Below are positions 1 to 56,547 of a DNA stretch of 56,547 bases, piece by piece. The notes under the pieces were generated by a model. It was not told where the DNA came from. It did not search any database and worked only from the letters and a program-made list of their open reading frames with translations. Every line of letters starts with the position of its first letter. Within the stretch, counting starts at the first letter, position 1. Position numbers and translations under genes: made by a program. Origin of the DNA: a virus (lineage: Duplodnaviria; Caudoviricetes); the IMG/VR virus record IMGVR_UViG_3300033388_006544, positions 1 through 56,547 of that record; one strand, given 5' to 3'.

Positions 1-114
1 AAGACTCAAGAACCATCACCCACCGACTGGATGGCGAATGAGTTTGATAGAGGTGTTAAGGAAATAGAGCAAGCAAGGTTGAAGAAGAAAGAATCTCAAC
101 CCACCGAGGAAGGT
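1..114. repeat. Terminal direct repeat, left copy (circular overlap)
   Basis: Bases 1-114 are identical to 56434-56547. Confidence 0.97.
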
Positions 115-3100
115 TCTACGCTCGGAGCTTTTGCAAAAACCGTTGGTCGTGTTCCTGAGAATCTTGCTGCCAATGCAATCATGGCAGCGCAGGGGCAGGC
201 TGGAGCTTCTGTGGCTGATAAAGGAATTGCAGATAAGTTCATTAACTGGGTCGAAAAGCGCAATCAAGAATTAGCCAAATCGTATGAAAAAACTGGGGAT
301 TTTATCCCTGGTCTTATTTCTAAAAAGGATGTTGCTGAACTGGGACCCAATCTTGCCTTTTCGGGTGTCTCGATGGCGGGAACTCTTGGAGGTGCTGCCG
401 CAACTGCTCTTGTTCCTGTACCAGGGGCAAGGGTAGCTGGTGCAATGGCTGGAGGTGCCGCCGCCGCCCATCGCATGGACAGCTATCAAACAATGAATAG
501 CTGGCTCAAGAAAAGAAATGAAGAAAATGTCAAGCTATTTGGGAAACCGATATCTATAGAAGAAGAAAATAAGTTTAAGAAAGAATTTAACGCACTCGCC
601 TCAGAGCACGGGTTGTGGGAGGCCGGACCAGAAGCGATAAGTAATGTTCTCGACTTAGCTCTTCTAACAGCAAAGAATCTTCCAGGGGCACGTTTCGTTC
701 CAAAAAAACTTATAAAGAAAATTGCAGGAAAAGCTTTGAAGGGTATCACTGGAAAGGCCGCAAAAAGTGCGGCCAGGATAGGCGGTGTTCTTGCCACCGA
801 AGGGACAACTGAAACCATTACACAGATGGGACAGCAGAGAGTTGAAGCTGAGGTTGAGGGTGGAGAAAAACGTCAATGGACAAGTGGAGAAGATCTGCTG
901 AAATCTGCCAAAGAAGTTTTACCACAAGTCCTCTTATTGACAGGTGTTATGGGTGCCGGTGGTGCTGCATATCGCAAAGCAACTCAAAAAGAAGGTGACG
1001 GTACAGGTAAACTCAAGCAATATATTCTTGATGGCATATCGGAAACGTACGACACCGGCGAAGTAGATACCGAAAAAACGGTCAGTTCGATTGCGGACGG
1101 ATACAGAAGCGGTCTTTTCGATGATAAAGACTTAGATGAATTGTCAAAAAAATATCCCGAGCTTAAAGAGGGAATAGCGGCCGGAAAAGAAACGGTAAGA
1201 ACTGATTTAATTAGAGACCAGCTATCTTCCGCTATAGACGAGGGTCTCACTACTGGAAAATTACAGGATGAACCTTTTACCGCAGAAAATGCTCTGGGCT
1301 TTGTTCGTTCAGGTCTGGATAATGGAATTTATAAAGACGAGGATATCGATGTATTAAAAGAAAAATATCCTGATCTTAGGCATGAGCTGAACACACTGAT
1401 TGCAGATAAAGTTACGACCGATGTAGTTGATAAGGCTGCTAAGGTTGAAACTGATACTGAGACGGAGAAAAAAAGATCACCCGAATATACCGAGGAAGAT
1501 GTCGAAGACGTTTATCTTAAGGCCAAAGAAAGGGTGAGAACGGAACCTTTAACTTTGAGCGAACTACAGCAGAGATTTAGAGAACGTCACAAGCGAGAAC
1601 TCACAAAGAAAGAAAATGAGAATCTTGAACGTCTTTATGAGAGGTCTAGAAAACGATCACAGAGAGTTAAGATCACCGAAGAGAAGAAAGAATCTGTTGC
1701 TCCTGAGGCTAGAGCTGAAAAAAAATTAGAGGAAGAACGGGCCTACGGGAAGTACAACCCCACATTACCTCCCGGTGCGGCTGAGGTACGCACAAAGGAG
1801 GGTCAAAGAACTTATCCCCGTGGTGCCAGTTTTGTCGCTGGAAAGGCAGCACCTGAAGATCTTATCATAGAATATAAGCCTATTCAGAGAAAAGTTGGTA
1901 AGAAGGTGTCGCCATGGCTTACATTGAACGGTGCAAAAAAAGCCTTAGAATCAGACAAGATGAAGGTGGCGGGTGTATCCCCGGATACTCATCATGTGGT
2001 TAAGATTGAGGGTGGATATCAGATTGAAGTAAAGCCTGTAGTAACGGCAAAGACCGAGACAGTAACAAAGCCCGTGACCACAGAACCGACCACAGAACCG
2101 ACCAAGGAGCCGACCACAGAACCGACCACAGAACCGACCAAGGAGCCGACCACAGAACCGACCAAGGAACCGACCAAGGAACCGACCAAGGAACCGACCA
2201 AGGAACCGACCAAGGAACCGAAGTCAACAGCTAAGCAGCCCTGGGAAACTTCCGACTTAGCCAACAGGCCAAACATTCCTACCAGCTATGTCCAAGCAAA
2301 AAAACAGGCAGGAGGGAAGTATAAGCTCTTCTTCACCGGGACAACAAGTGAAGTCTTCGAGGGCGAAACATTTGCATCGGCCTCGGAGGCACGATCATTC
2401 TTTAAGGTCCAGCAAGTAAAGGCGCAGGAGGCCGCCAGCGCTAAGCCTACCCAAAAGACGGAACAACAAAAGGCGAAGTCTCGTGTTATTGCCAACATTA
2501 AAGGCGAAAAGGGATCTTCTGAGATCATAAACGACTTGTCTTATATCGGTGCTAGTATAATTAAAAAAGGGTTTAAGTCTTTCAAAGCGTTCTCCTCTGA
2601 GATGAAGAGACAGTTTGGGGAGGTGTGGGGTAAGATCAAACCTCTAATGCGGAAGGCTTATTTTGGGGCTAAGAGGACATTAGGAAATGAACGGAAGGCT
2701 ATTCATACGGAGAAGCAGCCTCTCTTCGCAGAAGGTAGTACAAAAGGTAACGGCCTAACTGCTGATGCCGCAAAGGCAGAGATAGCAAAGCATATAGGAC
2801 AGAAAGCGGTAGATGCCTTAGAAAAATCGGGGAAGGTTATCTTCATAACACGTGAAGAGCAGGCCGACATAATCGGATACGCCAGGACAAGTAAGGATCA
2901 AGGTTTCTTCAGAGATGGCACTGTATATCTTGTGTCTGAGAATATAGAAGATGGTAAGGCTTGGGGCGTTCTGATGCACGAGCTTGGGGTCCACCTGGGG
3001 TACAACAAGATTTTTGGTGTAAAACTTGCCAAAGAAGTTTTTGCTGCCTTCGTAGCAAACAATGGAAAAATGACTCCATTGGGTAAAGCCGTGAGCCAAG

Positions 3101-6100
3101 CTATGCGCAGAGTGCCTTACGGAACACGGGCAGACCTTATTAATGAAGAGGCTGTAGCCTATTTCGCTGAAGAGCATGCGAATATAGACCTGCCTTTACA
3201 TCGGAAAATCATTGCACGTATGAGACTGTGGTCTGTCAAATATCTCGGTGTCAGTCCTGACATTTTCGTCATGGACGATTATGTGGCCCTGGCCGCAAGC
3301 GCTATGAGAGGTGAAATCAAAGAAGCGCACAAAATGCCTACGAAGATGGGAGAGAGTCGAGAGACTTTTTATTCTATGGAAGCTTGGCATGGCGGACCTC
3401 ACGCATTCGATAATTTTCAAATGGAGAAGTTGGGTACAGGTGAGGGTGCTCAGACCTTCGGTTGGGGTCTATATTTTACTGACAAGGAAGACATTGCCCG
3501 CAATTATGCGGAGATGGGAGTAGGCGCACAGTCATTTCTTTTCAACGGGAAGGTATCACCTGACAACTATAAAGCTCTTTCTATATACGAGAAACATGTA
3601 TTAAAAGTATTGATAGACGAAGGGAAGGTATCTGCCGATGAAAAAGCTATTGGTTTCATAGGTTTTTTTAATCAATATGGGACGGCTAAAGATATAAAAG
3701 ACGCTGCATCCATGGAGAGGTTACGTAAAAAAATAGAAAGTGATGGGATTGTTACTAATCCTTCCCGCAATCTTTATAAGGTGACACTGCATAAAGGTAA
3801 AACGCCAAGCGAATACAATTATATGAACTGGGAAGATAAGGTTTCTGTTTCACTGAGAAACAAAATTGAAGCACAAGCCCAAAAGGAAAAACTTGACATC
3901 GGAAGCAAGTTGGCGCTGGAAAGATATAGAAAGATAATAAAGAAATATGGAACTTTCCGCAATTTGATTCGTGAGGCAGCGAGTGGTAATAAAAAAGCCT
4001 ACCTAGATAAAGAAAAAGCAAAAAGTATAAGAACTCAGATGGGTCTATACGGTGTATTAGGTGGTGAGTATAACGCTGGTTCACTCTACGCTAAGTTGGC
4101 GGAAAAGTTAGGTTCAGATAAAGAAGCATCACTCTTTCTTCTCCGAGCCGGTATCGATGGAATAAAATACCAGGCAGGTTCATTGAGCGGACAAGAAGAA
4201 AAAGGTGTATTCAACTATGTGGTTTTCGACGAGAATGCTATTACCGTGGATGAGCATACTCGCTACTCTCAAGCGGAACAGCAAGAGATAAATAAGTTCT
4301 CCGTACCAAATATGCCAGTCGAAGAAGCAAAGAAAAAGATCATAAACAACCCTAACTTTAGGAAATGGTTTGGTGGTAGCAAAGTAGTCGACAAAGAAGG
4401 TGAGCCTCTTGTTGTTTATCATGGGACTAATAAAGATTTTACTGAATTTAAATTAACCGTTGGGAAAAATTCTAACTTATTCGGGTCTTGGGATGTAAGT
4501 AGGGCTGGATTTTTCTTTGCTAAAGAAAAAAAATATGCTGAAGGGTTTGGAACAAACGTACTCCCCTTGTACTTATCTATAAAAAATCCAATTAATCTTT
4601 TAAATGATTTTTCGGCAGAGGATCTCGATGGATTAGAAAAAGAGGGGATAAATCTCCGATGGTTGCTACAATATGATGAAGAAAATATCTGGGAGCTATT
4701 TGATGATGAAGATGGCAAGGCATTCGTTGAAGCATTGAAGAAGCTTGGTTACGATGGAGTTATTCTTCCTGAATTTAATGCTGAAACTAACGAAGAGAGT
4801 AAAACTTTTATTGCTTTCGACCCCACCCAAATAAAGTCAGTCTTTAATACAGGAACTTTCGACCAGACAAATGCCGACATTCGCTACTCTACGGCAGAGA
4901 AAAAAGATCTCCAGTCCTGGGCCGACAACCTCATCAAGAGCGCAAAGGACAATGGAGAAATTGTACGAAAAGTAGATCCCGTTAAAGTAAATGAATACAT
5001 AGCCAACAGAAAGACAAATAGAAACATAAAGCTTGCGGCAACGTCAAACTTAAAACGGGTTATGTCAGAGATAGCGGAGGGAATAGATAAATATCTTGGC
5101 TCCATCTCAACTAGGTTGGGACAAATTAGTCCAAAAATAAAAGCAAAGTTGAGACGTTTAGACTTTGACATTAACACAAAATATAATGCCGACGTTAAGT
5201 TGATAAAGCCCCTTCTTCTTAAGGCTAAGAAGATGAGCAGGGAAGACTTTGCTGATTGGGATTACGCAAGAAAGAATTCCGACGTTGCAAAGATCAACGA
5301 GCTTGTAGACAAATACGATATGCGCAAAGAATACACAGCATATCGTGAAGTCCTTGCCCGCCTAAGAATGGAGGGGATAGATGTCGGACTGGACATTGGA
5401 GAAATAGAAGAATACGCTCCAAGGATATTGAAAGATTCTGAGGGTTTCTTGACTGCTATAGGAAAAGACAAGGAATGGCCTTTGTATTCCAGGCAACTCC
5501 AGGAACGTGCGAGAGAGCTTGGTATCTCTGTAGCAGAGATGCCAAGTGACATAAAGGCGGACATTATATCTAACACAATCTTGGGTGGATGGAGCGGCCT
5601 GTCGGGTGTGCCTGCGACTAAACAACGTAAATTAAAGAAGATACCTCCAGAGCTCAACCAGTATTATATGGACTCTGACAGTGCCCTGATACAACATCTG
5701 CATAGTATGAGAAAAGGTATCGAGGCGAGAAAATTCTTTGGCAAGATACCCAAAAAGGTAGCCGAGATGAGGACGAGGCTGCACAACGCTCAGTCTAAAA
5801 TAAGAGAAATAACGGAGCAGCTAAAAACCGGACTGTCCCCAGAAGAAGCGAAAAAAATAAGGAAACGTCGTAGCCGATATGTTGGACTCGAAAAGGCATA
5901 CACTGCTTATATCGCAAAGTATGCCACACAGAGAGACTATACCAACAATATAGGCGCTTATGTTTTGGAGTTGATCGAGGCCGGAGAGATCAGTCCACGT
6001 CACGAGCGTATCGTGAATGAGATACTGAACGCAAGGTTCCATGAAGCCGGAACACGGGGACTTATACAGAGCTATAAAAATATATCATATATTGATACCA

Positions 6101-7704
6101 TGGGTTCCCCGATATCCGCACTTACGCAGATTGGCGACCTTTGTTGGGCCGCATACGAAGATGGCCTCGTTAATCTCATGAAACACATTGGTAGGTCTAT
6201 TACCAAAAAAGTAAAAATAACCAGAGAGGACGTTGGTGTCGACAGAATTGCTCAAGAATTTGCTGACGAGGGTATGTTGGGCAAGGCTGTCACGACTGTA
6301 TTTAAGGTGGTAGGCCTTGAGAAAATTGATGCAATAGGGAAAGAGTCTCTAATGTCTGCGGCTTTAGCTAAGTATCAGAAGCAAGCCAAGAAAGACTCTG
6401 GTAAACTCAAGAAAGAACTGATGCCAATATTTGAACTCGAAACCGATAGCGTTATCGAAGATCTTCAGAGTGGTGAGATAACAGAGAACGTTAAACTTCT
6501 TGTTTACAGTAGACTCCTCGACTTTCAGCCGGTGGGGTTATCTGAGATGCCCCAGAAATATCTGGATGCTGGCAATGGTAGACTATTTTATATGCTCAAA
6601 ACTTTTACTTTGAAAGTGTTCGATGTCTTTAGAAACGAATCGTATTACAAGATAAAAAATGGTGATCGTGCAGAAAAGAAACAGGGTCTGATAAATCTTA
6701 TTAAGCTTTCGATGCTATTCGTTCTCGCTAATGTTGGGGCAGATGAACTGAAGGACTGGGTACTTGGACGTAAAACAGATTTCTCGGACAGGATGATCGA
6801 CAACCTCCTCCGTTTAGTAGGTGTCTCTAAGTTCGTTACATGGAAGGCCAGGACAGAAGGTGTCGGTAGTGCCTTGTCAAGACAGATATTGCCACCGTTC
6901 AAATTCATCGACTCTTTAGGCAAAGACATTATCACAGCGGGAGATGAGAAGGGACTTGAGATGTTAGGGTCTGTGCCTGTGGTAGGGAAGCTTGCCTACT
7001 GGCATATAGGCAGGGGCGTCAAAAAAAGAGAAGACCTGTGGAACAGACGGCTAAGGAAGCGAAAAGCGAAGCTGAATAAGATAGGGGAAGGTTTCGAAAA
7101 AACTAAGAATAAAGATGCTTACAGGCGTAAACACTGGGAGGAACTTGCAGAACTGCAAGGAATCAAAACATTGCAGTCTAAAATAAATAAAAACAGAATT
7201 ATTATAAATAAATTAAAAAGTAAAGAGGAAACACCAACCAGTAAAAAAGAGATCCAGAGACTTGAGGTTGAAAGAACCGAAAAGATCAGAGCTTTCTTAA
7301 AAGGAGATGTTAAGTTTGTTGATAAGGGAGATACTATCTGGAGCGGTGTCTTTGGCACTACCGCAACACCGGACCAGACCCAATCTGAAATCAGTCGTCT
7401 TGTGAAAGCTGAAATATTACCTATCTCAAAGAAGCCGTCCAGAACTATAAATGCTGGTTATGGAATTAAGGCAACTCTGAGCGACGATCAATACAGCAAA
7501 TATAGGACAGATGTTAATACGATAAATAAAAGAGCTATTGACAGATTGATGTCTCAGTCTGGATGGCAAAGATGGAGCGACAAAAAGAAGGCCTTTGCTA
7601 TTAAGGTTGTGATTAATCAGGGCAGAAAGATTGTGCGAGATCGTCTAAAGACGACAATACTGAAAGCAAAAATAGAGGAGAAGAGGCGGAGCGGTAAAAA
7701 ATAA
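31..7704 (+). CDS. Large polyvalent / DNA-ejection protein (zincin-like peptidase plus two ADP-ribosyltransferase-like domains); true start probably GTG 56323 across the junction
   Basis: N-terminal Gly/Ala hydrophobic helices; HELGVH...EEAVAY; WHGGPHAF..GTGEGAQTFGWGLYF; FRKWFGGSKVVDKEGEPLVVYHGT...GYDGV...FDPTQIKS (ART-PolyVal-like); long helical C-terminus. Confidence 0.8.
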   Translation: MANEFDRGVKEIEQARLKKKESQPTEEGSTLGAFAKTVGRVPENLAANAIMAAQGQAGASVADKGIADKFINWVEKRNQELAKSYEKTGDFIPGLISKKDVAELGPNLAFSGVSMAGTLGGAAATALVPVPGARVAGAMAGGAAAAHRMDSYQTMNSWLKKRNEENVKLFGKPISIEEENKFKKEFNALASEHGLWEAGPEAISNVLDLALLTAKNLPGARFVPKKLIKKIAGKALKGITGKAAKSAARIGGVLATEGTTETITQMGQQRVEAEVEGGEKRQWTSGEDLLKSAKEVLPQVLLLTGVMGAGGAAYRKATQKEGDGTGKLKQYILDGISETYDTGEVDTEKTVSSIADGYRSGLFDDKDLDELSKKYPELKEGIAAGKETVRTDLIRDQLSSAIDEGLTTGKLQDEPFTAENALGFVRSGLDNGIYKDEDIDVLKEKYPDLRHELNTLIADKVTTDVVDKAAKVETDTETEKKRSPEYTEEDVEDVYLKAKERVRTEPLTLSELQQRFRERHKRELTKKENENLERLYERSRKRSQRVKITEEKKESVAPEARAEKKLEEERAYGKYNPTLPPGAAEVRTKEGQRTYPRGASFVAGKAAPEDLIIEYKPIQRKVGKKVSPWLTLNGAKKALESDKMKVAGVSPDTHHVVKIEGGYQIEVKPVVTAKTETVTKPVTTEPTTEPTKEPTTEPTTEPTKEPTTEPTKEPTKEPTKEPTKEPTKEPKSTAKQPWETSDLANRPNIPTSYVQAKKQAGGKYKLFFTGTTSEVFEGETFASASEARSFFKVQQVKAQEAASAKPTQKTEQQKAKSRVIANIKGEKGSSEIINDLSYIGASIIKKGFKSFKAFSSEMKRQFGEVWGKIKPLMRKAYFGAKRTLGNERKAIHTEKQPLFAEGSTKGNGLTADAAKAEIAKHIGQKAVDALEKSGKVIFITREEQADIIGYARTSKDQGFFRDGTVYLVSENIEDGKAWGVLMHELGVHLGYNKIFGVKLAKEVFAAFVANNGKMTPLGKAVSQAMRRVPYGTRADLINEEAVAYFAEEHANIDLPLHRKIIARMRLWSVKYLGVSPDIFVMDDYVALAASAMRGEIKEAHKMPTKMGESRETFYSMEAWHGGPHAFDNFQMEKLGTGEGAQTFGWGLYFTDKEDIARNYAEMGVGAQSFLFNGKVSPDNYKALSIYEKHVLKVLIDEGKVSADEKAIGFIGFFNQYGTAKDIKDAASMERLRKKIESDGIVTNPSRNLYKVTLHKGKTPSEYNYMNWEDKVSVSLRNKIEAQAQKEKLDIGSKLALERYRKIIKKYGTFRNLIREAASGNKKAYLDKEKAKSIRTQMGLYGVLGGEYNAGSLYAKLAEKLGSDKEASLFLLRAGIDGIKYQAGSLSGQEEKGVFNYVVFDENAITVDEHTRYSQAEQQEINKFSVPNMPVEEAKKKIINNPNFRKWFGGSKVVDKEGEPLVVYHGTNKDFTEFKLTVGKNSNLFGSWDVSRAGFFFAKEKKYAEGFGTNVLPLYLSIKNPINLLNDFSAEDLDGLEKEGINLRWLLQYDEENIWELFDDEDGKAFVEALKKLGYDGVILPEFNAETNEESKTFIAFDPTQIKSVFNTGTFDQTNADIRYSTAEKKDLQSWADNLIKSAKDNGEIVRKVDPVKVNEYIANRKTNRNIKLAATSNLKRVMSEIAEGIDKYLGSISTRLGQISPKIKAKLRRLDFDINTKYNADVKLIKPLLLKAKKMSREDFADWDYARKNSDVAKINELVDKYDMRKEYTAYREVLARLRMEGIDVGLDIGEIEEYAPRILKDSEGFLTAIGKDKEWPLYSRQLQERARELGISVAEMPSDIKADIISNTILGGWSGLSGVPATKQRKLKKIPPELNQYYMDSDSALIQHLHSMRKGIEARKFFGKIPKKVAEMRTRLHNAQSKIREITEQLKTGLSPEEAKKIRKRRSRYVGLEKAYTAYIAKYATQRDYTNNIGAYVLELIEAGEISPRHERIVNEILNARFHEAGTRGLIQSYKNISYIDTMGSPISALTQIGDLCWAAYEDGLVNLMKHIGRSITKKVKITREDVGVDRIAQEFADEGMLGKAVTTVFKVVGLEKIDAIGKESLMSAALAKYQKQAKKDSGKLKKELMPIFELETDSVIEDLQSGEITENVKLLVYSRLLDFQPVGLSEMPQKYLDAGNGRLFYMLKTFTLKVFDVFRNESYYKIKNGDRAEKKQGLINLIKLSMLFVLANVGADELKDWVLGRKTDFSDRMIDNLLRLVGVSKFVTWKARTEGVGSALSRQILPPFKFIDSLGKDIITAGDEKGLEMLGSVPVVGKLAYWHIGRGVKKREDLWNRRLRKRKAKLNKIGEGFEKTKNKDAYRRKHWEELAELQGIKTLQSKINKNRIIINKLKSKEETPTSKKEIQRLEVERTEKIRAFLKGDVKFVDKGDTIWSGVFGTTATPDQTQSEISRLVKAEILPISKKPSRTINAGYGIKATLSDDQYSKYRTDVNTINKRAIDRLMSQSGWQRWSDKKKAFAIKVVINQGRKIVRDRLKTTILKAKIEEKRRSGKK
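2077..2220 (+). repeat. 12 x 12-bp in-frame tandem repeat encoding T(T/K)EP
   Basis: Units ACCACAGAACCG / ACCAAGGA(A/G)CCG. Confidence 0.95.
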
Positions 7705-7747
7705 CACAGGTTATCTCATCTGATAAGATGCTTAGAACCAGAAATTG

Positions 7748-7756
7748 TGATATAAT
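7748..7756 (+). promoter_or_regulatory. Extended -10 promoter element
   Basis: TGaTATAAT upstream of an AAGGAG RBS and ATG 7784. Confidence 0.5.
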
Positions 7757-7783
7757 ATTATGGATATAAAAAGGAGAAAATAG

Positions 7784-8203
7784 ATGGCAGGCTCAACTAC
7801 TGTTACTTTTGGAAAGATAGACACTCCGTATGCTGGGACTCACGGTCTGGTCAAAGTAGAGATTAACTGGGTTGCAGATAGCGGTGATGGATCTGTGCCG
7901 GACGGCGTGTTCGATGCAACTAAGACTATTCGACTCTTGGGCAGGTATTGCGTGCTCGCTGTCACTGATCCGGGACCTGTTGCTCCTACCGACAATTACG
8001 ATATCACTATTGAAGATGAATATGGGTGCGATATTTTTGGTGGACAATTATCTAACAGGGATGGCGCAAACTCCGAACAAGCACTCCCGAATATAGGCGG
8101 AGCTTATGGTGGAAGACCTTGCGCAGGAGTCCTTACATTTAAACTTGCCAACAACAGTGTCCATTCGGCCACCGGCAAATGCGTTCTCTATTTTGAGATA
8201 TAA
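7784..8203 (+). CDS. Putative virion structural protein
   Basis: Strong RBS; beta-rich sequence; first gene of the fibre cluster. Confidence 0.55.
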   Translation: MAGSTTVTFGKIDTPYAGTHGLVKVEINWVADSGDGSVPDGVFDATKTIRLLGRYCVLAVTDPGPVAPTDNYDITIEDEYGCDIFGGQLSNRDGANSEQALPNIGGAYGGRPCAGVLTFKLANNSVHSATGKCVLYFEI

Positions 8204-8215
8204 GGGGCAAACGAT

Positions 8216-8974
8216 ATGATGCGTATATATGGAGGGCTTGCCCCTGGCGGATCGGCCGAGGCTGAAGATGTAAACTTTACTCCCAGTGGTGGGGTAGCTG
8301 CCACTGATGTGCAAGCTGCTATCGAGGAGCTTGATACCGAGAAGAATCAGCTTGAGAACGACGAGTGGATGACTGGCGATAACTTCGCTGGCACTGGCGT
8401 CATCGATATGTTTAAGGTCAACACCGATGATGAGATTGACTGCGGTGGGACCCTTAAACTGGGACCGATAGAATCTGAGGTTGATAGTGGAGCGATTGTA
8501 TTATTTAATCTTCCGATATCGGCTAGCCCGGCGGCGGGGACAGAACAGTCGGGGGCAATTGAGATCGATGGCGACAACATCTTTAAGTTTTACGCCGAGG
8601 CCGATGGTGCCGGTGGTGTAAAAAACAGGCATGTCGAGCAAGACGGAGATAAAGCCACAACTACCGATGCTACTGTGACCACTTGCGGCGTCGTGACCTT
8701 GGCCGCTTCAACTGTATATCGGATAGAAGCTACTGTCATCGGTAGGGAAACGGATAATAGCAATAGGGCCTTGTATCATCTAGAAGGACTGTTTTATAGG
8801 GCCTCCGGTGGAGCAGTGCAGGAAGGAACGACTACAAGCTTGACCACTATTGAGAGTGATGGGTCGTGGGCCTGTGTTTTTGATATCAGCACTAACGATG
8901 TCCGAGTCAGAGTAACGGGATCAGCAACGACTATTAACTGGTCTTCTGTAATAACTATCAATAAGGTAGGATAA
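8216..8974 (+). CDS. Putative tail fibre/adaptor protein
   Basis: AEDVNFTPSGGVAATDVQAAIEEL fibre-type motif; beta-rich C-terminus. Confidence 0.55.
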   Translation: MMRIYGGLAPGGSAEAEDVNFTPSGGVAATDVQAAIEELDTEKNQLENDEWMTGDNFAGTGVIDMFKVNTDDEIDCGGTLKLGPIESEVDSGAIVLFNLPISASPAAGTEQSGAIEIDGDNIFKFYAEADGAGGVKNRHVEQDGDKATTTDATVTTCGVVTLAASTVYRIEATVIGRETDNSNRALYHLEGLFYRASGGAVQEGTTTSLTTIESDGSWACVFDISTNDVRVRVTGSATTINWSSVITINKVG

Positions 8975-10644
8975 TGACACGTCAACGTGGATTATTTGAT
9001 GGTTATTTTTTTGGTTCTGTTCGGGAAGATAATGTCCTTTATGTTTCCAAGAATGGAGATGACTCAAATAACGGCACGTCGGGTGACCCGTTTTTAACCA
9101 TAGGGCACGCCAACGATGTTGCTATAAGTATGTTGAATCCCGTCGTCGATTACGATGAATCTGTTATTATAAAAGTCTCACCTGGAATTTATACTGAACA
9201 TCTCACCGCAGGACATCAGAGAGTTTATATCGATGGCGGATTTTATGACTTCGAGAATTGGGCGCACGGTACAATAATATACAATACCGGAGCGGATGCT
9301 GCACACCATCCTTTTGCTATAGAAAAGGGTCTCAACCTGATCGGAATTAGGGTTGTTGTAGATAGTGGTGGTGTGTATGGTGAGTTGCCAAACAAGACCC
9401 TCTGCTCGGTATGTATGTTCGAGGGCGGGCATTTTATCTCTAATGACGTAGATCAGACATCATATTTTAACCGTTGCACCTTTGATGGTGACGCCTTCAA
9501 ATTCGAAGGTACCAGCACTCACTCGTCATATATTGCATTTCGTGATTGCGATATTTTTAATGGGACTGAAACAATATTCGGAACCACGGGCACTGGCCTA
9601 AAAGAGGTGAAGTTCGAGCGAACAAAGGTCGGGCATCCCTTAAAGATAAATGGTGACTGGTCTACCCTGATAGAATGGGGTGAGGTGTATGATACTGGAA
9701 AACTCACATTCGACACTAATGGATTTGTCAGTCTGTTCTCGACTATAATTCGCAATGGTATACATTTTTACAGTGACACGCCCTTAGCCAAGAAATGCAT
9801 AAACTGTTTATTTGATTCTACTCCAACAGGTGAAGGTGATATAACGGCTGACGAATCGATAGAGTTTATCGAGTATTCAGGCAATCACCAATACAACGGA
9901 ATCGATGGGGAAATAATAACTGTATCCAAGATCAAGAATGTTGGTGGCGGACAAAACAAATATCGTGATATCCACGAAGCGCTCAAGGGCTCTTTACTCA
10001 CAGACACAATCATTAACCTTGAAGGTGATATTGTTATAGATACACCACTTATTGTTAGTGCTGGGATTGACATACAGATTAACGGTAACCGAAAGTGGAA
10101 AATAACATCGACACACGCCACGACATTGGCTGAGCTTGGTCTCAACCAGCACCTGTCATTTGTGAACATGAGACAGATAGTTGGTGGCAAAAAGATCATA
10201 CTGAACGGTAATAATTCGGTGTTGTGTATGGCATTATGTGGAGGACATTGCGCACCTAATTATGTCAACGTAGATGTTACTGCTGGCGACGCATCTTCTT
10301 TTGTTTACATTGCTAGATCGAATGTAATTGGAACCGGGGCACCCGCTATCACGAGCAACGATATAGATGTTGCTGTATTAGCAGAAGGGAGCTTCATCAG
10401 TGGCGGTACAAATTACCCAGCAATCCTGTTTACTGTAGCAGCACACGACAAAACAAAAATCAAGAACTGCACCGTGATACATGGCGGCGGTACGGCCACT
10501 GTCCCGATTGATAATACGAGCGGGACTAAAATAAATGACGTTTCCGTGTATAGAACAGCGATGAATGCCAATATACCGACAGCTAAATTTAACAATTCAA
10601 TATCTAACGCATCAAATGTGGTCGATGCTGGAATAACATTCTAA
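8974..10644 (+). CDS. Beta-helix tailspike / receptor-binding protein
   Basis: YVSKNGDDSNNGTSGDPFLTIGHA and IKVSPGIYTE (pectate-lyase/DUF1565-type start); second module starts at KYRDIHEAL. Confidence 0.7.
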   Translation: MTRQRGLFDGYFFGSVREDNVLYVSKNGDDSNNGTSGDPFLTIGHANDVAISMLNPVVDYDESVIIKVSPGIYTEHLTAGHQRVYIDGGFYDFENWAHGTIIYNTGADAAHHPFAIEKGLNLIGIRVVVDSGGVYGELPNKTLCSVCMFEGGHFISNDVDQTSYFNRCTFDGDAFKFEGTSTHSSYIAFRDCDIFNGTETIFGTTGTGLKEVKFERTKVGHPLKINGDWSTLIEWGEVYDTGKLTFDTNGFVSLFSTIIRNGIHFYSDTPLAKKCINCLFDSTPTGEGDITADESIEFIEYSGNHQYNGIDGEIITVSKIKNVGGGQNKYRDIHEALKGSLLTDTIINLEGDIVIDTPLIVSAGIDIQINGNRKWKITSTHATTLAELGLNQHLSFVNMRQIVGGKKIILNGNNSVLCMALCGGHCAPNYVNVDVTAGDASSFVYIARSNVIGTGAPAITSNDIDVAVLAEGSFISGGTNYPAILFTVAAHDKTKIKNCTVIHGGGTATVPIDNTSGTKINDVSVYRTAMNANIPTAKFNNSISNASNVVDAGITF

Positions 10645-10653
10645 GGAGAAACC

Positions 10654-10911
10654 GTGGCCGATATAATAAAGAAGGGTGGAACACCCGAGATTGACCTAAA
10701 CCCTGTGACCGAGATTCGGAAAAGGATAGGCAGCGCGCTTGTGGTAGAAAGAACGCACGAAAATCCTGTCACAGAGGTTGAGACACATGACATAGCGGCA
10801 ATACAAATCGACATCGCTCGGATTGATGGGGTTATAGAATTGTGGCAGGCGAAGAGAGCACCACTACAGGAAATCATCGACGAATATGATGGGCTGGAGG
10901 TGGTGGTGTGA
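10654..10911 (+). CDS. Hypothetical protein (fibre-associated)
   Basis: AAGGAG RBS, GTG start, overlaps the next gene. Confidence 0.6.
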   Translation: MADIIKKGGTPEIDLNPVTEIRKRIGSALVVERTHENPVTEVETHDIAAIQIDIARIDGVIELWQAKRAPLQEIIDEYDGLEVVV

Positions 10912-11630
10912 CCCTTATAATTGATCCTGCAAAGCCGAGCCTAAAGATGGGGAGTTTGCAGAAAGGTCTCGTCGGACATTGGATGCTCGATGAGAAACAC
11001 TACAATCCAGCAACGAAGCGAGTTACCGACCTGTCCGCTTATTGCAATCATGGGATTTCGCATAATGCTGCTGTGTTTGGTGCTGACAGGATGGGGCAGG
11101 CTAATAGGGCGATGGTGTTTGATCCGGTGGCGAACGATGCTATCAATTGTGGTAATGATCCGAGTCTGAATTTAACTGAATTTACTATCGCTGCATGGGT
11201 AAACCCAACCGGATTAAGTAGGTGGCATCGTATGATGTCAAAGGGAGAATATACCTCGGGGTGGGTGTTCGGAATAACAAACACTAACAAAATAGATTTA
11301 TCTATTGCTGATGTGGATAGTACTTATCACACAATATATGGGGATAGTAGTTTATCTGCAACTTGGCAACATGTTGTAGCAACTTACAGCAAATCTTTAG
11401 GTGTAGTAAAATTATATTTAAATAACATTATTGATAGGGCGCCATATTCATTAGTAAAAGATATAAAGGGTGTTGGATTACCCATTAAGATAGGAAAAAG
11501 TGAAAGTGGATGGAATTTAGATGGCAGAATGCCAGAAATCAGACTCTACAACCGCCTCCTAACAGCCGCAGAAAGAACACTCTTATATGAATCATACCGC
11601 CCTGGAATCACAATCTCGCCTGCGCCGTAA
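10908..11630 (+). CDS. LamG / concanavalin A-like lectin domain protein
   Basis: GLVGHWMLDE, FTIAAWVNP, WQHVVATY, EIRLYNRLL. Confidence 0.88.
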   Translation: MTLIIDPAKPSLKMGSLQKGLVGHWMLDEKHYNPATKRVTDLSAYCNHGISHNAAVFGADRMGQANRAMVFDPVANDAINCGNDPSLNLTEFTIAAWVNPTGLSRWHRMMSKGEYTSGWVFGITNTNKIDLSIADVDSTYHTIYGDSSLSATWQHVVATYSKSLGVVKLYLNNIIDRAPYSLVKDIKGVGLPIKIGKSESGWNLDGRMPEIRLYNRLLTAAERTLLYESYRPGITISPAP

Positions 11631-11673
11631 AATTGAGAATAATAATTATAACAAAATAATAAAGGGAAATGTT

Positions 11674-11889
11674 ATGAGCAAAGAAGGAAGAATGAATACA
11701 ATATTAGGAATAGCTTGCATAAAAAGTATATTTCTGAGAATAAAAAATGCTTTTTTCAAAGCTGCGAGCGATGGTAAAATTAACAAAAAAGAAGCTCTTG
11801 AAATTTTAGAAGAGTCAACTACAGCTATTATCGAAGAAGGTTCGGAAGCTGCGTTGACTGTAGCTGAGAGAAAAAGAAAGGTTAAGTGA
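11674..11889 (+). CDS. Hypothetical protein
   Basis: Downstream ATG of the 11587 ORF; contains SDGKINKKEA; overlaps the next gene. Confidence 0.5.
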   Translation: MSKEGRMNTILGIACIKSIFLRIKNAFFKAASDGKINKKEALEILEESTTAIIEEGSEAALTVAERKRKVK

Positions 11890-12116
11890 AAATCATGGAG
11901 ACCTCGAAAGAATCTTTACTGATGGCCGACGATTCCAAGACCCGAGATGCTATACTCTTCGACATAATGAGCAGCATATCATCTAAGATAGATAAAACGA
12001 ATGAGATCGAAGACAGGGTTGAAGAATGTGAAAATAGTATACTGTGTATCGGGAGAGTTGGAGCTTCTTCGGTTGCCGTCTTTAGTTTAGTTATGGCTTG
12101 GCTTGGAATAAAATAA
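11886..12116 (+). CDS. Small coiled-coil protein with C-terminal TM helix (holin/XhlA-like)
   Basis: Hydrophobic C-terminus VGASSVAVFSLVMAWLGIK; last gene of the late operon. Confidence 0.5.
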   Translation: MKIMETSKESLLMADDSKTRDAILFDIMSSISSKIDKTNEIEDRVEECENSILCIGRVGASSVAVFSLVMAWLGIK

Positions 12117-12120
12117 GGCC

Positions 12121-12190
12121 TAGGCCGGCCGATGCCGGCCGATGCCGGCCTAGGCCGGCCGATGCCGGCCGATGCCGGCCGATGCCGGCC
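12121..12190. repeat. 7 x 10-bp GC-rich tandem repeat between convergent operons
   Basis: Units TAGGCCGGCC (2) and GATGCCGGCC (5). Confidence 0.95.
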
Positions 12191-12200
12191 GGGGCAAGGG

Positions 12201-12386
12201 TTAGTTTGACAGCTTTGGCGTCTCCTTTAGATTAACCAAGGCCTCCAGCTCTTTATTCAGCTCTTCATATCGACGCCGCACAAAGAGCTCTTTGCTATTA
12301 CATAATATCTCTGGCGTTTCGAACTTGCACATTGGTGAAAGTACTCGAATATATCTTACTATTTTCTCAAACATTGTCGTTGGCAT
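12201..12386 (-). CDS. Hypothetical protein
   Basis: GGAGG RBS; last gene of the leftward operon. Confidence 0.55.
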   Translation of the reverse strand: MPTTMFEKIVRYIRVLSPMCKFETPEILCNSKELFVRRRYEELNKELEALVNLKETPKLSN

Positions 12387-12585
12387 AGATTAAGCCTCCT
12401 ACTTTTTCCCTTATATCGTTAAACTCAAGGTCTCTCTCCTCTCTATCTTTAAATAAGAAAGAAACATCAGCTAATGGTGGGTGAAAATTCACATTGATTA
12501 ATGACCTTCCGCGGATGTCACATGACACAATATTATGTATCGTTTTAGGACCTCCAGACTTTTCTATTATCTGTATTAAATTCAT
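12367..12585 (-). CDS. Hypothetical protein
   Basis: Tightly packed in the leftward operon. Confidence 0.55.
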   Translation of the reverse strand: MNLIQIIEKSGGPKTIHNIVSCDIRGRSLINVNFHPPLADVSFLFKDREERDLEFNDIREKVGGLIYANDNV

Positions 12586-12600
12586 AGTGCCACCTATACC

Positions 12601-12942
12601 TTAGTATATGTTTTTACCTTCTTCGGTCCATCCATCAAGCTGAATGATAAGGTCAACATAATGTTTTATCTTTTTAAGATCCTGTAATCCTTTACCTCCA
12701 TCTTTATCATACCGGCTAATATATTTAACGATACATCCTGCTGGGAAACTGAGCTTATTCATTATAGTGAACTCGACGGGCTGAATCTCAAACCCCTTAT
12801 AATGGTCTCCACCGATCTGAGTATCGAGTGGGTTATCTGTGGTCTTTATCGTGATTTCAGGAATAAAATCTGGAGGATTGTCGCAAGTCATTGCTGTGGG
12901 TTTAAGAGAATAGGGTTTTACTAAGTTCAATGGATTATCCAT
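12601..12942 (-). CDS. DUF3310 / SaV-like protein (T7 gp1.7 nucleotide-kinase family)
   Basis: QIGGDHYK, IQPVEF, IVKYISRY..KGLQDLKKIKHY. Confidence 0.88.
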   Translation of the reverse strand: MDNPLNLVKPYSLKPTAMTCDNPPDFIPEITIKTTDNPLDTQIGGDHYKGFEIQPVEFTIMNKLSFPAGCIVKYISRYDKDGGKGLQDLKKIKHYVDLIIQLDGWTEEGKNIY

Positions 12943-12950
12943 AAAGTCTC

Positions 12951-13361
12951 CTATTTAAAGTGTTTGTTCCAGGCTTTACGCCCAAAATATTTTACCGCTT
13001 TGTAAGCGATCTTGTTAATTTTCGGCATATGATTGACCTTGTTTGCTATCGTTAAGAAAAGCAGGTCCGAATCTTCTTTCGTTATGGGCTTGTCATGCTT
13101 GAATCCGTGTACATCCATATAGCATATTCGATGATAGCGGTAGCAATAATCGTGGGCCAATGCCGGAACAAGTAATATACCTACGGGTGACAGCAAACCT
13201 CTGGAAAACTTTGGAATGCTGGCACCGTCGAAGATAAACCCTGAAGGTATAAAATTATCGAATATGATATAATCCTCCATAAGCTCCCACCTGCGAGTAT
13301 AGTTAGAGAATTCATCTTCTACACAGAATGGGACAGGTCTCATTAATGGCATACGTATCAT
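12951..13361 (-). CDS. DUF1353 family protein
   Basis: IPSGFIFDGASIP, ALAHDYCY, AVKYFG. Confidence 0.88.
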   Translation of the reverse strand: MIRMPLMRPVPFCVEDEFSNYTRRWELMEDYIIFDNFIPSGFIFDGASIPKFSRGLLSPVGILLVPALAHDYCYRYHRICYMDVHGFKHDKPITKEDSDLLFLTIANKVNHMPKINKIAYKAVKYFGRKAWNKHFK

Positions 13362-13364
13362 GAG

Positions 13365-14183
13365 TTATGTCCTCACATGAATGTCGACGTATTTGTTGCC
13401 ACCCTTCCTTTTTGCATAGAAATCAATCCTGGCCACGCCCGGGTCAATAGGGCTAAACAGCTTCCGACTTGCCCATGTTGAGTAATCACCTTCAAGGTAA
13501 GTGTCCATGAATGAGCCAGTATTGATAAATCTTTTCCGCTGCTTTTCATACTTACCGTTTCTGGAAATTCCTGTCCGACAGGTTTTTGTCTCCCAAATGT
13601 CATGGGTGTGCCCGGCTAAGTAGATGTCAGCATCATGGTCGCTCGCCAGATCTTCCATCCGGTTTACCTTCCCGCCCCTCTTGCGCCCACCGAGGAACTG
13701 ACCGTGTGTACAAAAGATACTGACCAATCTTTTTGTTCCGCCATGGTTAAACCTCAAGACGACATATGCTGGATCGGGAAGAAGAGGTTTCTGCAGGGCC
13801 TCCGCTATAACCTGTGTGGCATCATAGCTGTAATGTTTCTTAACAACCTCCTCGTGGTTACCGCCCATTACGGCGATAATGTTTTCCTTTATAGGATTGA
13901 CCAGTTTTAGGAGTGCTTCTACCTGTTTGTGGTGCAGATTATCCAGATGAACTTTGAACTCATCAGCTATGGAAGTGTTCTCAAACCTGAGATCTTTCGG
14001 ACAGATGCCGTCAATCATGTCTCCCAAGAGAATAACTGAGGCGCCCTTCTCCGCTATCCAGGCCATTGTCTTTTTGGCAAAGTCTTTATCATGATCCACG
14101 TGTCCCATATGAATATCGGATACGGGGATAAGACAAAATGGTTTTTCTGCACTGATCTCCACATCATGTACTATTACTTTCAT
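13365..14183 (-). CDS. Calcineurin-like metallophosphoesterase
   Basis: SDIH, GDMID, GNHE, THG, GHTH motifs in order. Confidence 0.92.
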   Translation of the reverse strand: MKVIVHDVEISAEKPFCLIPVSDIHMGHVDHDKDFAKKTMAWIAEKGASVILLGDMIDGICPKDLRFENTSIADEFKVHLDNLHHKQVEALLKLVNPIKENIIAVMGGNHEEVVKKHYSYDATQVIAEALQKPLLPDPAYVVLRFNHGGTKRLVSIFCTHGQFLGGRKRGGKVNRMEDLASDHDADIYLAGHTHDIWETKTCRTGISRNGKYEKQRKRFINTGSFMDTYLEGDYSTWASRKLFSPIDPGVARIDFYAKRKGGNKYVDIHVRT

Positions 14184-14434
14184 TCACGCACCTCTTCGGT
14201 CCAACGGGTTAAAAAATCTTCTTCGCTGTCATCTCCGCTTACAAGCCAGTCGATCCTTTGAACCATTTCTGCGGCTTGCTTTGCTACATGTGCAGCCTCC
14301 TTAAATCGATAGATTATCTGCGAAGAAAAATGATAGCCAAGGTCCTCATCGTCATTGTTTTTGATTAGTTCGTCCACCTCTGATGCAAGATCTTCTATAC
14401 GATACTGCACATAATCGAAGTGCCCACCACTCAT
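14180..14434 (-). CDS. Conserved phage hypothetical protein (MSGGHFDY...)
   Basis: ATGA overlaps with both neighbours. Confidence 0.7.
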   Translation of the reverse strand: MSGGHFDYVQYRIEDLASEVDELIKNNDDEDLGYHFSSQIIYRFKEAAHVAKQAAEMVQRIDWLVSGDDSEEDFLTRWTEEVRE

Positions 14435-14757
14435 ACCTTTTCCTCCAACCATTCTTTTATTGGGTAAAGTTTAGCGGCCCTATAGCCCGCTGTTTCCTTA
14501 AACTTTTTTTCTTTTAGGAGCTCTTTTTCAGAACGTATCGCTGCCTCAACTTGTTGTGATGTCACAAATCCGGTCTCATGCAATGGTCTCTGTGTGATGA
14601 CTCCTTCTTTGTATGATGGTATCCATCCGTCTTGCGTACGAACCTGGCTACCATCAGGAGATATCTCATAGATTTCGATAAACTCTCTACTGCCTGTATC
14701 AAAATCCAAACGGAGGATATGTTCGTTTTTCTCTATTTTGTTTTTCGACTTCTTCAT
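14431..14757 (-). CDS. Hypothetical protein
   Basis: ATG 14757 is coupled to the stop of the upstream zinc-ribbon gene. Confidence 0.6.
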   Translation of the reverse strand: MKKSKNKIEKNEHILRLDFDTGSREFIEIYEISPDGSQVRTQDGWIPSYKEGVITQRPLHETGFVTSQQVEAAIRSEKELLKEKKFKETAGYRAAKLYPIKEWLEEKV

Positions 14758-14954
14758 TTGTTTACCTTTGAGTATCCATCTTTGGCCCACCCTTTACCCT
14801 TTAAAATAAAAGATGAGGCAGATATGAGTTTTTTTACTGGTCGCACCCTGTCACAGTAAGGACAGTAGAGTATAGTTCTGTTTTTCGTAAGAAATGAATG
14901 GCTAACATCCATAACCTGCCCACATACCTTACATTGATATTCGTAAGTTATGAC
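14754..14954 (-). CDS. FmdB-family zinc-ribbon protein lacking a canonical start codon (not in ORF track)
   Basis: Hand translation VITYEYQCKVCG...CPYCD...KKLISASSFILRGKGWAKDGYS; GGGGAGG RBS upstream. Confidence 0.75.
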   Translation of the reverse strand, partial: VITYEYQCKVCGQVMDVSHSFLTKNRTILYCPYCDRVRPVKKLISASSFILKGKGWAKDGYSKVNK

Positions 14955-14979
14955 CGTACCCTCCCCGTATTGACTTTAT

Positions 14980-15279
14980 TCATATCTTCTCACTCCTTTT
15001 CAATATGTCAATAATTTTGCTCTCGTGTAGCATTTCCACTGTACTATAATCTATGTCCTCTATTCTGTCAAGGGAAATATTGTCACGATATTCCCGGCAG
15101 CTATTGCACCATATCACAACCTTAGGATCTATGATGATCTTAATGTTTTTTCCGCCGCAGGCAGGGCAACTAATGCCGGAAATAAAAGCGCTATACATTT
15201 CGTTGATCTTCTGGGTGAAATCTGGGTCCAACGATTCAGTTACAACGTAATCGTAAAAATCTTGATCTGCCTTTTTCAT
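14980..15279 (-). CDS. Zinc-ribbon hypothetical protein
   Basis: CPACG...CNSC; GGAG RBS. Confidence 0.65.
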   Translation of the reverse strand: MKKADQDFYDYVVTESLDPDFTQKINEMYSAFISGISCPACGGKNIKIIIDPKVVIWCNSCREYRDNISLDRIEDIDYSTVEMLHESKIIDILKRSEKI

Positions 15280-15304
15280 TTTATCTCTCCGTTTAGACGT
15301 TTAT

Positions 15305-15706
15305 TTAATGGGCCATTACCTTATGTGGAGGTGGCCCGCCTTTTTTATTAACTATATTAACACTTTATGTCTTGTTGGGACACTACTCAATATGGAGTGG
15401 CCTACTACATTTAATAATAATATTAGATAGTTAACCCCGCATATAGACTCTTTGGCCACGGGCCACTGCTTTTTTCTTAAAAGAAAAAATAGTACTGGCC
15501 ATGGCCCAAAATTACCGAGACCCTTATATATAGAGGGTTTCAGCAGGGACAGTGGCATACAAGTAGTGGCCGTAAAGATACTTAACAGACTGTTATATAT
15601 AGAGAACAATTTGGGACACTGGTTTTGAGTAGTGTCCCAGGCATAAAGAACAATAGTAGGTCGCAAGCAAGACCTTAATGAACATAAAGTCTCTATATAT
15701 AAGGAG
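15305..15706. other. Putative replication origin, iteron array A
   Basis: Non-coding region just downstream of the primase; about 10 AGTG(G/T)CC / GG(C/A)CACT-type motifs in both orientations; TATATATAGAG tracts. Confidence 0.65.
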
Positions 15707-15709
15707 CTT

Positions 15710-17296
15710 TTATTCACAACTCGACTCCGCAATCTCCCAGGTTCTTATTCTTGATGAATCAAACCTTTTACGGGGTTCAGTTACTTTAGATCCCAGCTTC
15801 CTCAGAAACTCACACAATAGCGTTCTAGTGAACTTTGCATTCTTAAAGCGTAGTTCTTCCTCCAGGTGCGTCAAAGTGTAGTAGAGGGTGCCCTCATCTA
15901 TCACACAGCTATTTTTGAGCATAGCGGGAAGACTCATATGTTCAGAATCTTTTTGCATGTTCCATTGGGCCATCCACTCACCGAGAATTTCTTTTATGAT
16001 TCCGAGTTCGGATTCTTCTATGGATACCTTTATTTCTTCCGCCGATTCGAGCCAAGTCCTTACCAGATCTAGCCATTTTTCTTGTTTCGGAGGATTAAAA
16101 ACTACCCTGGTAGCCTCCACTATCTTATTTATTGTTCGCCTGCTAGACATAAGGTCGTCTACCATAAGCAGCGTGGTTCGATCCTGTCCAAGGTCCAGAC
16201 TATATTTTGTGCTTCCATCTGGATATTTCATTATGGTAATCTTTTTGACTGCCTCTGCAATGCCGTGAAAATGTTTCTGCTCATGCTCACGGTATATTGA
16301 GTTAACGATTTTTTTGATATCCTTTAAGGAAAGCGGCGGAGTATTGCTCTTATTCCACTCCCCAAGGAAGACTATTGTCTCATCTTTGGTATATTTCTTC
16401 TCTAAATAATTTTCCGAAAGTCGTGTGGCCATGACACTGGTTTCGACTGTGACGATATCTTGTGCTACAAGGGTCTGCACTGCCGTGGCTTGCACTGCTG
16501 GCACCTGTGCTGTCGGTTCTTCGCTCAGTTCTGGTTCTGAGAAATCTGGCATATCGTGTGATGCGATAAATCTGAACTTATCCACCAGATCCAACATATC
16601 TTCTTTGGTATGCCCAATAGCAAACCAATCTGAAACATCGCCTTTATCGGGTAAGCCTGGAAGTTCAACAATACTAACCGACCCAGCTTTCCCGTCCAAA
16701 GATCGAGCTATCTCTAAGGCATGTTTTTTCCCAGGCTTGTCATTGTCTGGTAATATAACGCACTCTCTGTTCTTCAGAGAGTCCGAATATTCCACTATCC
16801 AACTACTCGCCCCGCCTGCATTGGTGGTCGCTACCAACCCCTGAGCTGCGAGTGTAGCGACATCCTTCTCACCCTCACAAATAAATACCTGCTCTGCCAC
16901 TAAAACCTGTGGCAGGTTATACAAGACCCGCCTTGTATCCTTTAGGTTCCAGACCCACCCACCGCTGCCATTTGGTCGGCGTTGCCTGAAAGTTTTGGGT
17001 TCGAAACGGCAGACCTGATATAACAGATTACCTTTTTCGTCCACATAATCATAAGTCTCAACCAATTTCTTTTTTGCTACCATGCTTTTTTCAGTCCACA
17101 AGTTTCTTCTCTTAAGTTCTTCCAGGACAGCAGACTGTGAGCAGCCAGCGTGACAATGGAACAATATCTTTCCATTGGATACGCTAACGGACAAGCTTGA
17201 CTCCCTGTCATCGTGTACAGGGCAGTGGCACTGCCAGGAATTATCTCCGTTGGGTTTGCCTTCAAGGGCACCAACAATTTCCAAAACATTATTCAT
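15710..17296 (-). CDS. DNA primase: Zn finger + TOPRIM + PriCT-like + C-terminal putative DNA-binding domain; no helicase domain
   Basis: CPVHDD...CHAGC; ICEGEKD; LPDND; KGDVSDW; EWNKSNTPPL..IVNSI; no Walker A motif. Confidence 0.88.
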   Translation of the reverse strand: MNNVLEIVGALEGKPNGDNSWQCHCPVHDDRESSLSVSVSNGKILFHCHAGCSQSAVLEELKRRNLWTEKSMVAKKKLVETYDYVDEKGNLLYQVCRFEPKTFRQRRPNGSGGWVWNLKDTRRVLYNLPQVLVAEQVFICEGEKDVATLAAQGLVATTNAGGASSWIVEYSDSLKNRECVILPDNDKPGKKHALEIARSLDGKAGSVSIVELPGLPDKGDVSDWFAIGHTKEDMLDLVDKFRFIASHDMPDFSEPELSEEPTAQVPAVQATAVQTLVAQDIVTVETSVMATRLSENYLEKKYTKDETIVFLGEWNKSNTPPLSLKDIKKIVNSIYREHEQKHFHGIAEAVKKITIMKYPDGSTKYSLDLGQDRTTLLMVDDLMSSRRTINKIVEATRVVFNPPKQEKWLDLVRTWLESAEEIKVSIEESELGIIKEILGEWMAQWNMQKDSEHMSLPAMLKNSCVIDEGTLYYTLTHLEEELRFKNAKFTRTLLCEFLRKLGSKVTEPRKRFDSSRIRTWEIAESSCE

Positions 17297-17448
17297 GCGC
17301 TACTCTCCATTTCTTTGAGAAATTTTTTCATCTGGATCACCGCTCCGTGTGCTAATATCGCTTCATGTAGATCTTTGATGTGTATTGCTATGGATTCGGT
17401 TTCTTGAAGTTCAGATATTCTGAGGTTAAGAGCTTCTATGAAATTCAT
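17293..17448 (-). CDS. 51-aa hypothetical protein, paralog of 17576..17734 (not in ORF track)
   Basis: MNFIEALNLRISELQETESIAI...; GAGG RBS; ATGA overlap with the primase. Confidence 0.65.
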   Translation of the reverse strand: MNFIEALNLRISELQETESIAIHIKDLHEAILAHGAVIQMKKFLKEMESSA

Positions 17449-17575
17449 TTTAACCTCTTATTATATTTCTTTTAAAAGGCATCCAATATCTCTTCCGATC
17501 CATCTTTTACCATAACATCGCAACAATATCTCCCGTTTTTCCATAGCTGTTCTCCGTTTCTGCGTCTGTTTTGAT

Positions 17576-17734
17576 TTATTCTCGCGTTTCCGCAAGAAGT
17601 CTTTCCATCTGAGCTATTATTCCATAAATCAGTCTCGCATCATAGAAGTTTCCTCTTTTTATCGCCAGAGCTTCGTCTTCCTTGAGTTCAGATATTTTAA
17701 GTTCGTAGGCTTTAATTAAGTCCATTGAGTCCAT
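17576..17734 (-). CDS. 52-aa hypothetical protein (not in ORF track)
   Basis: MDSMDLIKAYELKISELKEDEALAI...; TGATG overlap with VRR-NUC. Confidence 0.65.
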   Translation of the reverse strand: MDSMDLIKAYELKISELKEDEALAIKRGNFYDARLIYGIIAQMERLLAETRE

Positions 17735-18141
17735 CAGCTCTTCACCTTTTTTAGTACTGCTCTGACATCGGCCACCGACCGAGCTATAGCAGAGAATCCT
17801 CCGGCTTCCACGTTGTCGTTGAGATATTTTTTTTGCAGTTCCGTCGGCTTTGTCAATCTACGCTTAACCTCTATTACCACAGATCGACCCAAATAGCAAC
17901 CCACAATATCGCTCACGCCACCTTTACTCCATGGCCCTTGAGCAATCTTTGCGAAGTTTGACGAGGGAACAGTCTTCAGGTAATCCGTTATACTCTTCTG
18001 GATCTTTTTTTCGGGACGGTCGTCGTCGTCAAGGTGCAAGTCCATCACCTGAGGTGAAAGTTTTATTATGCCATTGCTATTTCCGTGTTTCTCTTTTTTC
18101 ACATTTACTCCTTCTGCAGTTTCTCTGTCGTTGTTTGACAA
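17734..18141 (-). CDS. VRR-NUC (PD-(D/E)xK) nuclease
   Basis: EKKIQ...GVSDIV...IEVKR...PTELQ...G. Confidence 0.9.
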   Translation of the reverse strand: MSNNDRETAEGVNVKKEKHGNSNGIIKLSPQVMDLHLDDDDRPEKKIQKSITDYLKTVPSSNFAKIAQGPWSKGGVSDIVGCYLGRSVVIEVKRRLTKPTELQKKYLNDNVEAGGFSAIARSVADVRAVLKKVKS

Positions 18142-18176
18142 TTAAGCCTTCCTTATTATATACCTATTGATAAGAG

Positions 18177-18204
18177 ATTATACACTACTTTCAAAATATG
18201 TCAA
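18177..18204 (-). promoter_or_regulatory. Consensus sigma70 promoter for the leftward operon
   Basis: Reverse strand TTGACA-N16-TATAAT. Confidence 0.8.
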
Positions 18205-18231
18205 CAAAATAATGGAGATGTCGGATTTTTA

Positions 18232-18260
18232 TTGACTTTGAGGGACGATTGTGGTATTGT
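18232..18260 (+). promoter_or_regulatory. Divergent rightward sigma70 promoter
   Basis: TTGACT-N17-TATTGT upstream of the SNF2 gene. Confidence 0.55.
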
Positions 18261-18324
18261 GCCGTTAGATTATTTTCGAATCAGTCCTTAACGGTGAGTC
18301 TTGTTTGAAGCATAAAGGAGAATT

Positions 18325-19914
18325 ATGCAAGTTTTTGTAGACAAAAAAAATATTAAACTTTCATTTTCCTACGACAAGGAAAAGGTGGCTAAGTGTCAGT
18401 ATTTTGGGATGCGATGGAGTAAAGTCACTAAACTGTGGTCTGCTCCGAACAACCTGATGAACCGCATTTGCCTTAATAAGCTTTTTTCCGGCTTGCTGCC
18501 ACCAGAACCAGCAGAAGAAATAAAAGAACTCGTTGTTCCCTCCTTCCTTATGGAACATCAGCAGACGGCACTGAGAAAAGCTGCACGGCAGAACAGGAGA
18601 GGCATATACCATGACACAGGCACCGGCAAGACCTGCTCGGCACTAGAGATATATAGACACCATAGAGTAAAAACCCTCGTTATCTGTCCGTTGTCTCTAA
18701 TAGAGGGGGCATGGTTCGAAGAAATTCGCAACAGATATCAAGATATCGACGCAAGTAACCTGTGGGCCGCAAAGAAAAAAAGTCCGTCGGCATTTGACAA
18801 AGCCCTTGAGAAAAATATGGGTATCGTTAACTATGAATCTTTTAGGACCATAGACAAAAGACTCGCCGGTGCTGGCTATAATATGGTTATCCTGGATGAA
18901 TCAGCCAGGATAAGAACGTGGAAAGCAGGGTCAACGGCCGATAAAGTTATTGAATTTTGTGATAACATGAAGTATGTCTATGAATTGTCGGGAGTCCCTG
19001 CACCCAATAGCATGCTGGAATATTGGACACAAATCAGAATACTCGACCCCTTGTTATGGGGCAAGTCGTTCTACAAATTCCGGTTAAAATATTTTTATCC
19101 TGCCGGATATGGTGGATATACCTGGGAGGTTAAGCCCGAATATAAAGAGAAACTAACAACCGATATCCGAACGGTAGCTGAGTATGTGGACAAAAATGAT
19201 GTCTTAGATCTCCCGGATAAGATCGAATCTAAGAGAATATTTCGGCTATCTCCAAAAGAGATGGTCCATTATAAAAATATCAAAAATGATCTTATGACCA
19301 TACTGGAAAACGGAGAACAGATCACCTCTCCCAGCGCTCTGGTGGCCAGAATGAAATTGCGTCAGGTGTCGTCTGGCTTTATTATGGACACGACAACTGC
19401 GGAAGTCAACGGAAAAATAAAGAAGAAAACTGAAATTTTTGATATCGGGAATTCCAAGCTCAACGAGCTTTTAGCCCTGCTCGAAGACATCGGGAAAAAA
19501 CAAGTAATTATCTGGATAGAATTTCAAAAAGAGGCTCTTGTTATCCAGAAAGCTCTAAAAAAGAAAGGGTTAGACAGCGGTATATTGAACGGTACAATAC
19601 CTGAGAATCAAAAACAGATAACGCTCAAAGCTTTCAAGGGCAACGATCTCCAATATATCATCTGCCACCCCAAGTCAGTAGGGTTTGGTCATACCTTGGT
19701 AAATTGCACTGAGAGTATCTATTATAGTATCAGCTACAGCTATGACAACATGAAACAATCCCGAGATCGGATTTACAGAAAGGGGCAGAACAGTAAATGT
19801 TCATACTATTATCTGCTGGCAGCGAAAACGCTAGATTCAGTTATTCTCGATGCCGTGTCAAAGAAAAAAGATACGAGCATGGCTATATTAAATTATCTGA
19901 AAAGCGGAAAATAG
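18325..19914 (+). CDS. SNF2-family (SF2) helicase
   Basis: DTGTGKT, ILDES, LSGVPAPN, GFGHTL, QSRDRIYRKGQ. Confidence 0.92.
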   Translation: MQVFVDKKNIKLSFSYDKEKVAKCQYFGMRWSKVTKLWSAPNNLMNRICLNKLFSGLLPPEPAEEIKELVVPSFLMEHQQTALRKAARQNRRGIYHDTGTGKTCSALEIYRHHRVKTLVICPLSLIEGAWFEEIRNRYQDIDASNLWAAKKKSPSAFDKALEKNMGIVNYESFRTIDKRLAGAGYNMVILDESARIRTWKAGSTADKVIEFCDNMKYVYELSGVPAPNSMLEYWTQIRILDPLLWGKSFYKFRLKYFYPAGYGGYTWEVKPEYKEKLTTDIRTVAEYVDKNDVLDLPDKIESKRIFRLSPKEMVHYKNIKNDLMTILENGEQITSPSALVARMKLRQVSSGFIMDTTTAEVNGKIKKKTEIFDIGNSKLNELLALLEDIGKKQVIIWIEFQKEALVIQKALKKKGLDSGILNGTIPENQKQITLKAFKGNDLQYIICHPKSVGFGHTLVNCTESIYYSISYSYDNMKQSRDRIYRKGQNSKCSYYYLLAAKTLDSVILDAVSKKKDTSMAILNYLKSGK

Positions 19915-19917
19915 TTC

Positions 19918-19945
19918 TTGCAATTTTCTTCAGATGGTGTATAGT
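19918..19945 (+). promoter_or_regulatory. Putative sigma70 promoter
   Basis: TTGCAA-N16-TATAGT before an AGGAG RBS. Confidence 0.55.
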
Positions 19946-19968
19946 GTAGTCAGAATACAGGAGAACAT

Positions 19969-20208
19969 ATGATGTTTTTATATAAAATTTCACAAGATGT
20001 AAATGAAGATTGTGACACTTTTACCTCGGCTATAGTTTGCGCCGACAATAAAGAAGAGGCAAGGATGATACATCCTGACGGATTAGAATGGGACGGCCGG
20101 CCTGGGCGTTATTGGTGCGCATCGAAAGACGTTATGGTGTCAGGTGTAGGTGTATCTTTCGACTACATAAAAAAAGGCGTTATTTTGGCTTCCGCCGAGG
20201 ATCTATAA
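19969..20208 (+). CDS. Conserved phage hypothetical protein
   Basis: SAIVCADNKEEARMIHP...GVILAS; good RBS. Confidence 0.7.
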   Translation: MMFLYKISQDVNEDCDTFTSAIVCADNKEEARMIHPDGLEWDGRPGRYWCASKDVMVSGVGVSFDYIKKGVILASAEDL

Positions 20209-20219
20209 GGAGACGGCAA

Positions 20220-20693
20220 ATGTTAGAATCAAAAGATACAATGACGTTGGAAGGTAATCCACTGGATTTTTTCGGTGGTGATACCGAAGAAAGCCCGGTC
20301 GATATCGTTCTACTCGCAGAACAATATGGAAAGGAAAAGACAAGCATAAAGACCGAAGAGAATAATCTTAAAGGCAGAAAAGAAAAGTTACTTAAAAAAG
20401 AGACCGAACTTTTTGCTATAATGGAAGGCTTGAATCTGGAATCTTTCAGTTCTACAGAACATACTTTTTTTAAAAAAGTTGACTCTTACGCATCAGTTGA
20501 CGCCAGCAGTACAGAAAAAGCCCATGAGTGGATAAGGGGTGCCGGATTTGATGACATAATAAAGCTGGCTGTCAACGCCAGATCATTATCAGCGGCAATA
20601 AAAGAAAACTTTGAGACCACTGGAGAGGTTCCTGGAGAAAATGAGGGAATAAAAATTCGAACAGTTAACAGGGTGGGGGTAAGAAAAAGATGA
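20220..20693 (+). CDS. Replication/recombination-module protein (coiled coil + beta domain)
   Basis: AAGGAG RBS before ATG 20220; W+R..G..DIIK..VNARSL motif typical of SNF2/VRR-NUC modules. Confidence 0.7.
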   Translation: MLESKDTMTLEGNPLDFFGGDTEESPVDIVLLAEQYGKEKTSIKTEENNLKGRKEKLLKKETELFAIMEGLNLESFSSTEHTFFKKVDSYASVDASSTEKAHEWIRGAGFDDIIKLAVNARSLSAAIKENFETTGEVPGENEGIKIRTVNRVGVRKR

Positions 20694-20869
20694 AAATGGT
20701 TGAGTTTACGTTGTTTACGGACAACAAAATTACTTTTGTCGTTAATAATATATCTGCTATTGAAAATGCGAGTCCCGTACAAACCTCAATATATGTTGTC
20801 GGCGACCAGGAAGAGTACACAGTACTTGAGACTTACGAAAACGTAGTCAAAAAAATAGCAGAAGCATAA
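20690..20869 (+). CDS. 59-aa FlbD/SwrD-like protein, copy 1 (not in ORF track)
   Basis: MKMVEFTLFTDNKITFVVNNISAIE...TVLETYENVVKKI. Confidence 0.65.
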   Translation: MKMVEFTLFTDNKITFVVNNISAIENASPVQTSIYVVGDQEEYTVLETYENVVKKIAEA

Positions 20870-20922
20870 AATACTTTAATCTAAAATATGAAAATAGTTA
20901 ACGGAGTGGGAGTAGGAAAGAG

Positions 20923-21102
20923 ATGAAAATGGTTGAGTTTACGTCAAAGATTGGTAATAACATTACTATTGCTGTTGATAAAATACAATTTTTTCTTCGT
21001 TTCGATGACAACAACACCACAATATATTTTACAGGTGATCCTGACGGTTTTAAACTGCAAGAAACCTACGAAAACGTAGTAAAAAAAATAGCAGAAGCAT
21101 AA
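20923..21102 (+). CDS. 59-aa FlbD/SwrD-like protein, copy 2 (not in ORF track)
   Basis: MKMVEFTSKIGNNITIAVDKIQFF...KLQETYENVVKKI. Confidence 0.65.
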   Translation: MKMVEFTSKIGNNITIAVDKIQFFLRFDDNNTTIYFTGDPDGFKLQETYENVVKKIAEA

Positions 21103-21133
21103 ACAACCAAAGAAAAAAGGAGAAAAGTACAAA

Positions 21134-21832
21134 ATGGCAGAGACAAAAGACGTAGCAGTCAAGGTAGGAGAATATATGCCGGTAGTCGGCGCAGACCAGT
21201 TCGACCTCGGTGATAACATGGAAGGAGTTGAGGCACAGCTTCCACAAATAAAGATACTCCATCAAGCTGAAATGTTTCTTCTTCCCGATGGTTCCAAGGT
21301 ACAGACATTTACCGGAGTTATCATTGATATGAACAGAACAAATGCTTACTGGATCAAATCTTACGAAAATGGAAGTACCGATCTTCCAGATTGCTTCAGT
21401 TTGAACGGCGTAACCCCGGACATGTCCTCCCAGGATATACAGAGTGAGTCTGGAAGTTGTGTCGATTGCCCAATGAACCAATTTGGGAGTTGTTCGAGCG
21501 GTGGCAAAGGTAAGGCATGTAGGAACAATAAAAGGGTACACGTTTTGGTAGGCGGGTCCATGATGCCTATGCGTTTGACATCTCCGCCGACCAGCATAAA
21601 ATCGATTGACCTATACGTATCTCTTTTAACTTCGCAAAGTATACCTTATCAGTTGGTTGAAACTGAGTTTTCGCTTAACCAGATCAGTGATACTGTGAGC
21701 GAAGTGATTTTACGGAAGGTTGGTCCCGCCTCAATAGTGAAGACCGTCGAAGACGCACAAAAACTCAAAGCGCTTATCACTCAGTGGCGAGGAATAATGC
21801 GTGGAGAAATAATTACCGGAAACGAAACATAG
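21134..21832 (+). CDS. Putative ssDNA-binding protein with Cys cluster
   Basis: PDCFS..CVDCPMNQFGS..GKGKAC..PPTSIK pattern; sits in the replication module. Confidence 0.6.
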   Translation: MAETKDVAVKVGEYMPVVGADQFDLGDNMEGVEAQLPQIKILHQAEMFLLPDGSKVQTFTGVIIDMNRTNAYWIKSYENGSTDLPDCFSLNGVTPDMSSQDIQSESGSCVDCPMNQFGSCSSGGKGKACRNNKRVHVLVGGSMMPMRLTSPPTSIKSIDLYVSLLTSQSIPYQLVETEFSLNQISDTVSEVILRKVGPASIVKTVEDAQKLKALITQWRGIMRGEIITGNET

Positions 21833-21899
21833 AGATTTTAACGATAGCCCGGCCTAACAGCGGTCGGACTGAATTTTCTTAAATGGAGAAATTGTAAAA

Positions 21900-22154
21900 A
21901 TGAAAATAGATACGGATTTGATCAAGCAAGTGTCGGATGGGGTAAATTCTACAGAAACTAAAGAAGCAGCGGCGCTTGAAGGCCAGGTATCAATCTCTTT
22001 CCAGAATAATGACGGGATAGAATCTTCCGAATTATTTCTGCGGAATCTCGGTCTGGCCGTGGCTGATACCGGAGGGGCGCAGAAGGTGAAGGCTATTGTT
22101 GAGCAATGGAGAGGAATAATGCGTGGAGAAATAATTACTGGAAACGAAACATAG
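21900..22154 (+). CDS. Chimeric protein made of parts of both neighbours
   Basis: N-terminus matches the 22227 ORF; C-terminus matches the 21134 ORF. Confidence 0.7.
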   Translation: MKIDTDLIKQVSDGVNSTETKEAAALEGQVSISFQNNDGIESSELFLRNLGLAVADTGGAQKVKAIVEQWRGIMRGEIITGNET

Positions 22155-22226
22155 GGATTTTATCAATAGCCAGGCCTGTCAACGGCCAGATAAAGGCCTG
22201 GCTGAACTTCATTTAAAGGAGAAAAA

Positions 22227-22472
22227 ATGAAAATAGATACGGATTTGATTAAACAAATATCGGATGGAGTAAATTCTTTATTGGGTGATTACAGTACCGA
22301 GATTGAAGAGGCAGCGGAGCTTGATGGCATAGTGACAATCTCTTTGCCTGTCAAACTCGAAGAGGACGGACCAAATACCAACATCTGTGTGGGAATATCT
22401 TTTGTTAAGACAAAGATTAAAGATGCGGTCACTATGGTTGCGTCACCGCAGAAAGAACTTTTTGAGGATTAA
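22227..22472 (+). CDS. Hypothetical protein
   Basis: AAGGAG RBS; ends QKELFED (possible clamp-binding-like motif). Confidence 0.7.
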   Translation: MKIDTDLIKQISDGVNSLLGDYSTEIEEAAELDGIVTISLPVKLEEDGPNTNICVGISFVKTKIKDAVTMVASPQKELFED

Positions 22473-22485
22473 TAAGGAGACTCTA

Positions 22486-22770
22486 ATGGAACCAATGAAA
22501 GTAAACATTGAAATAGACCTTACTCCTGACGATCTTGCTAATCTTTTTATTGAATGTAGCAGCGACGAACAAGGAGAATTTCTCAATTCAGTTGGCAAAC
22601 ATTTCAAGCGATCCGATTTTGATGCAGAGTTGCAGCACCTCATCATTACGGACGAAATAAACGAAGATGGCAAACATTTTATTTACACTTTGGCTAATTT
22701 CCTGAAAATGCAAAGAATATCTTGCGGATTGTCAAAAGAAGAAACTTTCTTCAATTCTTACGAAGATTAG
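22486..22770 (+). CDS. Hypothetical protein
   Basis: AAGGAG RBS before ATG 22486. Confidence 0.65.
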   Translation: MEPMKVNIEIDLTPDDLANLFIECSSDEQGEFLNSVGKHFKRSDFDAELQHLIITDEINEDGKHFIYTLANFLKMQRISCGLSKEETFFNSYED

Positions 22771-22792
22771 AACAGTTAATGGAGTTATATCT

Positions 22793-23110
22793 ATGAACAG
22801 CATGAGTGTTTCTGATAGTTGGGAATTCCGTGCGAGTCCCGATTATATCCCTCCATCTAACCCAACAAACTGGAAGGAATGCCCTAAATGTGGACACAAG
22901 CCGAGAGTGTGGATATTTGATAACGGACGGTCTGCAAAATGTCAATGTTGCGAAAGGTACGGTCCTCCGATGGCACGTGCCGAATCAGTTATGTGCCATT
23001 ATCAAAGATGCGGTGGTACTGAGGGATATGATTGCGACGGGCTGCTTAATGTATGGAATAAGTATGTGGATACAGGGTTAATACAAAGACTTCTTCCTGG
23101 ATGGTGGTAA
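22793..23110 (+). CDS. Zinc-finger hypothetical protein
   Basis: CPKCG...CQCC; GGAG RBS. Confidence 0.65.
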   Translation: MNSMSVSDSWEFRASPDYIPPSNPTNWKECPKCGHKPRVWIFDNGRSAKCQCCERYGPPMARAESVMCHYQRCGGTEGYDCDGLLNVWNKYVDTGLIQRLLPGWW

Positions 23111-23116
23111 GATAAT

Positions 23117-24643
23117 ATGCCTAAAATATATAAAGTGATTGGTCCTCCTGGAACTGGTAAGACAGCTTATCTGTTGCGCCAAATAGAAAAAGCGTGCGAC
23201 AAGTATTTTCCTAAGGACCTCGGTGTCGTCTCTTATACAGTGGCCTCAGTCGCTGAGGCCCGCATGAGAGTAGAGAAAAAGCTGAATGTTACTTTCAAAG
23301 ATATTCCAAATATTAGGACCATTCATAGCCATTGTTTCAAGCTTCTTGGTACAAAAAAAGATGATGTAATGGAAACGGCCAAAAACATCCGAGAATTCAA
23401 TGAAATGTACCCGGCCTTTGCAATATCAGGTGGAGGAAAAAACGAAGACGGACAAAGAGAATACGAGGGAAACGATAAGGTTTTTAACCAGATGCAAATA
23501 CTGCGCAGCCAGCTTGTACCTAAAAACGAGTGGCCGGCAGAATGTGTAGAGTTCGGCAAAGTCTGGTCTATGTATATGTTAAATGAGGGCAAAGTCGATT
23601 TTAATGGTATGTTGGAGGAGTGTATCCGTAGAGAGCTCTCGCCAGAGATTAAGATCCTTATGGTCGACGAGGCACAAGATCTCCCGGCGCTACAGACTGC
23701 ACTGATTCGGCAATGGGGTGAGCAGTGCGACTCTGTATTGTGGGCCGGTGATGCAAATCAGTGCGTGTTTCGGTTTGCCGGTGCTGACCCCAACAGTTTT
23801 ATTAATCTCGAGGCGGATAAAGTCATACCGCTTACCCAATCCTATCGACTGTCACAGGCGGTACTCAGTAAGTCGGTCGAGATTATTCGGCAGGCAAACA
23901 TTAAAGAACTGGTTGACTTTGAGTCAACATTAGAGTATGGTAAGGGTCAGGTTATAAACGTCCAGCAACCGGACTTGTCACTGCCAGGCACACATATGAT
24001 CTTGTGCCGTTGCAACTACCAGGTTAAGCCGTATATTGCAGCACTAAGAAAACAAAATATTCCCTTTTGTAACCAATATCGAAAAGAAGATAAAACTTGG
24101 AATCCCCTGGATCTTGATGGTGCTAAATCAATCAAGATATACCTGAGGATGCTAAAGGGCGAAGAGCTTAACATTTATGAGGTCAAGCAAATGGCAAAAA
24201 ACTGTGTAGCCAAGCTTTGCCTGGCACGTGGATCCAAAAAGAAAATTGAAAGTTTACCGCTCACAGAAAAAAAGACTTATGAATTTTTTGGTTTACTCGG
24301 CATGGGTTTCCTGGGAACATTTTTGGAAAAGCAGGGTAAAATCTCGGATTATTTTAAGGTAAAATCTGAGAGTAAAGACCTTGTGTACCACTTAGCCGCA
24401 AACAATCCAGATCAATTTTTTGAGACCCCGAAAGTGTGTGTAGGGACTTACCATTCAGCAAAAGGAGGAGAGGCTGACCATGTTTGGCTAGACGCCGGGA
24501 TAACAGCGAGAATAAAAAAAGCTATGCAGAAGGATAGTGATGCGTGGGACGACGAGTGTCGTTGTGCTTACGTGGCTGTCACTAGGGCGAGAAAAACTGT
24601 TGGTATCATGCACAGCAGAGGATACCGCAACCCGTTTTTATAG
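23117..24643 (+). CDS. UvrD-like SF1 helicase
   Basis: GPPGTGKT, RTIHS, VDEAQD, GDANQ, QSYR, TYHSAKGGEAD, YVAVTRAR. Confidence 0.93.
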   Translation: MPKIYKVIGPPGTGKTAYLLRQIEKACDKYFPKDLGVVSYTVASVAEARMRVEKKLNVTFKDIPNIRTIHSHCFKLLGTKKDDVMETAKNIREFNEMYPAFAISGGGKNEDGQREYEGNDKVFNQMQILRSQLVPKNEWPAECVEFGKVWSMYMLNEGKVDFNGMLEECIRRELSPEIKILMVDEAQDLPALQTALIRQWGEQCDSVLWAGDANQCVFRFAGADPNSFINLEADKVIPLTQSYRLSQAVLSKSVEIIRQANIKELVDFESTLEYGKGQVINVQQPDLSLPGTHMILCRCNYQVKPYIAALRKQNIPFCNQYRKEDKTWNPLDLDGAKSIKIYLRMLKGEELNIYEVKQMAKNCVAKLCLARGSKKKIESLPLTEKKTYEFFGLLGMGFLGTFLEKQGKISDYFKVKSESKDLVYHLAANNPDQFFETPKVCVGTYHSAKGGEADHVWLDAGITARIKKAMQKDSDAWDDECRCAYVAVTRARKTVGIMHSRGYRNPFL

Positions 24644-24653
24644 GAGATTAATT

Positions 24654-25094
24654 ATGGATATTGTCAAAGTTGAAGCAACTACATTTATGATATCAGAGAA
24701 GAAGTTTGACGAATTGATGGAAAAAGCAGCAAAAGAAGGATATGAAAAGGGTAAAGAAGAAGGCAAGCATAACTGGAGCAAAGGTTATGATATTGGTTAC
24801 AAAACAGGACGTTCGATTGGTTATGAAACAGGACGTTCGACTGGTTATAAAGATGGAAAAAAAGATGGCTATAAAATCGGCTGGGACACAGGCCATGATA
24901 TTGGCTATGACAAAGGACACGAAAATGGCTGGGACACTGGATGGGATACTGGCTATAATACAGGATATGCGGCCGGATCAGAACTTGGGAACAAAAAAAA
25001 TGATTATGGTGATGATCGGACAGATGGCTATGTAATCGGATGGAGCACAGGCTATAACGCCGGCTATGACAGAGGGAAATTAAACTGTGGGTAA
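24654..25094 (+). CDS. GxxxG-repeat protein (FliH/Yae1-like repeat)
   Basis: AGGAG RBS; 18 consecutive period-4 glycines. Confidence 0.8.
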   Translation: MDIVKVEATTFMISEKKFDELMEKAAKEGYEKGKEEGKHNWSKGYDIGYKTGRSIGYETGRSTGYKDGKKDGYKIGWDTGHDIGYDKGHENGWDTGWDTGYNTGYAAGSELGNKKNDYGDDRTDGYVIGWSTGYNAGYDRGKLNCG

Positions 25095-25437
25095 GCACAA
25101 AAAAATAAAAGAAGATTTTGAATGTCTAAAATGTGGTCACTGTATAACCAGGGTGTTTGAGTCAAAAAAAGATCTTAAGTCGTGGTGTGGTAGGAAAACG
25201 ATAAAACCCAACAGGGCCTGGATCAGAGAGATTAAAACTGTAGGGAAAATACGTCTCGTGTGGTGCGAGAGGCAGACAGATCAGTATTCTTCTCATGGAT
25301 TTTCTCCAAGAAACGCTTGTCCCAGTAACACATTAGGACGTTGCGAAAAATGCGAAGTATCCTACACTAATCCCAATTTAAAGACTTTTATTCGTGACAC
25401 GGGAGGGCGGTGTCCTTACCGCACGGTGCAATTATGA
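25087..25437 (+). CDS. Cys-rich hypothetical protein
   Basis: CLKCGHC, CEKC and further Cys residues. Confidence 0.6.
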   Translation: MGKHKKIKEDFECLKCGHCITRVFESKKDLKSWCGRKTIKPNRAWIREIKTVGKIRLVWCERQTDQYSSHGFSPRNACPSNTLGRCEKCEVSYTNPNLKTFIRDTGGRCPYRTVQL

Positions 25438-25679
25438 GTTATAAATCTTTAGCACTAACACTACTTTTGGACGCTGTAGACGACGTGACTGGTCAAGATC
25501 GCACAGATTTACAGCACGTTATATATAAGGATACAACGAAAGGGAAAAGGTTGGAGCTAAAGGAAAATGCGCTCGACTTCTTTTTCTCTGAAGAATCTGA
25601 ACCATATTTGTATTTTTGGTGTTCAGTGGCCGAAGAACCGATTGCCAGATTCAGGGAACTTTTGAAAGAATATCAATAA
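25434..25679 (+). CDS. Hypothetical protein
   Basis: ATGA overlap with the previous gene; ALDFFFS...FWC motif. Confidence 0.6.
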   Translation: MSYKSLALTLLLDAVDDVTGQDRTDLQHVIYKDTTKGKRLELKENALDFFFSEESEPYLYFWCSVAEEPIARFRELLKEYQ

Positions 25680-25695
25680 AAGTTCCTAGGAGGGC

Positions 25696-25745
25696 TTGAC
25701 TTTTCCTCAGGAAGATTTATATTGTTTCTAACAGACAAAAAAATC
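25696..25745 (+). promoter_or_regulatory. Repeated promoter cassette, copy 1
   Basis: TTGACT-N16-TATATT followed by GTTTCTAACAGACAAAAA. Confidence 0.8.
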
Positions 25746-25762
25746 TAACTACTGGAGAAAAA

Positions 25763-26032
25763 ATGAACATTAATACTTTTGAAGATCGTGGAACGTATTA
25801 CCAAAACATGGAGATGATCGAAAAAGAGATTGTCTTGAGCATGGGGAGTCACCTGCTTTATGATATATCAGATGTTTTGGATGTGCAAATAATAAAAATT
25901 TATGACAAAAAATTCTACGACGTTGCATGGAAAAATACTACCTCTGATGCCAAAGATGTAAGCGGATCTTATTTTTTCGGAGAAGCGCTCATTTTTAGAG
26001 GCGTTGCCGGGCGTCTAGCCTGGGAAGGTTAG
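25763..26032 (+). CDS. Hypothetical early protein
   Basis: Directly downstream of promoter copy 1; GGAG RBS. Confidence 0.65.
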   Translation: MNINTFEDRGTYYQNMEMIEKEIVLSMGSHLLYDISDVLDVQIIKIYDKKFYDVAWKNTTSDAKDVSGSYFFGEALIFRGVAGRLAWEG

Positions 26033-26117
26033 TCTTTTTTTGTCTCAACCTCAGGCCCTGCGAGGACAGGGCTTGAAATGGATACAAAAAATAACCTTAA
26101 CCAGATGTGATAGGGGT

Positions 26118-26285
26118 ATGAAGATGAAATTAAAAGAAATGGAACAAAGAGAAGTTTTCCAAATGTTTAGACCAGCTCCATGGAGCTTTACGGCAGACAG
26201 CAAATTCGAAAGACCAAAGAAAGCGGCAACGAATAAAAAGAAACATCGCAAGGTGGTGCAAGCATCCAGGAAGGAAAACAGATAA
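26118..26285 (+). CDS. Small basic hypothetical protein
   Basis: AGGGG RBS before ATG 26118; ends KKHRKVVQASRKENR. Confidence 0.55.
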   Translation: MKMKLKEMEQREVFQMFRPAPWSFTADSKFERPKKAATNKKKHRKVVQASRKENR

Positions 26286-26288
26286 TGA

Positions 26289-26537
26289 CTACCTTACTCT
26301 CCTGTGGCAATTTCCGCAAATCCAACAGGTCTGACCTGACCGAACCTTCATTTTTTTTACAGCGAAAGGTTCGAAGCAGAAAGGACAGTCCCTATGTTGC
26401 CATTTCTCAGAATCAGGAGAGTAAGGGTTTCCTTGATGCTGCTTACGCTGACTATCTGTAGCTAGATTGCCCTCTCCCGGGTCAAAGCAGTCAGCATAGT
26501 CAAATTCGTCGTTGGTATTCGGTAAAATACTCATCAT
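26289..26537 (-). CDS. Zinc-ribbon hypothetical protein (counter-oriented)
   Basis: CPFC...CGNC; fills a gap between + strand genes. Confidence 0.5.
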   Translation of the reverse strand: MMSILPNTNDEFDYADCFDPGEGNLATDSQRKQHQGNPYSPDSEKWQHRDCPFCFEPFAVKKMKVRSGQTCWICGNCHRRVR

Positions 26538-26570
26538 AACGCAACATACAACATGTGAGAGGTGTGCGCC

Positions 26571-26768
26571 ATGATTGGATTAGGTAAAGTTACATATTAC
26601 AACGCTGATGGTACCACGGATTGGCTAAGGACTATAGTTAGGACGGTTTACTACTATGCAGATCATGACGCATCATACGTTATGTCGGTAGCAGCAAAAA
26701 GAGCGCAAAAATTATATTATCGAAAAACAGATATTCGAACAATATTAGGTTTGGGAGGCAAATTATGA
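26571..26768 (+). CDS. Hypothetical protein
   Basis: GAGG RBS; ATGA overlap with the next gene. Confidence 0.55.
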   Translation: MIGLGKVTYYNADGTTDWLRTIVRTVYYYADHDASYVMSVAAKRAQKLYYRKTDIRTILGLGGKL

Positions 26769-26920
26769 AAGCTGTATACACAGAAAGACAGATAATGGCA
26801 GAGCTGGGAGACGTCGAGGAGATCCTGGATTTTTTGGAGATGGCCGAAGTTTGTACAACGGAAGAACTTGTCGACCTGCTGGACGGTCAACTTGCCGAAT
26901 ACAACTCGGAGGTGTCCTGA
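26765..26920 (+). CDS. 51-aa acidic protein (not in ORF track)
   Basis: MKAVYTERQIMAELGDVEEILDFLE...; GGAGG RBS; coupled on both sides. Confidence 0.6.
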   Translation: MKAVYTERQIMAELGDVEEILDFLEMAEVCTTEELVDLLDGQLAEYNSEVS

Positions 26921-27234
26921 TGGTTAAAAAAACTCCCATAATGGACCACATAGCATTCAGGGAGATTACAAAAAAACTCAGGATGACACTCAACGAAGTG
27001 TCTGAGGCCCTGGACGTTGAGCTTAGTTTCGTGAAAATGATGAATGAAGGTGAATGGGCTGTCCCTCGACCAATAGCCAAACTTTTGCGCACTCTGCTGT
27101 TAATGAAACGGGGACATGCAGAAAAGAATAACGCTCGTTACAACCAAGGATACAAAGACGGATTTAACAGTGGGCACGGTATGGGATATAATGATGGATA
27201 TTTTGACGGGAGAAGGGCAGAGGTAGGACATTGA
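26920..27234 (+). CDS. XRE-like HTH protein with C-terminal GxxxG repeat
   Basis: LRMTLNEVSEALDV..SFVKMMNEG..AVPRPIAKLL then QGYKDGFNSGHGMGYNDGYFDG; GGAGG RBS. Confidence 0.7.
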   Translation: MVKKTPIMDHIAFREITKKLRMTLNEVSEALDVELSFVKMMNEGEWAVPRPIAKLLRTLLLMKRGHAEKNNARYNQGYKDGFNSGHGMGYNDGYFDGRRAEVGH

Positions 27235-27494
27235 AATTAAAAACAAACAACAAGGGGATATCGGCGAGTGTATTGCTGGCATGTGCCGAAATTGGCAACG
27301 AATTTGCCGATGGATATTCGGACGGATATGCTATAGGATACGATATGGGATATAAGTGCGAAACGAAAAACAAAAATACGATCCTTATAGATAAAACGGG
27401 GCAAGAATATATTAAAGGATATGTTGATGGGCTTAAGAGCGGATACGGTAACGGATACGGAGACGGACGATGTGGTGGACGAAAGGGTCGATGA
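27231..27494 (+). CDS. GxxxG-repeat protein
   Basis: DGYSDGYAIGYDMGY and KGYVDGLKSGYGNGYGDG. Confidence 0.7.
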   Translation: MKLKTNNKGISASVLLACAEIGNEFADGYSDGYAIGYDMGYKCETKNKNTILIDKTGQEYIKGYVDGLKSGYGNGYGDGRCGGRKGR

Positions 27495-27718
27495 AAAATA
27501 TAAGTGTTGACATACTGGACGATGAAGACGAGAGTGAGTGCGAGAATGAATATGAGAGTGGATACGACGACGGATTTAGGGATGGATATGATGACGCGTA
27601 TGATTATGACCCTGAAGATGAAATCCCGAGAAAAACCCCAGACGAAGACCTGGACGGGTGCAGCGCCAAATATAGCGCCGGATATAAAACCGGATACAGA
27701 AATGGATTTAAAGAGTAG
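27491..27718 (+). CDS. Acidic GxxxG-repeat protein
   Basis: SGYDDGFRDGYDD and AGYKTGYRNGF; ATGA overlap. Confidence 0.7.
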   Translation: MKNISVDILDDEDESECENEYESGYDDGFRDGYDDAYDYDPEDEIPRKTPDEDLDGCSAKYSAGYKTGYRNGFKE

Positions 27719-27790
27719 TGTGAAGAGTAGTGTGAAGATTATGACGACCAACACTTTTCAAAAAATATCGATAAAAATTGCTCCAAGCAC

Positions 27791-27840
27791 TTGACTTTTC
27801 TCTCATATGATATATATTGTTTCTAACAGACAAAAATCTA
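27791..27840 (+). promoter_or_regulatory. Repeated promoter cassette, copy 2
   Basis: TTGACT-N16-TATATT followed by GTTTCTAACAGACAAAAA. Confidence 0.8.
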
Positions 27841-27858
27841 ACCACTGGAGGAACAGAA

Positions 27859-28134
27859 ATGATACACGACAAAAAAGACCCATCATACAATTTTGTTTAT
27901 GACGTAGCATATGAGGATGGATACGATGACGGATTTGATGACGGCTACAATCTTATTACATATAGCGAAGTATGTGATACCGAAGGATTAGACGCTCGAA
28001 GTGCTCTCGGGGATACATACGATGATATAGATATCTCGGATGATATTTCAGATGACGCCTATCTGGAAGGGTATACTATAGGCTATGATGTTGGATACAG
28101 TGCTGGTCGTGACGCAGAGGGTAACCCAAAATGA
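27859..28134 (+). CDS. Acidic GxxxG-repeat protein
   Basis: DGYDDGFDDGY and EGYTIGYDVGYSAG; GGAGG RBS directly after promoter copy 2. Confidence 0.75.
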   Translation: MIHDKKDPSYNFVYDVAYEDGYDDGFDDGYNLITYSEVCDTEGLDARSALGDTYDDIDISDDISDDAYLEGYTIGYDVGYSAGRDAEGNPK

Positions 28135-28436
28135 AAAGAATGGTGGCGGTAGACCTAAGCCGGGCATATCTCCTGGCCAGGCACAACTACGAAGGAAAAA
28201 AGGTCTTAGCTGATACCTGGCTAAGTGCAGAGCGACGCTGTAAGGCAATAACGCTCTACGTCGAGACAGGTAAAGACTTCAACACCTTCTTCCATCGGCT
28301 GAAAGATGTACCGCCATCTCTGTGGTACGTCTTGTCGGTCAAAGCGCTGGAAACCTTTCGAGATAATTTAGACGAAATATGGCATTATGCCTATTCGGGC
28401 AAACTCAACAAAATCGTGTGGTTGGTAGGAGAATAG
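28131..28436 (+). CDS. Hypothetical protein
   Basis: ATGA overlap with the previous gene. Confidence 0.6.
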   Translation: MKRMVAVDLSRAYLLARHNYEGKKVLADTWLSAERRCKAITLYVETGKDFNTFFHRLKDVPPSLWYVLSVKALETFRDNLDEIWHYAYSGKLNKIVWLVGE

Positions 28437-28438
28437 TT

Positions 28439-28642
28439 ATGATAGTTAACGGATTATACACTGGAAGCAAGGGTAGTAAGACACAAGATTTAAGGAGATT
28501 CACTGAACAGTGGGCAGATTTCTCAGATGCCGAAGCTCAGATACTCGATAAAGATGATGCAGATTTTATCGGTGGCAGTCTTTTTCCAAAAGAATGGGTC
28601 TCTGACTATTGCGCCCAACCGACTATTAACGTGGCAGAATAA
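28439..28642 (+). CDS. Hypothetical protein
   Basis: AGGAG RBS before ATG 28439. Confidence 0.55.
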   Translation: MIVNGLYTGSKGSKTQDLRRFTEQWADFSDAEAQILDKDDADFIGGSLFPKEWVSDYCAQPTINVAE

Positions 28643-28643
28643 T

Positions 28644-28829
28644 ATGAAAAAACGAAACGACGATAATGTTGACAATGGTGTTGACAATAAAGAGCTAAGA
28701 GAACGGATAATATTGACAAAAATAAGGAGAAAAGAGATGGAAGCTCTTCTCCTTGAAGCCATTACCGAGACATTGGAGACATTGGAGACATTGGAGGAAT
28801 TACATGAAGAAAACAAGGATGAAAGTTGA
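28644..28829 (+). CDS. Small coiled-coil hypothetical protein
   Basis: Packed ORF containing 3 x GAGACATTG (ETL) repeat. Confidence 0.5.
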   Translation: MKKRNDDNVDNGVDNKELRERIILTKIRRKEMEALLLEAITETLETLETLEELHEENKDES

Positions 28830-29007
28830 AGGCATTGTACTTGATGCACTCACTGAGGCCATCAGAAAAGGATTGAATATGGAAGACAGTGAAGCTATCT
28901 GGGGAGGTACAAAGGAAGAATATATCGAGGACCTCATGCAAGGCTGGCTGGACGAAGAGGATGGAGGTATAGCACTAGACAGACTAGTCAGTCTGATCAT
29001 TTATTGA
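28819..29007 (+). CDS. Acidic hypothetical protein
   Basis: MKVEGIVLDALTE...; packed ORF. Confidence 0.5.
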   Translation: MKVEGIVLDALTEAIRKGLNMEDSEAIWGGTKEEYIEDLMQGWLDEEDGGIALDRLVSLIIY

Positions 29008-29008
29008 T

Positions 29009-29512
29009 ATGCGGTGGGCTGTACTGGCTGGGTGTATAATATTCTTATTGTTAGATTTTAAGGTAGTTGTCTCAGATAATTATAGACCAAAGGTAAAAGA
29101 AATGACGAACATCGAGAGACAAATAGTGGAACACGAGGGTTTTGTGTCGACAGCTTTTAGAGGCCCCGAGGGAGCACTGCTTATAGGTTATGGCCGAAAC
29201 CTGGAAAGTAAGGGCATGACTAAAGGTGAAGCCAGAACACTACTGATAAACGACATAAGGGACTGCGAATCCGATCTATTTAAAATATTCGGTGATTCTT
29301 TCGAATCTATGAGCTTAGACCGACACAACGCCCTCATCGATATGCGATATACCCTGGGAGCAACAGGTTTCAGGACATTCAATAAAATGATAAAAGCCGT
29401 CAAGAATAAAAACTATCCTCTTGCCGCTAAAGAAATTAAGAATAGTCTGTGGTACACACAGGTCGGATCACGTGGAGACGATATATACAAACAAATGAGA
29501 GGTAGCGACTAA
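29009..29512 (+). CDS. GH24 (T4-like) lysozyme with N-terminal TM segment
   Basis: HEGF...IGYGRNL, ALIDMRYTLG, FNKMIKAV, AAKEIKNSLWYTQVGSR. Confidence 0.85.
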   Translation: MRWAVLAGCIIFLLLDFKVVVSDNYRPKVKEMTNIERQIVEHEGFVSTAFRGPEGALLIGYGRNLESKGMTKGEARTLLINDIRDCESDLFKIFGDSFESMSLDRHNALIDMRYTLGATGFRTFNKMIKAVKNKNYPLAAKEIKNSLWYTQVGSRGDDIYKQMRGSD

Positions 29513-29513
29513 G

Positions 29514-29717
29514 ATGATAACCAATAGGGGTGGTGAGCAGCTTAAAATTAAAACAGTAATAACTGTCGAAGTGGAACATCAACTGTGCCTAGATTTTTAC
29601 GACAGCGAGGAAGAGGCCTTGGCCATGGAAAGAGATTTTATATGCAGATGTCCGCTGGAAGCGATAAAACTGTATAAGAAAAATGCCGTCATTGCGACGA
29701 GCGTCGAAAGGATATAA
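29514..29717 (+). CDS. Hypothetical protein
   Basis: Packed ORF with GAGG RBS. Confidence 0.5.
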   Translation: MITNRGGEQLKIKTVITVEVEHQLCLDFYDSEEEALAMERDFICRCPLEAIKLYKKNAVIATSVERI

Positions 29718-29803
29718 AATGAAATACACGGATATAACTTTCTTCTTTTTTGTTGTCAGCGTTGGAGCAATAGCAGCAATTTTGTTCATATAAGGGGAAA
29801 AAT

Positions 29804-30247
29804 ATGAGAGAAAAAGAGCGATCAGTTAAGTGTAAGTCGAGGCACAGAGCAGTGCTGATTGAGTACCTGAGTAACCCAGACAATAAACCCGTCAGCCGGA
29901 AAAAGCTGTCCACTGATGTTTTAGGATTTTCCGAAGGCACAGTACTGTATCAGATATTCTCCCCAGACGAGCTTAAGGATATCGAATTTGAGGCTCTGGA
30001 ACTTAGGCGTAAGTGCTACGCAGCACAGCTCGCCAAAGTTGATACAGGTCTACTCGCAAAGGCAGCTACTGGAGATCCTGCGGCGGCTAAATTGGCATAT
30101 CAGCGCTTTGAAGGATGGTCCGAAAAGCAGATCAAAGAGTTTGTTATGGATGGACCATTCTTGGCCCAAATGTTTCAGATTTTTCCGCCCGAGATAGCAG
30201 AGCAAGTAAAAGCTGCGCTTGTAGCCAGGCAAGGAGAGTTAACGTAA
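29804..30247 (+). CDS. Putative terminase small subunit / HTH protein
   Basis: N-terminal HTH-like segment, then VDTGLLAKAATGDPAAAKLAYQRFEGW, typical of TerS-like proteins. Confidence 0.6.
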   Translation: MREKERSVKCKSRHRAVLIEYLSNPDNKPVSRKKLSTDVLGFSEGTVLYQIFSPDELKDIEFEALELRRKCYAAQLAKVDTGLLAKAATGDPAAAKLAYQRFEGWSEKQIKEFVMDGPFLAQMFQIFPPEIAEQVKAALVARQGELT

Positions 30248-30642
30248 TGAGGACGTCCAAAGTTGTCGTTGTATGCGGATCGAGGCGATATGTCGAAATG
30301 ATGGCGGTCACCGAATGGCTTATCCAGCGTGACGAGCATGCGATTACAATAGGCCTCGGCCTTCTTCCAGATTGGTACCCTTACCCACTCAACCACTTAG
30401 CCGAATACGAGGGGTGCTCTTCTGAGATGGATAAGTTGTATCTCGAAAAAATAAATCTTGCGGATGAGCTGTTTGTCGTCGATTACGAAAATTATATTGG
30501 CGAAAGTACCAGGAATAAAATAGCTTATGCCGAAACATGTAATGTGCCTGTCAGATATTTTAGCAAGGAACCTATCGGACAGCAAATCTTACAGTTAGTA
30601 GCCAAAGGAAATCGATGTTCGGTCAGCAAGTTCTATAATTAG
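30247..30642 (+). CDS. NDT/DUF4406-like Rossmann-fold protein
   Basis: VVVCGSRRY...KINLADELFVVD..NYIGEST...AYA; ATG 30247. Confidence 0.7.
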   Translation: MRTSKVVVVCGSRRYVEMMAVTEWLIQRDEHAITIGLGLLPDWYPYPLNHLAEYEGCSSEMDKLYLEKINLADELFVVDYENYIGESTRNKIAYAETCNVPVRYFSKEPIGQQILQLVAKGNRCSVSKFYN

Positions 30643-30774
30643 ATAGGAGTAAGCCATGAAAGATTTTAGGTTTGGCAGGTTTATTATTCTTTTCAACAAG
30701 GGGAGCAACGAGAAAGGTGTTGCGTGGTACAGTGTCCACTTCGGCATCAAACAAAAACCGAAAAAAAATAGAGA

Positions 30775-31134
30775 GTGAAAATGAAAAAGGCTGATAGAGT
30801 AAAGATATGGGAAAAGTATGACAAACATTGTGCTTACTGCGGCAAGCTCCTAGACTACCCGGATATGCAAGTAGATCATATTATCCCTCGGAGGGGTGGC
30901 AGATGTCCATCGGCCGAAAATATGGAAAATATGAACCCTAGCTGTAGACAATGTAATCACTACAAGCGGAGTCACTCGCTAAAGAGATTCCGACAGCTTG
31001 TTCGTACTTTAGATAAGAGAGTTAAAGCTCACTATATTAATAAGGTGGCTGTCGATTATGGCATTATAATAGAGGCTAAGCCCTGGGATGGTGTATTTTA
31101 TTTCGAGAGATGTCTCAAGATTAAGGGGAATTGA
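30775..31134 (+). CDS. HNH endonuclease
   Basis: HCAYCG...VDHIIP...NMNPSCRQCNHYK. Confidence 0.92.
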   Translation: MKMKKADRVKIWEKYDKHCAYCGKLLDYPDMQVDHIIPRRGGRCPSAENMENMNPSCRQCNHYKRSHSLKRFRQLVRTLDKRVKAHYINKVAVDYGIIIEAKPWDGVFYFERCLKIKGN

Positions 31135-31135
31135 A

Positions 31136-31378
31136 ATGTTTAGAGTAACGACATCAACATACAACTATCTGCCGATGGACGTTGACCGTAAGACCTCTGG
31201 TTTCGATAATCGTGGTCACGACTATTTATACGAGGATTATATTGTAATCCAGAAGAAAGGGAGGACTGTGTTTTGCGAGCCAGTGTCAGGGCTACCTAAA
31301 TGTGTGGAAAAAATACAAGAACTCCTGGATATAGCCTACAGTAAAGGGATGGCTGACGGAGATAATAATAAAGACTGA
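31136..31378 (+). CDS. Hypothetical protein, paralog 1
   Basis: STYNYLPMDVDRK...IQELLDIAY. Confidence 0.7.
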   Translation: MFRVTTSTYNYLPMDVDRKTSGFDNRGHDYLYEDYIVIQKKGRTVFCEPVSGLPKCVEKIQELLDIAYSKGMADGDNNKD

Positions 31379-31413
31379 TGAGATAAAATGTCTTAAGATT
31401 AAAAGGAGTCAAA

Positions 31414-31644
31414 ATGCTCGACGTATCAACATCAACATACATGTACCTACCCCCGGACGTTGACCGTAAGGTATTCGACCTAGGCGTAGATGACGATTAC
31501 ATGGACGATATCTATATGGTGGTCCGCAGAAAAGGGAAGACTATATATTGCAAGCCTTTAGCGAAAACGTCCAGCAAAGGGAGTGCGATCCAAGAACTTA
31601 TTGATACGGCCTTCGATGAGAAGGGATCTTACGGAGCTTATTGA
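31414..31644 (+). CDS. Hypothetical protein, paralog 2
   Basis: STYMYLPPDVDRK...IQELIDTAF. Confidence 0.7.
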   Translation: MLDVSTSTYMYLPPDVDRKVFDLGVDDDYMDDIYMVVRRKGKTIYCKPLAKTSSKGSAIQELIDTAFDEKGSYGAY

Positions 31645-31661
31645 GGAGACTAATAAGATAT

Positions 31662-31682
31662 TCCCCGGTAATTCACCGGGGA
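31662..31682. terminator. Hairpin between convergent genes
   Basis: CCCCGGT-AATTC-ACCGGGG; no clear U-tract. Confidence 0.45.
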
Positions 31683-31747
31683 GCCGTAAGCAGAGATATA
31701 TTTACCACTCTAAAGGTGTTGTGAGAGTTATCACAGTCGATACGTTT

Positions 31748-32044
31748 TTACCAACCAGCCAAACTTGCGTTAGATTTTCCTTGTTTATCTTCCTTTATCT
31801 GACAATCCCTTTTAGCGACTTCAAAAGCGCGATGGACCTCGCTCTCATAACCTTGGGCGCGTGCTTGCATATCCGCCAGTTCGCTGCCAACACCTAAGAC
31901 TATATAAAATTCTTGTTTTTCTGCGTAGGTACATTTATTACGTATCCATCCTATTAATTCTTTCTCATGGCCAGCATCGATTCCGTCAAAAAAAGCTTGC
32001 CGTGCAGCTAAATTATATTTTTGTTTTAGGCTTGCAGTGTCCAT
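31748..32044 (-). CDS. Hypothetical protein under promoter copy 3
   Basis: AAGGAG RBS before MDTASLKQKY. Confidence 0.7.
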   Translation of the reverse strand: MDTASLKQKYNLAARQAFFDGIDAGHEKELIGWIRNKCTYAEKQEFYIVLGVGSELADMQARAQGYESEVHRAFEVAKRDCQIKEDKQGKSNASLAGW

Positions 32045-32082
32045 AGTCTTTCTCCTTAAGATTTTGTGTTTTGTGTTTAGTT

Positions 32083-32130
32083 TTTTTTTGTCTGTTAGAA
32101 ACAATATAAATCTTCCTAAAAAATAGTCAA
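32083..32130 (-). promoter_or_regulatory. Repeated promoter cassette, copy 3 (leftward)
   Basis: Reverse strand TTGACT-N16-TATATT followed by GTTTCTAACAGACAAAAA. Confidence 0.8.
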
Positions 32131-32208
32131 GCCCTTTTGAGCATTTTTTTTGATATTTTTTAAAAAAAGTTTTTACGGTGGGCTGTTTCTGAAGAATAAA
32201 TAATACAA

Positions 32209-32229
32209 CTGGGGACAATTTGTCCCCAG
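32209..32229. promoter_or_regulatory. Perfect 10-bp inverted repeat (operator-like)
   Basis: CTGGGGACAA-T-TTGTCCCCAG. Confidence 0.5.
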
Positions 32230-32314
32230 ATGGTCGATTTATGGTCGATTTATGGTTGGTTTATGGTTGGTTTATGGTTGGTTTATGGTTGGTTTATGGT
32301 TGGTTTATGGTTGG
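32230..32314. repeat. 7.7 x 11-bp tandem repeat
   Basis: ATGGTCGATTT x2, then ATGGTTGGTTT x5 plus a partial unit. Confidence 0.95.
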
Positions 32315-32871
32315 AGATCAGATGTGGCAATTTCCCAGGTGCGGATTCGCACGCTGCCAAACCTTTTAACGGGTTCAGTTCTTTTTGCTTTCATTTTACG
32401 TAAAACCCCACAAAGAAAGGTTCTGGTAATCTTTACATCTTGTAAGAATAATTTCTCTTTGAGATTGGAAAGTTTGAAAAACATTATGCCAGATTTAATA
32501 ACGCAGCTATCGTTTATCCTGACAAAAGTGTCAAGTTTTTCCGAACCTGACCTACTGTTCCACTGTGTTAGCCATTCGGATAACAACATTGTTGTTATAT
32601 CAAGCTCGGGGAATGCCGATATTTTTTTCTCTTCAGCACATTCCAGTAATCCCCTTATTAAATTAACCCAGCCTTTTTGATTGGGGGAAACATACCATTT
32701 GCCAGTAGCCTCTATGATTGATCCCATTGAAAGCCTCGCAGACATTAGCTGCCCCACGGTAACAACAGCCCGCCCGCCATTTGTTAAATGCAAAGCGTAT
32801 CCTGTGCTGCCATCAGTGTATTTCAAAATAACTATTTTCTCTATCACGTTTTCTGCTAATTCTGTTTTCAT
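32305..32871 (-). CDS. Stand-alone paralog of the primase C-terminal domain (188 aa)
   Basis: AAGGAG RBS; aligns end to end with the last ~180 aa of 15710..17296 (KYxDGST, LMS, EAT, QWN, SCVI, TRT.LC..LRK, TEP.KRF.S.RIRTWEIA). Confidence 0.88.
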   Translation of the reverse strand: MKTELAENVIEKIVILKYTDGSTGYALHLTNGGRAVVTVGQLMSARLSMGSIIEATGKWYVSPNQKGWVNLIRGLLECAEEKKISAFPELDITTMLLSEWLTQWNSRSGSEKLDTFVRINDSCVIKSGIMFFKLSNLKEKLFLQDVKITRTFLCGVLRKMKAKRTEPVKRFGSVRIRTWEIATSDLQP

Positions 32872-33094
32872 GTTTTTTCTCCTTTTATATGATACAGAAT
32901 ACCCTTTACGTGACCCGATATCCATCAATCAATTTAAAACGTGTTCCACTGGACAGGCTTAGACTAGAAAGACTAAGGGAGTGGACATGAACACTGCTAA
33001 AACTACAATGTGTCGGTGATGTACTGACGAACAATCACTTATGTGATATTTAGCCCCAAAAGTATAAAATACCCTATATCCTTAGTGACAGTAA

Positions 33095-33640
33095 GAGGGC
33101 CGGAGGTTCTGAGCAGTGGCCGGTTTTAGACAGAAAAAGTATTAATTATATTAGATACTTGCAACTTCTTGCCATATCGTTTTTAGCTCCGGCCGAACGA
33201 CTTCGTTAATAATATCAGATAGCTATACCCTCATGAGGGTACTTTGGGCCACGGCCACTGCTCTTAAACTATTTTATTTTTCTTGGCAGTGGCCGGTGGC
33301 CCAGGCTCCAAAAAATCGCTGAAACTCTTATATATAGAGGGTTTCAGGCTGGGCCGGAGGTATTTGAGCAGTGGCCGGAAGAATATGTAGATCCTTTATT
33401 CATGAGGGTTTGTAGCTATTTCTATTTGGGCCACTACTATTTAGCAGTGGCCGGTTTAAAGAACTCTCTTATATATAGGAGATTATTTTCGTAAATTATA
33501 AATATCAACCTCCGTCCGTAAAACTACTACAAGTCGCAAGCAAGACTTCTTTATTGTAAAAACTCTCTATATATAAGGGGGATTTTTATAACGGGTTTAT
33601 TCCTGAGCTGGGACACTACCATCTTGAGCTTGGGCCAAGC
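33095..33640. other. Second origin-like iteron array B
   Basis: (A/G)GCAGTGGCCGG x4, GGGCCAC/GGGACAC motifs, and blocks identical to array A. Confidence 0.65.
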
Positions 33641-33874
33641 TTAACGGTTTCATTGCGTCTTTAGCTTGTAATCTGACCACATCACGTTTCGATCACAGGC
33701 CATCGGCCTGTAAATATCCTCTCCGATCCTCTTTTATCGCCTCAATCTACCCTGAACAGACTAGTCTGACCAGTTCGCTCTAAACTTCCATCTGTCATCT
33801 TTTACGTTCAGCGCTCATTGATAGCCGACCACTTTCATCCGAGTTATAATAACAGGCATTCAAGGAGGATAATT

Positions 33875-34042
33875 ATGCCATTAAAATCAGGTAAGAAAAA
33901 TATTGGTAGGAACATCGCAGAAATGATAAAAGCTGGTCACCCGAGGGATCAGGCTATAGCCGCTGCATTTAGCAAAGCGGGGCGCAGCAAGGCTCGCAGA
34001 ACTCTAGGGAAGAAACAAAATAAAAAGAAAGTAGCTCTCTAA
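33875..34042 (+). CDS. Small basic protein typical upstream of terminases
   Basis: [35 protein letters not shown]; AAGGAGG RBS. Confidence 0.8.
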
Positions 34043-34144
34043 GCGACGCTAATTTTCTGGGGTGCCAGTGTACCCTTATCATATTTTAAACAGCTTAGCG
34101 GTCCAGCCACAGGGCAAAAAGTAATCCAAAAAGAAGAGAATGAC

Positions 34145-35779
34145 ATGAATATGCCAATAAAGCTATCAGACGAGGCAGTAAACGCTCTCGTCTCTACCAT
34201 CCTTTCCCGGACTCCGCCTAAGACAATAAACACTTTTTTAGGCGAGGATAAATACATTAAGTATCAGGATGATCCTATAGGATTTATCGAGGTGGTGTTG
34301 GGTGAGACTCTGACCGATGATCTTCGGGCGATGGTCGAGAGTGTGAGAGATAATCAAGTAACTGTTGCGGTCTCATCGAATGGTACAGGCAAAACCTGGG
34401 CAGCGGCCCGTGTAGCTGTTTGGTTCTATCTTTGTTTCGACGATACCAAGGTCTTTACTGCCGCCGCTCCGCCTTACGACAACCTTAAAAATCTCTTGTG
34501 GGGTGAGATTGGTAGTGTGATAAGGGATCACCCTCAACTTTTTACTGGTCACACAGTAACCTCAATGGACGTGAGGCGAGGCCCCGAGGACTATATGATC
34601 GGCGTTACCATCCCTAGCGCCGGAAGCGACCAAGAAAAAGAAGCTAAGTTTTCGGGCAAGCATCAGAAACATATGTTTTTTGGCTTTGACGAGGGCGATG
34701 CTATTCCGGGGTCAGTGTACAGAGGTACCGAGTCCTGTATGTCTGGTGGCTTTGTCCGTCTCCTTATTATGTTCAACCCTCGTCATGCCGCAGGCCCGGT
34801 GTATCGGATGATCCGTGACAAAACAGCTAACATCGTGCACCTGTCAGCGTTTCGGCATCCAAACGTCATTACAGGGGAAGATAAGATCCCCGGTGCTGTG
34901 AGCAGAGGAGTAACCGTAAGACGCATTAATGAGTGGGCCAGGCCTCTTAGAGATGGCGACAAGGCCAGTGAGCGGAGTGTTTTTACTCTTCCCGACTACT
35001 TAGTGGGTAAAATAGGTTACTCACAGGCCGGATTGCAATATCCGCCGTTGGTGGCCGGAGAGTACAAGATCCTTAATCCATGTTTTTCGTACATGGTCCT
35101 CGGCCAGTATCCTGCGCAGGGCACCGACCAGCTAATTTCGGAAGAGTGGATATCAGCGGCCAGATCAAGATATGATATATATGTCGCTCAGTATGGTGAG
35201 ACACCACCCGCCGGAGCTACCGGAGTTATGGGGCTGGATGTCGCTGAGATGGGCGATGACAGTAATGTTGCGGTGGGACGATATGGAGGTTATCTCACGC
35301 CGTTTAGCTCATGGAGCGGCGTTGATCCAATAGAGACCGGGGATCGTGCGGTTGCGTGGTATCAAACTCACAAGGGAATAACGAGGGCGAATATCGACGG
35401 GACAGGCGTCGGAGCTGGGGTAGCTCCTCACATGCAGCGGACCAACGGCATCGTCAGTACGAGCATAAAAGTTGCAGCAAGAGCAACGATCACGACAGAG
35501 ATTGGTGACTTTAAAATATTAAGAGATGAGCTGCTATGGAGGGTCCGGGAGTGGTTAAGGACTGATCAGGGTGCAATGCTGCCTCCAGATGAGGACTTAG
35601 ATGAGGAGCTTAAAGCCTTAACTTACTGTACTGACTCAGGATTAGTTGAGGTAATCGAGACGTCTAAAATGAAGAAATTACTTAGCAGGAGTCCCGATCA
35701 TCTGATGTCCTTAGCTATGACCTTCGCAAATACTGATGGATTCTTCTCGGGCTGCGAGTTTAAAGCCTTTCCAGATTAG
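34145..35779 (+). CDS. terL: Terminase large subunit
   Basis: SSNGTGKT, FGFDEG, FNP, GLDVAEMGDD, IDGTGVG, RSPDHLMSL. Confidence 0.92.
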   Translation: MNMPIKLSDEAVNALVSTILSRTPPKTINTFLGEDKYIKYQDDPIGFIEVVLGETLTDDLRAMVESVRDNQVTVAVSSNGTGKTWAAARVAVWFYLCFDDTKVFTAAAPPYDNLKNLLWGEIGSVIRDHPQLFTGHTVTSMDVRRGPEDYMIGVTIPSAGSDQEKEAKFSGKHQKHMFFGFDEGDAIPGSVYRGTESCMSGGFVRLLIMFNPRHAAGPVYRMIRDKTANIVHLSAFRHPNVITGEDKIPGAVSRGVTVRRINEWARPLRDGDKASERSVFTLPDYLVGKIGYSQAGLQYPPLVAGEYKILNPCFSYMVLGQYPAQGTDQLISEEWISAARSRYDIYVAQYGETPPAGATGVMGLDVAEMGDDSNVAVGRYGGYLTPFSSWSGVDPIETGDRAVAWYQTHKGITRANIDGTGVGAGVAPHMQRTNGIVSTSIKVAARATITTEIGDFKILRDELLWRVREWLRTDQGAMLPPDEDLDEELKALTYCTDSGLVEVIETSKMKKLLSRSPDHLMSLAMTFANTDGFFSGCEFKAFPD

Positions 35780-35861
35780 TAAAGTCAATTATGGCGATGC
35801 TCTATATGTAACTGTATACTACTAACTAATCGATAAACCAAACCAAAATAGGAGAAAAAGA

Positions 35862-36272
35862 ATGATTAAGAATTTGTCAATGTGTATCGTGTCCCTTTTG
35901 ATGGCCTGTTTGCTTTGTGCTGTAGCGGTCCCGGCTATGGCCATGGATCAGTGTGATGTGGTGGGAAACTCATACACCATAACTTTCGGTGACGATGAAT
36001 ATGTCTTGACCGATTTCATCGAATCAGAGGCTAAGTTTAGTCCTGCTCCGCTGTGTGGTGGAAAGGTATATCTTATGTTTCCTTCTGGTAGCTTTTATTT
36101 TCTGGATTGGAGCGTTAGCCGTGACCACAATCTTTTCATTGCCGGACTACCTGCGGTTTTGACTGAGGACGGATTAACACTATATTGTATCCCCGAAGCT
36201 CCGTATACTACAGACATCGGTGGTGTCATATATAAGACTGAGAGGGAGGTTCCAACACTAAGCTTCAAATAG
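35862..36272 (+). CDS. Exported protein with signal peptide (moron)
   Basis: Hydrophobic N-terminus ending in AMA; own RBS and downstream terminator. Confidence 0.7.
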   Translation: MIKNLSMCIVSLLMACLLCAVAVPAMAMDQCDVVGNSYTITFGDDEYVLTDFIESEAKFSPAPLCGGKVYLMFPSGSFYFLDWSVSRDHNLFIAGLPAVLTEDGLTLYCIPEAPYTTDIGGVIYKTEREVPTLSFK

Positions 36273-36294
36273 ACTCACTCAGATAATCGATGAT

Positions 36295-36325
36295 AAAAGG
36301 CTGCTCTTCAGAGTAGCCTTTTTTT
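36295..36325 (+). terminator. Rho-independent terminator
   Basis: AAAAGGCTGCTC-TTCA-GAGTAGCC followed by T7. Confidence 0.85.
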
Positions 36326-36341
36326 GTTGTATATTCAATAG

Positions 36342-36370
36342 TTGCGATTCACTTGTTTGATTTGTATAAT
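36342..36370 (+). promoter_or_regulatory. sigma70 promoter
   Basis: TTGCGA-N17-TATAAT immediately after the terminator. Confidence 0.6.
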
Positions 36371-36376
36371 ACCTGC

Positions 36377-37114
36377 ATGACATGTAAAATAGAAATAGTC
36401 TCCTCTCCTTACGCAGTAGATCTATTGAGGGCGAGATCTGACTATGCCAAAATATGTCAGCAAGAGTTGGTAGAACGATCTTATTGGTATAGGAACGTTG
36501 AGACTGGTCAGCTTTACTATGATATATATGCATGTCTAGGATGGCCCAGTGAAGTGACTGACAGTTCTGACGGTTTACCTGGTTACGCATCAGTAGTCGG
36601 TGTGGTTCGGCCTAAGAGTGAGTCCGACACTAACGATCCACGTGATGCCAAGTTTCAGCTTCTAGCAGAAACCGAATCCAAAGATGTACCTACCTTACTT
36701 CAAGGATGTCTCAAGCTTCGAGAGGAGTACGGGTTCGGTATTCATCCAGACCTACTTACTTTTTTCTTTGGAGACCCCGAAAGGTTCTGTATTCCTATGG
36801 CCCTGTTTAATGAAGACTTGATAGAGAAAGGTGGAGAGAACAACGCTTTACTTCTTACACCATACGACGAGATGTATACACGAAAGGTTTTTGACAGTTA
36901 TGTCAGGGCTTTGAGAAGTACCCTTGTCGATGGTAGCATAAGGTTTTTCTTTGGATATAATTCTATATTGAAAAACAAATTTAGGGAGTTCTTGCGAGAT
37001 GATCCGGCTGTCTTCGCCGCTGGCGGTTTGGTGTTTTCTCTTGTTAACCGTGTTCGGTGGATGGATGCGATTGGAGAGTCAGTCTTTACAGTGGAGGACG
37101 AAAATGAGCTTTAA
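36377..37114 (+). CDS. Hypothetical protein, possible RNase H-like (terminase nuclease-like) fold
   Basis: ACLGWP...GYASVVGV...FQLLAE...FFGDP pattern; start codon uncertain. Confidence 0.55.
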   Translation: MTCKIEIVSSPYAVDLLRARSDYAKICQQELVERSYWYRNVETGQLYYDIYACLGWPSEVTDSSDGLPGYASVVGVVRPKSESDTNDPRDAKFQLLAETESKDVPTLLQGCLKLREEYGFGIHPDLLTFFFGDPERFCIPMALFNEDLIEKGGENNALLLTPYDEMYTRKVFDSYVRALRSTLVDGSIRFFFGYNSILKNKFREFLRDDPAVFAAGGLVFSLVNRVRWMDAIGESVFTVEDENEL

Positions 37115-37301
37115 CAAATTCTATGAGAATTTAGAGGATAAGTCCGATTCCGAGTACGATATGCTCAAAGACGCATGGAAGTCTGGAGCAACTGCCATGA
37201 TGGATCGACTTTTCGATATATCAAAAATCGGAGATGCCTATAGAGAAAAAATTATCGACGAAGAAGTTGAATTACTTGTGGTGGGCGAAGATGGGTACTA
37301 A
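37104..37301 (+). CDS. Hypothetical protein, paralog 1
   Basis: GGAGG RBS; AWKSGATAMMDRL. Confidence 0.65.
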   Translation: MSFNKFYENLEDKSDSEYDMLKDAWKSGATAMMDRLFDISKIGDAYREKIIDEEVELLVVGEDGY

Positions 37302-37470
37302 AAAATATTGTGAAGAAATTGGTAGTTGTATGATCAAGTTTCCCGCACTCGTAGAAACTTGGAACAAGGGAGCGACTGCGATGCTCGAACGTCTCTTGGA
37401 GCTTGGTTATGTCGATCCTCTGTATGAAACGATTGTGCGGAAAGACGTTAAAGACATAATGGTGGATTGA
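37291..37470 (+). CDS. Hypothetical protein, paralog 2
   Basis: TWNKGATAMLERL. Confidence 0.65.
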   Translation: MGTKKYCEEIGSCMIKFPALVETWNKGATAMLERLLELGYVDPLYETIVRKDVKDIMVD

Positions 37471-37474
37471 AAAA

Positions 37475-37732
37475 ATGAATGAATACCTTATATTGTTTAT
37501 CTTCTTGGCAGCGGGTTACGCTATAGGCGTATCTTCTGTTATTTTGGGTTTTCGTATTTCTTCGAAGATTATTAAGGGATCTCCGCCTGAGGTATTGTTG
37601 CCTGAAGGCGATGCCTTTACCATAAGCACTAACGACGATCAAGCATTCCCAGATGAGGAATCCAATAAGGCCGAAGAACACATACAGAAGAAGACAGCTA
37701 AGTTCCTTGAAAGATTTGGAGGTGTCAAGTGA
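37475..37732 (+). CDS. Membrane-anchored hypothetical protein
   Basis: N-terminal TM helix. Confidence 0.65.
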   Translation: MNEYLILFIFLAAGYAIGVSSVILGFRISSKIIKGSPPEVLLPEGDAFTISTNDDQAFPDEESNKAEEHIQKKTAKFLERFGGVK

Positions 37733-38196
37733 TAGGTGGATTTAAAGTAAAATGCTGTACCTGTGGTACAGTGTTGTATGAGACAACCGGATCATACGAT
37801 CCAAAGAAACCGTTAACCGGAGATCAGCTCCGGCTATTACCACTCTATAAATATTGGCCCACATACGATGGGGCTCTGTCCGTTAAATCAACATCTCGTT
37901 TTATGATGTTTTGTTCTCAGTGCGGTGGGTACGTTTCTACTACTGGCAAATTATACTTTGCTGATTTTCCTGACGAGAAAGTACATGTTATATCCGAAGA
38001 AAGATCTTCGATGTCATGGACTGAGATCAATAAACAGGTTAAGGGTGGCGTGATCGCCAAGCCTGAAGCTGCTACCCAGCACCACCCGGCACAAAGAGTC
38101 AAAGTAAAGCCGGAAGCTGAAGCTGTATCTCCAAAAGATATGATGAAAGAAATCATGACGAAGAAAATTACCAGAAAAAAGAAAAGGAAGGTATAA
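37729..38196 (+). CDS. Zinc-binding hypothetical protein with basic tail
   Basis: CCTCG...CSQCG; GGAGG RBS. Confidence 0.7.
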   Translation: MIGGFKVKCCTCGTVLYETTGSYDPKKPLTGDQLRLLPLYKYWPTYDGALSVKSTSRFMMFCSQCGGYVSTTGKLYFADFPDEKVHVISEERSSMSWTEINKQVKGGVIAKPEAATQHHPAQRVKVKPEAEAVSPKDMMKEIMTKKITRKKKRKV

Positions 38197-38197
38197 C

Positions 38198-40126
38198 ATG
38201 CCAGCAATGAGCAAGGATTGGAGTTTATCAAACCTTCCACCTAAGGGACATAAAGATGTTGCGTCGTTTGCCAACAACCTTTTTGAAATTTCTCGACTGG
38301 AACTTGAAAGAATAGGAAAGCACGACGACTTACTTGCGAACTACAGTCTTTATCGCGGGAAGACGATGACCGGAGTCCATGGTGGGGCGTCCGGTTTAAC
38401 GCCAGTTAATCTCTATTTTTCTAATATTGAAAGGACTGTAGCGAACATCACGGCGAGGAGTCCATCCGGTGAAGTAGTTGATATGGACGGTTTTGACCAG
38501 GATGGCGCAGAAGATGTGCTCAATTCTAAATTGCAAAAGTGGTGGAAAGAGACAAACCAACAGACCAAAGTTAGGACGTCTGCCAGAACCATGGAGATTT
38601 ATGGTATAACGGTCGAAAAACCTGCATGGAACAAAGAGCAGGAGCAACCAGATATCGTGGTCACGGATCCTTATAGTTTTTATCCGGCTCCAGGATTTTA
38701 CGAAGAGATTGACATCGAAGCTCCTTTCCTCTCTTACGCATACCTAAAGTATATCGATAAGGTGGAAGCTGAATTCGGTGTCGAGAATCTAGTTCAAGAT
38801 GAGGCCTATGAATTACTTGGAACCGTGAGGGAGGAATACAAAGGAACATCTAGTCCTGCCGATATATCTCTTACTGGCAGATATAAAGACCCGATGATAA
38901 AAGCTGGAGTATCTGGCGGTCAGGGGAGTTCAGACAGAAAACTTGAGCGATGCCTTGTAAAAGAAGTGTGGGTAAGAGATGGAAGAACGGAAACCATAAC
39001 AGAAGAGCATCCGGTCATTGATCCTGAAACTGGTCTTCCTTCTATGAGCGAATCGGGAGAAATGCTCATCGAAAAGACAGAAAAGATAATACCTGTTTAT
39101 CCCGACGGAGTAAGAAAGATTACTATATCTGCCGTGAGCCAGGGAGAGACCGGAGGGTTTATAGTCTTAGATGACTGCGCAAATCCCAACATAAACCCAA
39201 ACCTTGACATCGAACTTGCGAAAACGACCTACCCTTGGGGCAGGCTCCCAGCTTATCACGCAAATAGCTATAAAGACCTTATTTCATTATGGGGCTTTGC
39301 GGCAGCAGAACAGGTTGGGGACCTGATCATAAAGATCAACAAGATCATCTCCAGACTTATCAATTACGTTATTAATGTAATGGTTCCTCCGCTTATCGTA
39401 CAAAAGAACTGTGGTATCACACGAGAGATGATAACGTCTGCACTAAAAAAAGGTGGCCGACTGATCCTTATGCCGACGACACCAAATGCAAGAATAGAGT
39501 TCATGCAGATACCTAACTTGCCGTCGACCTTCTTCCAGGTGCTTGAGGTAATTGTAGGCTTCTTTGACAGGGTATATGCTATCGAGAGCGCCGACAGGGG
39601 CCAGGCTCCGAGAGGGGTTATAGCGGCTGCCGCCATTGTTTCATTGCAAGAACGAAACCAGGAGTTGATGCAGTCTAAAACTGCGGCGGTTGAAGCTCTG
39701 GTCGAAAACCGGAGCAGGTGGTGTATAGGTCTGTACCAAAACTTTGGTACAAGGTCCGAGTATGTTGATGTGGACAGTAACCCCGTTGAGTTTGTAGGGA
39801 CCCAATTCGCTGGACGCAAGTTTAGCTATGTGGTTGAGGCCGGATCTACCACTCCACGGACAAGCTTGCAGATGCAAGAAATCGCAAAGTGGTTATGGCA
39901 AACAAAGGCCATTGACCAAAAGGCGGTGCTGGAAATCATGAATGTTCCTGACTGGAAAAGCATAGTAGAGAGGACAGGGGAGACACAGCTTGACCAGGCC
40001 CTTCAGATCCTTATTGATTCCGGTATGCCAGAGGAGGAGGCGTTCAACTTAAAGCAATACCTGCTACAACCTAATCAAGGGCCAGGCGGAGAGAACGAGA
40101 CAAAGGGAATAGCTAAGACCGAATAA
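38198..40126 (+). CDS. Portal protein
   Basis: 642 aa between TerL and scaffold; DPYSFYPAPG, ISLWG, DRG, VEAGST motifs of podoviral portals. Confidence 0.85.
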   Translation: MPAMSKDWSLSNLPPKGHKDVASFANNLFEISRLELERIGKHDDLLANYSLYRGKTMTGVHGGASGLTPVNLYFSNIERTVANITARSPSGEVVDMDGFDQDGAEDVLNSKLQKWWKETNQQTKVRTSARTMEIYGITVEKPAWNKEQEQPDIVVTDPYSFYPAPGFYEEIDIEAPFLSYAYLKYIDKVEAEFGVENLVQDEAYELLGTVREEYKGTSSPADISLTGRYKDPMIKAGVSGGQGSSDRKLERCLVKEVWVRDGRTETITEEHPVIDPETGLPSMSESGEMLIEKTEKIIPVYPDGVRKITISAVSQGETGGFIVLDDCANPNINPNLDIELAKTTYPWGRLPAYHANSYKDLISLWGFAAAEQVGDLIIKINKIISRLINYVINVMVPPLIVQKNCGITREMITSALKKGGRLILMPTTPNARIEFMQIPNLPSTFFQVLEVIVGFFDRVYAIESADRGQAPRGVIAAAAIVSLQERNQELMQSKTAAVEALVENRSRWCIGLYQNFGTRSEYVDVDSNPVEFVGTQFAGRKFSYVVEAGSTTPRTSLQMQEIAKWLWQTKAIDQKAVLEIMNVPDWKSIVERTGETQLDQALQILIDSGMPEEEAFNLKQYLLQPNQGPGGENETKGIAKTE

Positions 40127-40143
40127 TAAAGGGGAACGGTACT

Positions 40144-40479
40144 ATGAAAATTTTAAAAACTGAAGAGAATAAGATAACCGCAGTAGACGAGCTTGGGTCT
40201 GGAGGAGCTTATCACGAATATCACGTGACGAAAGGTCGTTCTTCTTTGTGCTACGTAAGGTTTCAGAAAGGTCCAGTTAAAGAATTTGGAGTCAATGGTT
40301 GTCAGAACGAAGACATTTTGGCTATCGTAATCGACAGGCTCGAATGTTTTCAGGCTGGTGATTATGCCTGCGAAGAAAATGCGAGAGCATTGCAAAAAAT
40401 AAGAGAGGGGCTCGATTGGTTACAATATCGTACCCGTGAACGTGCCAAGCGTGGAGTTGAAGGTAAATTAGAAAAATAA
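40144..40479 (+). CDS. tad1: Tad1-family anti-Thoeris/anti-CBASS nucleotide sponge
   Basis: GSGGAYHEY, FQKG, DILAIVIDRL..FQAG, ENARAL, W...R..R..RGVEG match the Tad1 signature as recalled. Confidence 0.85.
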   Translation: MKILKTEENKITAVDELGSGGAYHEYHVTKGRSSLCYVRFQKGPVKEFGVNGCQNEDILAIVIDRLECFQAGDYACEENARALQKIREGLDWLQYRTRERAKRGVEGKLEK

Positions 40480-40491
40480 AAGGATAAGAAC

Positions 40492-40719
40492 ATGAACGAT
40501 GTTTCGGGAAATGAAAAAGCTACTATCATTGGAAGGTTTCAGATTGAGATGCTTAGTGACGGGAGCGTTAACATTAACGGCCCCATAAAGAATCCGGTAA
40601 TTGTGCTGGATTGTTTCGGCAAAGCTTTGTCGGCCGTAGCTGACTATGTTATACGTCAGGCAGTAGAGGACAGGCAGTCTGCCGGTATAAGTAAACCATC
40701 AATAATTTTACCAAGTTAA
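40492..40719 (+). CDS. Hypothetical protein
   Basis: RBS present; ends SIILPS. Confidence 0.65.
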   Translation: MNDVSGNEKATIIGRFQIEMLSDGSVNINGPIKNPVIVLDCFGKALSAVADYVIRQAVEDRQSAGISKPSIILPS

Positions 40720-40732
40720 GGAGCACAAAAAA

Positions 40733-40882
40733 ATGAAAGATGTTATTATAGCAATGGGTGTTATAGCAGTAATCGGAGTGATCGCATTGATCAAAGTCGA
40801 TGCTTCCGAGACTGTCAGTGTCTTATCTTATGTTGTGACTGCCGTAGGTTCACTTGCCACTGGCGGTGCCTTAAAGAAATAA
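40733..40882 (+). CDS. 49-aa two-TM holin-like protein (not in ORF track)
   Basis: MKDVIIAMGVIAVIGVIALIKVDASETVSVLSYVVTAVGSLATGGALKK; AAGGAG RBS. Confidence 0.65.
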   Translation: MKDVIIAMGVIAVIGVIALIKVDASETVSVLSYVVTAVGSLATGGALKK

Positions 40883-40893
40883 GGAGGATCGTT

Positions 40894-41169
40894 GTGCCAC
40901 TTTATACATACAAATGTAAAGATTGCGGTCTTGAGATTGACAGGTCCTTTCCTGTCAACAATTTCCCTAGAGAGGTCGAGTGCATAGCTTGTGGAAGGAC
41001 AGCTAAGAAAATACTCTCTGTCGGTCACGGAGGTATTCAGACCGACGGTGATGTCAAGTGGCTTGCCTCTGCTTGCGATACTCTGTTGACTCCTGGCGAA
41101 CCCAGACTGACTACTCGCACGGAATGGCGGGCGTGTCTGAAAAAGAAAGGACTTATTCCTATCGGATGA
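40894..41169 (+). CDS. FmdB-family zinc-ribbon protein
   Basis: MPLYTYKCKDCG...CIACG. Confidence 0.85.
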   Translation: MPLYTYKCKDCGLEIDRSFPVNNFPREVECIACGRTAKKILSVGHGGIQTDGDVKWLASACDTLLTPGEPRLTTRTEWRACLKKKGLIPIG

Positions 41170-41238
41170 GAAGAGAGTTCGTTGAACACAGAAGCTCACA
41201 ATGCGTGGGCTTTTTAAATCTCAAGAGTAGTTGTCTGT

Positions 41239-41258
41239 AGTTTAACATGATATACTAT
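41239..41258 (+). promoter_or_regulatory. Putative late promoter, copy 1
   Basis: AGTTTAACATGATATACTAT (TGn-TATACT), identical at 44208; follows a terminator-like hairpin at 41192-41215. Confidence 0.65.
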
Positions 41259-41361
41259 CTATGTAAAGTTTTTTCTTATTAACCTTTAGCAACGGGAATA
41301 TCTCCCTGTGACGGCCCTCGGGAATAACGTCAATAGCAGGTGGCCCCTGGAGGAACAAGAC

Positions 41362-42150
41362 ATGCCAGAAGAACCAAAGACTACCGAAACTCCTGATAGT
41401 AAAGGCGAAGGCAATTACCTCGGCTCCTGGTCTACACGGGAAGACGCTGAGGCTGGTTTAAGCAATTTACAGACCAAGCTGTCTGAGCAAGGTGGAGAAG
41501 TTAGTACATTACGTGCCGAGAATGACGACTTTGCTGCACGCATGGACGAAATGCAGGCATCACTTGACGCCAGCAAGTCGGCGGGTGAGCAAGCAGCCCA
41601 AAATAAAGAGCTGGAAGGCATTCAGAGCGAGCAAGCAAATATCAACAAGCAGATTAAGGATCTCGATCCTGTTGAAGAGGGTTACACTCCTAAGCTTATG
41701 GCGTTGATAAGTAAGTCGAATTCCATAACAGCAAAGGAGCAGCAACAGAAAACTCTTGAGGCTGCGACAAATGCTTTCAGGAGTGAATTGGATCAGCGTG
41801 ATATAAGGTCCGCTCATAATGCTTTTGATAGTGCTAATCCAGACTTCAAAACTCCCGAAATGCAGCAGAGAATCAAACAGTATATAGCCAATGATAAAAC
41901 TGGCATGAGCGATGCTCTGGTAGCTTACCGAGAGATTCAGAGGGATGATGTATCAGCAAAGGCCAAAGAGTTATCGATACAGAACGAAGAATTAATGAAA
42001 CGATTAAATCTTAAAAAGGGCACGGACGAAACTGGCACTGTCATAATGAAGGACCAGGGCGGTCTTGAATCTAAACCTAAAACAAAAACTTTTGGAGCGG
42101 ATCGGGATGCTGGAATGCAGGCTGCTCTCGATAAATTGCGAGCACAGTAG
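41362..42150 (+). CDS. Capsid scaffolding protein
   Basis: Coiled-coil, acidic, directly before the capsid gene; GGAGG RBS before ATG 41362. Confidence 0.75.
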   Translation: MPEEPKTTETPDSKGEGNYLGSWSTREDAEAGLSNLQTKLSEQGGEVSTLRAENDDFAARMDEMQASLDASKSAGEQAAQNKELEGIQSEQANINKQIKDLDPVEEGYTPKLMALISKSNSITAKEQQQKTLEAATNAFRSELDQRDIRSAHNAFDSANPDFKTPEMQQRIKQYIANDKTGMSDALVAYREIQRDDVSAKAKELSIQNEELMKRLNLKKGTDETGTVIMKDQGGLESKPKTKTFGADRDAGMQAALDKLRAQ

Positions 42151-42182
42151 ATCCGGGTAGCTTCATACTGGAGTGAAAAACA

Positions 42183-43160
42183 ATGAGCTTAATTAATCAA
42201 CTAAATGCAACAACCGAATATTTTTGGATGCAGACCGAACCTGTCGACATCCTTAATAAGGCATCTGCCTTGGTGTGGCGTCTCATGGGTAATGCCATTA
42301 CTCAGAATAACTGGGAAGTACAGCCGTCCGAAACAGTGGATGGTGGAAAAATGGTCAAGGTGCCTCTTGAGTATGCCAACTCAAATCGTGGTGGGTATGG
42401 GGCAACGACCGTAATCGAACAGTCCAAAAAGGACATTCTCGATGCAGCTCGTTTTCGTTGGGCTGGTCTTTATGGGTCTAACTCCCTGAACCTCGATGAT
42501 CGAGTTCAGAATACTGGCGATGCCGCAGTGATCTCTCTCACCAAGCAGTATATGAATAGCATCAAGAAGGCTGCCAGGATACAGATGGCTGAAGATGTTA
42601 TTTCTGCTTCTGCTGATGGTACAAGGATAAATGGTCTCGGTGATCTTTTCAATACCAGCACATCATTTGAGTACGGTAGTATCAGTGAAGGTGAAATGTC
42701 TGATTGGAAGGCTAACGTCATTACCAAAGAGGAAGCCATCAGCTATCCGGTAATGCAGAAAATCTTCCGTGAGGTCGGCATGGGTGATCATATGTGGGCG
42801 CTACCCAACTTTATCGTAACCACTGCCATTGTGCGTGATGGGTACAAGCAAAGCTTGCATCCGCAGCAGAGGTATTCTGACAAGGATATGGTTAAGGCCG
42901 GGTGGCAGAACATTTGGCATGAGAGCGCTCCTATTGTCGCCGATCCATATGTGACTGCCGGTGAGCTTATGGCTTTGAACCTCAACTTCTTGTCCCTTCG
43001 TAGTCATAAAGACTTCAATTTCACTACGCCAGTTTGGGAAGCGAAGACAGTCCTGGGTAAGCCTGACGATCTTTCCGCTAACACCCGTTGGATGGGTAAC
43101 TTGTATTGTAGTAACCGTAAAATGCAGGTCCTACACACAAACCTGACTGCACCTGTATAG
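42183..43160 (+). CDS. Major capsid protein
   Basis: 325 aa; GGKMVKVPLEY, INGLGDL, PIVADP, GNLYCSNR motifs; position after scaffold. Confidence 0.88.
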   Translation: MSLINQLNATTEYFWMQTEPVDILNKASALVWRLMGNAITQNNWEVQPSETVDGGKMVKVPLEYANSNRGGYGATTVIEQSKKDILDAARFRWAGLYGSNSLNLDDRVQNTGDAAVISLTKQYMNSIKKAARIQMAEDVISASADGTRINGLGDLFNTSTSFEYGSISEGEMSDWKANVITKEEAISYPVMQKIFREVGMGDHMWALPNFIVTTAIVRDGYKQSLHPQQRYSDKDMVKAGWQNIWHESAPIVADPYVTAGELMALNLNFLSLRSHKDFNFTTPVWEAKTVLGKPDDLSANTRWMGNLYCSNRKMQVLHTNLTAPV

Positions 43161-43173
43161 ATAGCAAAATAAA

Positions 43174-43198
43174 AAAGTAGGGGCATGGCCCCTACTTT
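43174..43198 (+). terminator. Hairpin after the capsid gene
   Basis: AAAGTAGGGGC-ATG-GCCCCTACTTT. Confidence 0.6.
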
Positions 43199-43212
43199 AT
43201 GGAGACTTTATT

Positions 43213-43674
43213 ATGGGACGAATAGCATATAATGACCGGGTAGTTACCTCGTTTGCTAACCCGACACGTCTCTGTCGAGACGTATTTCTCAATAAACTTG
43301 ACAGTCAGCCCCTGGCTATCGCTGATTTTACCGATGGTGGTAGCACCTCTGGATACATTGACTTTGACACAAAACTGCCAGCTAACGCTATTGTTGTAGC
43401 TTGGAAGGCTGTTGTATCTGAGGGTTTCGCTGGAGACACTAGCGCTGTATGTCAGGTCGGTATATCTGGTGACGTAAATAAGTATTCTAGTGTTACCACA
43501 TCTTCGGTCCTTGCGGCTGCGACTGTTGGTGCCCTTGGAAACACTGACACTTTATTGGCTACCACAGAGCAGACCGTTAGGGTAACCGTGACAGGTGGTA
43601 GTGACTTTGGTAAAATCATTACAGCGGCCGGCGGAGCCATGGTCTGTTCACTGTATTACTTTTTGGCGAATTAG
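43213..43674 (+). CDS. Putative capsid decoration protein
   Basis: LPANAIVV..VSEGF..VG beta-sandwich pattern after the capsid gene. Confidence 0.65.
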   Translation: MGRIAYNDRVVTSFANPTRLCRDVFLNKLDSQPLAIADFTDGGSTSGYIDFDTKLPANAIVVAWKAVVSEGFAGDTSAVCQVGISGDVNKYSSVTTSSVLAAATVGALGNTDTLLATTEQTVRVTVTGGSDFGKIITAAGGAMVCSLYYFLAN

Positions 43675-43697
43675 AAGAGAAAAGGAGAAAAAATAAT

Positions 43698-44084
43698 ATG
43701 AAGAATATAATTACTAACTGTGTGGCACTAAATGCTGGGAATATTATATATATTCCTGTACCGTGTCGAGGAAATGTGGTTTCTGTAAAGGCTACTTCTG
43801 GTGCTGCCCTGGTTGCCACAAAAACTATTATTGTTGCTAGGGCTTCGACTGCTGTTAATACAGCAACTCCACCTACTGGAGATACTGCCGCTGGGACTAT
43901 CCTTGAAGGCACACCTGATGCTACTAATAAGGCTCTTATTTTTGATCCGGATTCGACTACCGCTACAGACAAAGTGCTCAAGGTTACTTTCCTGGCTACT
44001 CTGTTGGCAGCCGACGGGAATATCACCCTTACCATCGAATACGACGACAGCGCCTACGTGGAGCAAACCGCTTCTGAGGCGTAG
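43698..44084 (+). CDS. Putative capsid decoration / minor structural protein
   Basis: Ala/Thr-rich beta protein with AAGGAG RBS. Confidence 0.6.
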   Translation: MKNIITNCVALNAGNIIYIPVPCRGNVVSVKATSGAALVATKTIIVARASTAVNTATPPTGDTAAGTILEGTPDATNKALIFDPDSTTATDKVLKVTFLATLLAADGNITLTIEYDDSAYVEQTASEA

Positions 44085-44156
44085 AGTTTAGCGTCCGGTC
44101 GAACAAAGACCTGACGCTCTAAATTTCATGGCCACCTTGCCGTGAATCATAAAAAG

Positions 44157-44185
44157 AAAGGCCTGCATACAGCGGGCTTTTTTTT
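44157..44185 (+). terminator. Rho-independent terminator
   Basis: GGCCTGC-ATACA-GCGGGC followed by T8. Confidence 0.75.
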
Positions 44186-44207
44186 GTTCTCAAAAGTGGT
44201 GATACCC

Positions 44208-44227
44208 AGTTTAACATGATATACTAT
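44208..44227 (+). promoter_or_regulatory. Putative late promoter, copy 2
   Basis: Identical 20-mer to 41239-41258; lies upstream of the tRNA. Confidence 0.65.
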
Positions 44228-44280
44228 TCAATGTAAAGCTTTTCTTCGTTAGCGTTAACGTGGGAATATTTCACAACTTT

Positions 44281-44358
44281 CTGTGTGTAGCTCAGTCTGG
44301 ATAGAGTCCTTGGCCTGGAACCAAGATGTCGCAGGTTCGAATCCTGCCGCACAGACCA
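44281..44358 (+). tRNA. tRNA-Pro(TGG) with atypical anticodon loop
   Basis: Acceptor CTGTGTG/CGCACAG-A-CCA; D arm GCTC/GAGT; anticodon arm CTTGG-CCTGGAA-CCAAG; T arm GCAGG-TTCGAAT-CCTGC. Confidence 0.9.
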
Positions 44359-44378
44359 TATATTAAAAAAGAGGACAC

Positions 44379-44732
44379 ATGCTCAAATCAGAAGACTTAC
44401 AGGAATTTTTTGATAAGTCGTCCGGCCCTCATATCGGTTTTAAAGCGGCCTGCCATGACTGTGGCAAGCCTGTTTGTATTGAGATGGACATGGATAAAGA
44501 TGGTAAGGTAACTGTTCGTGGTGGGGCCATGTACTGTGCACAGACGGGAGCAACTAACGCAGATAAGTCTTTTTTCTTAAAGTGTGATAATTGTTTCAGT
44601 AAAGATTCGATATTAAAACGGTATATGCCTTGTGAGGTGTACACACGTTCTATTGGCTATTTAAGGCCTGTAAAACAAATGAACGAAGGCAAGCAGGCAG
44701 AGGTAGCCATGAGATTAAAATTTAAGGTATAA
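44379..44732 (+). CDS. Stand-alone NrdD-type Zn-ribbon + glycyl-radical domain
   Basis: CHDC...CDNC, then CEVYTRSIGYLRPVKQMNEGKQAE. Confidence 0.8.
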   Translation: MLKSEDLQEFFDKSSGPHIGFKAACHDCGKPVCIEMDMDKDGKVTVRGGAMYCAQTGATNADKSFFLKCDNCFSKDSILKRYMPCEVYTRSIGYLRPVKQMNEGKQAEVAMRLKFKV

Positions 44733-44733
44733 T

Positions 44734-45435
44734 ATGGCAACTTTGTTAAAATTAACATCGGCGATACAAAGTATCATACAGGATGATTCGTATACAGATA
44801 TGACAGATCGTATCAATGATGCCGTTAATAACATAGCCGGTGGTGTAAGGATGCCGAATGGTGGAATATCACCTCCTCTACCCGATCTATATTCAACCAC
44901 CACCATCCAAACAACCTCTGATGCTTATGCCGATCTTCCTGCTGACTATCAGCGCAATCTTTTTTATGTAGTGGATTCTCTCGGTAACAGAATATTGCCG
45001 CCGGACGGAGGCAACTATTACAGCTTCATGCTGTTTTTGAACCATTGCTACAAAAGGGACTTGACCGAAACAGGATGCGTGACGAGTGTTTGCATTAAAG
45101 GAAAAAAACTTTACTACCAGGGCATACCGAGTGCTGTTGAAAATCTTTTTGTGTCATATTACAGAAAGCCTGTCGAGGTGGTAAGCAATACTGACGAACC
45201 GGACTATATACCCGATCATCTTCAAGTACGTCTCATTAAGCATTATGTCTGTAAGGAAATATTTGGTGAGGGCCTCGAAGACGGAGCGGAGGCCCACGGT
45301 GTTGGTACAAGGTATCACACGGACAAGTTCTACGAAGCCATGATAGATCTTGTCGATTTCGTCGGTATAGATACAGAACCTGAGTTTTATGCCAGTGGAT
45401 CGGTTAACGATACCGATTGTGTAATGGGATATTAA
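44734..45435 (+). CDS. Head-tail adaptor protein
   Basis: INDAV...LPADY...YYRKP...EPDYIPDHLQ pattern of podoviral adaptors. Confidence 0.7.
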   Translation: MATLLKLTSAIQSIIQDDSYTDMTDRINDAVNNIAGGVRMPNGGISPPLPDLYSTTTIQTTSDAYADLPADYQRNLFYVVDSLGNRILPPDGGNYYSFMLFLNHCYKRDLTETGCVTSVCIKGKKLYYQGIPSAVENLFVSYYRKPVEVVSNTDEPDYIPDHLQVRLIKHYVCKEIFGEGLEDGAEAHGVGTRYHTDKFYEAMIDLVDFVGIDTEPEFYASGSVNDTDCVMGY

Positions 45436-45438
45436 ATA

Positions 45439-45759
45439 GTGTTAACAGCACAATCATCTCAAATAGGTGCAAATACTTTATCGGAGAGGCAGACGATAGT
45501 TAGGCCACAGATATTAATTGAAAAAACGCCCTATGAGAAACTACAAGAATCAATCAAAAATTTAGAAGAAAGAGCAGGTGGATTGCGAATATCAACCGGA
45601 GAAGACGTCGAGAGGCAGTTAGCTGAATTCGAGAAATTCAAAAAAAGACAAGTATTGGAATTAAAAAAACCTATCAAAAGGCGAATAAGAAAATTTGGAA
45701 GATCGGCTAAGGCACGTAAGAGATTACATATAATGCAAACAAATCCACCTCGACCGTGA
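45439..45759 (+). CDS. Basic hypothetical protein
   Basis: Fills the gap between tail genes. Confidence 0.5.
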   Translation: MLTAQSSQIGANTLSERQTIVRPQILIEKTPYEKLQESIKNLEERAGGLRISTGEDVERQLAEFEKFKKRQVLELKKPIKRRIRKFGRSAKARKRLHIMQTNPPRP

Positions 45760-45795
45760 GGTGGTGCTAGGTCTTGAAGGATTCAAGATAAAAAG

Positions 45796-46707
45796 ATGAG
45801 TAGACAATTACCATACCTGAGAGGATCTTCAGGGCTCAATACGGTCGATGACCCGACAAGAATAAAATACAGTCCGAAGTCTGGGGTCTCCGATCTTGCG
45901 GTGGCTGTCAACGTTACAATTTCTCCGTCGGGGAGAATAAATAGGCGGACTGGTAAAACACTCAGAGTGCCACTTGATTCGCATAGTCTTTTTTGCGACG
46001 GTGGGGAGTGTGTTTTTGTCCATACCTCTGGCCTGTATTTGCTTGAGACTAATTTTTCATACAGGCTCCTACGGTCGGTTTCCTCTAATAACCGTATGGC
46101 CTATATGCAGGTCGGGAACCGGATCTACTTTACGAACAACCAAACGTTAGGATATGTGGAGTCAGGTATCGCCCGTGGTTGGTCTATGAGGAAAGATTAT
46201 GTCGGGCCGGTAACACAAAAAACTTTCACAGGCCCTTTTCCTGGGAATCATCTCGCTTACCATGGTGGACGGATATATATCTCGAAGGATAACATCTTGT
46301 GGTATTCTGAGTACGGTGCCTTGTATTGGTTTGATATGGCCAGGAATTTTTTTCCATTCAACACACATATTCGAATGATAAAGCCCGTAACGAACGGATT
46401 GTTCGTGTCCACCGAAAAGGCAATATATTTTTTAAGGGGTTTAGTTCCCGGAGATATGGTGCAGAGTAAATTAACAACATATCCTGCCTTAGAGTGGTCC
46501 GATGCTATCGATTATATTGACGGTACAGATGTCCCCGAATTTGAAATAAGTGGCCCTTGTGCTTTATGGACTACTCGTGAAGGTGCTATGCTCGGGACGC
46601 CAGATGGTGGAGCAATAAATCTTAATAAGAAGAAAGTAGTTTATCCTCAAGGAACGAAAGGATGTTCTTTGTTGAGAGGATTAAATTTTATCCATACTGT
46701 GGAGTAG
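45796..46707 (+). CDS. Putative tail nozzle / beta-propeller protein
   Basis: GLNTVDDP...AVNV...G.I.RR.G N-terminus typical of nozzle proteins. Confidence 0.65.
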   Translation: MSRQLPYLRGSSGLNTVDDPTRIKYSPKSGVSDLAVAVNVTISPSGRINRRTGKTLRVPLDSHSLFCDGGECVFVHTSGLYLLETNFSYRLLRSVSSNNRMAYMQVGNRIYFTNNQTLGYVESGIARGWSMRKDYVGPVTQKTFTGPFPGNHLAYHGGRIYISKDNILWYSEYGALYWFDMARNFFPFNTHIRMIKPVTNGLFVSTEKAIYFLRGLVPGDMVQSKLTTYPALEWSDAIDYIDGTDVPEFEISGPCALWTTREGAMLGTPDGGAINLNKKKVVYPQGTKGCSLLRGLNFIHTVE

Positions 46708-46711
46708 GATT

Positions 46712-46858
46712 GTGACACAAGAAGAAATCGATAAAAAACTTGAGGATTTATCTAATGATGAACTGGATGAGCTAAAGGAAATATGTATCCGAATAAGCAA
46801 AGATATCCGCAAGGCTCTTAGGAAAAAAGGCAGAAAAATTAGGCGTATGTCTAAATAA
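46712..46858 (+). CDS. 48-aa hypothetical protein (not in ORF track)
   Basis: GTG start after GGAG; acidic then basic helix. Confidence 0.45.
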   Translation: MTQEEIDKKLEDLSNDELDELKEICIRISKDIRKALRKKGRKIRRMSK

Positions 46859-46880
46859 ACATTTAAACAAGGAGTAAACC

Positions 46881-47600
46881 ATGGCTTTTAGATTTTCAAC
46901 CAAAGTACGAAACGATCTGCTTGGCAAGAAGGCTGAGTGTAATGCGTTATATTACAGTGCAGCCGGAATAGCACTGATCTCTGGCGGAGCCAGTTGCGAC
47001 TCTATCGTTGATGCCGGAAACGGTCTCGCTGTTTTTGAACCTGGCGATAAGGTTACAGTCCAGGGTGCAACTGATCCAAATGATAATGGTAGCTATGAAA
47101 TTGTAACCGTTTCAGCCGGTATACTTACTCTACCGATTGGAAGTTTCACAACTGGACAGTCTTCAGGTACTCCAATCAATCTTGCTTCAGCTAGGGGCGG
47201 ATCATTAATTGACCAGTTCCGCAATATGACTATGAAGATTTTCACTGGATCGCAGCCTCCCTCCGCCGACGATGCCGAGGCAGGATCAGAGCTTCTCCAG
47301 ATTACCCAATCAAGCGGAGCCTTTAATAGTGGAGTAAATGGTATCAACTTTGGCAATGTTGCCGAGGCTATACTCCATGCAGCGTCCGACGAGGTATGGT
47401 CAGGCAAGGCCACCGCCACGGGTACAGCCGGATATTTTAGGATATATGACAATGCAGCTACTGGTGGAGCCGACGATCAAGTTATAGACGGTGCCATTGC
47501 TACCAGCGGATCACAAATGAATATGGCAAACACTTCAATTACCGCCAACGGAACGACCACTATCGACGAGGTCAATATCCCGATGGCAGAGAGTGTATAA
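46881..47600 (+). CDS. Virion structural protein
   Basis: MAFRFSTKVRN, IFTGSQPPSADDA, GTAGYFRI, IDG motifs; AAGGAG RBS. Confidence 0.7.
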   Translation: MAFRFSTKVRNDLLGKKAECNALYYSAAGIALISGGASCDSIVDAGNGLAVFEPGDKVTVQGATDPNDNGSYEIVTVSAGILTLPIGSFTTGQSSGTPINLASARGGSLIDQFRNMTMKIFTGSQPPSADDAEAGSELLQITQSSGAFNSGVNGINFGNVAEAILHAASDEVWSGKATATGTAGYFRIYDNAATGGADDQVIDGAIATSGSQMNMANTSITANGTTTIDEVNIPMAESV

Positions 47601-47609
47601 GGAGACGTT

Positions 47610-48443
47610 ATGGCTGTTGTATTAACACTTTCAAACCATTACAAGTATCAGTTGATGAAAAAACAAATTGATTTATCGGCTGATGACTTGAAAGCTATAC
47701 TAATGAACAATACTTTTACTTTTGACAAGGACGCTCACGCCACTCTTGCTGACGTGACGGTAGATCAACTTGTTACAGCGAATGGGTATACTCGGAATGA
47801 TAAGACCTTAACAGCTTTAGTGTTAGCAGAAGATGACGCAAGCGATAAAGGGCACTTTGTTTGTGATGATCCTTCGTGGACGGCTAGTGGCGGTGATATT
47901 GGGCCAACAGGATCTTCATTGATCGTTGACTTTTCATCTCTTGATGATATTGAGTTTTTTACTACTCAGAAGGATCAGGATTTTGTTGGAGGATCTACCC
48001 ATTGGGCAAATGTTGACCTTAGCACATTTAATGATACTGATGATCTAAGTGCTGTTGCGAGTGCCACGGGTCAGTATTGCAAGATTATACTCACCGATAT
48101 CGGAACTGCTCTGGTGGCCGGAGGTCGATATCGTCTGCAATATGATTATTCGGAATCCGTAACTGGATACGAATTCAAACTGGTTGGAAGTGCGACACAG
48201 GTACTGGGTGATGCTGTTGCCGGTACGGCACAGACGATTGACTTTATAGCTGATGAAGCTTATACGGCCGATGAATATCTCGGAATTTTTTCAAAAACCG
48301 GGGCCACCGCTGCCGGCGATTTTGACAATTTCTCTATTAAAGAGATAGCGACCGTTATTGGTTGTATTGATTATGGGGTGGACTATACGATACCAAGTGG
48401 AAGTTCATTTCTTATTAAAGATATCGAAATAGACAATACATAG
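47610..48443 (+). CDS. Virion structural protein with inserted beta-sandwich
   Basis: IDLSADDLKAIL, TANGYT, WTASGG..GP, IGCIDYG. Confidence 0.7.
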   Translation: MAVVLTLSNHYKYQLMKKQIDLSADDLKAILMNNTFTFDKDAHATLADVTVDQLVTANGYTRNDKTLTALVLAEDDASDKGHFVCDDPSWTASGGDIGPTGSSLIVDFSSLDDIEFFTTQKDQDFVGGSTHWANVDLSTFNDTDDLSAVASATGQYCKIILTDIGTALVAGGRYRLQYDYSESVTGYEFKLVGSATQVLGDAVAGTAQTIDFIADEAYTADEYLGIFSKTGATAAGDFDNFSIKEIATVIGCIDYGVDYTIPSGSSFLIKDIEIDNT

Positions 48444-48460
48444 GGTGTTGGGGGCTTTAA

Positions 48461-50023
48461 GTGGCTGAAGTAATATGTCCATCACCCTTTAGTGCGGTAG
48501 GGGGTCTTGATTCTAATATTCAGATAGAATGTACTCCATATGTCGGGGCTCGTACTGTTTCTTGGAATCCGAGCGATAAAGATCCTGGAATAACTTTATT
48601 AAACGGAAATTTGACTGCTAATGGCGATGCTGGGGATTATTGTGCTGTTAGAGCTAATATTTCAAAATCTAGCGGTAAGTGGTATTGGGAATATCGAATA
48701 GAAGGTTCTCAGGTCAGTTACCATTTCATGGGAATAGGAACATCAGTCGAAAATCTTGATCAATACCCCGGATATACTGATGCGGGTTATTGTTGGAAAT
48801 TAAGTTCTGGCGCTAGTCAGAAATACCATGATGGTAATCAGGGTTATTACGGAGATACTTGTAGTCTAACTGATGTAGTTGGTATTGCTCTTGATTTAGA
48901 TAATGGAAAAATCTGGTTTTCAAGGAATGGTATCTGGCAGGAATCTGGCAATCCTGCCATTGGGACAAATCCAACTTTTACAGGGATATTAGGCACCTTC
49001 TATCCAATGGTTGGTCTTTGGGGAAATAGTGGTAGCAATCTTGCTACAGCAAGATTTATAGTTTCTGACCAAACGTATTCTTCCCCGGATGGGTTTAGTA
49101 TGCTTGATACTGGATCTACGGATTCTTTCGTATCTGAAAGTAATCTGCTTTCTTCTGGACTAGAGCCTCTTTGGGTCGATATAGAATCTCAACTGACCGC
49201 AGTCAGCTCGCTTTCTGCAACACCACAACCGCAAATATCAGCTAATACTTTTACGTCTGCCAGCTCTTTATCTGCTGCACCGATGCCAGCCGTTTCGGCT
49301 AGTGCTTTTCTAGCCACAGGTAATTTTACGTGTGACCATTGTTTTAATTATGCGCAAGTTGAAGGAGCCTGTCCAACACCTATCTGTGAAATGGCAGCCG
49401 TTTTTAGGTATGCCAGAATAGAAGCTGAAGTTCCTGTACCTTCGGCCAGCTTTAGAGTTGGTAAAATAATAGAAGGTAACTTACCTGTCCCCGGCTTTAC
49501 TTGTGTAGCTTACAGCGGCAAGAACCCTTCGTTGGTAGCGAGTGCCCCTATCCCGATCTGTTCTATGAGGGTTGGCCTTAGCTTGAGCGACATTACCACC
49601 ATATCTGGAAAAGCGGGAGTTCCTGTACCAACATGTAATATGGTAACAAACACTCACCATCTCGCTACCATTTACGGCAATGTGCCATGTCCTGTATTTG
49701 AGTGTAACGCAGATACAGCAAATATTGCAATTGTGTCAGCTTCCATGCCTTGTCCTACAGGACTTTTTGAAACTACCATCGGCAATGTGGCATCTATCCT
49801 TGGAAGGTCACCTTGCCCATGCTGTACCATGGTGGCGCTGACCGGACAGGTTGTTACCCTCTCGGGATGTGTACCAACGCCAGGTGACCTTGTTCGTTTT
49901 TATGCGTCTCTGGCAAATGACAATATAATACTTGCAGGCACAGTTCCGACTCCAACAATGACATCAAATGTTCAGGGCTTAAGAAGTTCCATCCTGAGAC
50001 ATATTAGGGGCGAAATAAGATAA
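48461..50023 (+). CDS. SPRY/B30.2-domain tail protein with C-terminal PxP repeats
   Basis: SSGKWYWEY, VVGIALDLDNGKIWFSRNG, FYPMV. Confidence 0.8.
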   Translation: MAEVICPSPFSAVGGLDSNIQIECTPYVGARTVSWNPSDKDPGITLLNGNLTANGDAGDYCAVRANISKSSGKWYWEYRIEGSQVSYHFMGIGTSVENLDQYPGYTDAGYCWKLSSGASQKYHDGNQGYYGDTCSLTDVVGIALDLDNGKIWFSRNGIWQESGNPAIGTNPTFTGILGTFYPMVGLWGNSGSNLATARFIVSDQTYSSPDGFSMLDTGSTDSFVSESNLLSSGLEPLWVDIESQLTAVSSLSATPQPQISANTFTSASSLSAAPMPAVSASAFLATGNFTCDHCFNYAQVEGACPTPICEMAAVFRYARIEAEVPVPSASFRVGKIIEGNLPVPGFTCVAYSGKNPSLVASAPIPICSMRVGLSLSDITTISGKAGVPVPTCNMVTNTHHLATIYGNVPCPVFECNADTANIAIVSASMPCPTGLFETTIGNVASILGRSPCPCCTMVALTGQVVTLSGCVPTPGDLVRFYASLANDNIILAGTVPTPTMTSNVQGLRSSILRHIRGEIR

Positions 50024-50556
50024 TGGCTAACATTCTAGGGGCCGTGCCCACACCAACCGCTGATATGACGGTCTCATTTACGTCCTACAGTTCCAGTATA
50101 TATGTTCTTGATCATTCCTTGCAGGCAGGGGCCACAACGCAGTATATTAACTATGACATGAATTCTATGGTTAAGTTTGGAGATAAATTTTTGGGAGCAT
50201 CGTCTGACGGTATACATGAGCTTAGTGGCGCTTCTGACGACGGTGAGGTTGTTGGCGCATATTTTGAACCAATAGTCACGGACTTTGGGATAAACAACCC
50301 CAAAAAGGTACGGTTTATGTTTCTCGGATACGAAGCTGATGGAGATCTTATGGTAACACTCGGAGATAATCGATCAGAGAAATCGTTCACCGTAGCTTCA
50401 ATTCGAACAGGTCAGCAATGGCGCAGGATAGCTGGGAGTCGAAGTATCCGTGGACGATACCTGACCTTCAGAATATCGAACGTTGATGGATGCGACTTTG
50501 GTATTGATTCTATAGATGTTGCGCTTACTGCAATGTCGAGAGGATTTGCGGTATAA
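50023..50556 (+). CDS. Virion structural protein
   Basis: TQYINYDMNS, TDFG...K, RGRYLTFRISN.DG.DF pattern, like a nozzle C-terminal domain. Confidence 0.65.
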   Translation: MANILGAVPTPTADMTVSFTSYSSSIYVLDHSLQAGATTQYINYDMNSMVKFGDKFLGASSDGIHELSGASDDGEVVGAYFEPIVTDFGINNPKKVRFMFLGYEADGDLMVTLGDNRSEKSFTVASIRTGQQWRRIAGSRSIRGRYLTFRISNVDGCDFGIDSIDVALTAMSRGFAV

Positions 50557-51491
50557 TGGCTGTACCGTACAAGGTGACCCTTAAAGGTGACAGAGAATAT
50601 GCTTGCAATTTTGTAGGTGCAGCTCGGAGTCAGATGAGGATACTCGAAAATCAGTTAAGTTTTCAGGATTTAAAACAAGGCATTAGAAGAGTTAAGCTCA
50701 ATCCGAGAACAATGGTAACAAGTGTGGTATGTTTTAATCAAAAGGAAGTGATAATTGATTGTTTACCTATTGGAAAAAAAGGAAAAAAGGAGAGGGTGCC
50801 CGATTGTTTCTGCTGTTGCTGCTGGGCGATGGGTTTTATAGTTGGCTATACATATGAATGTGACGACAACGATAATGAAGAATGTATAGAACATGTATGC
50901 AACGATAAAGAATGCGAAGATAACGATGAAGAATGTGAAGAGGGTTGCAGCGACACTAAGACTCGCTATGATGTGAGGATTTGCCAGGGAGATAGATATT
51001 CTCTGTTCCAGGGATGTATATCAACTGACTTTGCGCATTATCGAATAGGAGAACAAGTTTTTGTTTTGGCGGCATATTCAAAAACAGATGGACCCGGATA
51101 TACTTATAAAGATGATCTAGCCGATTTATTACTCTTGAGAGATATGGTCCCGCCTATGTTTTTTAGTTTCGATGAGTACAAAACAAGTACAGGGAAAAAT
51201 GATTTTGAAAAATGTGAGGAGTGTGAGAGGAAACAGGAATGTCTGGACGAAACTCTTATAAATTGTAAAACGACTAAAAGCGATGAAACAGAAGAAAGCG
51301 ACGCTGCTTGCATGACAGAAACAATAACAATTTCATCGGACGAAATAGTTCGAGAATCTAGAGATTGTGAAGAATACCAATTTGAGACAGGATCAGCTTG
51401 CGGAGTCAACAATAAAGGAATTAGCGGAGACATTCCATCTTTTTATATCGTTCCTATCGGATGTGAGGGAGAGTTAGGTAAATGGCTGTAG
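50556..51491 (+). CDS. Cys-rich acidic tail-region protein
   Basis: About 24 Cys in 311 aa, including CFCCCCW. Confidence 0.65.
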   Translation: MAVPYKVTLKGDREYACNFVGAARSQMRILENQLSFQDLKQGIRRVKLNPRTMVTSVVCFNQKEVIIDCLPIGKKGKKERVPDCFCCCCWAMGFIVGYTYECDDNDNEECIEHVCNDKECEDNDEECEEGCSDTKTRYDVRICQGDRYSLFQGCISTDFAHYRIGEQVFVLAAYSKTDGPGYTYKDDLADLLLLRDMVPPMFFSFDEYKTSTGKNDFEKCEECERKQECLDETLINCKTTKSDETEESDAACMTETITISSDEIVRESRDCEEYQFETGSACGVNNKGISGDIPSFYIVPIGCEGELGKWL

Positions 51492-53641
51492 AGCGAAAAC
51501 ACGAAATAATAGAAATCGATAAAAAAGAAGATTTAGCAAATTCCTATTTTATGAGAAGGGGAATCATATATTCTCGTGATTGCGATAATAACACTTTAAA
51601 CGTTTGGATTGAAGGAACATTATTTGAGAATTTAGAAATCTTTTATCATTGCGAAAACGAAACAGAATCTACGCCAGATAAGGCATTCGATTTATTCGAA
51701 GTTGGCAGAAAAGTTTTAGTACTCCATAAAATTATATATAATGAAGAAGAAAATCATAAGATAGAAAAAATAGAGAGAATGGTTATCGGCCTGAAATATA
51801 ATTCGCCTGAAGGAATAGATAATCTTCAACCGTGCATTGTTAAACGATTTTTCGCTAAGGTAGGAAAGGTAACAAAAGATCCTATAACTGGTGATCCTAT
51901 AATCTCATATTCTTACCACTGGATTTATATAAATGATGGAGATGAAAGAAAAGTAACCGTTATAGAAATTAATGACAATGAAGACAAAACAGAGACAGAA
52001 GTATTTCATGATGCTGGTTTTTTTAGCGAACTTGAAAGGGTATTATATCTCGGAGAGGTTGAGGAAAATCCCTATATTTATCCGTTAACTCAATCTGCTA
52101 CAAAATCTTTTATGATGACAAATGATAGCGATTTTAGAGAAAGGTGGGTAGCAACACCATGCTCCTTATTTAAAGACCAATGTGAAGTGATCAATATTAT
52201 GTATCAGCGTTGGACGGTACCCCCTCCTTGCGATGAACAAGATATGGTGTGTCCACCGAATAGATTTTACTGCGATATAGAAAAGCGAATATTGGTATGG
52301 TATGGCGCTTATGAAAAATTTGTTGGAGCTACTATTGTTCGTTTTGATAATGATACTGCTTATACTTGGAATAGTGTAGCTGCGTCAGGTGTTTCTATAG
52401 CCGACCCTGATGGTTTGGGAGGTTATCTAACACTTGCGGACACGGAGTGGGATATTCCCCTCAATATGATATCTGGAGTTAATTGGGTTAGCAAAAATGA
52501 AATTTCATTTTATCTTCCATTTGGAGCAAATAGGAGACCTGGGCAAGTTACAATAGATTGGATAAATTACTCGTGGTTTAATGAACCAGTTAACTCAGGG
52601 ATTACAGATGAAACTGAGCATTGGTATTGGAGTGCTGAAGGTTTTGAACAAAAAGTGTGTGCTCAGCTTAAACAAGAAAATGTTTGTGATGGTTTTGAAT
52701 ATGAGCGTGAAGACTATTCTTATGAATATTGTGAATGTGACCAAATCTATCCATCTCTCACTGAAGCTCAATGTGAAGCTTGTGGGCAGATAAAACAAAC
52801 TGTCGGAATGTATGAATTAAATGTTGATCGTTGTGACGGATATACTTCTAATTATAAAATTGAATTATTTGATAAAACGTTTGATGCTGATACTTTATAT
52901 CGTAGCGTTGATTTAGATGAATTGAAACGTTATGACGCTCACGAGTGTGTGTGGGTTGGTAACCAATGTTATTATCATACAGTATGGGGATACACTTGTG
53001 CCAAAAGAGGCATAGGCGAAAGAATAAAACAAAAAAATGCAGAAGGATTATCGGCTGTATGGCAAAGTAATAATGTTGCTTATTACTCTAAAGAAAAAGA
53101 TAGAGATGAGTGCGATGCGTCAGCAGCTCAGTCGGGAAAAGTTTGTACGTCTTGGACACAAGCCGAATGTATACCTTGGGGTGGGGTGGATTATGGAGAT
53201 TTCGATAAATGTCATTGGCCGTGTGATCCAGATCATCTCTGTGCCGAGAGTTGTCCGGGCGGAATAGGAAGTTGTTTTAAAATTGATATGCCGGGTGATG
53301 ATTGGAATGTTACAGGAACTGATAGAATAGAAAATAACAGCGGAAGTCCGACTTGGTATAGAGAAACTAACACATCAAGCTATGAAGAACCTTTGATCCA
53401 GAAATTAAAACTTGACGATATAGAGTTCGATGCCACAGAGGTTTATAAAACTTATTACCTAGATGATAGAGCCACTTGCCATGAGCAGGGATTAGTGATA
53501 GCTGGCAAGGGAGTTAGGATGGTAAACGAAAAGCCTGTATATTTCTGGGAAGTTTATCATGACGGGGTTGATATAACTGAAAAGTTGTTTGAGGCTTTAG
53601 GCTGCGAACAATCTGAGCTTGATGAAATTGGATTAATATAA
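51482..53641 (+). CDS. Large Cys-rich acidic tail-region protein
   Basis: About 28 Cys in 719 aa; overlaps the previous gene. Confidence 0.65.
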   Translation: MAVERKHEIIEIDKKEDLANSYFMRRGIIYSRDCDNNTLNVWIEGTLFENLEIFYHCENETESTPDKAFDLFEVGRKVLVLHKIIYNEEENHKIEKIERMVIGLKYNSPEGIDNLQPCIVKRFFAKVGKVTKDPITGDPIISYSYHWIYINDGDERKVTVIEINDNEDKTETEVFHDAGFFSELERVLYLGEVEENPYIYPLTQSATKSFMMTNDSDFRERWVATPCSLFKDQCEVINIMYQRWTVPPPCDEQDMVCPPNRFYCDIEKRILVWYGAYEKFVGATIVRFDNDTAYTWNSVAASGVSIADPDGLGGYLTLADTEWDIPLNMISGVNWVSKNEISFYLPFGANRRPGQVTIDWINYSWFNEPVNSGITDETEHWYWSAEGFEQKVCAQLKQENVCDGFEYEREDYSYEYCECDQIYPSLTEAQCEACGQIKQTVGMYELNVDRCDGYTSNYKIELFDKTFDADTLYRSVDLDELKRYDAHECVWVGNQCYYHTVWGYTCAKRGIGERIKQKNAEGLSAVWQSNNVAYYSKEKDRDECDASAAQSGKVCTSWTQAECIPWGGVDYGDFDKCHWPCDPDHLCAESCPGGIGSCFKIDMPGDDWNVTGTDRIENNSGSPTWYRETNTSSYEEPLIQKLKLDDIEFDATEVYKTYYLDDRATCHEQGLVIAGKGVRMVNEKPVYFWEVYHDGVDITEKLFEALGCEQSELDEIGLI

Positions 53642-53659
53642 GAGAGGTGAAAAAATAAT

Positions 53660-55597
53660 ATGGGTGTATGGGTTCCAACAGAATGGAAAGAGGGCAAAAA
53701 TGTTGAGGTAGATACACCGTTAGAGACGGTGCAAAATCGCTTCGATCTAAGTAAGGAATATGCTGACAGTTCTTTTAGAATTGCCACCGACTTTATGTCA
53801 CGGCTACAATCTCAAACGACTTCAGTTACCTTTCCTGGCGGATCGAGCATAGATGATATAGCTATCCCGGATCTCATCCCGCTCTCCTATGAAAATCGTC
53901 CGGCATTAGGGGACTTAGAGCTACCGGATATCCCTGAAAGTAGTGTTGCACCTCCAGAATGGAGCGCAATGCCAACCCTTACTGTTCCTAGCGTTCCCAG
54001 TTTCAATATACCAGCTCCGGCGTATAGTGCCCCGTCAAAGCCACAAGCTACAACTGTAACTGAGCCCTCATCTCCGTCGATAGAAACTCTGAGTTATCCG
54101 GCTAAGCCAGATTTGGTAGCTCCGACTATCCCTAACCTACCAGACATCCAAGTTCCTGCCGCCCCAACCATAACCTTGCCTACTTTTGAAGGTGTGTTGC
54201 CGACAGCAACATGGAATATGCCCGAAAACTTCTCGTACACAGAAGCAGATTATGGCTCCGATATATGGGCTGATCTGCTTGCTAAAGTTTTGAATGATAT
54301 AAAAAATGGTGGTACTGGTCTCGGAGCTATTGTAGAAGAGGAGCTTTACGATAGAGCCCTGGCACGACAAGAGACAGAAAATGAGCGCCTATATTCCGAG
54401 GTTGAGAATTATTTTGAGGCAAGAGGCTTCACTCTTCCAGTCGGTGCAATGGCTGGACGGTTGGCCGAGGCCGCAAGAGAGATATCGAGAAACAATACAG
54501 ATATCAATTCCAAGATAATGATCGATCAGGCCCAGCTTGCCCAGACCAATACGCATTTTATGGTTGACAAAGGTATACAGCTTGAGGGAATGCTCAGAGA
54601 TTTCTTTAACGCTCAAGCCGTTAGAGCCTTCGAAGCATCTAAGACTATCGCTACCATTGGTATTGAATTATTTAATGCCAATGTGAATGTATTTAATGCA
54701 AAAATAGCAGCATATCAATCTCAGGCTACAGTTTATGAATCTAAAGTCAGGGCAGCCATGACACAAGCTGAGATATATAAAACACAGGTCGATGCTTGCA
54801 TGATTACAACAAATGTACAGAAAAATTCTGTAGCTATATATTCAGAGCAAATTAAAGCCCTCGATACGGGTGCCAAGTTATATGCTACTGAGATGGAGAC
54901 TGTAAGAATAAAAAGTGAATTGGAGAAAAACAAAATTGAAATATTCCGGTCGCAGATACAAGCATATATTGCAGCAATAGAAGCCGATAAAACAAAGTAC
55001 GAAATATATGCCAGTGAGTTGAAGGGTGAAGAAACAAAGGCTAAGGTATATTCTTCACAGGTCGAAGGATATCTTGGGGAAGTTGAATCCATAAAAGCTA
55101 TTGCAGATATTAATATTAAGTCGGCTGACGTAGTCTTAAAAGAAAATCAGGCAAAGGTGGAACAATATAGGGCTGAATTATCTGGCTACGAAACCACTGT
55201 CCGAGCAGCACAGGCAGAGATAGGCGCTGAGGTCGAAGGCTTTAGACTTGAGGCCACGGCTTACGGTGCCGAAACAGATGCTGAAGGATCATGGTTTAGA
55301 GCTAAGACTGAAGAAATGAGAGTCGGGGTAGAAAAAGCAAATGTAGAATTACAGAGAGCTATCGGCGGGATCGATGCATCAATTAAAGGTTTTGCTGCGG
55401 TAAAAAGTTTACAGATTGAAGGAACAAAAGGTGTAATGAATACAGCCGCCCAGTTGTGTGCCTCGGCAATGAATGCAGTTAACGCTACCGCCTCTGTTGG
55501 GTATACTAGCAGTGAAAGTAACGGTGAAACGTGGAGCCATGGTGAAAACATTAGCGAATCCCATCCGTATGAAGATCAAGCGGGTGGAGATTCATAG
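53660..55597 (+). CDS. Virion protein with Pro-rich N-terminus and long coiled coil
   Basis: Pro-rich segment, EARGFTLPVG motif, then roughly 300 aa of Ala/Glu/Tyr helix. Confidence 0.7.
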   Translation: MGVWVPTEWKEGKNVEVDTPLETVQNRFDLSKEYADSSFRIATDFMSRLQSQTTSVTFPGGSSIDDIAIPDLIPLSYENRPALGDLELPDIPESSVAPPEWSAMPTLTVPSVPSFNIPAPAYSAPSKPQATTVTEPSSPSIETLSYPAKPDLVAPTIPNLPDIQVPAAPTITLPTFEGVLPTATWNMPENFSYTEADYGSDIWADLLAKVLNDIKNGGTGLGAIVEEELYDRALARQETENERLYSEVENYFEARGFTLPVGAMAGRLAEAAREISRNNTDINSKIMIDQAQLAQTNTHFMVDKGIQLEGMLRDFFNAQAVRAFEASKTIATIGIELFNANVNVFNAKIAAYQSQATVYESKVRAAMTQAEIYKTQVDACMITTNVQKNSVAIYSEQIKALDTGAKLYATEMETVRIKSELEKNKIEIFRSQIQAYIAAIEADKTKYEIYASELKGEETKAKVYSSQVEGYLGEVESIKAIADINIKSADVVLKENQAKVEQYRAELSGYETTVRAAQAEIGAEVEGFRLEATAYGAETDAEGSWFRAKTEEMRVGVEKANVELQRAIGGIDASIKGFAAVKSLQIEGTKGVMNTAAQLCASAMNAVNATASVGYTSSESNGETWSHGENISESHPYEDQAGGDS

Positions 55598-55614
55598 GAA
55601 TAAGGAGTAATATT

Positions 55615-56289
55615 ATGGGAACATATAATAGTTATACGGGACAAAATGGAAGAGGATATACCAGAGCACAGAGTGCCAGTCTGAGTCGAAGTAACGAGAT
55701 TAAGCGAAAACGTAAGGAGGACGAGAGGGCTTTTCTAAGATCTCAGGCAGAAGCGGGAAGAGAAGGGGCGTTAAATCTGAAACGTGAATCGAATGCCGGT
55801 CAGATGGCTAGACAGAAATTAACAGGAAGCCAGGAGAGAGAAGCTGCCACCACTAAATCGATTAGAGCTGCAAATGCCCAGAGCATAAAACGTGGTCATG
55901 AAAAATCTATGGGAGAAATTAATCAACAAAATAAACTTGATTTGATTGGAGCTGGAAATACGAATAAGTTTGCATCTTTATTCCCTGGATCGGAGGACAC
56001 TACCTCATTCGGTGCAACAGCCAGGGACCAACTGGAAGGGAACGGTCAAGATCAGACCTTTGCACAATTCGCAGAGAAACCTCCAGAAGAGCAAAGAAAG
56101 TATATGGCTTACATGAAGAAGAATGATCCTGACAAATATCTCAGTTATGCAAAACAGTATAAAATGTATGCCGCTCCTGAAAGGGAAACATATGGCACCC
56201 AAGAAGAAGACACCAACAATACCTACGGTGGAGGTGCGTATAGCAGCCCTATATATCAATCGAAAGGTGGCACTTATACAAATTATTAA
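55615..56289 (+). CDS. Putative internal virion / ejection protein
   Basis: Hydrophilic helical protein directly before the giant ORF; AAGGAG RBS. Confidence 0.6.
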   Translation: MGTYNSYTGQNGRGYTRAQSASLSRSNEIKRKRKEDERAFLRSQAEAGREGALNLKRESNAGQMARQKLTGSQEREAATTKSIRAANAQSIKRGHEKSMGEINQQNKLDLIGAGNTNKFASLFPGSEDTTSFGATARDQLEGNGQDQTFAQFAEKPPEEQRKYMAYMKKNDPDKYLSYAKQYKMYAAPERETYGTQEEDTNNTYGGGAYSSPIYQSKGGTYTNY

Positions 56290-56322
56290 GTATAATAAGC
56301 TATTAAGAATAGGAGCCAAAAC

Positions 56323-56547
56323 GTGCCATACGATATACTAAGAGAGTTCGGCCAGGGAGTTGCAGATATTGAGAACGAAAGGGCTCGTAAGAAACGAGAG
56401 CCTTTGGTATCTCCGAGCGTTGCACCTAAAGAGAAGACTCAAGAACCATCACCCACCGACTGGATGGCGAATGAGTTTGATAGAGGTGTTAAGGAAATAG
56501 AGCAAGCAAGGTTGAAGAAGAAAGAATCTCAACCCACCGAGGAAGGT
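56323..56547 (+). CDS. 5' part of the large polyvalent protein (continues across the junction)
   Basis: AGGAG at 56311, GTG at 56323, 47 open codons in frame with ATG 56464 (= position 31). Confidence 0.8.
   Translation, partial: MPYDILREFGQGVADIENERARKKREPLVSPSVAPKEKTQEPSPTDWMANEFDRGVKEIEQARLKKKESQPTEEG
56434..56547. repeat. Terminal direct repeat, right copy
   Basis: Identical to 1-114. Confidence 0.97.

What the first reader, a model, noticed from the sequence alone, without database searches (positions are those of the whole stretch)
15305..33640. Two diverged, collinear origin-like iteron arrays bracketing the early region
Seen: arrays A (15.3-15.7 kb) and B (33.1-33.64 kb) share, in the same order and orientation, TAATAT(T/C)AGATAG, a GGCCAC(G)GGCCACTGCT block, CTTATATATAGAGGGTTTCAG (15523/33327), an inverted iteron pair, GTCGCAAGCAAGAC (15660/33533) and CTCTATATATAAGG (15691/33565). 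The spacers have diverged, so the motifs rather than the whole sequence appear to be under selection. Established analogy: phage P4 needs two iteron sites (ori1 and crr) bound by the C-terminal domain of its primase. Inference: a bipartite or dual origin, or an origin copy repurposed as a packaging or late-switch site just upstream of terL.
Basis: partly seen in the sequence, partly recalled or inferred. Interest (0 to 1): 0.85.

Follow-up and report, generated by a model that had tools for sequence, protein, structure and literature searches.

The report
Paired origin-like iteron arrays, primase-linked
This uncultivated phage carries two related arrays of repeated protein-binding sites, each beside a copy of the same DNA-binding-type primase tail domain, which most likely mark where its DNA replication starts or is controlled.

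Summary
Arrays A (15.30-15.71 kb) and B (33.05-33.66 kb) are diverged, collinear homologues: local alignment score 94, against 22.3 +/- 2.7 for shuffles. Their 10-mer half-site AGYAGTGKCC occurs 9 times in the 56.5-kb genome, always inside the arrays.

Each array is built from three elements: dyad iterons, one wide dyad around an A/T-only spacer, and TATATATA boxes.

Array A abuts the stop codon of a primase. That primase has a PriCT-1 domain and a 190-aa C-terminal domain (CTD) predicted to hold a winged helix. Array B abuts a stand-alone paralogue of the CTD (44% identity, E 2e-48) and lies upstream of terL.

Two other complete relatives also keep exactly two arrays at the same two places. 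One of them uses a different half-site in both arrays and has a different primase catalytic domain on the same CTD. A-type arrays follow the CTD gene in 8 of 8 loci with downstream sequence.

Best reading (about 0.6): these are cognate binding arrays of an initiator primase, forming a dual origin or an origin plus an accessory site. The closest parallels are SPP1 oriL/oriR, P4 ori/crr and ColE2 Rep. Binding and origin firing are inferred, not shown. I rate it a new variant of a known kind.

The parts
15300..15709 (.). Array A as a whole: the intergenic stretch between the primase stop codon and the next leftward ORF.
15378..15402 (.). A: upstream narrow dyad, GGACACTACT ... GGAGTGGCC (imperfect).
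15416..15429 (+). A: AATAATATTAGATA box. It is conserved about 25 nt before the wide dyad in all 11 arrays aligned.
15454..15507 (.). A: wide dyad. Left arm GGCCACGGGCCACTGCT, a 20-nt A/T-rich spacer, and a degenerate right arm AGTACTGGCCATGGCCC.
15523..15543 (+). A: TATATATA box 1, the 21-mer identical in B.
15546..15571 (.). A: narrow dyad 2 (degenerate left arm; right arm AGTAGTGGCC).
15593..15604 (+). A: TATATATA box 2.
15613..15638 (.). A: narrow dyad 3, GGGACACTGGT-TTTG-AGTAGTGTCCC.
15660..15673 (+). A: GTCGCAAGCAAGAC. This motif is genome-specific: it is shared with B, but relatives carry a different sequence at the same place.
15691..15704 (-). A: TATATATA box 3, inverted relative to boxes 1 and 2. 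It lies 6 nt from the primase stop codon.
15710..17296 (-). Primase gene, 528 aa: CHC2 Zn-ribbon, Toprim, PriCT-1 and a C-terminal domain (CTD). The CTD is aa 340-528, nt 15713-16279, and is the proposed iteron binder.
14980..15279 (-). Small CxxC...CxxC ORF directly downstream of array A. It is syntenic in G001 and G002 and is an alternative candidate binder.
32305..32871 (-). Stand-alone paralogue of the primase CTD (188 aa counted from M20). It reads away from array B.
33050..33660 (.). Array B as a whole, lying in the 1.2-kb gap before the late genes.
33097..33121 (.). B: dyad GGGCCGGAGGT ... AGCAGTGGCC. The same unit recurs at 33351-33376.
33144..33221 (+). B: two AATWATATYAGATA boxes, at 33144-33157 and 33208-33221.
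33246..33302 (.). B: wide dyad. Left arm GGGCCACGGCCACTGCT, a 22-nt spacer that is 86% A/T, and right arm GGCAGTGGCCGGTGGCCC.
   Evidence: (I13).
33327..33347 (+). B: TATATATA box 1, the 21-mer identical in A.
33351..33376 (.). B: narrow dyad.
33428..33452 (.). B: narrow dyad GGGCCACTACT-ATTT-AGCAGTGGCC (9 of 10 positions complementary).
33466..33481 (+). B: TATATATA box 2.
33533..33546 (+). B: GTCGCAAGCAAGAC.
33565..33578 (-). B: TATATATA box 3 (inverted).
33610..33644 (.). B: terminal half-site GGGACACTACC followed by a short palindrome. B-type arrays in relatives have a full dyad at this position.
34145..35779 (+). Large terminase gene, the downstream landmark of array B.
   Evidence: phrog_2, E 5.6e-23.

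Best explanation
A and B are two cognate arrays of binding sites for the C-terminal module of the phage's own primase. That module is PriCT-1 plus a ~190-aa domain with a predicted winged helix. In other words, the primase acts as an 'initiator primase'.

Proposed mechanism (inferred, not shown):
- CTD molecules occupy the dyad half-sites (GGMCACTRCT and its complement).
- The easily melted elements lie between and beside these sites: the wide dyad's 20-25-nt A/T-only spacer and the (TA)4 boxes placed 20-24 nt before each narrow dyad. These open, and the tethered primase primes there.
- Array A, abutting the primase gene, is the likeliest primary origin.
- Array B binds the same specificity, and in this phage also a primase-less paralogue encoded next to it. 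It is either a second origin or an accessory site such as an enhancer, a looping partner or a fork barrier, like SPP1 oriR or P4 crr.
For: 1. The arrays are homologous, and their motifs occur nowhere else in the genome.

2. The arrays are physically linked to the CTD.
- An A-type array starts within about 10 nt of the CTD gene's stop codon in 8 of 8 loci that have at least 200 nt downstream: window, G001, G002, L035, L036, L038, and partial arrays in L037 and L039.
- A stand-alone CTD paralogue (44% identity over 180 aa, E 2e-48) flanks array B in 3 of 5 B loci: window, L028 and L040, but not G001 or G002.

3. The CTD is a primase-targeting module.
- It is fused to three unrelated catalytic types. 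These are the DnaG-type domain here, Prim-Pol in G002, and Prim-Pol or AEP-TOTE in remote homologues.
- All 10 of the 10 long homologues I scanned carry primase-type domains.
- The family is rare: 30 representatives among 1.84 billion proteins.

4. The fold fits DNA binding. AF2 models have pLDDT 86 and 89.6.
- The C-terminal half matches winged-helix DNA binders: JetABC chain 8dk1_E, Z 6.7; TcpK-oriT, Z 6.4 (Foldseek probability 0.95-0.99); ORC2 winged helix, Z 6.0.
- The N-terminal half matches SaPIbov1 Rep (Z 6.1) and SCCmec Cch (Z 6.0).

5. The pairing is conserved and specificity co-varies. G001 has 13 of 13 half-site hits in two arrays at the same two places. G002 uses ASTAGTGGGTC instead, with 15 of 15 hits at up to 1 mismatch in its two arrays.

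6. The architecture is origin-like: inverted iterons around an A/T-only spacer (8 of 11 arrays by a strict pattern).

7. Precedents exist.
- ColE2 Rep primase unwinds its origin with PriCT-1 plus HTH and no helicase (PMC5862659 passages; PMC4980987 passages).
- SaPI origins lie just downstream of pri-rep, with oppositely oriented iterons around an AT-rich region bound by a winged-helix CTD (bioRxiv 10.64898/2026.10.17.759575, Introduction).
- SPP1 oriL and oriR are both bound by gp38 (PMC6316719 passages).
Against: - No binding, melting, priming or replication-start data exist.
- All fold matches have Z below 8, and no Foldseek hit reaches E 0.001. The tool itself calls such matches middling.
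- GC skew follows gene orientation and shows nothing at either array.
- The exact conservation of (TA)4 and its flanks is more than a simple unwinding element needs.
- In this window, array A's wide dyad has a degenerate right arm.
- Two more distant relatives (L008 and L009, terL 65% identical) have no such array within 4 kb upstream of terL.
- A conserved small Zn-ribbon ORF next to A could be the binder instead.
- No replicative helicase was recognised among the ORFs I scanned, so fork assembly is unexplained.
Confidence: 0.6

Rival explanations
1. The arrays are transcriptional control regions. The TATATATA boxes would be promoters of a phage-specific class, and the dyads operators for a winged-helix regulator (the stand-alone CTD paralogue). 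Together they would time the early-to-late switch, much like two operator clusters sharing one repressor.
For: - Each T-box sits at a fixed 20-24 nt before a dyad, a promoter-operator-like geometry.
- B lies directly upstream of the late genes.
- The paralogue has no catalytic domain.
- The box sequence is conserved more exactly than an unwinding element needs.
Against: - The DNA-binding-type domain is fused to a primase in all 10 of the 10 long homologues scanned. A transcription factor has no reason for that.
- G001 and G002 have the arrays but no stand-alone paralogue.
- In G001 and G002 the genes flanking array A have their own perfect TTGACA-17-TATAAT promoter outside the array. The window's early promoter is likewise canonical.
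- The sigma-70 scan calls no T-box as a promoter.
- In both arrays boxes 1-2 and box 3 face each other.
Confidence: 0.15
2. The dyads act as nucleic-acid structures rather than protein sites: cruciforms, transcription terminators or RNA processing hairpins at operon boundaries.
For: - The dyads can fold.
- Some are flagged as terminator-like.
- Both arrays lie at boundaries between transcription units.
- The arms differ between genomes on both sides (GGCCACT versus GACCCACT).
Against: - All stems in a genome share one sequence, which structure alone does not require.
- Of about 41 narrow dyads in 11 arrays, only 1 has arms that are fully complementary over 10 positions, and 24 have 7 or fewer matches.
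- The C/A variants at one half-site position are mixed within single dyads without compensation.
- There is no Rfam family hit.
- U-runs mostly do not follow the stems.
Confidence: 0.05
3. The arrays are packaging (pac), partition or centromere-like sites, or merely recombination-prone repeats marking module boundaries. In that case they have no role in replication.
For: - B lies upstream of terL.
- Within G001 and G002, A and B share 188-nt and 108-nt identical stretches, so they do recombine or convert.
- Contig L035 joins a B-type left flank to an A-type right flank.
Against: - A has the same build as B but is tied to the primase gene in 8 of 8 loci.
- No ParA/ParB, integrase or recognisable small terminase gene was found beside either array among the ORFs scanned.
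- Repeats with no site-specific function would not keep a genome-specific half-site in more than 10 copies while their spacers diverge.
Confidence: 0.07

Closest known systems
Bacillus phage SPP1 oriL / oriR, bound by gp38
   Same: - There are two similarly organised origin sequences (repeats plus an AT-rich unwinding element) about 13 kb apart in the circular genome.
- One lies at the initiator gene and the other in the late region.
- Both are bound by one phage protein.
- oriR is proposed to stall forks and trigger the theta-to-sigma switch (PMC6316719 passages; PMC3485210 abstract).
- Here the arrays are 14-17 kb apart. A lies at the primase gene and B at the head of the late genes.
   Different: - SPP1 uses direct repeats, and oriL lies inside gene 38.
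- gp38 is not a primase and works with a loader and a DnaB-type helicase.
- Here the sites are dyads, A lies just 3' of the gene, and the presumed binder is fused to the primase.
- No gp38 homology was looked for or seen.
Satellite phage P4 ori1 / crr with the alpha protein (details recalled; only the existence of separate crr and ori elements was seen, in a figure legend of PMC9942202)
   Same: Two cis sites kilobases apart share iterons that are recognised by the C-terminal domain of a primase-containing protein.
   Different: - P4 alpha also contains a helicase. The 528-aa primase here has no NTPase domain by Pfam.
- The P4 alpha C-terminal domain did not appear among the listed fold matches. 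That is inconclusive rather than negative.
ColE2-P9 Rep, an 'initiator primase' with a PriCT-1-HTH module
   Same: - It is a primase with no helicase domain whose PriCT-1 and HTH domains bind and unwind its own origin (PMC5862659 passages; PMC4980987 passages).
- Here PriCT-1 scores 26.8 bits against a cut-off of 21.1, and it is followed by a winged-helix-type domain.
   Different: - ColE2 Rep has an AEP catalytic domain and a minimal origin with two iterons.
- Here the catalytic domain is DnaG-type (Prim-Pol in G002), the arrays are 400-600 bp with 6-8 half-sites, and there are two arrays.
- The ColE2 Rep structure was not among the listed fold matches.
SaPI pri-rep-ori replicons
   Same: - The origin always lies downstream of the primase-initiator genes.
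- Iterons in opposite orientation surround an AT-rich region.
- They are bound by a winged-helix CTD (bioRxiv 10.64898/2026.10.17.759575, Introduction).
- The N-terminal half of the CTD model aligns to SaPIbov1 Rep 8tch_B (Z 6.1, rmsd 3.1, 84 residues).
   Different: - SaPI Rep is a hexameric SF3 or MCM-type helicase. No such domain exists here.
- SaPIs have a single origin.

Membership tests
Iteron-type replication origin (generic) | A cluster of repeated sites of one sequence, confined to the origin. | tested here: met
   9 of 9 exact half-site hits lie in the two arrays. There are 6 (A) and 8 (B) half-sites at up to 1 mismatch.
Iteron-type replication origin (generic) | An adjacent A/T-rich unwinding element. 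| tested here: met
   The wide dyad's spacer is 20-25 nt and at least 86% A/T in 8 of 11 arrays. Each array also has (TA)4 boxes. Their function as an unwinding element is inferred.
Iteron-type replication origin (generic) | Location next to or inside the initiator gene. | tested here: met
   Array A starts within about 10 nt of the primase-CTD stop codon in 8 of 8 loci.
Iteron-type replication origin (generic) | The initiator binds the iterons, and the site supports replication. | not testable with these tools
   This needs EMSA or footprinting and a replicon assay.
SPP1-type dual origin (oriL/oriR) | Two similarly built origin sequences more than 10 kb apart, one at the initiator gene and one in the late region. 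| tested here: met
   The gap between arrays is 17.3 kb here, about 14 kb in G001 and about 17 kb in G002.
SPP1-type dual origin (oriL/oriR) | Both sites are bound by the same origin-binding protein. | not testable with these tools
   Inferred only, from half-sites that are shared and co-vary between the two arrays of each genome.
P4 alpha-type primase-helicase with ori and crr | A helicase (NTPase) domain in the same polypeptide. | tested here: not met
   Pfam and PHROGs find only Zn-ribbon, Toprim and PriCT-1 in the 528-aa protein.
P4 alpha-type primase-helicase with ori and crr | A C-terminal sequence-specific DNA-binding domain. | tested here: inconclusive
   The winged-helix matches have Z 5-6.7, below the tool's confidence level. 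P4 alpha is not among the listed rows.
ColE2 Rep-type initiator primase (PriCT-1-HTH) | PriCT-1 followed by an HTH-type DNA-binding domain, with no helicase. | tested here: inconclusive
   PriCT-1 is met (26.8 bits against 21.1) and absence of a helicase is met. The winged-helix fold is only middling, and ColE2 Rep is not among the listed matches.
ColE2 Rep-type initiator primase (PriCT-1-HTH) | An AEP-type catalytic domain. | tested here: not met
   The window protein has a DnaG-type Zn-ribbon and Toprim. The G002 orthologue does have Prim-Pol, E 2.9e-21.
SaPI pri-rep-ori | The initiator is a ring helicase (SF3 or MCM type). | tested here: not met
   There is no such domain in the primase. 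The SNF2- and UvrD-type helicases are encoded elsewhere.
SaPI pri-rep-ori | The origin lies downstream of the gene, with inverted iterons around an AT-rich region. | tested here: met

The most novel reading that the evidence does not exclude
The pair is a division of labour built from one module. Array A, together with the primase-fused CTD, fires replication. Array B, together with the primase-less CTD paralogue, forms a non-priming nucleoprotein complex. That complex would handcuff or loop to A, or block forks, to switch replication mode just ahead of the packaging genes.

Because A and B are direct repeats that still convert each other, they can also excise the whole primase/early module as a self-replicating circle. 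Within G001 and G002 the two arrays share 188-nt and 108-nt identical tracts. The L035 junction (B-type left flank, array, primase) is exactly the predicted circle joint.
Probability: 0.12. Interest if true: 0.8.

Novelty: new variant of a known kind. Interest (0 to 1): 0.55.

Why it matters
Replication origins of uncultivated phages are almost never identified. Here sequence alone yields a testable trio: a rare primase-tethered winged-helix-type domain, its likely dyad iteron, and two conserved target arrays.

- It extends the 'initiator primase' idea (ColE2 Rep) to DnaG-type primases of tailed phages.
- It shows one targeting module swapped between three primase catalytic types.
- It offers a natural pair of binders, one fused to a primase and one primase-less, for asking how a second origin copy is used.
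- The within-genome homogenisation of the two arrays is a clean example of concerted evolution of cis sites with their binder.

Tried and rejected
- **Phage database (blastn, distant mode).** No relative for the A region and one trivial hit for the B region, so relatives came from IMG/VR and metagenome scans instead.
- **Rfam (gathering thresholds).** Only a tRNA was found, nothing in the arrays.
- **GC and AT skew.** They follow gene orientation and are uninformative about an origin.
- **Are the left-flank genes of A and B paralogues?** No. The 99-aa ORF and the 207-aa ORF share no similarity. The G001 gene left of its B array is also unrelated to the window's.
- **IHF site.** The consensus is recalled. 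The strict pattern WATCARNNNNTTR has 4 hits in the window, none in the arrays, against 7 expected. The conserved AATWATATYAGATA box is therefore not called an IHF site here, although by eye its counterparts in G001 and L028 fit the consensus.
- **T-boxes as sigma-70 promoters.** Not called by the scan.
- **Complex prediction, two copies of the CTD.** No answer. I draw nothing from it.
- **The look-up of sequencing runs.** None was listed and no RNA holder was listed. Read laying was therefore not used, and no coverage or terminus mapping was possible.
- **Foldseek against PDB.** No match at E 0.001 or better for either model. P4 alpha and ColE2 Rep were not among the listed rows.
- **Sequence profile against PDB.** Only the pRN1 prim-pol was found, matching the N-terminal columns.
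- **Literature.**
  - Two searches for P4 ori/crr papers found nothing usable, so the P4 details are recalled.
  - Itou et al. 2015 is not held. It is cited only through PMC5862659 and PMC4980987.
  - I made no search for a prior description of this phage group, so I do not claim it is unpublished.
  - I did not ask for supplementary files. Those of PMC5862659 may list similar PriCT-1-HTH primases.
- **Distant relatives.** L008 and L009 have no T-box or dyad array within 4 kb upstream of terL.

Full report
**What the window is.** The window is a complete IMG/VR virus record of 56,547 bp. Its ends repeat 114 nt, so it was assembled as a circle.
- Genes run rightward from 18.3 kb, round the ends, to about 12.2 kb. 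They run leftward from 18.1 kb to 12.2 kb.
- A perfect TTGACA-16-TATAAT promoter sits at 18204->18177.
- The genes recognised include:
  - a primase (15710-17296, minus strand; CHC2 Zn-ribbon, Toprim, PriCT-1) and an endonuclease;
  - SNF2- and UvrD-type helicases, and a metallophosphatase/exonuclease;
  - an HNH nuclease, a lysozyme and terL (34145-35779).
- No DNA polymerase, replicative helicase, integrase or partition gene was recognised among the ORFs scanned. Not every small ORF was scanned.

**Check of the observation.**
- All listed motifs are present at the stated places, in the same order and orientation.
- A and B align locally with score 94 (174 identities in 278 columns). Two hundred dinucleotide shuffles give 22.3 +/- 2.7, maximum 33.
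- The longest exact shared stretch is the 21-mer at 15523/33327.
- The half-site AGYAGTGKCC occurs 9 times, 4 in A and 5 in B, and nowhere else; 0.23 hits are expected.
- With one mismatch allowed there are 21 hits, 13 of them in the arrays, against 7.4 expected.
- YTATATATARR gives 12 hits, 11 in the arrays, against 0.33 expected.

**Anatomy.** Reading the + strand, both arrays and nine arrays from relatives share one plan:
1. one or two narrow dyads, each a half-site GGMCACTRCT, 4-6 nt, then its complement;
2. an AATWATATYAGATA box (3 of 3 exact hits in the window lie in the arrays);
3. a wide dyad with doubled arms around a 20-25-nt spacer that is almost pure A/T and not conserved in sequence (8 of 11 arrays by a strict pattern; array A of this window has a degenerate right arm);
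4. a TATATATA box, followed 20-24 nt later by a narrow dyad, a unit that occurs once or twice;
5. a short motif that is the same in A and B of one genome but differs between genomes (GTCGCAAGCAAGAC here);
6. a last TATATATA box in inverted orientation;
7. in B-type arrays only, one more dyad.

The dyads are poor hairpins. Of about 41 narrow dyads, 1 is fully complementary over 10 positions and 24 have 7 or fewer matches. The two half-site variants (C or A at one position) are mixed within single dyads. This fits degenerate protein half-sites better than selected stems. There is no Rfam family hit.

**Surroundings.**
- Array A begins 6 nt after the primase stop codon and ends at the start of a small CxxC...CxxC ORF.
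- Array B lies in a 1.2-kb gap. On its right are a 74-aa ORF and terL. On its left is a leftward ORF (32305-32871).
- That leftward ORF is a stand-alone paralogue of the last 180 residues of the primase: 44% identity, E 2e-48. This also settles the coding strand there; the overlapping + strand ORFs are not the genes.

**Relatives.**
- TerL and primase scans of IMG/VR gave two other complete genomes, G001 (58.8 kb) and G002 (62.9 kb), plus fragments.
- G001 has 13 of 13 exact half-site hits in two arrays: one upstream of terL, one across the record's ends next to its primase.
- G002 has only one exact hit of that 10-mer. Instead it has its own variant, ASTAGTGGGTC, with 15 hits at up to 1 mismatch, all in two arrays at the same two places. 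Two of the 15 are copies within the 62-nt terminal repeat.
- All three complete genomes thus keep exactly two arrays, 14-17 kb apart, in direct orientation. The half-site changes in both arrays together.
- Within-genome likeness varies: score 94 here (21 nt exact), 385 in G001 (188 nt identical) and 286 in G002 (108 nt identical). G002's arrays score only 24-86 against arrays of other genomes. That is concerted evolution: conversion between the two copies, or selection by one binder.
- A metagenome scan with the CTD gave further loci.
  - A-type arrays directly follow the CTD gene in L035, L036 and L038, and partially in L037 and L039, where the contig ends. With the three genomes this makes 8 of 8 loci with downstream sequence.
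  - The contig behind L004/L033 stops at the stop codon.
- B-type arrays upstream of terL occur in 5 of 5 close relatives with sequence there: window, G001, G002, L028 and L040.
- The stand-alone paralogue flanks B in 3 of those 5: window, L028 and L040, but not G001 or G002.
- Two more distant relatives (terL 65% identical) have no such array within 4 kb upstream.

**The candidate binder.**
- In the primase alignment, G002's protein shares only the C-terminal ~240 residues (PriCT-1 plus CTD) with the window's protein. Its N-terminus is Prim-Pol, not DnaG-type.
- A word-index search with the CTD found 17 proteins, carrying either Prim-Pol + PriCT-1 or a DnaG Zn-ribbon.
- An exhaustive phmmer run over 1.84 billion representatives found only 30. 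The CTD lies at the C-terminus of 280-670-aa proteins, or stands alone in eight proteins of 174-205 aa.
- All 10 long ones I scanned have primase-type N-termini: Prim-Pol in 5, AEP-TOTE in 3, PriCT-1 only in 2.
- The domain is therefore tied to primases of three catalytic kinds, which argues that its job is to take a primase somewhere.
- AF2 models are confident (pLDDT 86.0 for the CTD, 89.6 with PriCT-1).
- Foldseek finds nothing at E 0.001 or better. Its best rows are SaPIbov1 Rep (probability 0.98) and the oriT-binding winged-helix protein TcpK (probability 0.95-0.99).
- The Foldseek-independent search splits the CTD in two.
  - Residues 86-189 align to winged-helix DNA binders: JetABC chain 8dk1_E (Z 6.7), TcpK 5vfx_A (Z 6.4), ORC2 winged helix (Z 6.0), and many MarR, Fur, PadR and ArgR domains.
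  - Residues 1-86 align to the N-terminal domains of SaPIbov1 Rep (Z 6.1) and SCCmec Cch (Z 6.0).
  - All Z values are under 8, which the tool rates as middling. The fold call is supportive, not decisive.
- The putative recognition helix and wing (TRTLLCEFLRK ... RKRF..SRIRTWEI) are nearly invariant in the family and are kept in the paralogue. This parallels the invariant CACT core of all half-site variants (my inference).

**Mechanism.**
- Shown:
  - there are two homologous arrays of genome-specific dyad sites;
  - they are linked to the two copies of a primase-associated domain of winged-helix type;
  - the pairing is conserved, and the half-sites co-vary between the two arrays of a genome.
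- Inferred:
  - the CTD binds the half-sites;
  - the wide-dyad spacer and the (TA)4 boxes melt;
  - the tethered primase primes there;
  - A is an origin, and B is a second origin or an accessory site.
- Precedents:
  - ColE2 Rep is an initiator and plasmid-specific primase that unwinds its origin with PriCT-1 and HTH, without a helicase (passages of PMC5862659 and PMC4980987).
  - SaPI origins lie downstream of pri-rep, with opposed iterons around an AT-rich region bound by a winged-helix CTD (Introduction of bioRxiv 10.64898/2026.10.17.759575).
  - SPP1 has oriL at the initiator gene and oriR in the late region, both bound by gp38. oriR is proposed to stall forks and trigger concatemer synthesis (passages of PMC6316719; abstract of PMC3485210).
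  - P4 ori/crr is recalled, not read.

**Rivals.**
- A promoter-operator reading is the strongest rival, because the T-box-to-dyad spacing is fixed and the T-box is conserved exactly. Against it:
  - the domain is fused to primases;
  - G001 and G002 lack the free paralogue;
  - in G001 and G002 the gene next to array A has its own perfect sigma-70 promoter outside the array.
- Structure-only readings, and packaging or partition readings, fare worse (see Rival explanations).

**Verdict.**
- It is a new variant of a known kind: dual origin-like sites served by an initiator primase.
- What is new:
  - a rare primase-targeting domain used with DnaG-type as well as AEP-type primases;
  - a primase-less paralogue placed at the second array;
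  - clear concerted evolution of the two arrays.
- No tool could test binding or origin firing. No sequencing runs were listed and the complex prediction gave no answer.

Noticed in passing
window 1-7704 (+), continuing across the record's ends: A giant ORF (at least 2557 aa) with an ART-PolyVal ADP-ribosyltransferase domain (E 1.1e-29) and PT repeats, which makes it a 'polyvalent protein'. The record's 114-nt terminal repeat lies inside it.
   Followed up: partly
L007:378-3044 (G002 terL); the same insertion is visible in L006: The large terminase of relative G002 is 888 aa instead of 544 aa. It carries a LAGLIDADG homing-endonuclease insertion (PF14528, E 2.9e-9) right after the Walker A motif, so it looks like an intein.
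   Followed up: partly
L035 (metagenome contig, 2094 bp): This contig joins the left flank typical of G001's B array (the 200-aa repeat-protein gene) to an array and then to the primase, which is A's right flank. That is the junction expected for a circle excised by A x B recombination. It could equally be an assembly chimera across the ~188-nt shared repeat.
   Followed up: no
G001 and G002 record ends; L004/L033 and L006 contig ends: Several relatives' contigs begin or end inside or right beside an array. This fits near-identical A and B copies breaking assemblies.
   Followed up: no
L008:1579-2271: A more distant relative (terL 65% identical) has no dyad or T-box array. Instead it has about 19 copies of a 36-nt period (GTGAAAACCA N9 TGCGAGCCA N9) lying 1.7-2.4 kb upstream of terL. 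A 225-aa frame is open across it on the minus strand, so it could be a coding repeat or another kind of iteron array.
   Followed up: no
window 15710-17296 compared with L030:421-1830: The catalytic domain of the primase has been swapped between relatives: a DnaG-type Zn-ribbon/Toprim domain here and in G001, Prim-Pol in G002. PriCT-1 and the CTD stay 57-60% identical.
   Followed up: yes
window 32940-33050; L028:230-300; L040 (same region): A conserved stretch lies between the paralogue's start and array B. It contains GTGTTCCAynrGACAG, a CTTAG...CTAAG hairpin and TACAATG. The window copy includes a sigma-70-like site on the + strand, TGGACA-16-TACAAT, at 32982-33009.
   Followed up: no
window 44281-44358 (+): A tRNA-Pro (TGG anticodon) lies among the structural genes.
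   Followed up: no
window 33818-34042; L005, L007 and L028 just upstream of terL: Relatives encode a small, very basic ~50-60-aa protein (MPLKxGK...ISEMIRAGHP...) directly before terL. The window has a 74-aa ORF there (phrog_2423). No recognisable small terminase was seen.
   Followed up: no

Follow-up and report, generated by a model that had tools for sequence, protein, structure and literature searches.

A free-standing paralogue of a phage primase tail encoded beside an iteron array, a candidate modulator of origin use

The window, by which we mean the whole stretch of DNA that was analyzed, is an IMG/VR virus record, complete at 56,547 bp and flanked by direct terminal repeats (114 bp as measured). 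The features that bear on the free-standing copy of the primase tail are listed below by coordinates and strand.

15320..15709, no strand: array A, seven iteron sites, beginning directly after the primase stop (motif count and synteny)
15710..17296, minus strand: primase gene (P0005), 528 aa, with Zn-ribbon, TOPRIM, PriCT_1 and tail (Pfam/PHROG)
15710..16261, minus strand: primase tail domain, residues ~346 to 528, paralogue of the free gene (blastp and alignment)
32209..32229, minus strand: terminator-like hairpin 3' of the free gene, with a 9-bp stem, 6 GC pairs and a T-rich tail (pattern match)
32230..32314, no strand: 7.7 copies of an 11-nt tandem repeat, ATGGTTGGTTT, that extend over the 3' end of the free gene and its stop codon (repeat search)
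32305..32871, minus strand: free-standing primase-tail (CTD) gene (P0001), 188 aa, stop codon included in the coordinates (ORF, RBS and homologue starts)
32879..32884, minus strand: ribosome-binding site AAGGAG, spaced 7 nt from the free-gene ATG (read from the sequence)
33097..33620, no strand: array B, eight iteron sites of the form [AG]GTG[GT]CC, four of which are the exact 11-mer GCAGTGGCCGG (motif count)
33875..34042, plus strand: small basic ORF (MPLKSGKK...) that opens the rightward packaging module (phrog_2423, unknown function)
34145..35779, plus strand: terminase large subunit, TerL (phrog_2, E 5.6e-23)

The free gene runs leftward from an ATG at 32871 to a stop codon at 32305 to 32307. 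An alternative TTG start at 32928 would extend the product to 207 aa, but five homologues begin at the position equivalent to the ATG instead. A blastp search of the product against every stop-to-stop window ORF of at least 60 aa aligned residues 9 to 187 with primase residues 350 to 529 (43.9% identity over 180 aa; E 6.25e-47), and the runner-up match within the window had an E value of 0.76. The same pair gave 45% identity and an E value of 8.7e-46 in a separate search of the window's own record. These values, and the AAGGAG sequence at 7 nt, bore out a reading of this locus made from sequence only, which had described a 188-aa ORF with its own RBS and 40 to 45% identity to the end of the primase. 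That reading had also described the ORF as devoid of a Zn finger and TOPRIM, and this was confirmed: no Pfam or PHROG family was matched, and hence there was no match to a Zn-ribbon, TOPRIM or PriCT_1. The ORF accordingly falls outside the DnaG-type primases (CHC2 Zn-ribbon plus TOPRIM) and outside PriCT_1 (PF08708), the copied region beginning after the PriCT_1 domain of the primase. It also falls outside the Rep families (Rep_3-like, WH1-WH2), with no Pfam match and chance-level results from the PDB profile search.

The parental primase was assigned to PHROG 6088, 'DNA primase' (E 2.7e-36). Its PriCT_1 domain at residues 290 to 338 scored 26.8 bits, above the cut-off; TOPRIM was located at about residues 137 to 224 (Toprim_2 at 138 to 217, 22.0 bits against a cut-off of 22.1), and Zn_ribbon_DnaG at residues 16 to 55 scored 21 bits, below the cut-off. 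A profile search with the tail module of approximately 180 aa detected 33 clusters at E <= 1e-3. The free ORF, which was the first row of profiles A2 and A6, matched the tail profile throughout its hallmark elements, namely the YPDG hairpin, W68 and R150...R177-x-W179. Ten long profile matches were scanned for other domains. PriCT_1 preceded the tail in eight of them, and the catalytic part was Zn-ribbon/Toprim in two (P0007 and P0012), Prim-Pol in four (P0008, P0014, P0017 and P0026), AEP-TOTE in two (P0018 and P0025) and unrecognized in two (P0016 and P0021). The occurrence of the tail behind both DnaG-type and AEP-type primases indicated a portable module common to two unrelated primase types. 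Searches of the ESM Atlas by structure retrieved the C-termini of AEP-TOTE, PriCT_1 and Prim-Pol proteins together with free viral proteins of 120 to 226 aa, and searches by features retrieved unnamed viral clusters only. Judged from these searches, the tail is a module of approximately 180 aa without a Pfam or PHROG family, and yet it occurs widely among phage primases, in two catalytic types that are unrelated.

Relatives of the window phage were sought in several collections. TerL had at most 42% identity to Salinibacter phage proteins and no record in the phage collection covered at least 80% of the primase, and therefore the phage has no close cultured relative. Neither a tblastn search of 50,697 phage records with the free ORF nor a viral contig scan with the free protein as a single query produced a match. 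Profile A2 matched 150 stretches of the genome contigs, none of which was a relative, and that collection yielded no sign of a prophage copy. A search for longer homologues returned 0 of 464 candidates and missed even the window's own primase, and hence was uninformative. A word-index search yielded P0002, the one free homologue of full length (188 aa, 62% identity), and P0003, a fragment of a primase. Other free-standing forms with their own Met start included P0010, P0011, P0013, P0020 and P0029, and free-standing tail genes were found on three DNA loci, L004, L005 and L006. The ATGGTTGGTTT type of tandem repeat at the 3' end of the free gene was absent from L004 and L005.

The fold of the tail was examined with AF2 models of the free protein. 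A model of the whole protein, built from a 5-row alignment, consisted of two sub-domains and had a pLDDT of 78.7 and a pTM of 0.50. None of its 585 PDB matches reached E <= 1e-3, and the list was mixed. Comparison with BFVD gave four matches at this threshold, of which three were phage primases of 572 to 611 aa, among them that of Dinoroseobacter phage R5C (TMq 0.65), and one was an unnamed 215-aa protein. Because of the pTM of 0.50 and the lack of a significant PDB match, residues 85 to 188 were modeled alone with a deeper, 37-row alignment, which raised the pLDDT to 90.5 and the pTM to 0.82. The elements of this model follow the order H-H-b-b-H-H-b-b-b and end in a three-stranded wing. None of its 270 PDB matches had an E value of <= 1e-3; the top matches were seven TcpK chains (E 0.14 to 0.79; TMq 0.53 to 0.58; prob up to 0.92), followed by CooA, AraR, Pex, PadR, RTP, HSF1, Cch and an ORC subunit, all of which we take to be winged-helix DNA binders. 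A sequence profile searched against the PDB produced only three hits, at the chance level (E 1.1 to 1.5), and the P4 alpha origin-binding domain (OBD) was absent among the listed PDB matches of both the whole model and the sub-domain. The order of elements in the confident model fits that of a winged helix (H1-b1-H2-H3-b2-wing-b3), with a best E value of 0.14 and a TMq of 0.57. A winged-helix fold, for which the sequence-only reading had proposed a structural search, was thus suggested by the order of elements and by the kind of protein at the top of the list, but no individual match was significant. The C-terminal half of the tail is best described as having a predicted winged-helix-like topology, a call based on the topology, a TM of approximately 0.57 and the types of match. 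The N-terminal sub-domain of the tail is alpha/beta and carries a conserved hairpin with an invariant YPDG.

The distribution of charge was tabulated for 37 of 39 rows, P0012 and P0037 being left out as their segments were shorter than 30 aa. The net charge of the C-terminal segment was positive in all 37 members of the family, and the helix preceding this basic segment was acidic in 36 of 37. The eight free-standing forms were the most basic, at +7 to +13, and eight primase-group rows of the same lineage, two of them fragments, ranged from +1 to +5. The wing has conserved basic positions, as do the two ends of the putative recognition helix. A complex prediction for the primase tail plus the free tail gave a score of 0.03, the mark being 0.32, and is taken as evidence in neither direction.

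Both arrays have a similar composition. Array A contains an inverted iteron pair at 15614/15631 and TATATATA boxes at 15523 to 15535 and 15691 to 15706, and array B contains an inverted pair at 33429/33446 and palindromic TATATATA boxes at 33327 to 33339 and 33563 to 33577; the inverted pairs are 17 to 19 bp apart. With 4.07 copies of the heptamer AGTGGCC expected, the window had 14, a count reached in 0 of 100 shuffles, and 9 of the 14 copies fell in two stretches, at 15396 to 15571 (3 copies) and 33115 to 33452 (6 copies). The exact GCAGTGGCCGG sequence was found four times in the genome, always in array B (33113, 33286, 33368 and 33444), and array A had mixed iteron flanks and three AGTGTCC sites. 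Array B lies between the free gene, which points leftward, and the small basic ORF and TerL, which point rightward. The noncoding regions at approximately 15280 to 15712 and 33090 to 33640 are collinear and have the same orientation on the plus strand, but the order on that strand is array-then-tail at A and tail-then-array at B. As the arrays themselves are collinear and the order of array and tail is opposed, the second locus is not a simple block copy of the first, in agreement with the earlier description of array A as following the primase stop and array B as lying upstream of the free gene. The arrays are candidate replication origins, although the position of array B could equally suit a pac site or a late promoter region. 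GC skew was considered as an origin marker in the window and rejected, as the skew tracks gene orientation only.

An iteron array was present directly upstream of the free gene at all four loci with upstream DNA (the window, L004, L005 and L006). There were nine [AG]GTG[GT]CC sites in each of L004 and L006 and ten in L005, and TATATATA palindromes accompanied all three of these arrays. Beyond the array, L004 and L006 resemble the window in having the small basic ORF and TerL in divergent orientation. The sequence AGTGGAC was evaluated as a shared operator and rejected as too weak; it was found at -56 to -138 in L004, L005 and L006 and at -115 in the window, where its orientation was reversed.

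Two complete relatives were compared with the window phage. Genome G001 (58,827 bp) is collinear with the window by tblastx, encodes a primase with 75% identity and also has the small basic ORF; its array A wraps the contig ends, and its array B is located at 14454 to 14831, ahead of TerL. Genome G002 (62,915 bp) encodes a Prim-Pol/PriCT_1 primase with the same tail, and the stop codon of this gene is followed directly by an array with the same TATATATA palindromes and a differing iteron core, AGTGGGTC. This 8-mer had 14 sites in G002, a few of which were doubled by the terminal repeat, and these sites formed two clusters only (control, 1 + 1), the second spanning the contig ends, with TerL on one side and an HNH gene on the other. 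A free copy of the tail was found in neither genome, the single tail match in G001 being the primase itself and G002 likewise having a single match. Two arrays were therefore present in each of the three complete genomes examined, one just after the primase tail and the other ahead of the terminase genes, and the free gene was present only in the window. The iteron core was AGTGGCC(C) in the window and G001 and AGTGGGTC in G002, and within each genome the core was shared by both arrays. A more distant genome, G003, had a 1.2-kb ORF-poor stretch after the primase with direct and inverted 15- to 16-mers. Overall, an array or repeat-rich noncoding stretch followed the end of the primase tail at four of five loci (the window, G001, G002 and G003); the primase locus of phage R5C had no array, and a helicase gene follows directly there, overlapping the primase stop. 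The arrangement of an array after the tail was observed with DnaG-type and AEP-type catalytic domains alike. Coupling of arrays to the tail-coding end across catalytic types, together with a genome-specific iteron common to both arrays, is what would be expected if the tail were the iteron reader.

These comparisons qualified several aspects of the sequence-only reading. A difference in iteron consensus between the arrays was real in the window, where GCAGTGGCCGG is confined to array B, but was not stable in the relatives. The combination of a primase, a CTD-only gene and two arrays, which that reading had suggested be searched for, recurred in so far as a free gene was located beside an array in L004 to L006, but G001 and G002 were without the free copy. 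As both arrays exist in G001 and G002 in the absence of the free gene, array B does not depend on the free protein and presumably functions without it, and any role of the free gene must be accessory. Coevolution of the free protein with its own array found no support in that form, but would fit in one respect, the divergence of the arrays only in the window: the two arrays shared 188 bp at 100% identity in G001 and 126 bp at 90% in G002, whereas the best stretch in the window was 69 bp at 77%. Divergence confined to the window genome hints at sub-functionalization, or a division of labor between two readers, in this comparison of three genomes. The stretch with 100% identity in G001 could alternatively have originated through assembly or recent gene conversion.

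The descent of the free copy was investigated in a tree of 39 of 41 sequences, P0015 and P0036 being left out as they covered fewer than 120 profile positions. Six free-standing sequences, including that of the window, formed one clade with an SH-aLRT value of 99; with P0013 and P0020, this clade expanded to eight with a value of 93. The clade adjoins the primase tails of the same phage group. The dN/dS ratio of the free gene was 0.19 to 0.34 in six of six pairs, with dS above 1 (saturated) in four, and was 0.34 over 57 codons for the closest pair (L004/L006). Ratios for the primase tail were 0.03 and 0.05 in two pairs; dS was saturated in the third, window versus G001, and the ratio was not computable. 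The free protein of the window had 55% identity to that of the L004/L006 lineage, in comparison to 70 to 74% for TerL (window versus L006 or G001) and 81 to 83% for the primase tail (window versus G001 and L003). On the evidence of the tree and the codon comparisons, the free copy was shown to have a single origin, to be under purifying selection and to be optional, and by these identities it is evolving faster than both the primase tail and TerL.

Several known systems resemble this arrangement in part. The iterons of phage P4 lie in two separate regions, ori and crr, and the small P4 protein Cnr limits copy number via the origin-binding domain of the alpha protein. Yeo et al. reportedly proposed in 2002 that Cnr is a winged-helix protein. 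The accessible part of one report describes how P4 gp-alpha binds the origin through its C-terminal winged helix (PMC4889955). As described there, gp-alpha is a DnaG-type primase protein, like the window primase, and has a C-terminal winged helix that binds iterons (PMC4889955), the tail of the window primase being winged-helix-like by model. However, an SF3 helicase separates the primase and OBD of alpha, whereas the window primase is without one and has PriCT_1 before the tail. The window tail also differs from the P4 OBD in its length of approximately 180 aa with an extra N-terminal sub-domain, and Cnr is no evident sequence paralogue of alpha, whereas the free protein is 44% identical to the primase tail. 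Helicase-less initiators that combine primase, PriCT-1 and HTH or winged-helix domains exist and are common in mobile elements, and a role of the C-terminal winged helix in origin recognition has been proposed, according to the accessible text (PMC5862659). ColE2 Rep, RepE/RepS and PrimHYQ share with the window primase the order of primase, PriCT-1 and C-terminal DNA-binding domain, the last of these putative in the window primase, with no helicase; they differ in being AEP enzymes of plasmids or integrated elements, with no free-standing paralogue of the DNA-binding end described in the portions of the sources available, and the window tail, unlike these ColE2 Rep-type initiators, matches no Pfam HTH or winged-helix family.

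The initiator RepR of plasmid pIGRK provides a further parallel. Its isoform RepR' consists of the C-terminal DNA-binding/dimerizing part only, binds both origin and operator and is a negative regulator of RepR, as stated in the accessible part of the report (PMC6854812). The likeness lies in the existence of the C-terminal end of an initiator as a separate protein (PMC6854812). RepR' nevertheless comes, in that account, from an in-frame start codon within the initiator gene and has the same sequence as the end of the initiator, whereas the free gene is separate, lies approximately 15 kb from the primase, is 44% identical and has its own history. TcpK of the pCW3 relaxosome (PDB 5vfx/5vfy) was the best structural match (TMq 0.56 to 0.58 over approximately 100 columns) and is a small accessory wHTH protein solved on repeated oriT sites, but it serves conjugation rather than replication, and the E value of 0.14 and identity of 9 to 10% give no evidence of common descent. 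A literature search that covered few subscription journals found no description of a separately encoded paralogue of a primase C-terminal domain beside iterons. The suggestion that the locus represents an undescribed system was too strong, given the close functional precedents set by P4 alpha/Cnr and N-truncated Rep isoforms; the locus is a new variation on these themes, none of which involves a diverged copy of an initiator's end encoded by a gene of its own.

We propose that the free gene is a catalytically empty, separately transcribed paralogue of the primase's iteron-recognition tail and that it modulates origin use, a reading for which we judge the prospects to be evenly balanced. The primase tail would dock the primase on the iterons, which would serve as origins, and the free copy would bind the same iterons or the diverged iterons of array B while being unable to prime. 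Alternatively, the free copy might mix with primase tails. By either route the firing of origins would be modulated, most likely through a brake or a timing switch, and the free copy may also act on the divergent promoters within array B, one of which is that of the free gene. Should the tail prove to be the origin-recognition part, it would account for the way in which phage primases without a helicase locate their start sites, and phage origins would become predictable from an array beside the tail-coding end. A diverged, separate copy of the DNA-recognition end of an initiator would be the counterpart, at the level of genes, of the truncated isoforms that plasmids use.

An adaptor role in protein-protein contacts would explain the module differently, with the tail recruiting a helicase (a phage SF1/SF2 enzyme or host DnaB) or another replisome part, the free copy acting as a loader or competitor and something else binding the arrays. 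The window phage codes for helicases of the SNF2 and UvrD types, and among the window ORFs scanned neither a polymerase nor a DnaB/SF3/SF4 helicase was detected; phage R5C has the same trio, with its helicase gene overlapping the primase stop. The main activity could reside in the N-terminal sub-domain, which is conserved and has an invariant YPDG, and the fold matches of the tail in the PDB were not significant. An adaptor nevertheless seems doubtful, as it does not account for a C-terminal sub-domain that is basic in all members and has the winged-helix order, or for the coupling of the tail-coding end to arrays in two primase types and of the free gene to an array at every locus with upstream DNA. 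A role as a transcription factor is rather improbable. The iterons would then be operators, the free copy (and, in relatives, the primase tail) would repress or activate the divergent promoters of array B, those of its own gene and of the packaging/late operon, and any control of replication would be secondary. Such a role would suit the location of array B between divergent transcription units, the resemblance of the inverted iteron pairs to dimer operators, the terminator-like hairpin that marks the free gene as a separate unit and the autoregulation by both RepR and RepR' described in the accessible part of the pIGRK report (PMC6854812). However, array A, at the 3' end of the primase within one leftward row of genes, would be an odd place for an operator, and the 7 to 9 sites and AT-rich palindromes of each array exceed a typical operator. 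In addition, a weak scan, whose consensus may not be that of the host, found no sigma-70-like leftward promoter between 32872 and 33100.

It is a very remote possibility that the free gene has no function and is decaying, as the remnant of a partial duplication or of what was once a second primase gene. Its absence from two complete relatives is compatible with decay, as is a divergence from the L004/L006 lineage (55% identity against 70% for TerL) that exceeds the pace of the primase tail. The reading frame is intact, however, an RBS is present and the start is shared with five homologues, and basic residues are conserved in the putative DNA-contact elements. The sequence-only reading had named a dN/dS near 1 and absence from relatives as the marks of a relic; ratios of 0.19 to 0.34 in every pair, the conserved start and membership of a clade of six, or of eight with weaker support, indicated that the gene is not one, its absence from G001 and G002 notwithstanding.

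A bolder form of the proposed modulation of origin use, which we consider improbable, is that array B has been captured by the free tail and is now its dedicated set of sites. The free protein might then be a catalytically dead blocker or licenser of origins, either switching the genome away from initiation by the primase and into late transcription and packaging at the neighboring terminase module or jamming the iteron origins of co-infecting relatives. Capture was suggested by the four copies of GCAGTGGCCGG found only in array B and by the divergence of the arrays in the window genome alone. If this were the case, the free gene would be a fast-evolving, optional competition gene in a variable slot; in G001, the slot beside array B is occupied by an unrelated 200-aa gene.

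The slot adjoining array B, the iteron array between the free gene and TerL, is a variable accessory slot. In G001, a complete relative that has both arrays and no free gene, this slot was occupied by an unrelated 200-aa gene on the minus strand (positions 13748-14350 of the G001 locus, L059). Its product consisted of two internal repeats (…EDGKTIDFDGV.IPVEVDYKELRKRI…DIYRLAVEFNLL, twice), and a Pfam search with this protein gave no match above the cut-off.

Palindromic boxes of type CCTTATATATAAGG or CTCTATATATAGAG were detected in both arrays of the window, at 15523-15535, 15691-15706, 33327-33339 and 33563-33577. They were also located in three loci that carry a free-gene homologue and an upstream array (L004, L005 and L006), in L059 and in loci L088 and L092. 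All arrays of all genomes examined had 2 to 4 such boxes, independent of the iteron core. They may serve as unwinding elements, as promoters or as sites at which a second factor acts.

Neither a DNA polymerase nor a helicase of the DnaB, SF3 or SF4 type was detected in a scan of 18 larger ORFs of the window, where only the following turned up:

13365-14183, Mre11-like phosphoesterase
18325-19914, SNF2-type helicase
23117-24643, UvrD-type helicase

The same trio of primase, SF2 and SF1 proteins is present in Dinoroseobacter phage R5C, which has a structurally similar primase.

At the 3' end of the free gene, the stop codon lay within an overlap with an 11-nt tandem repeat, ATGGTTGGTTT (32230-32314; 7.7 copies, 97% matches), which was directly followed on the minus strand by a terminator-like hairpin (32209-32229). 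This repeat was absent after the free-gene homologues of the two loci compared, L004 and L005. Just past the hairpin, a promoter-like site on the minus strand, TTGACT-16-TATATT at 32130, preceded the next leftward ORF (31748-32218 frame).

Near the packaging module, an HNH endonuclease gene was detected at 30775-31134 (phrog_2118, E 1.7e-31), and its homologue in G002, another complete relative with both arrays and no free gene, directly adjoined the second array. The G002 TerL (minus strand, L093 873-3539, equivalent to G002 59872-62538) had 888 aa, compared to 544 aa in the window, with a large insertion after the N-terminal ATPase motif that, judged by eye, resembles an intein or the insert of a homing endonuclease.

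Outside the arrays, two iteron-like half-sites, AGTGTCC and GGCCACC, formed an isolated inverted pair at 8156-8173, in the gap ahead of the gene at 8216. This pair could be a single operator with the same reader as the iterons. A 10-nt tandem repeat, GCCGGCCGAT (12124-12191, 6.8 copies), had units similar to the iteron flank (GCATCGGCCGG on the minus strand).
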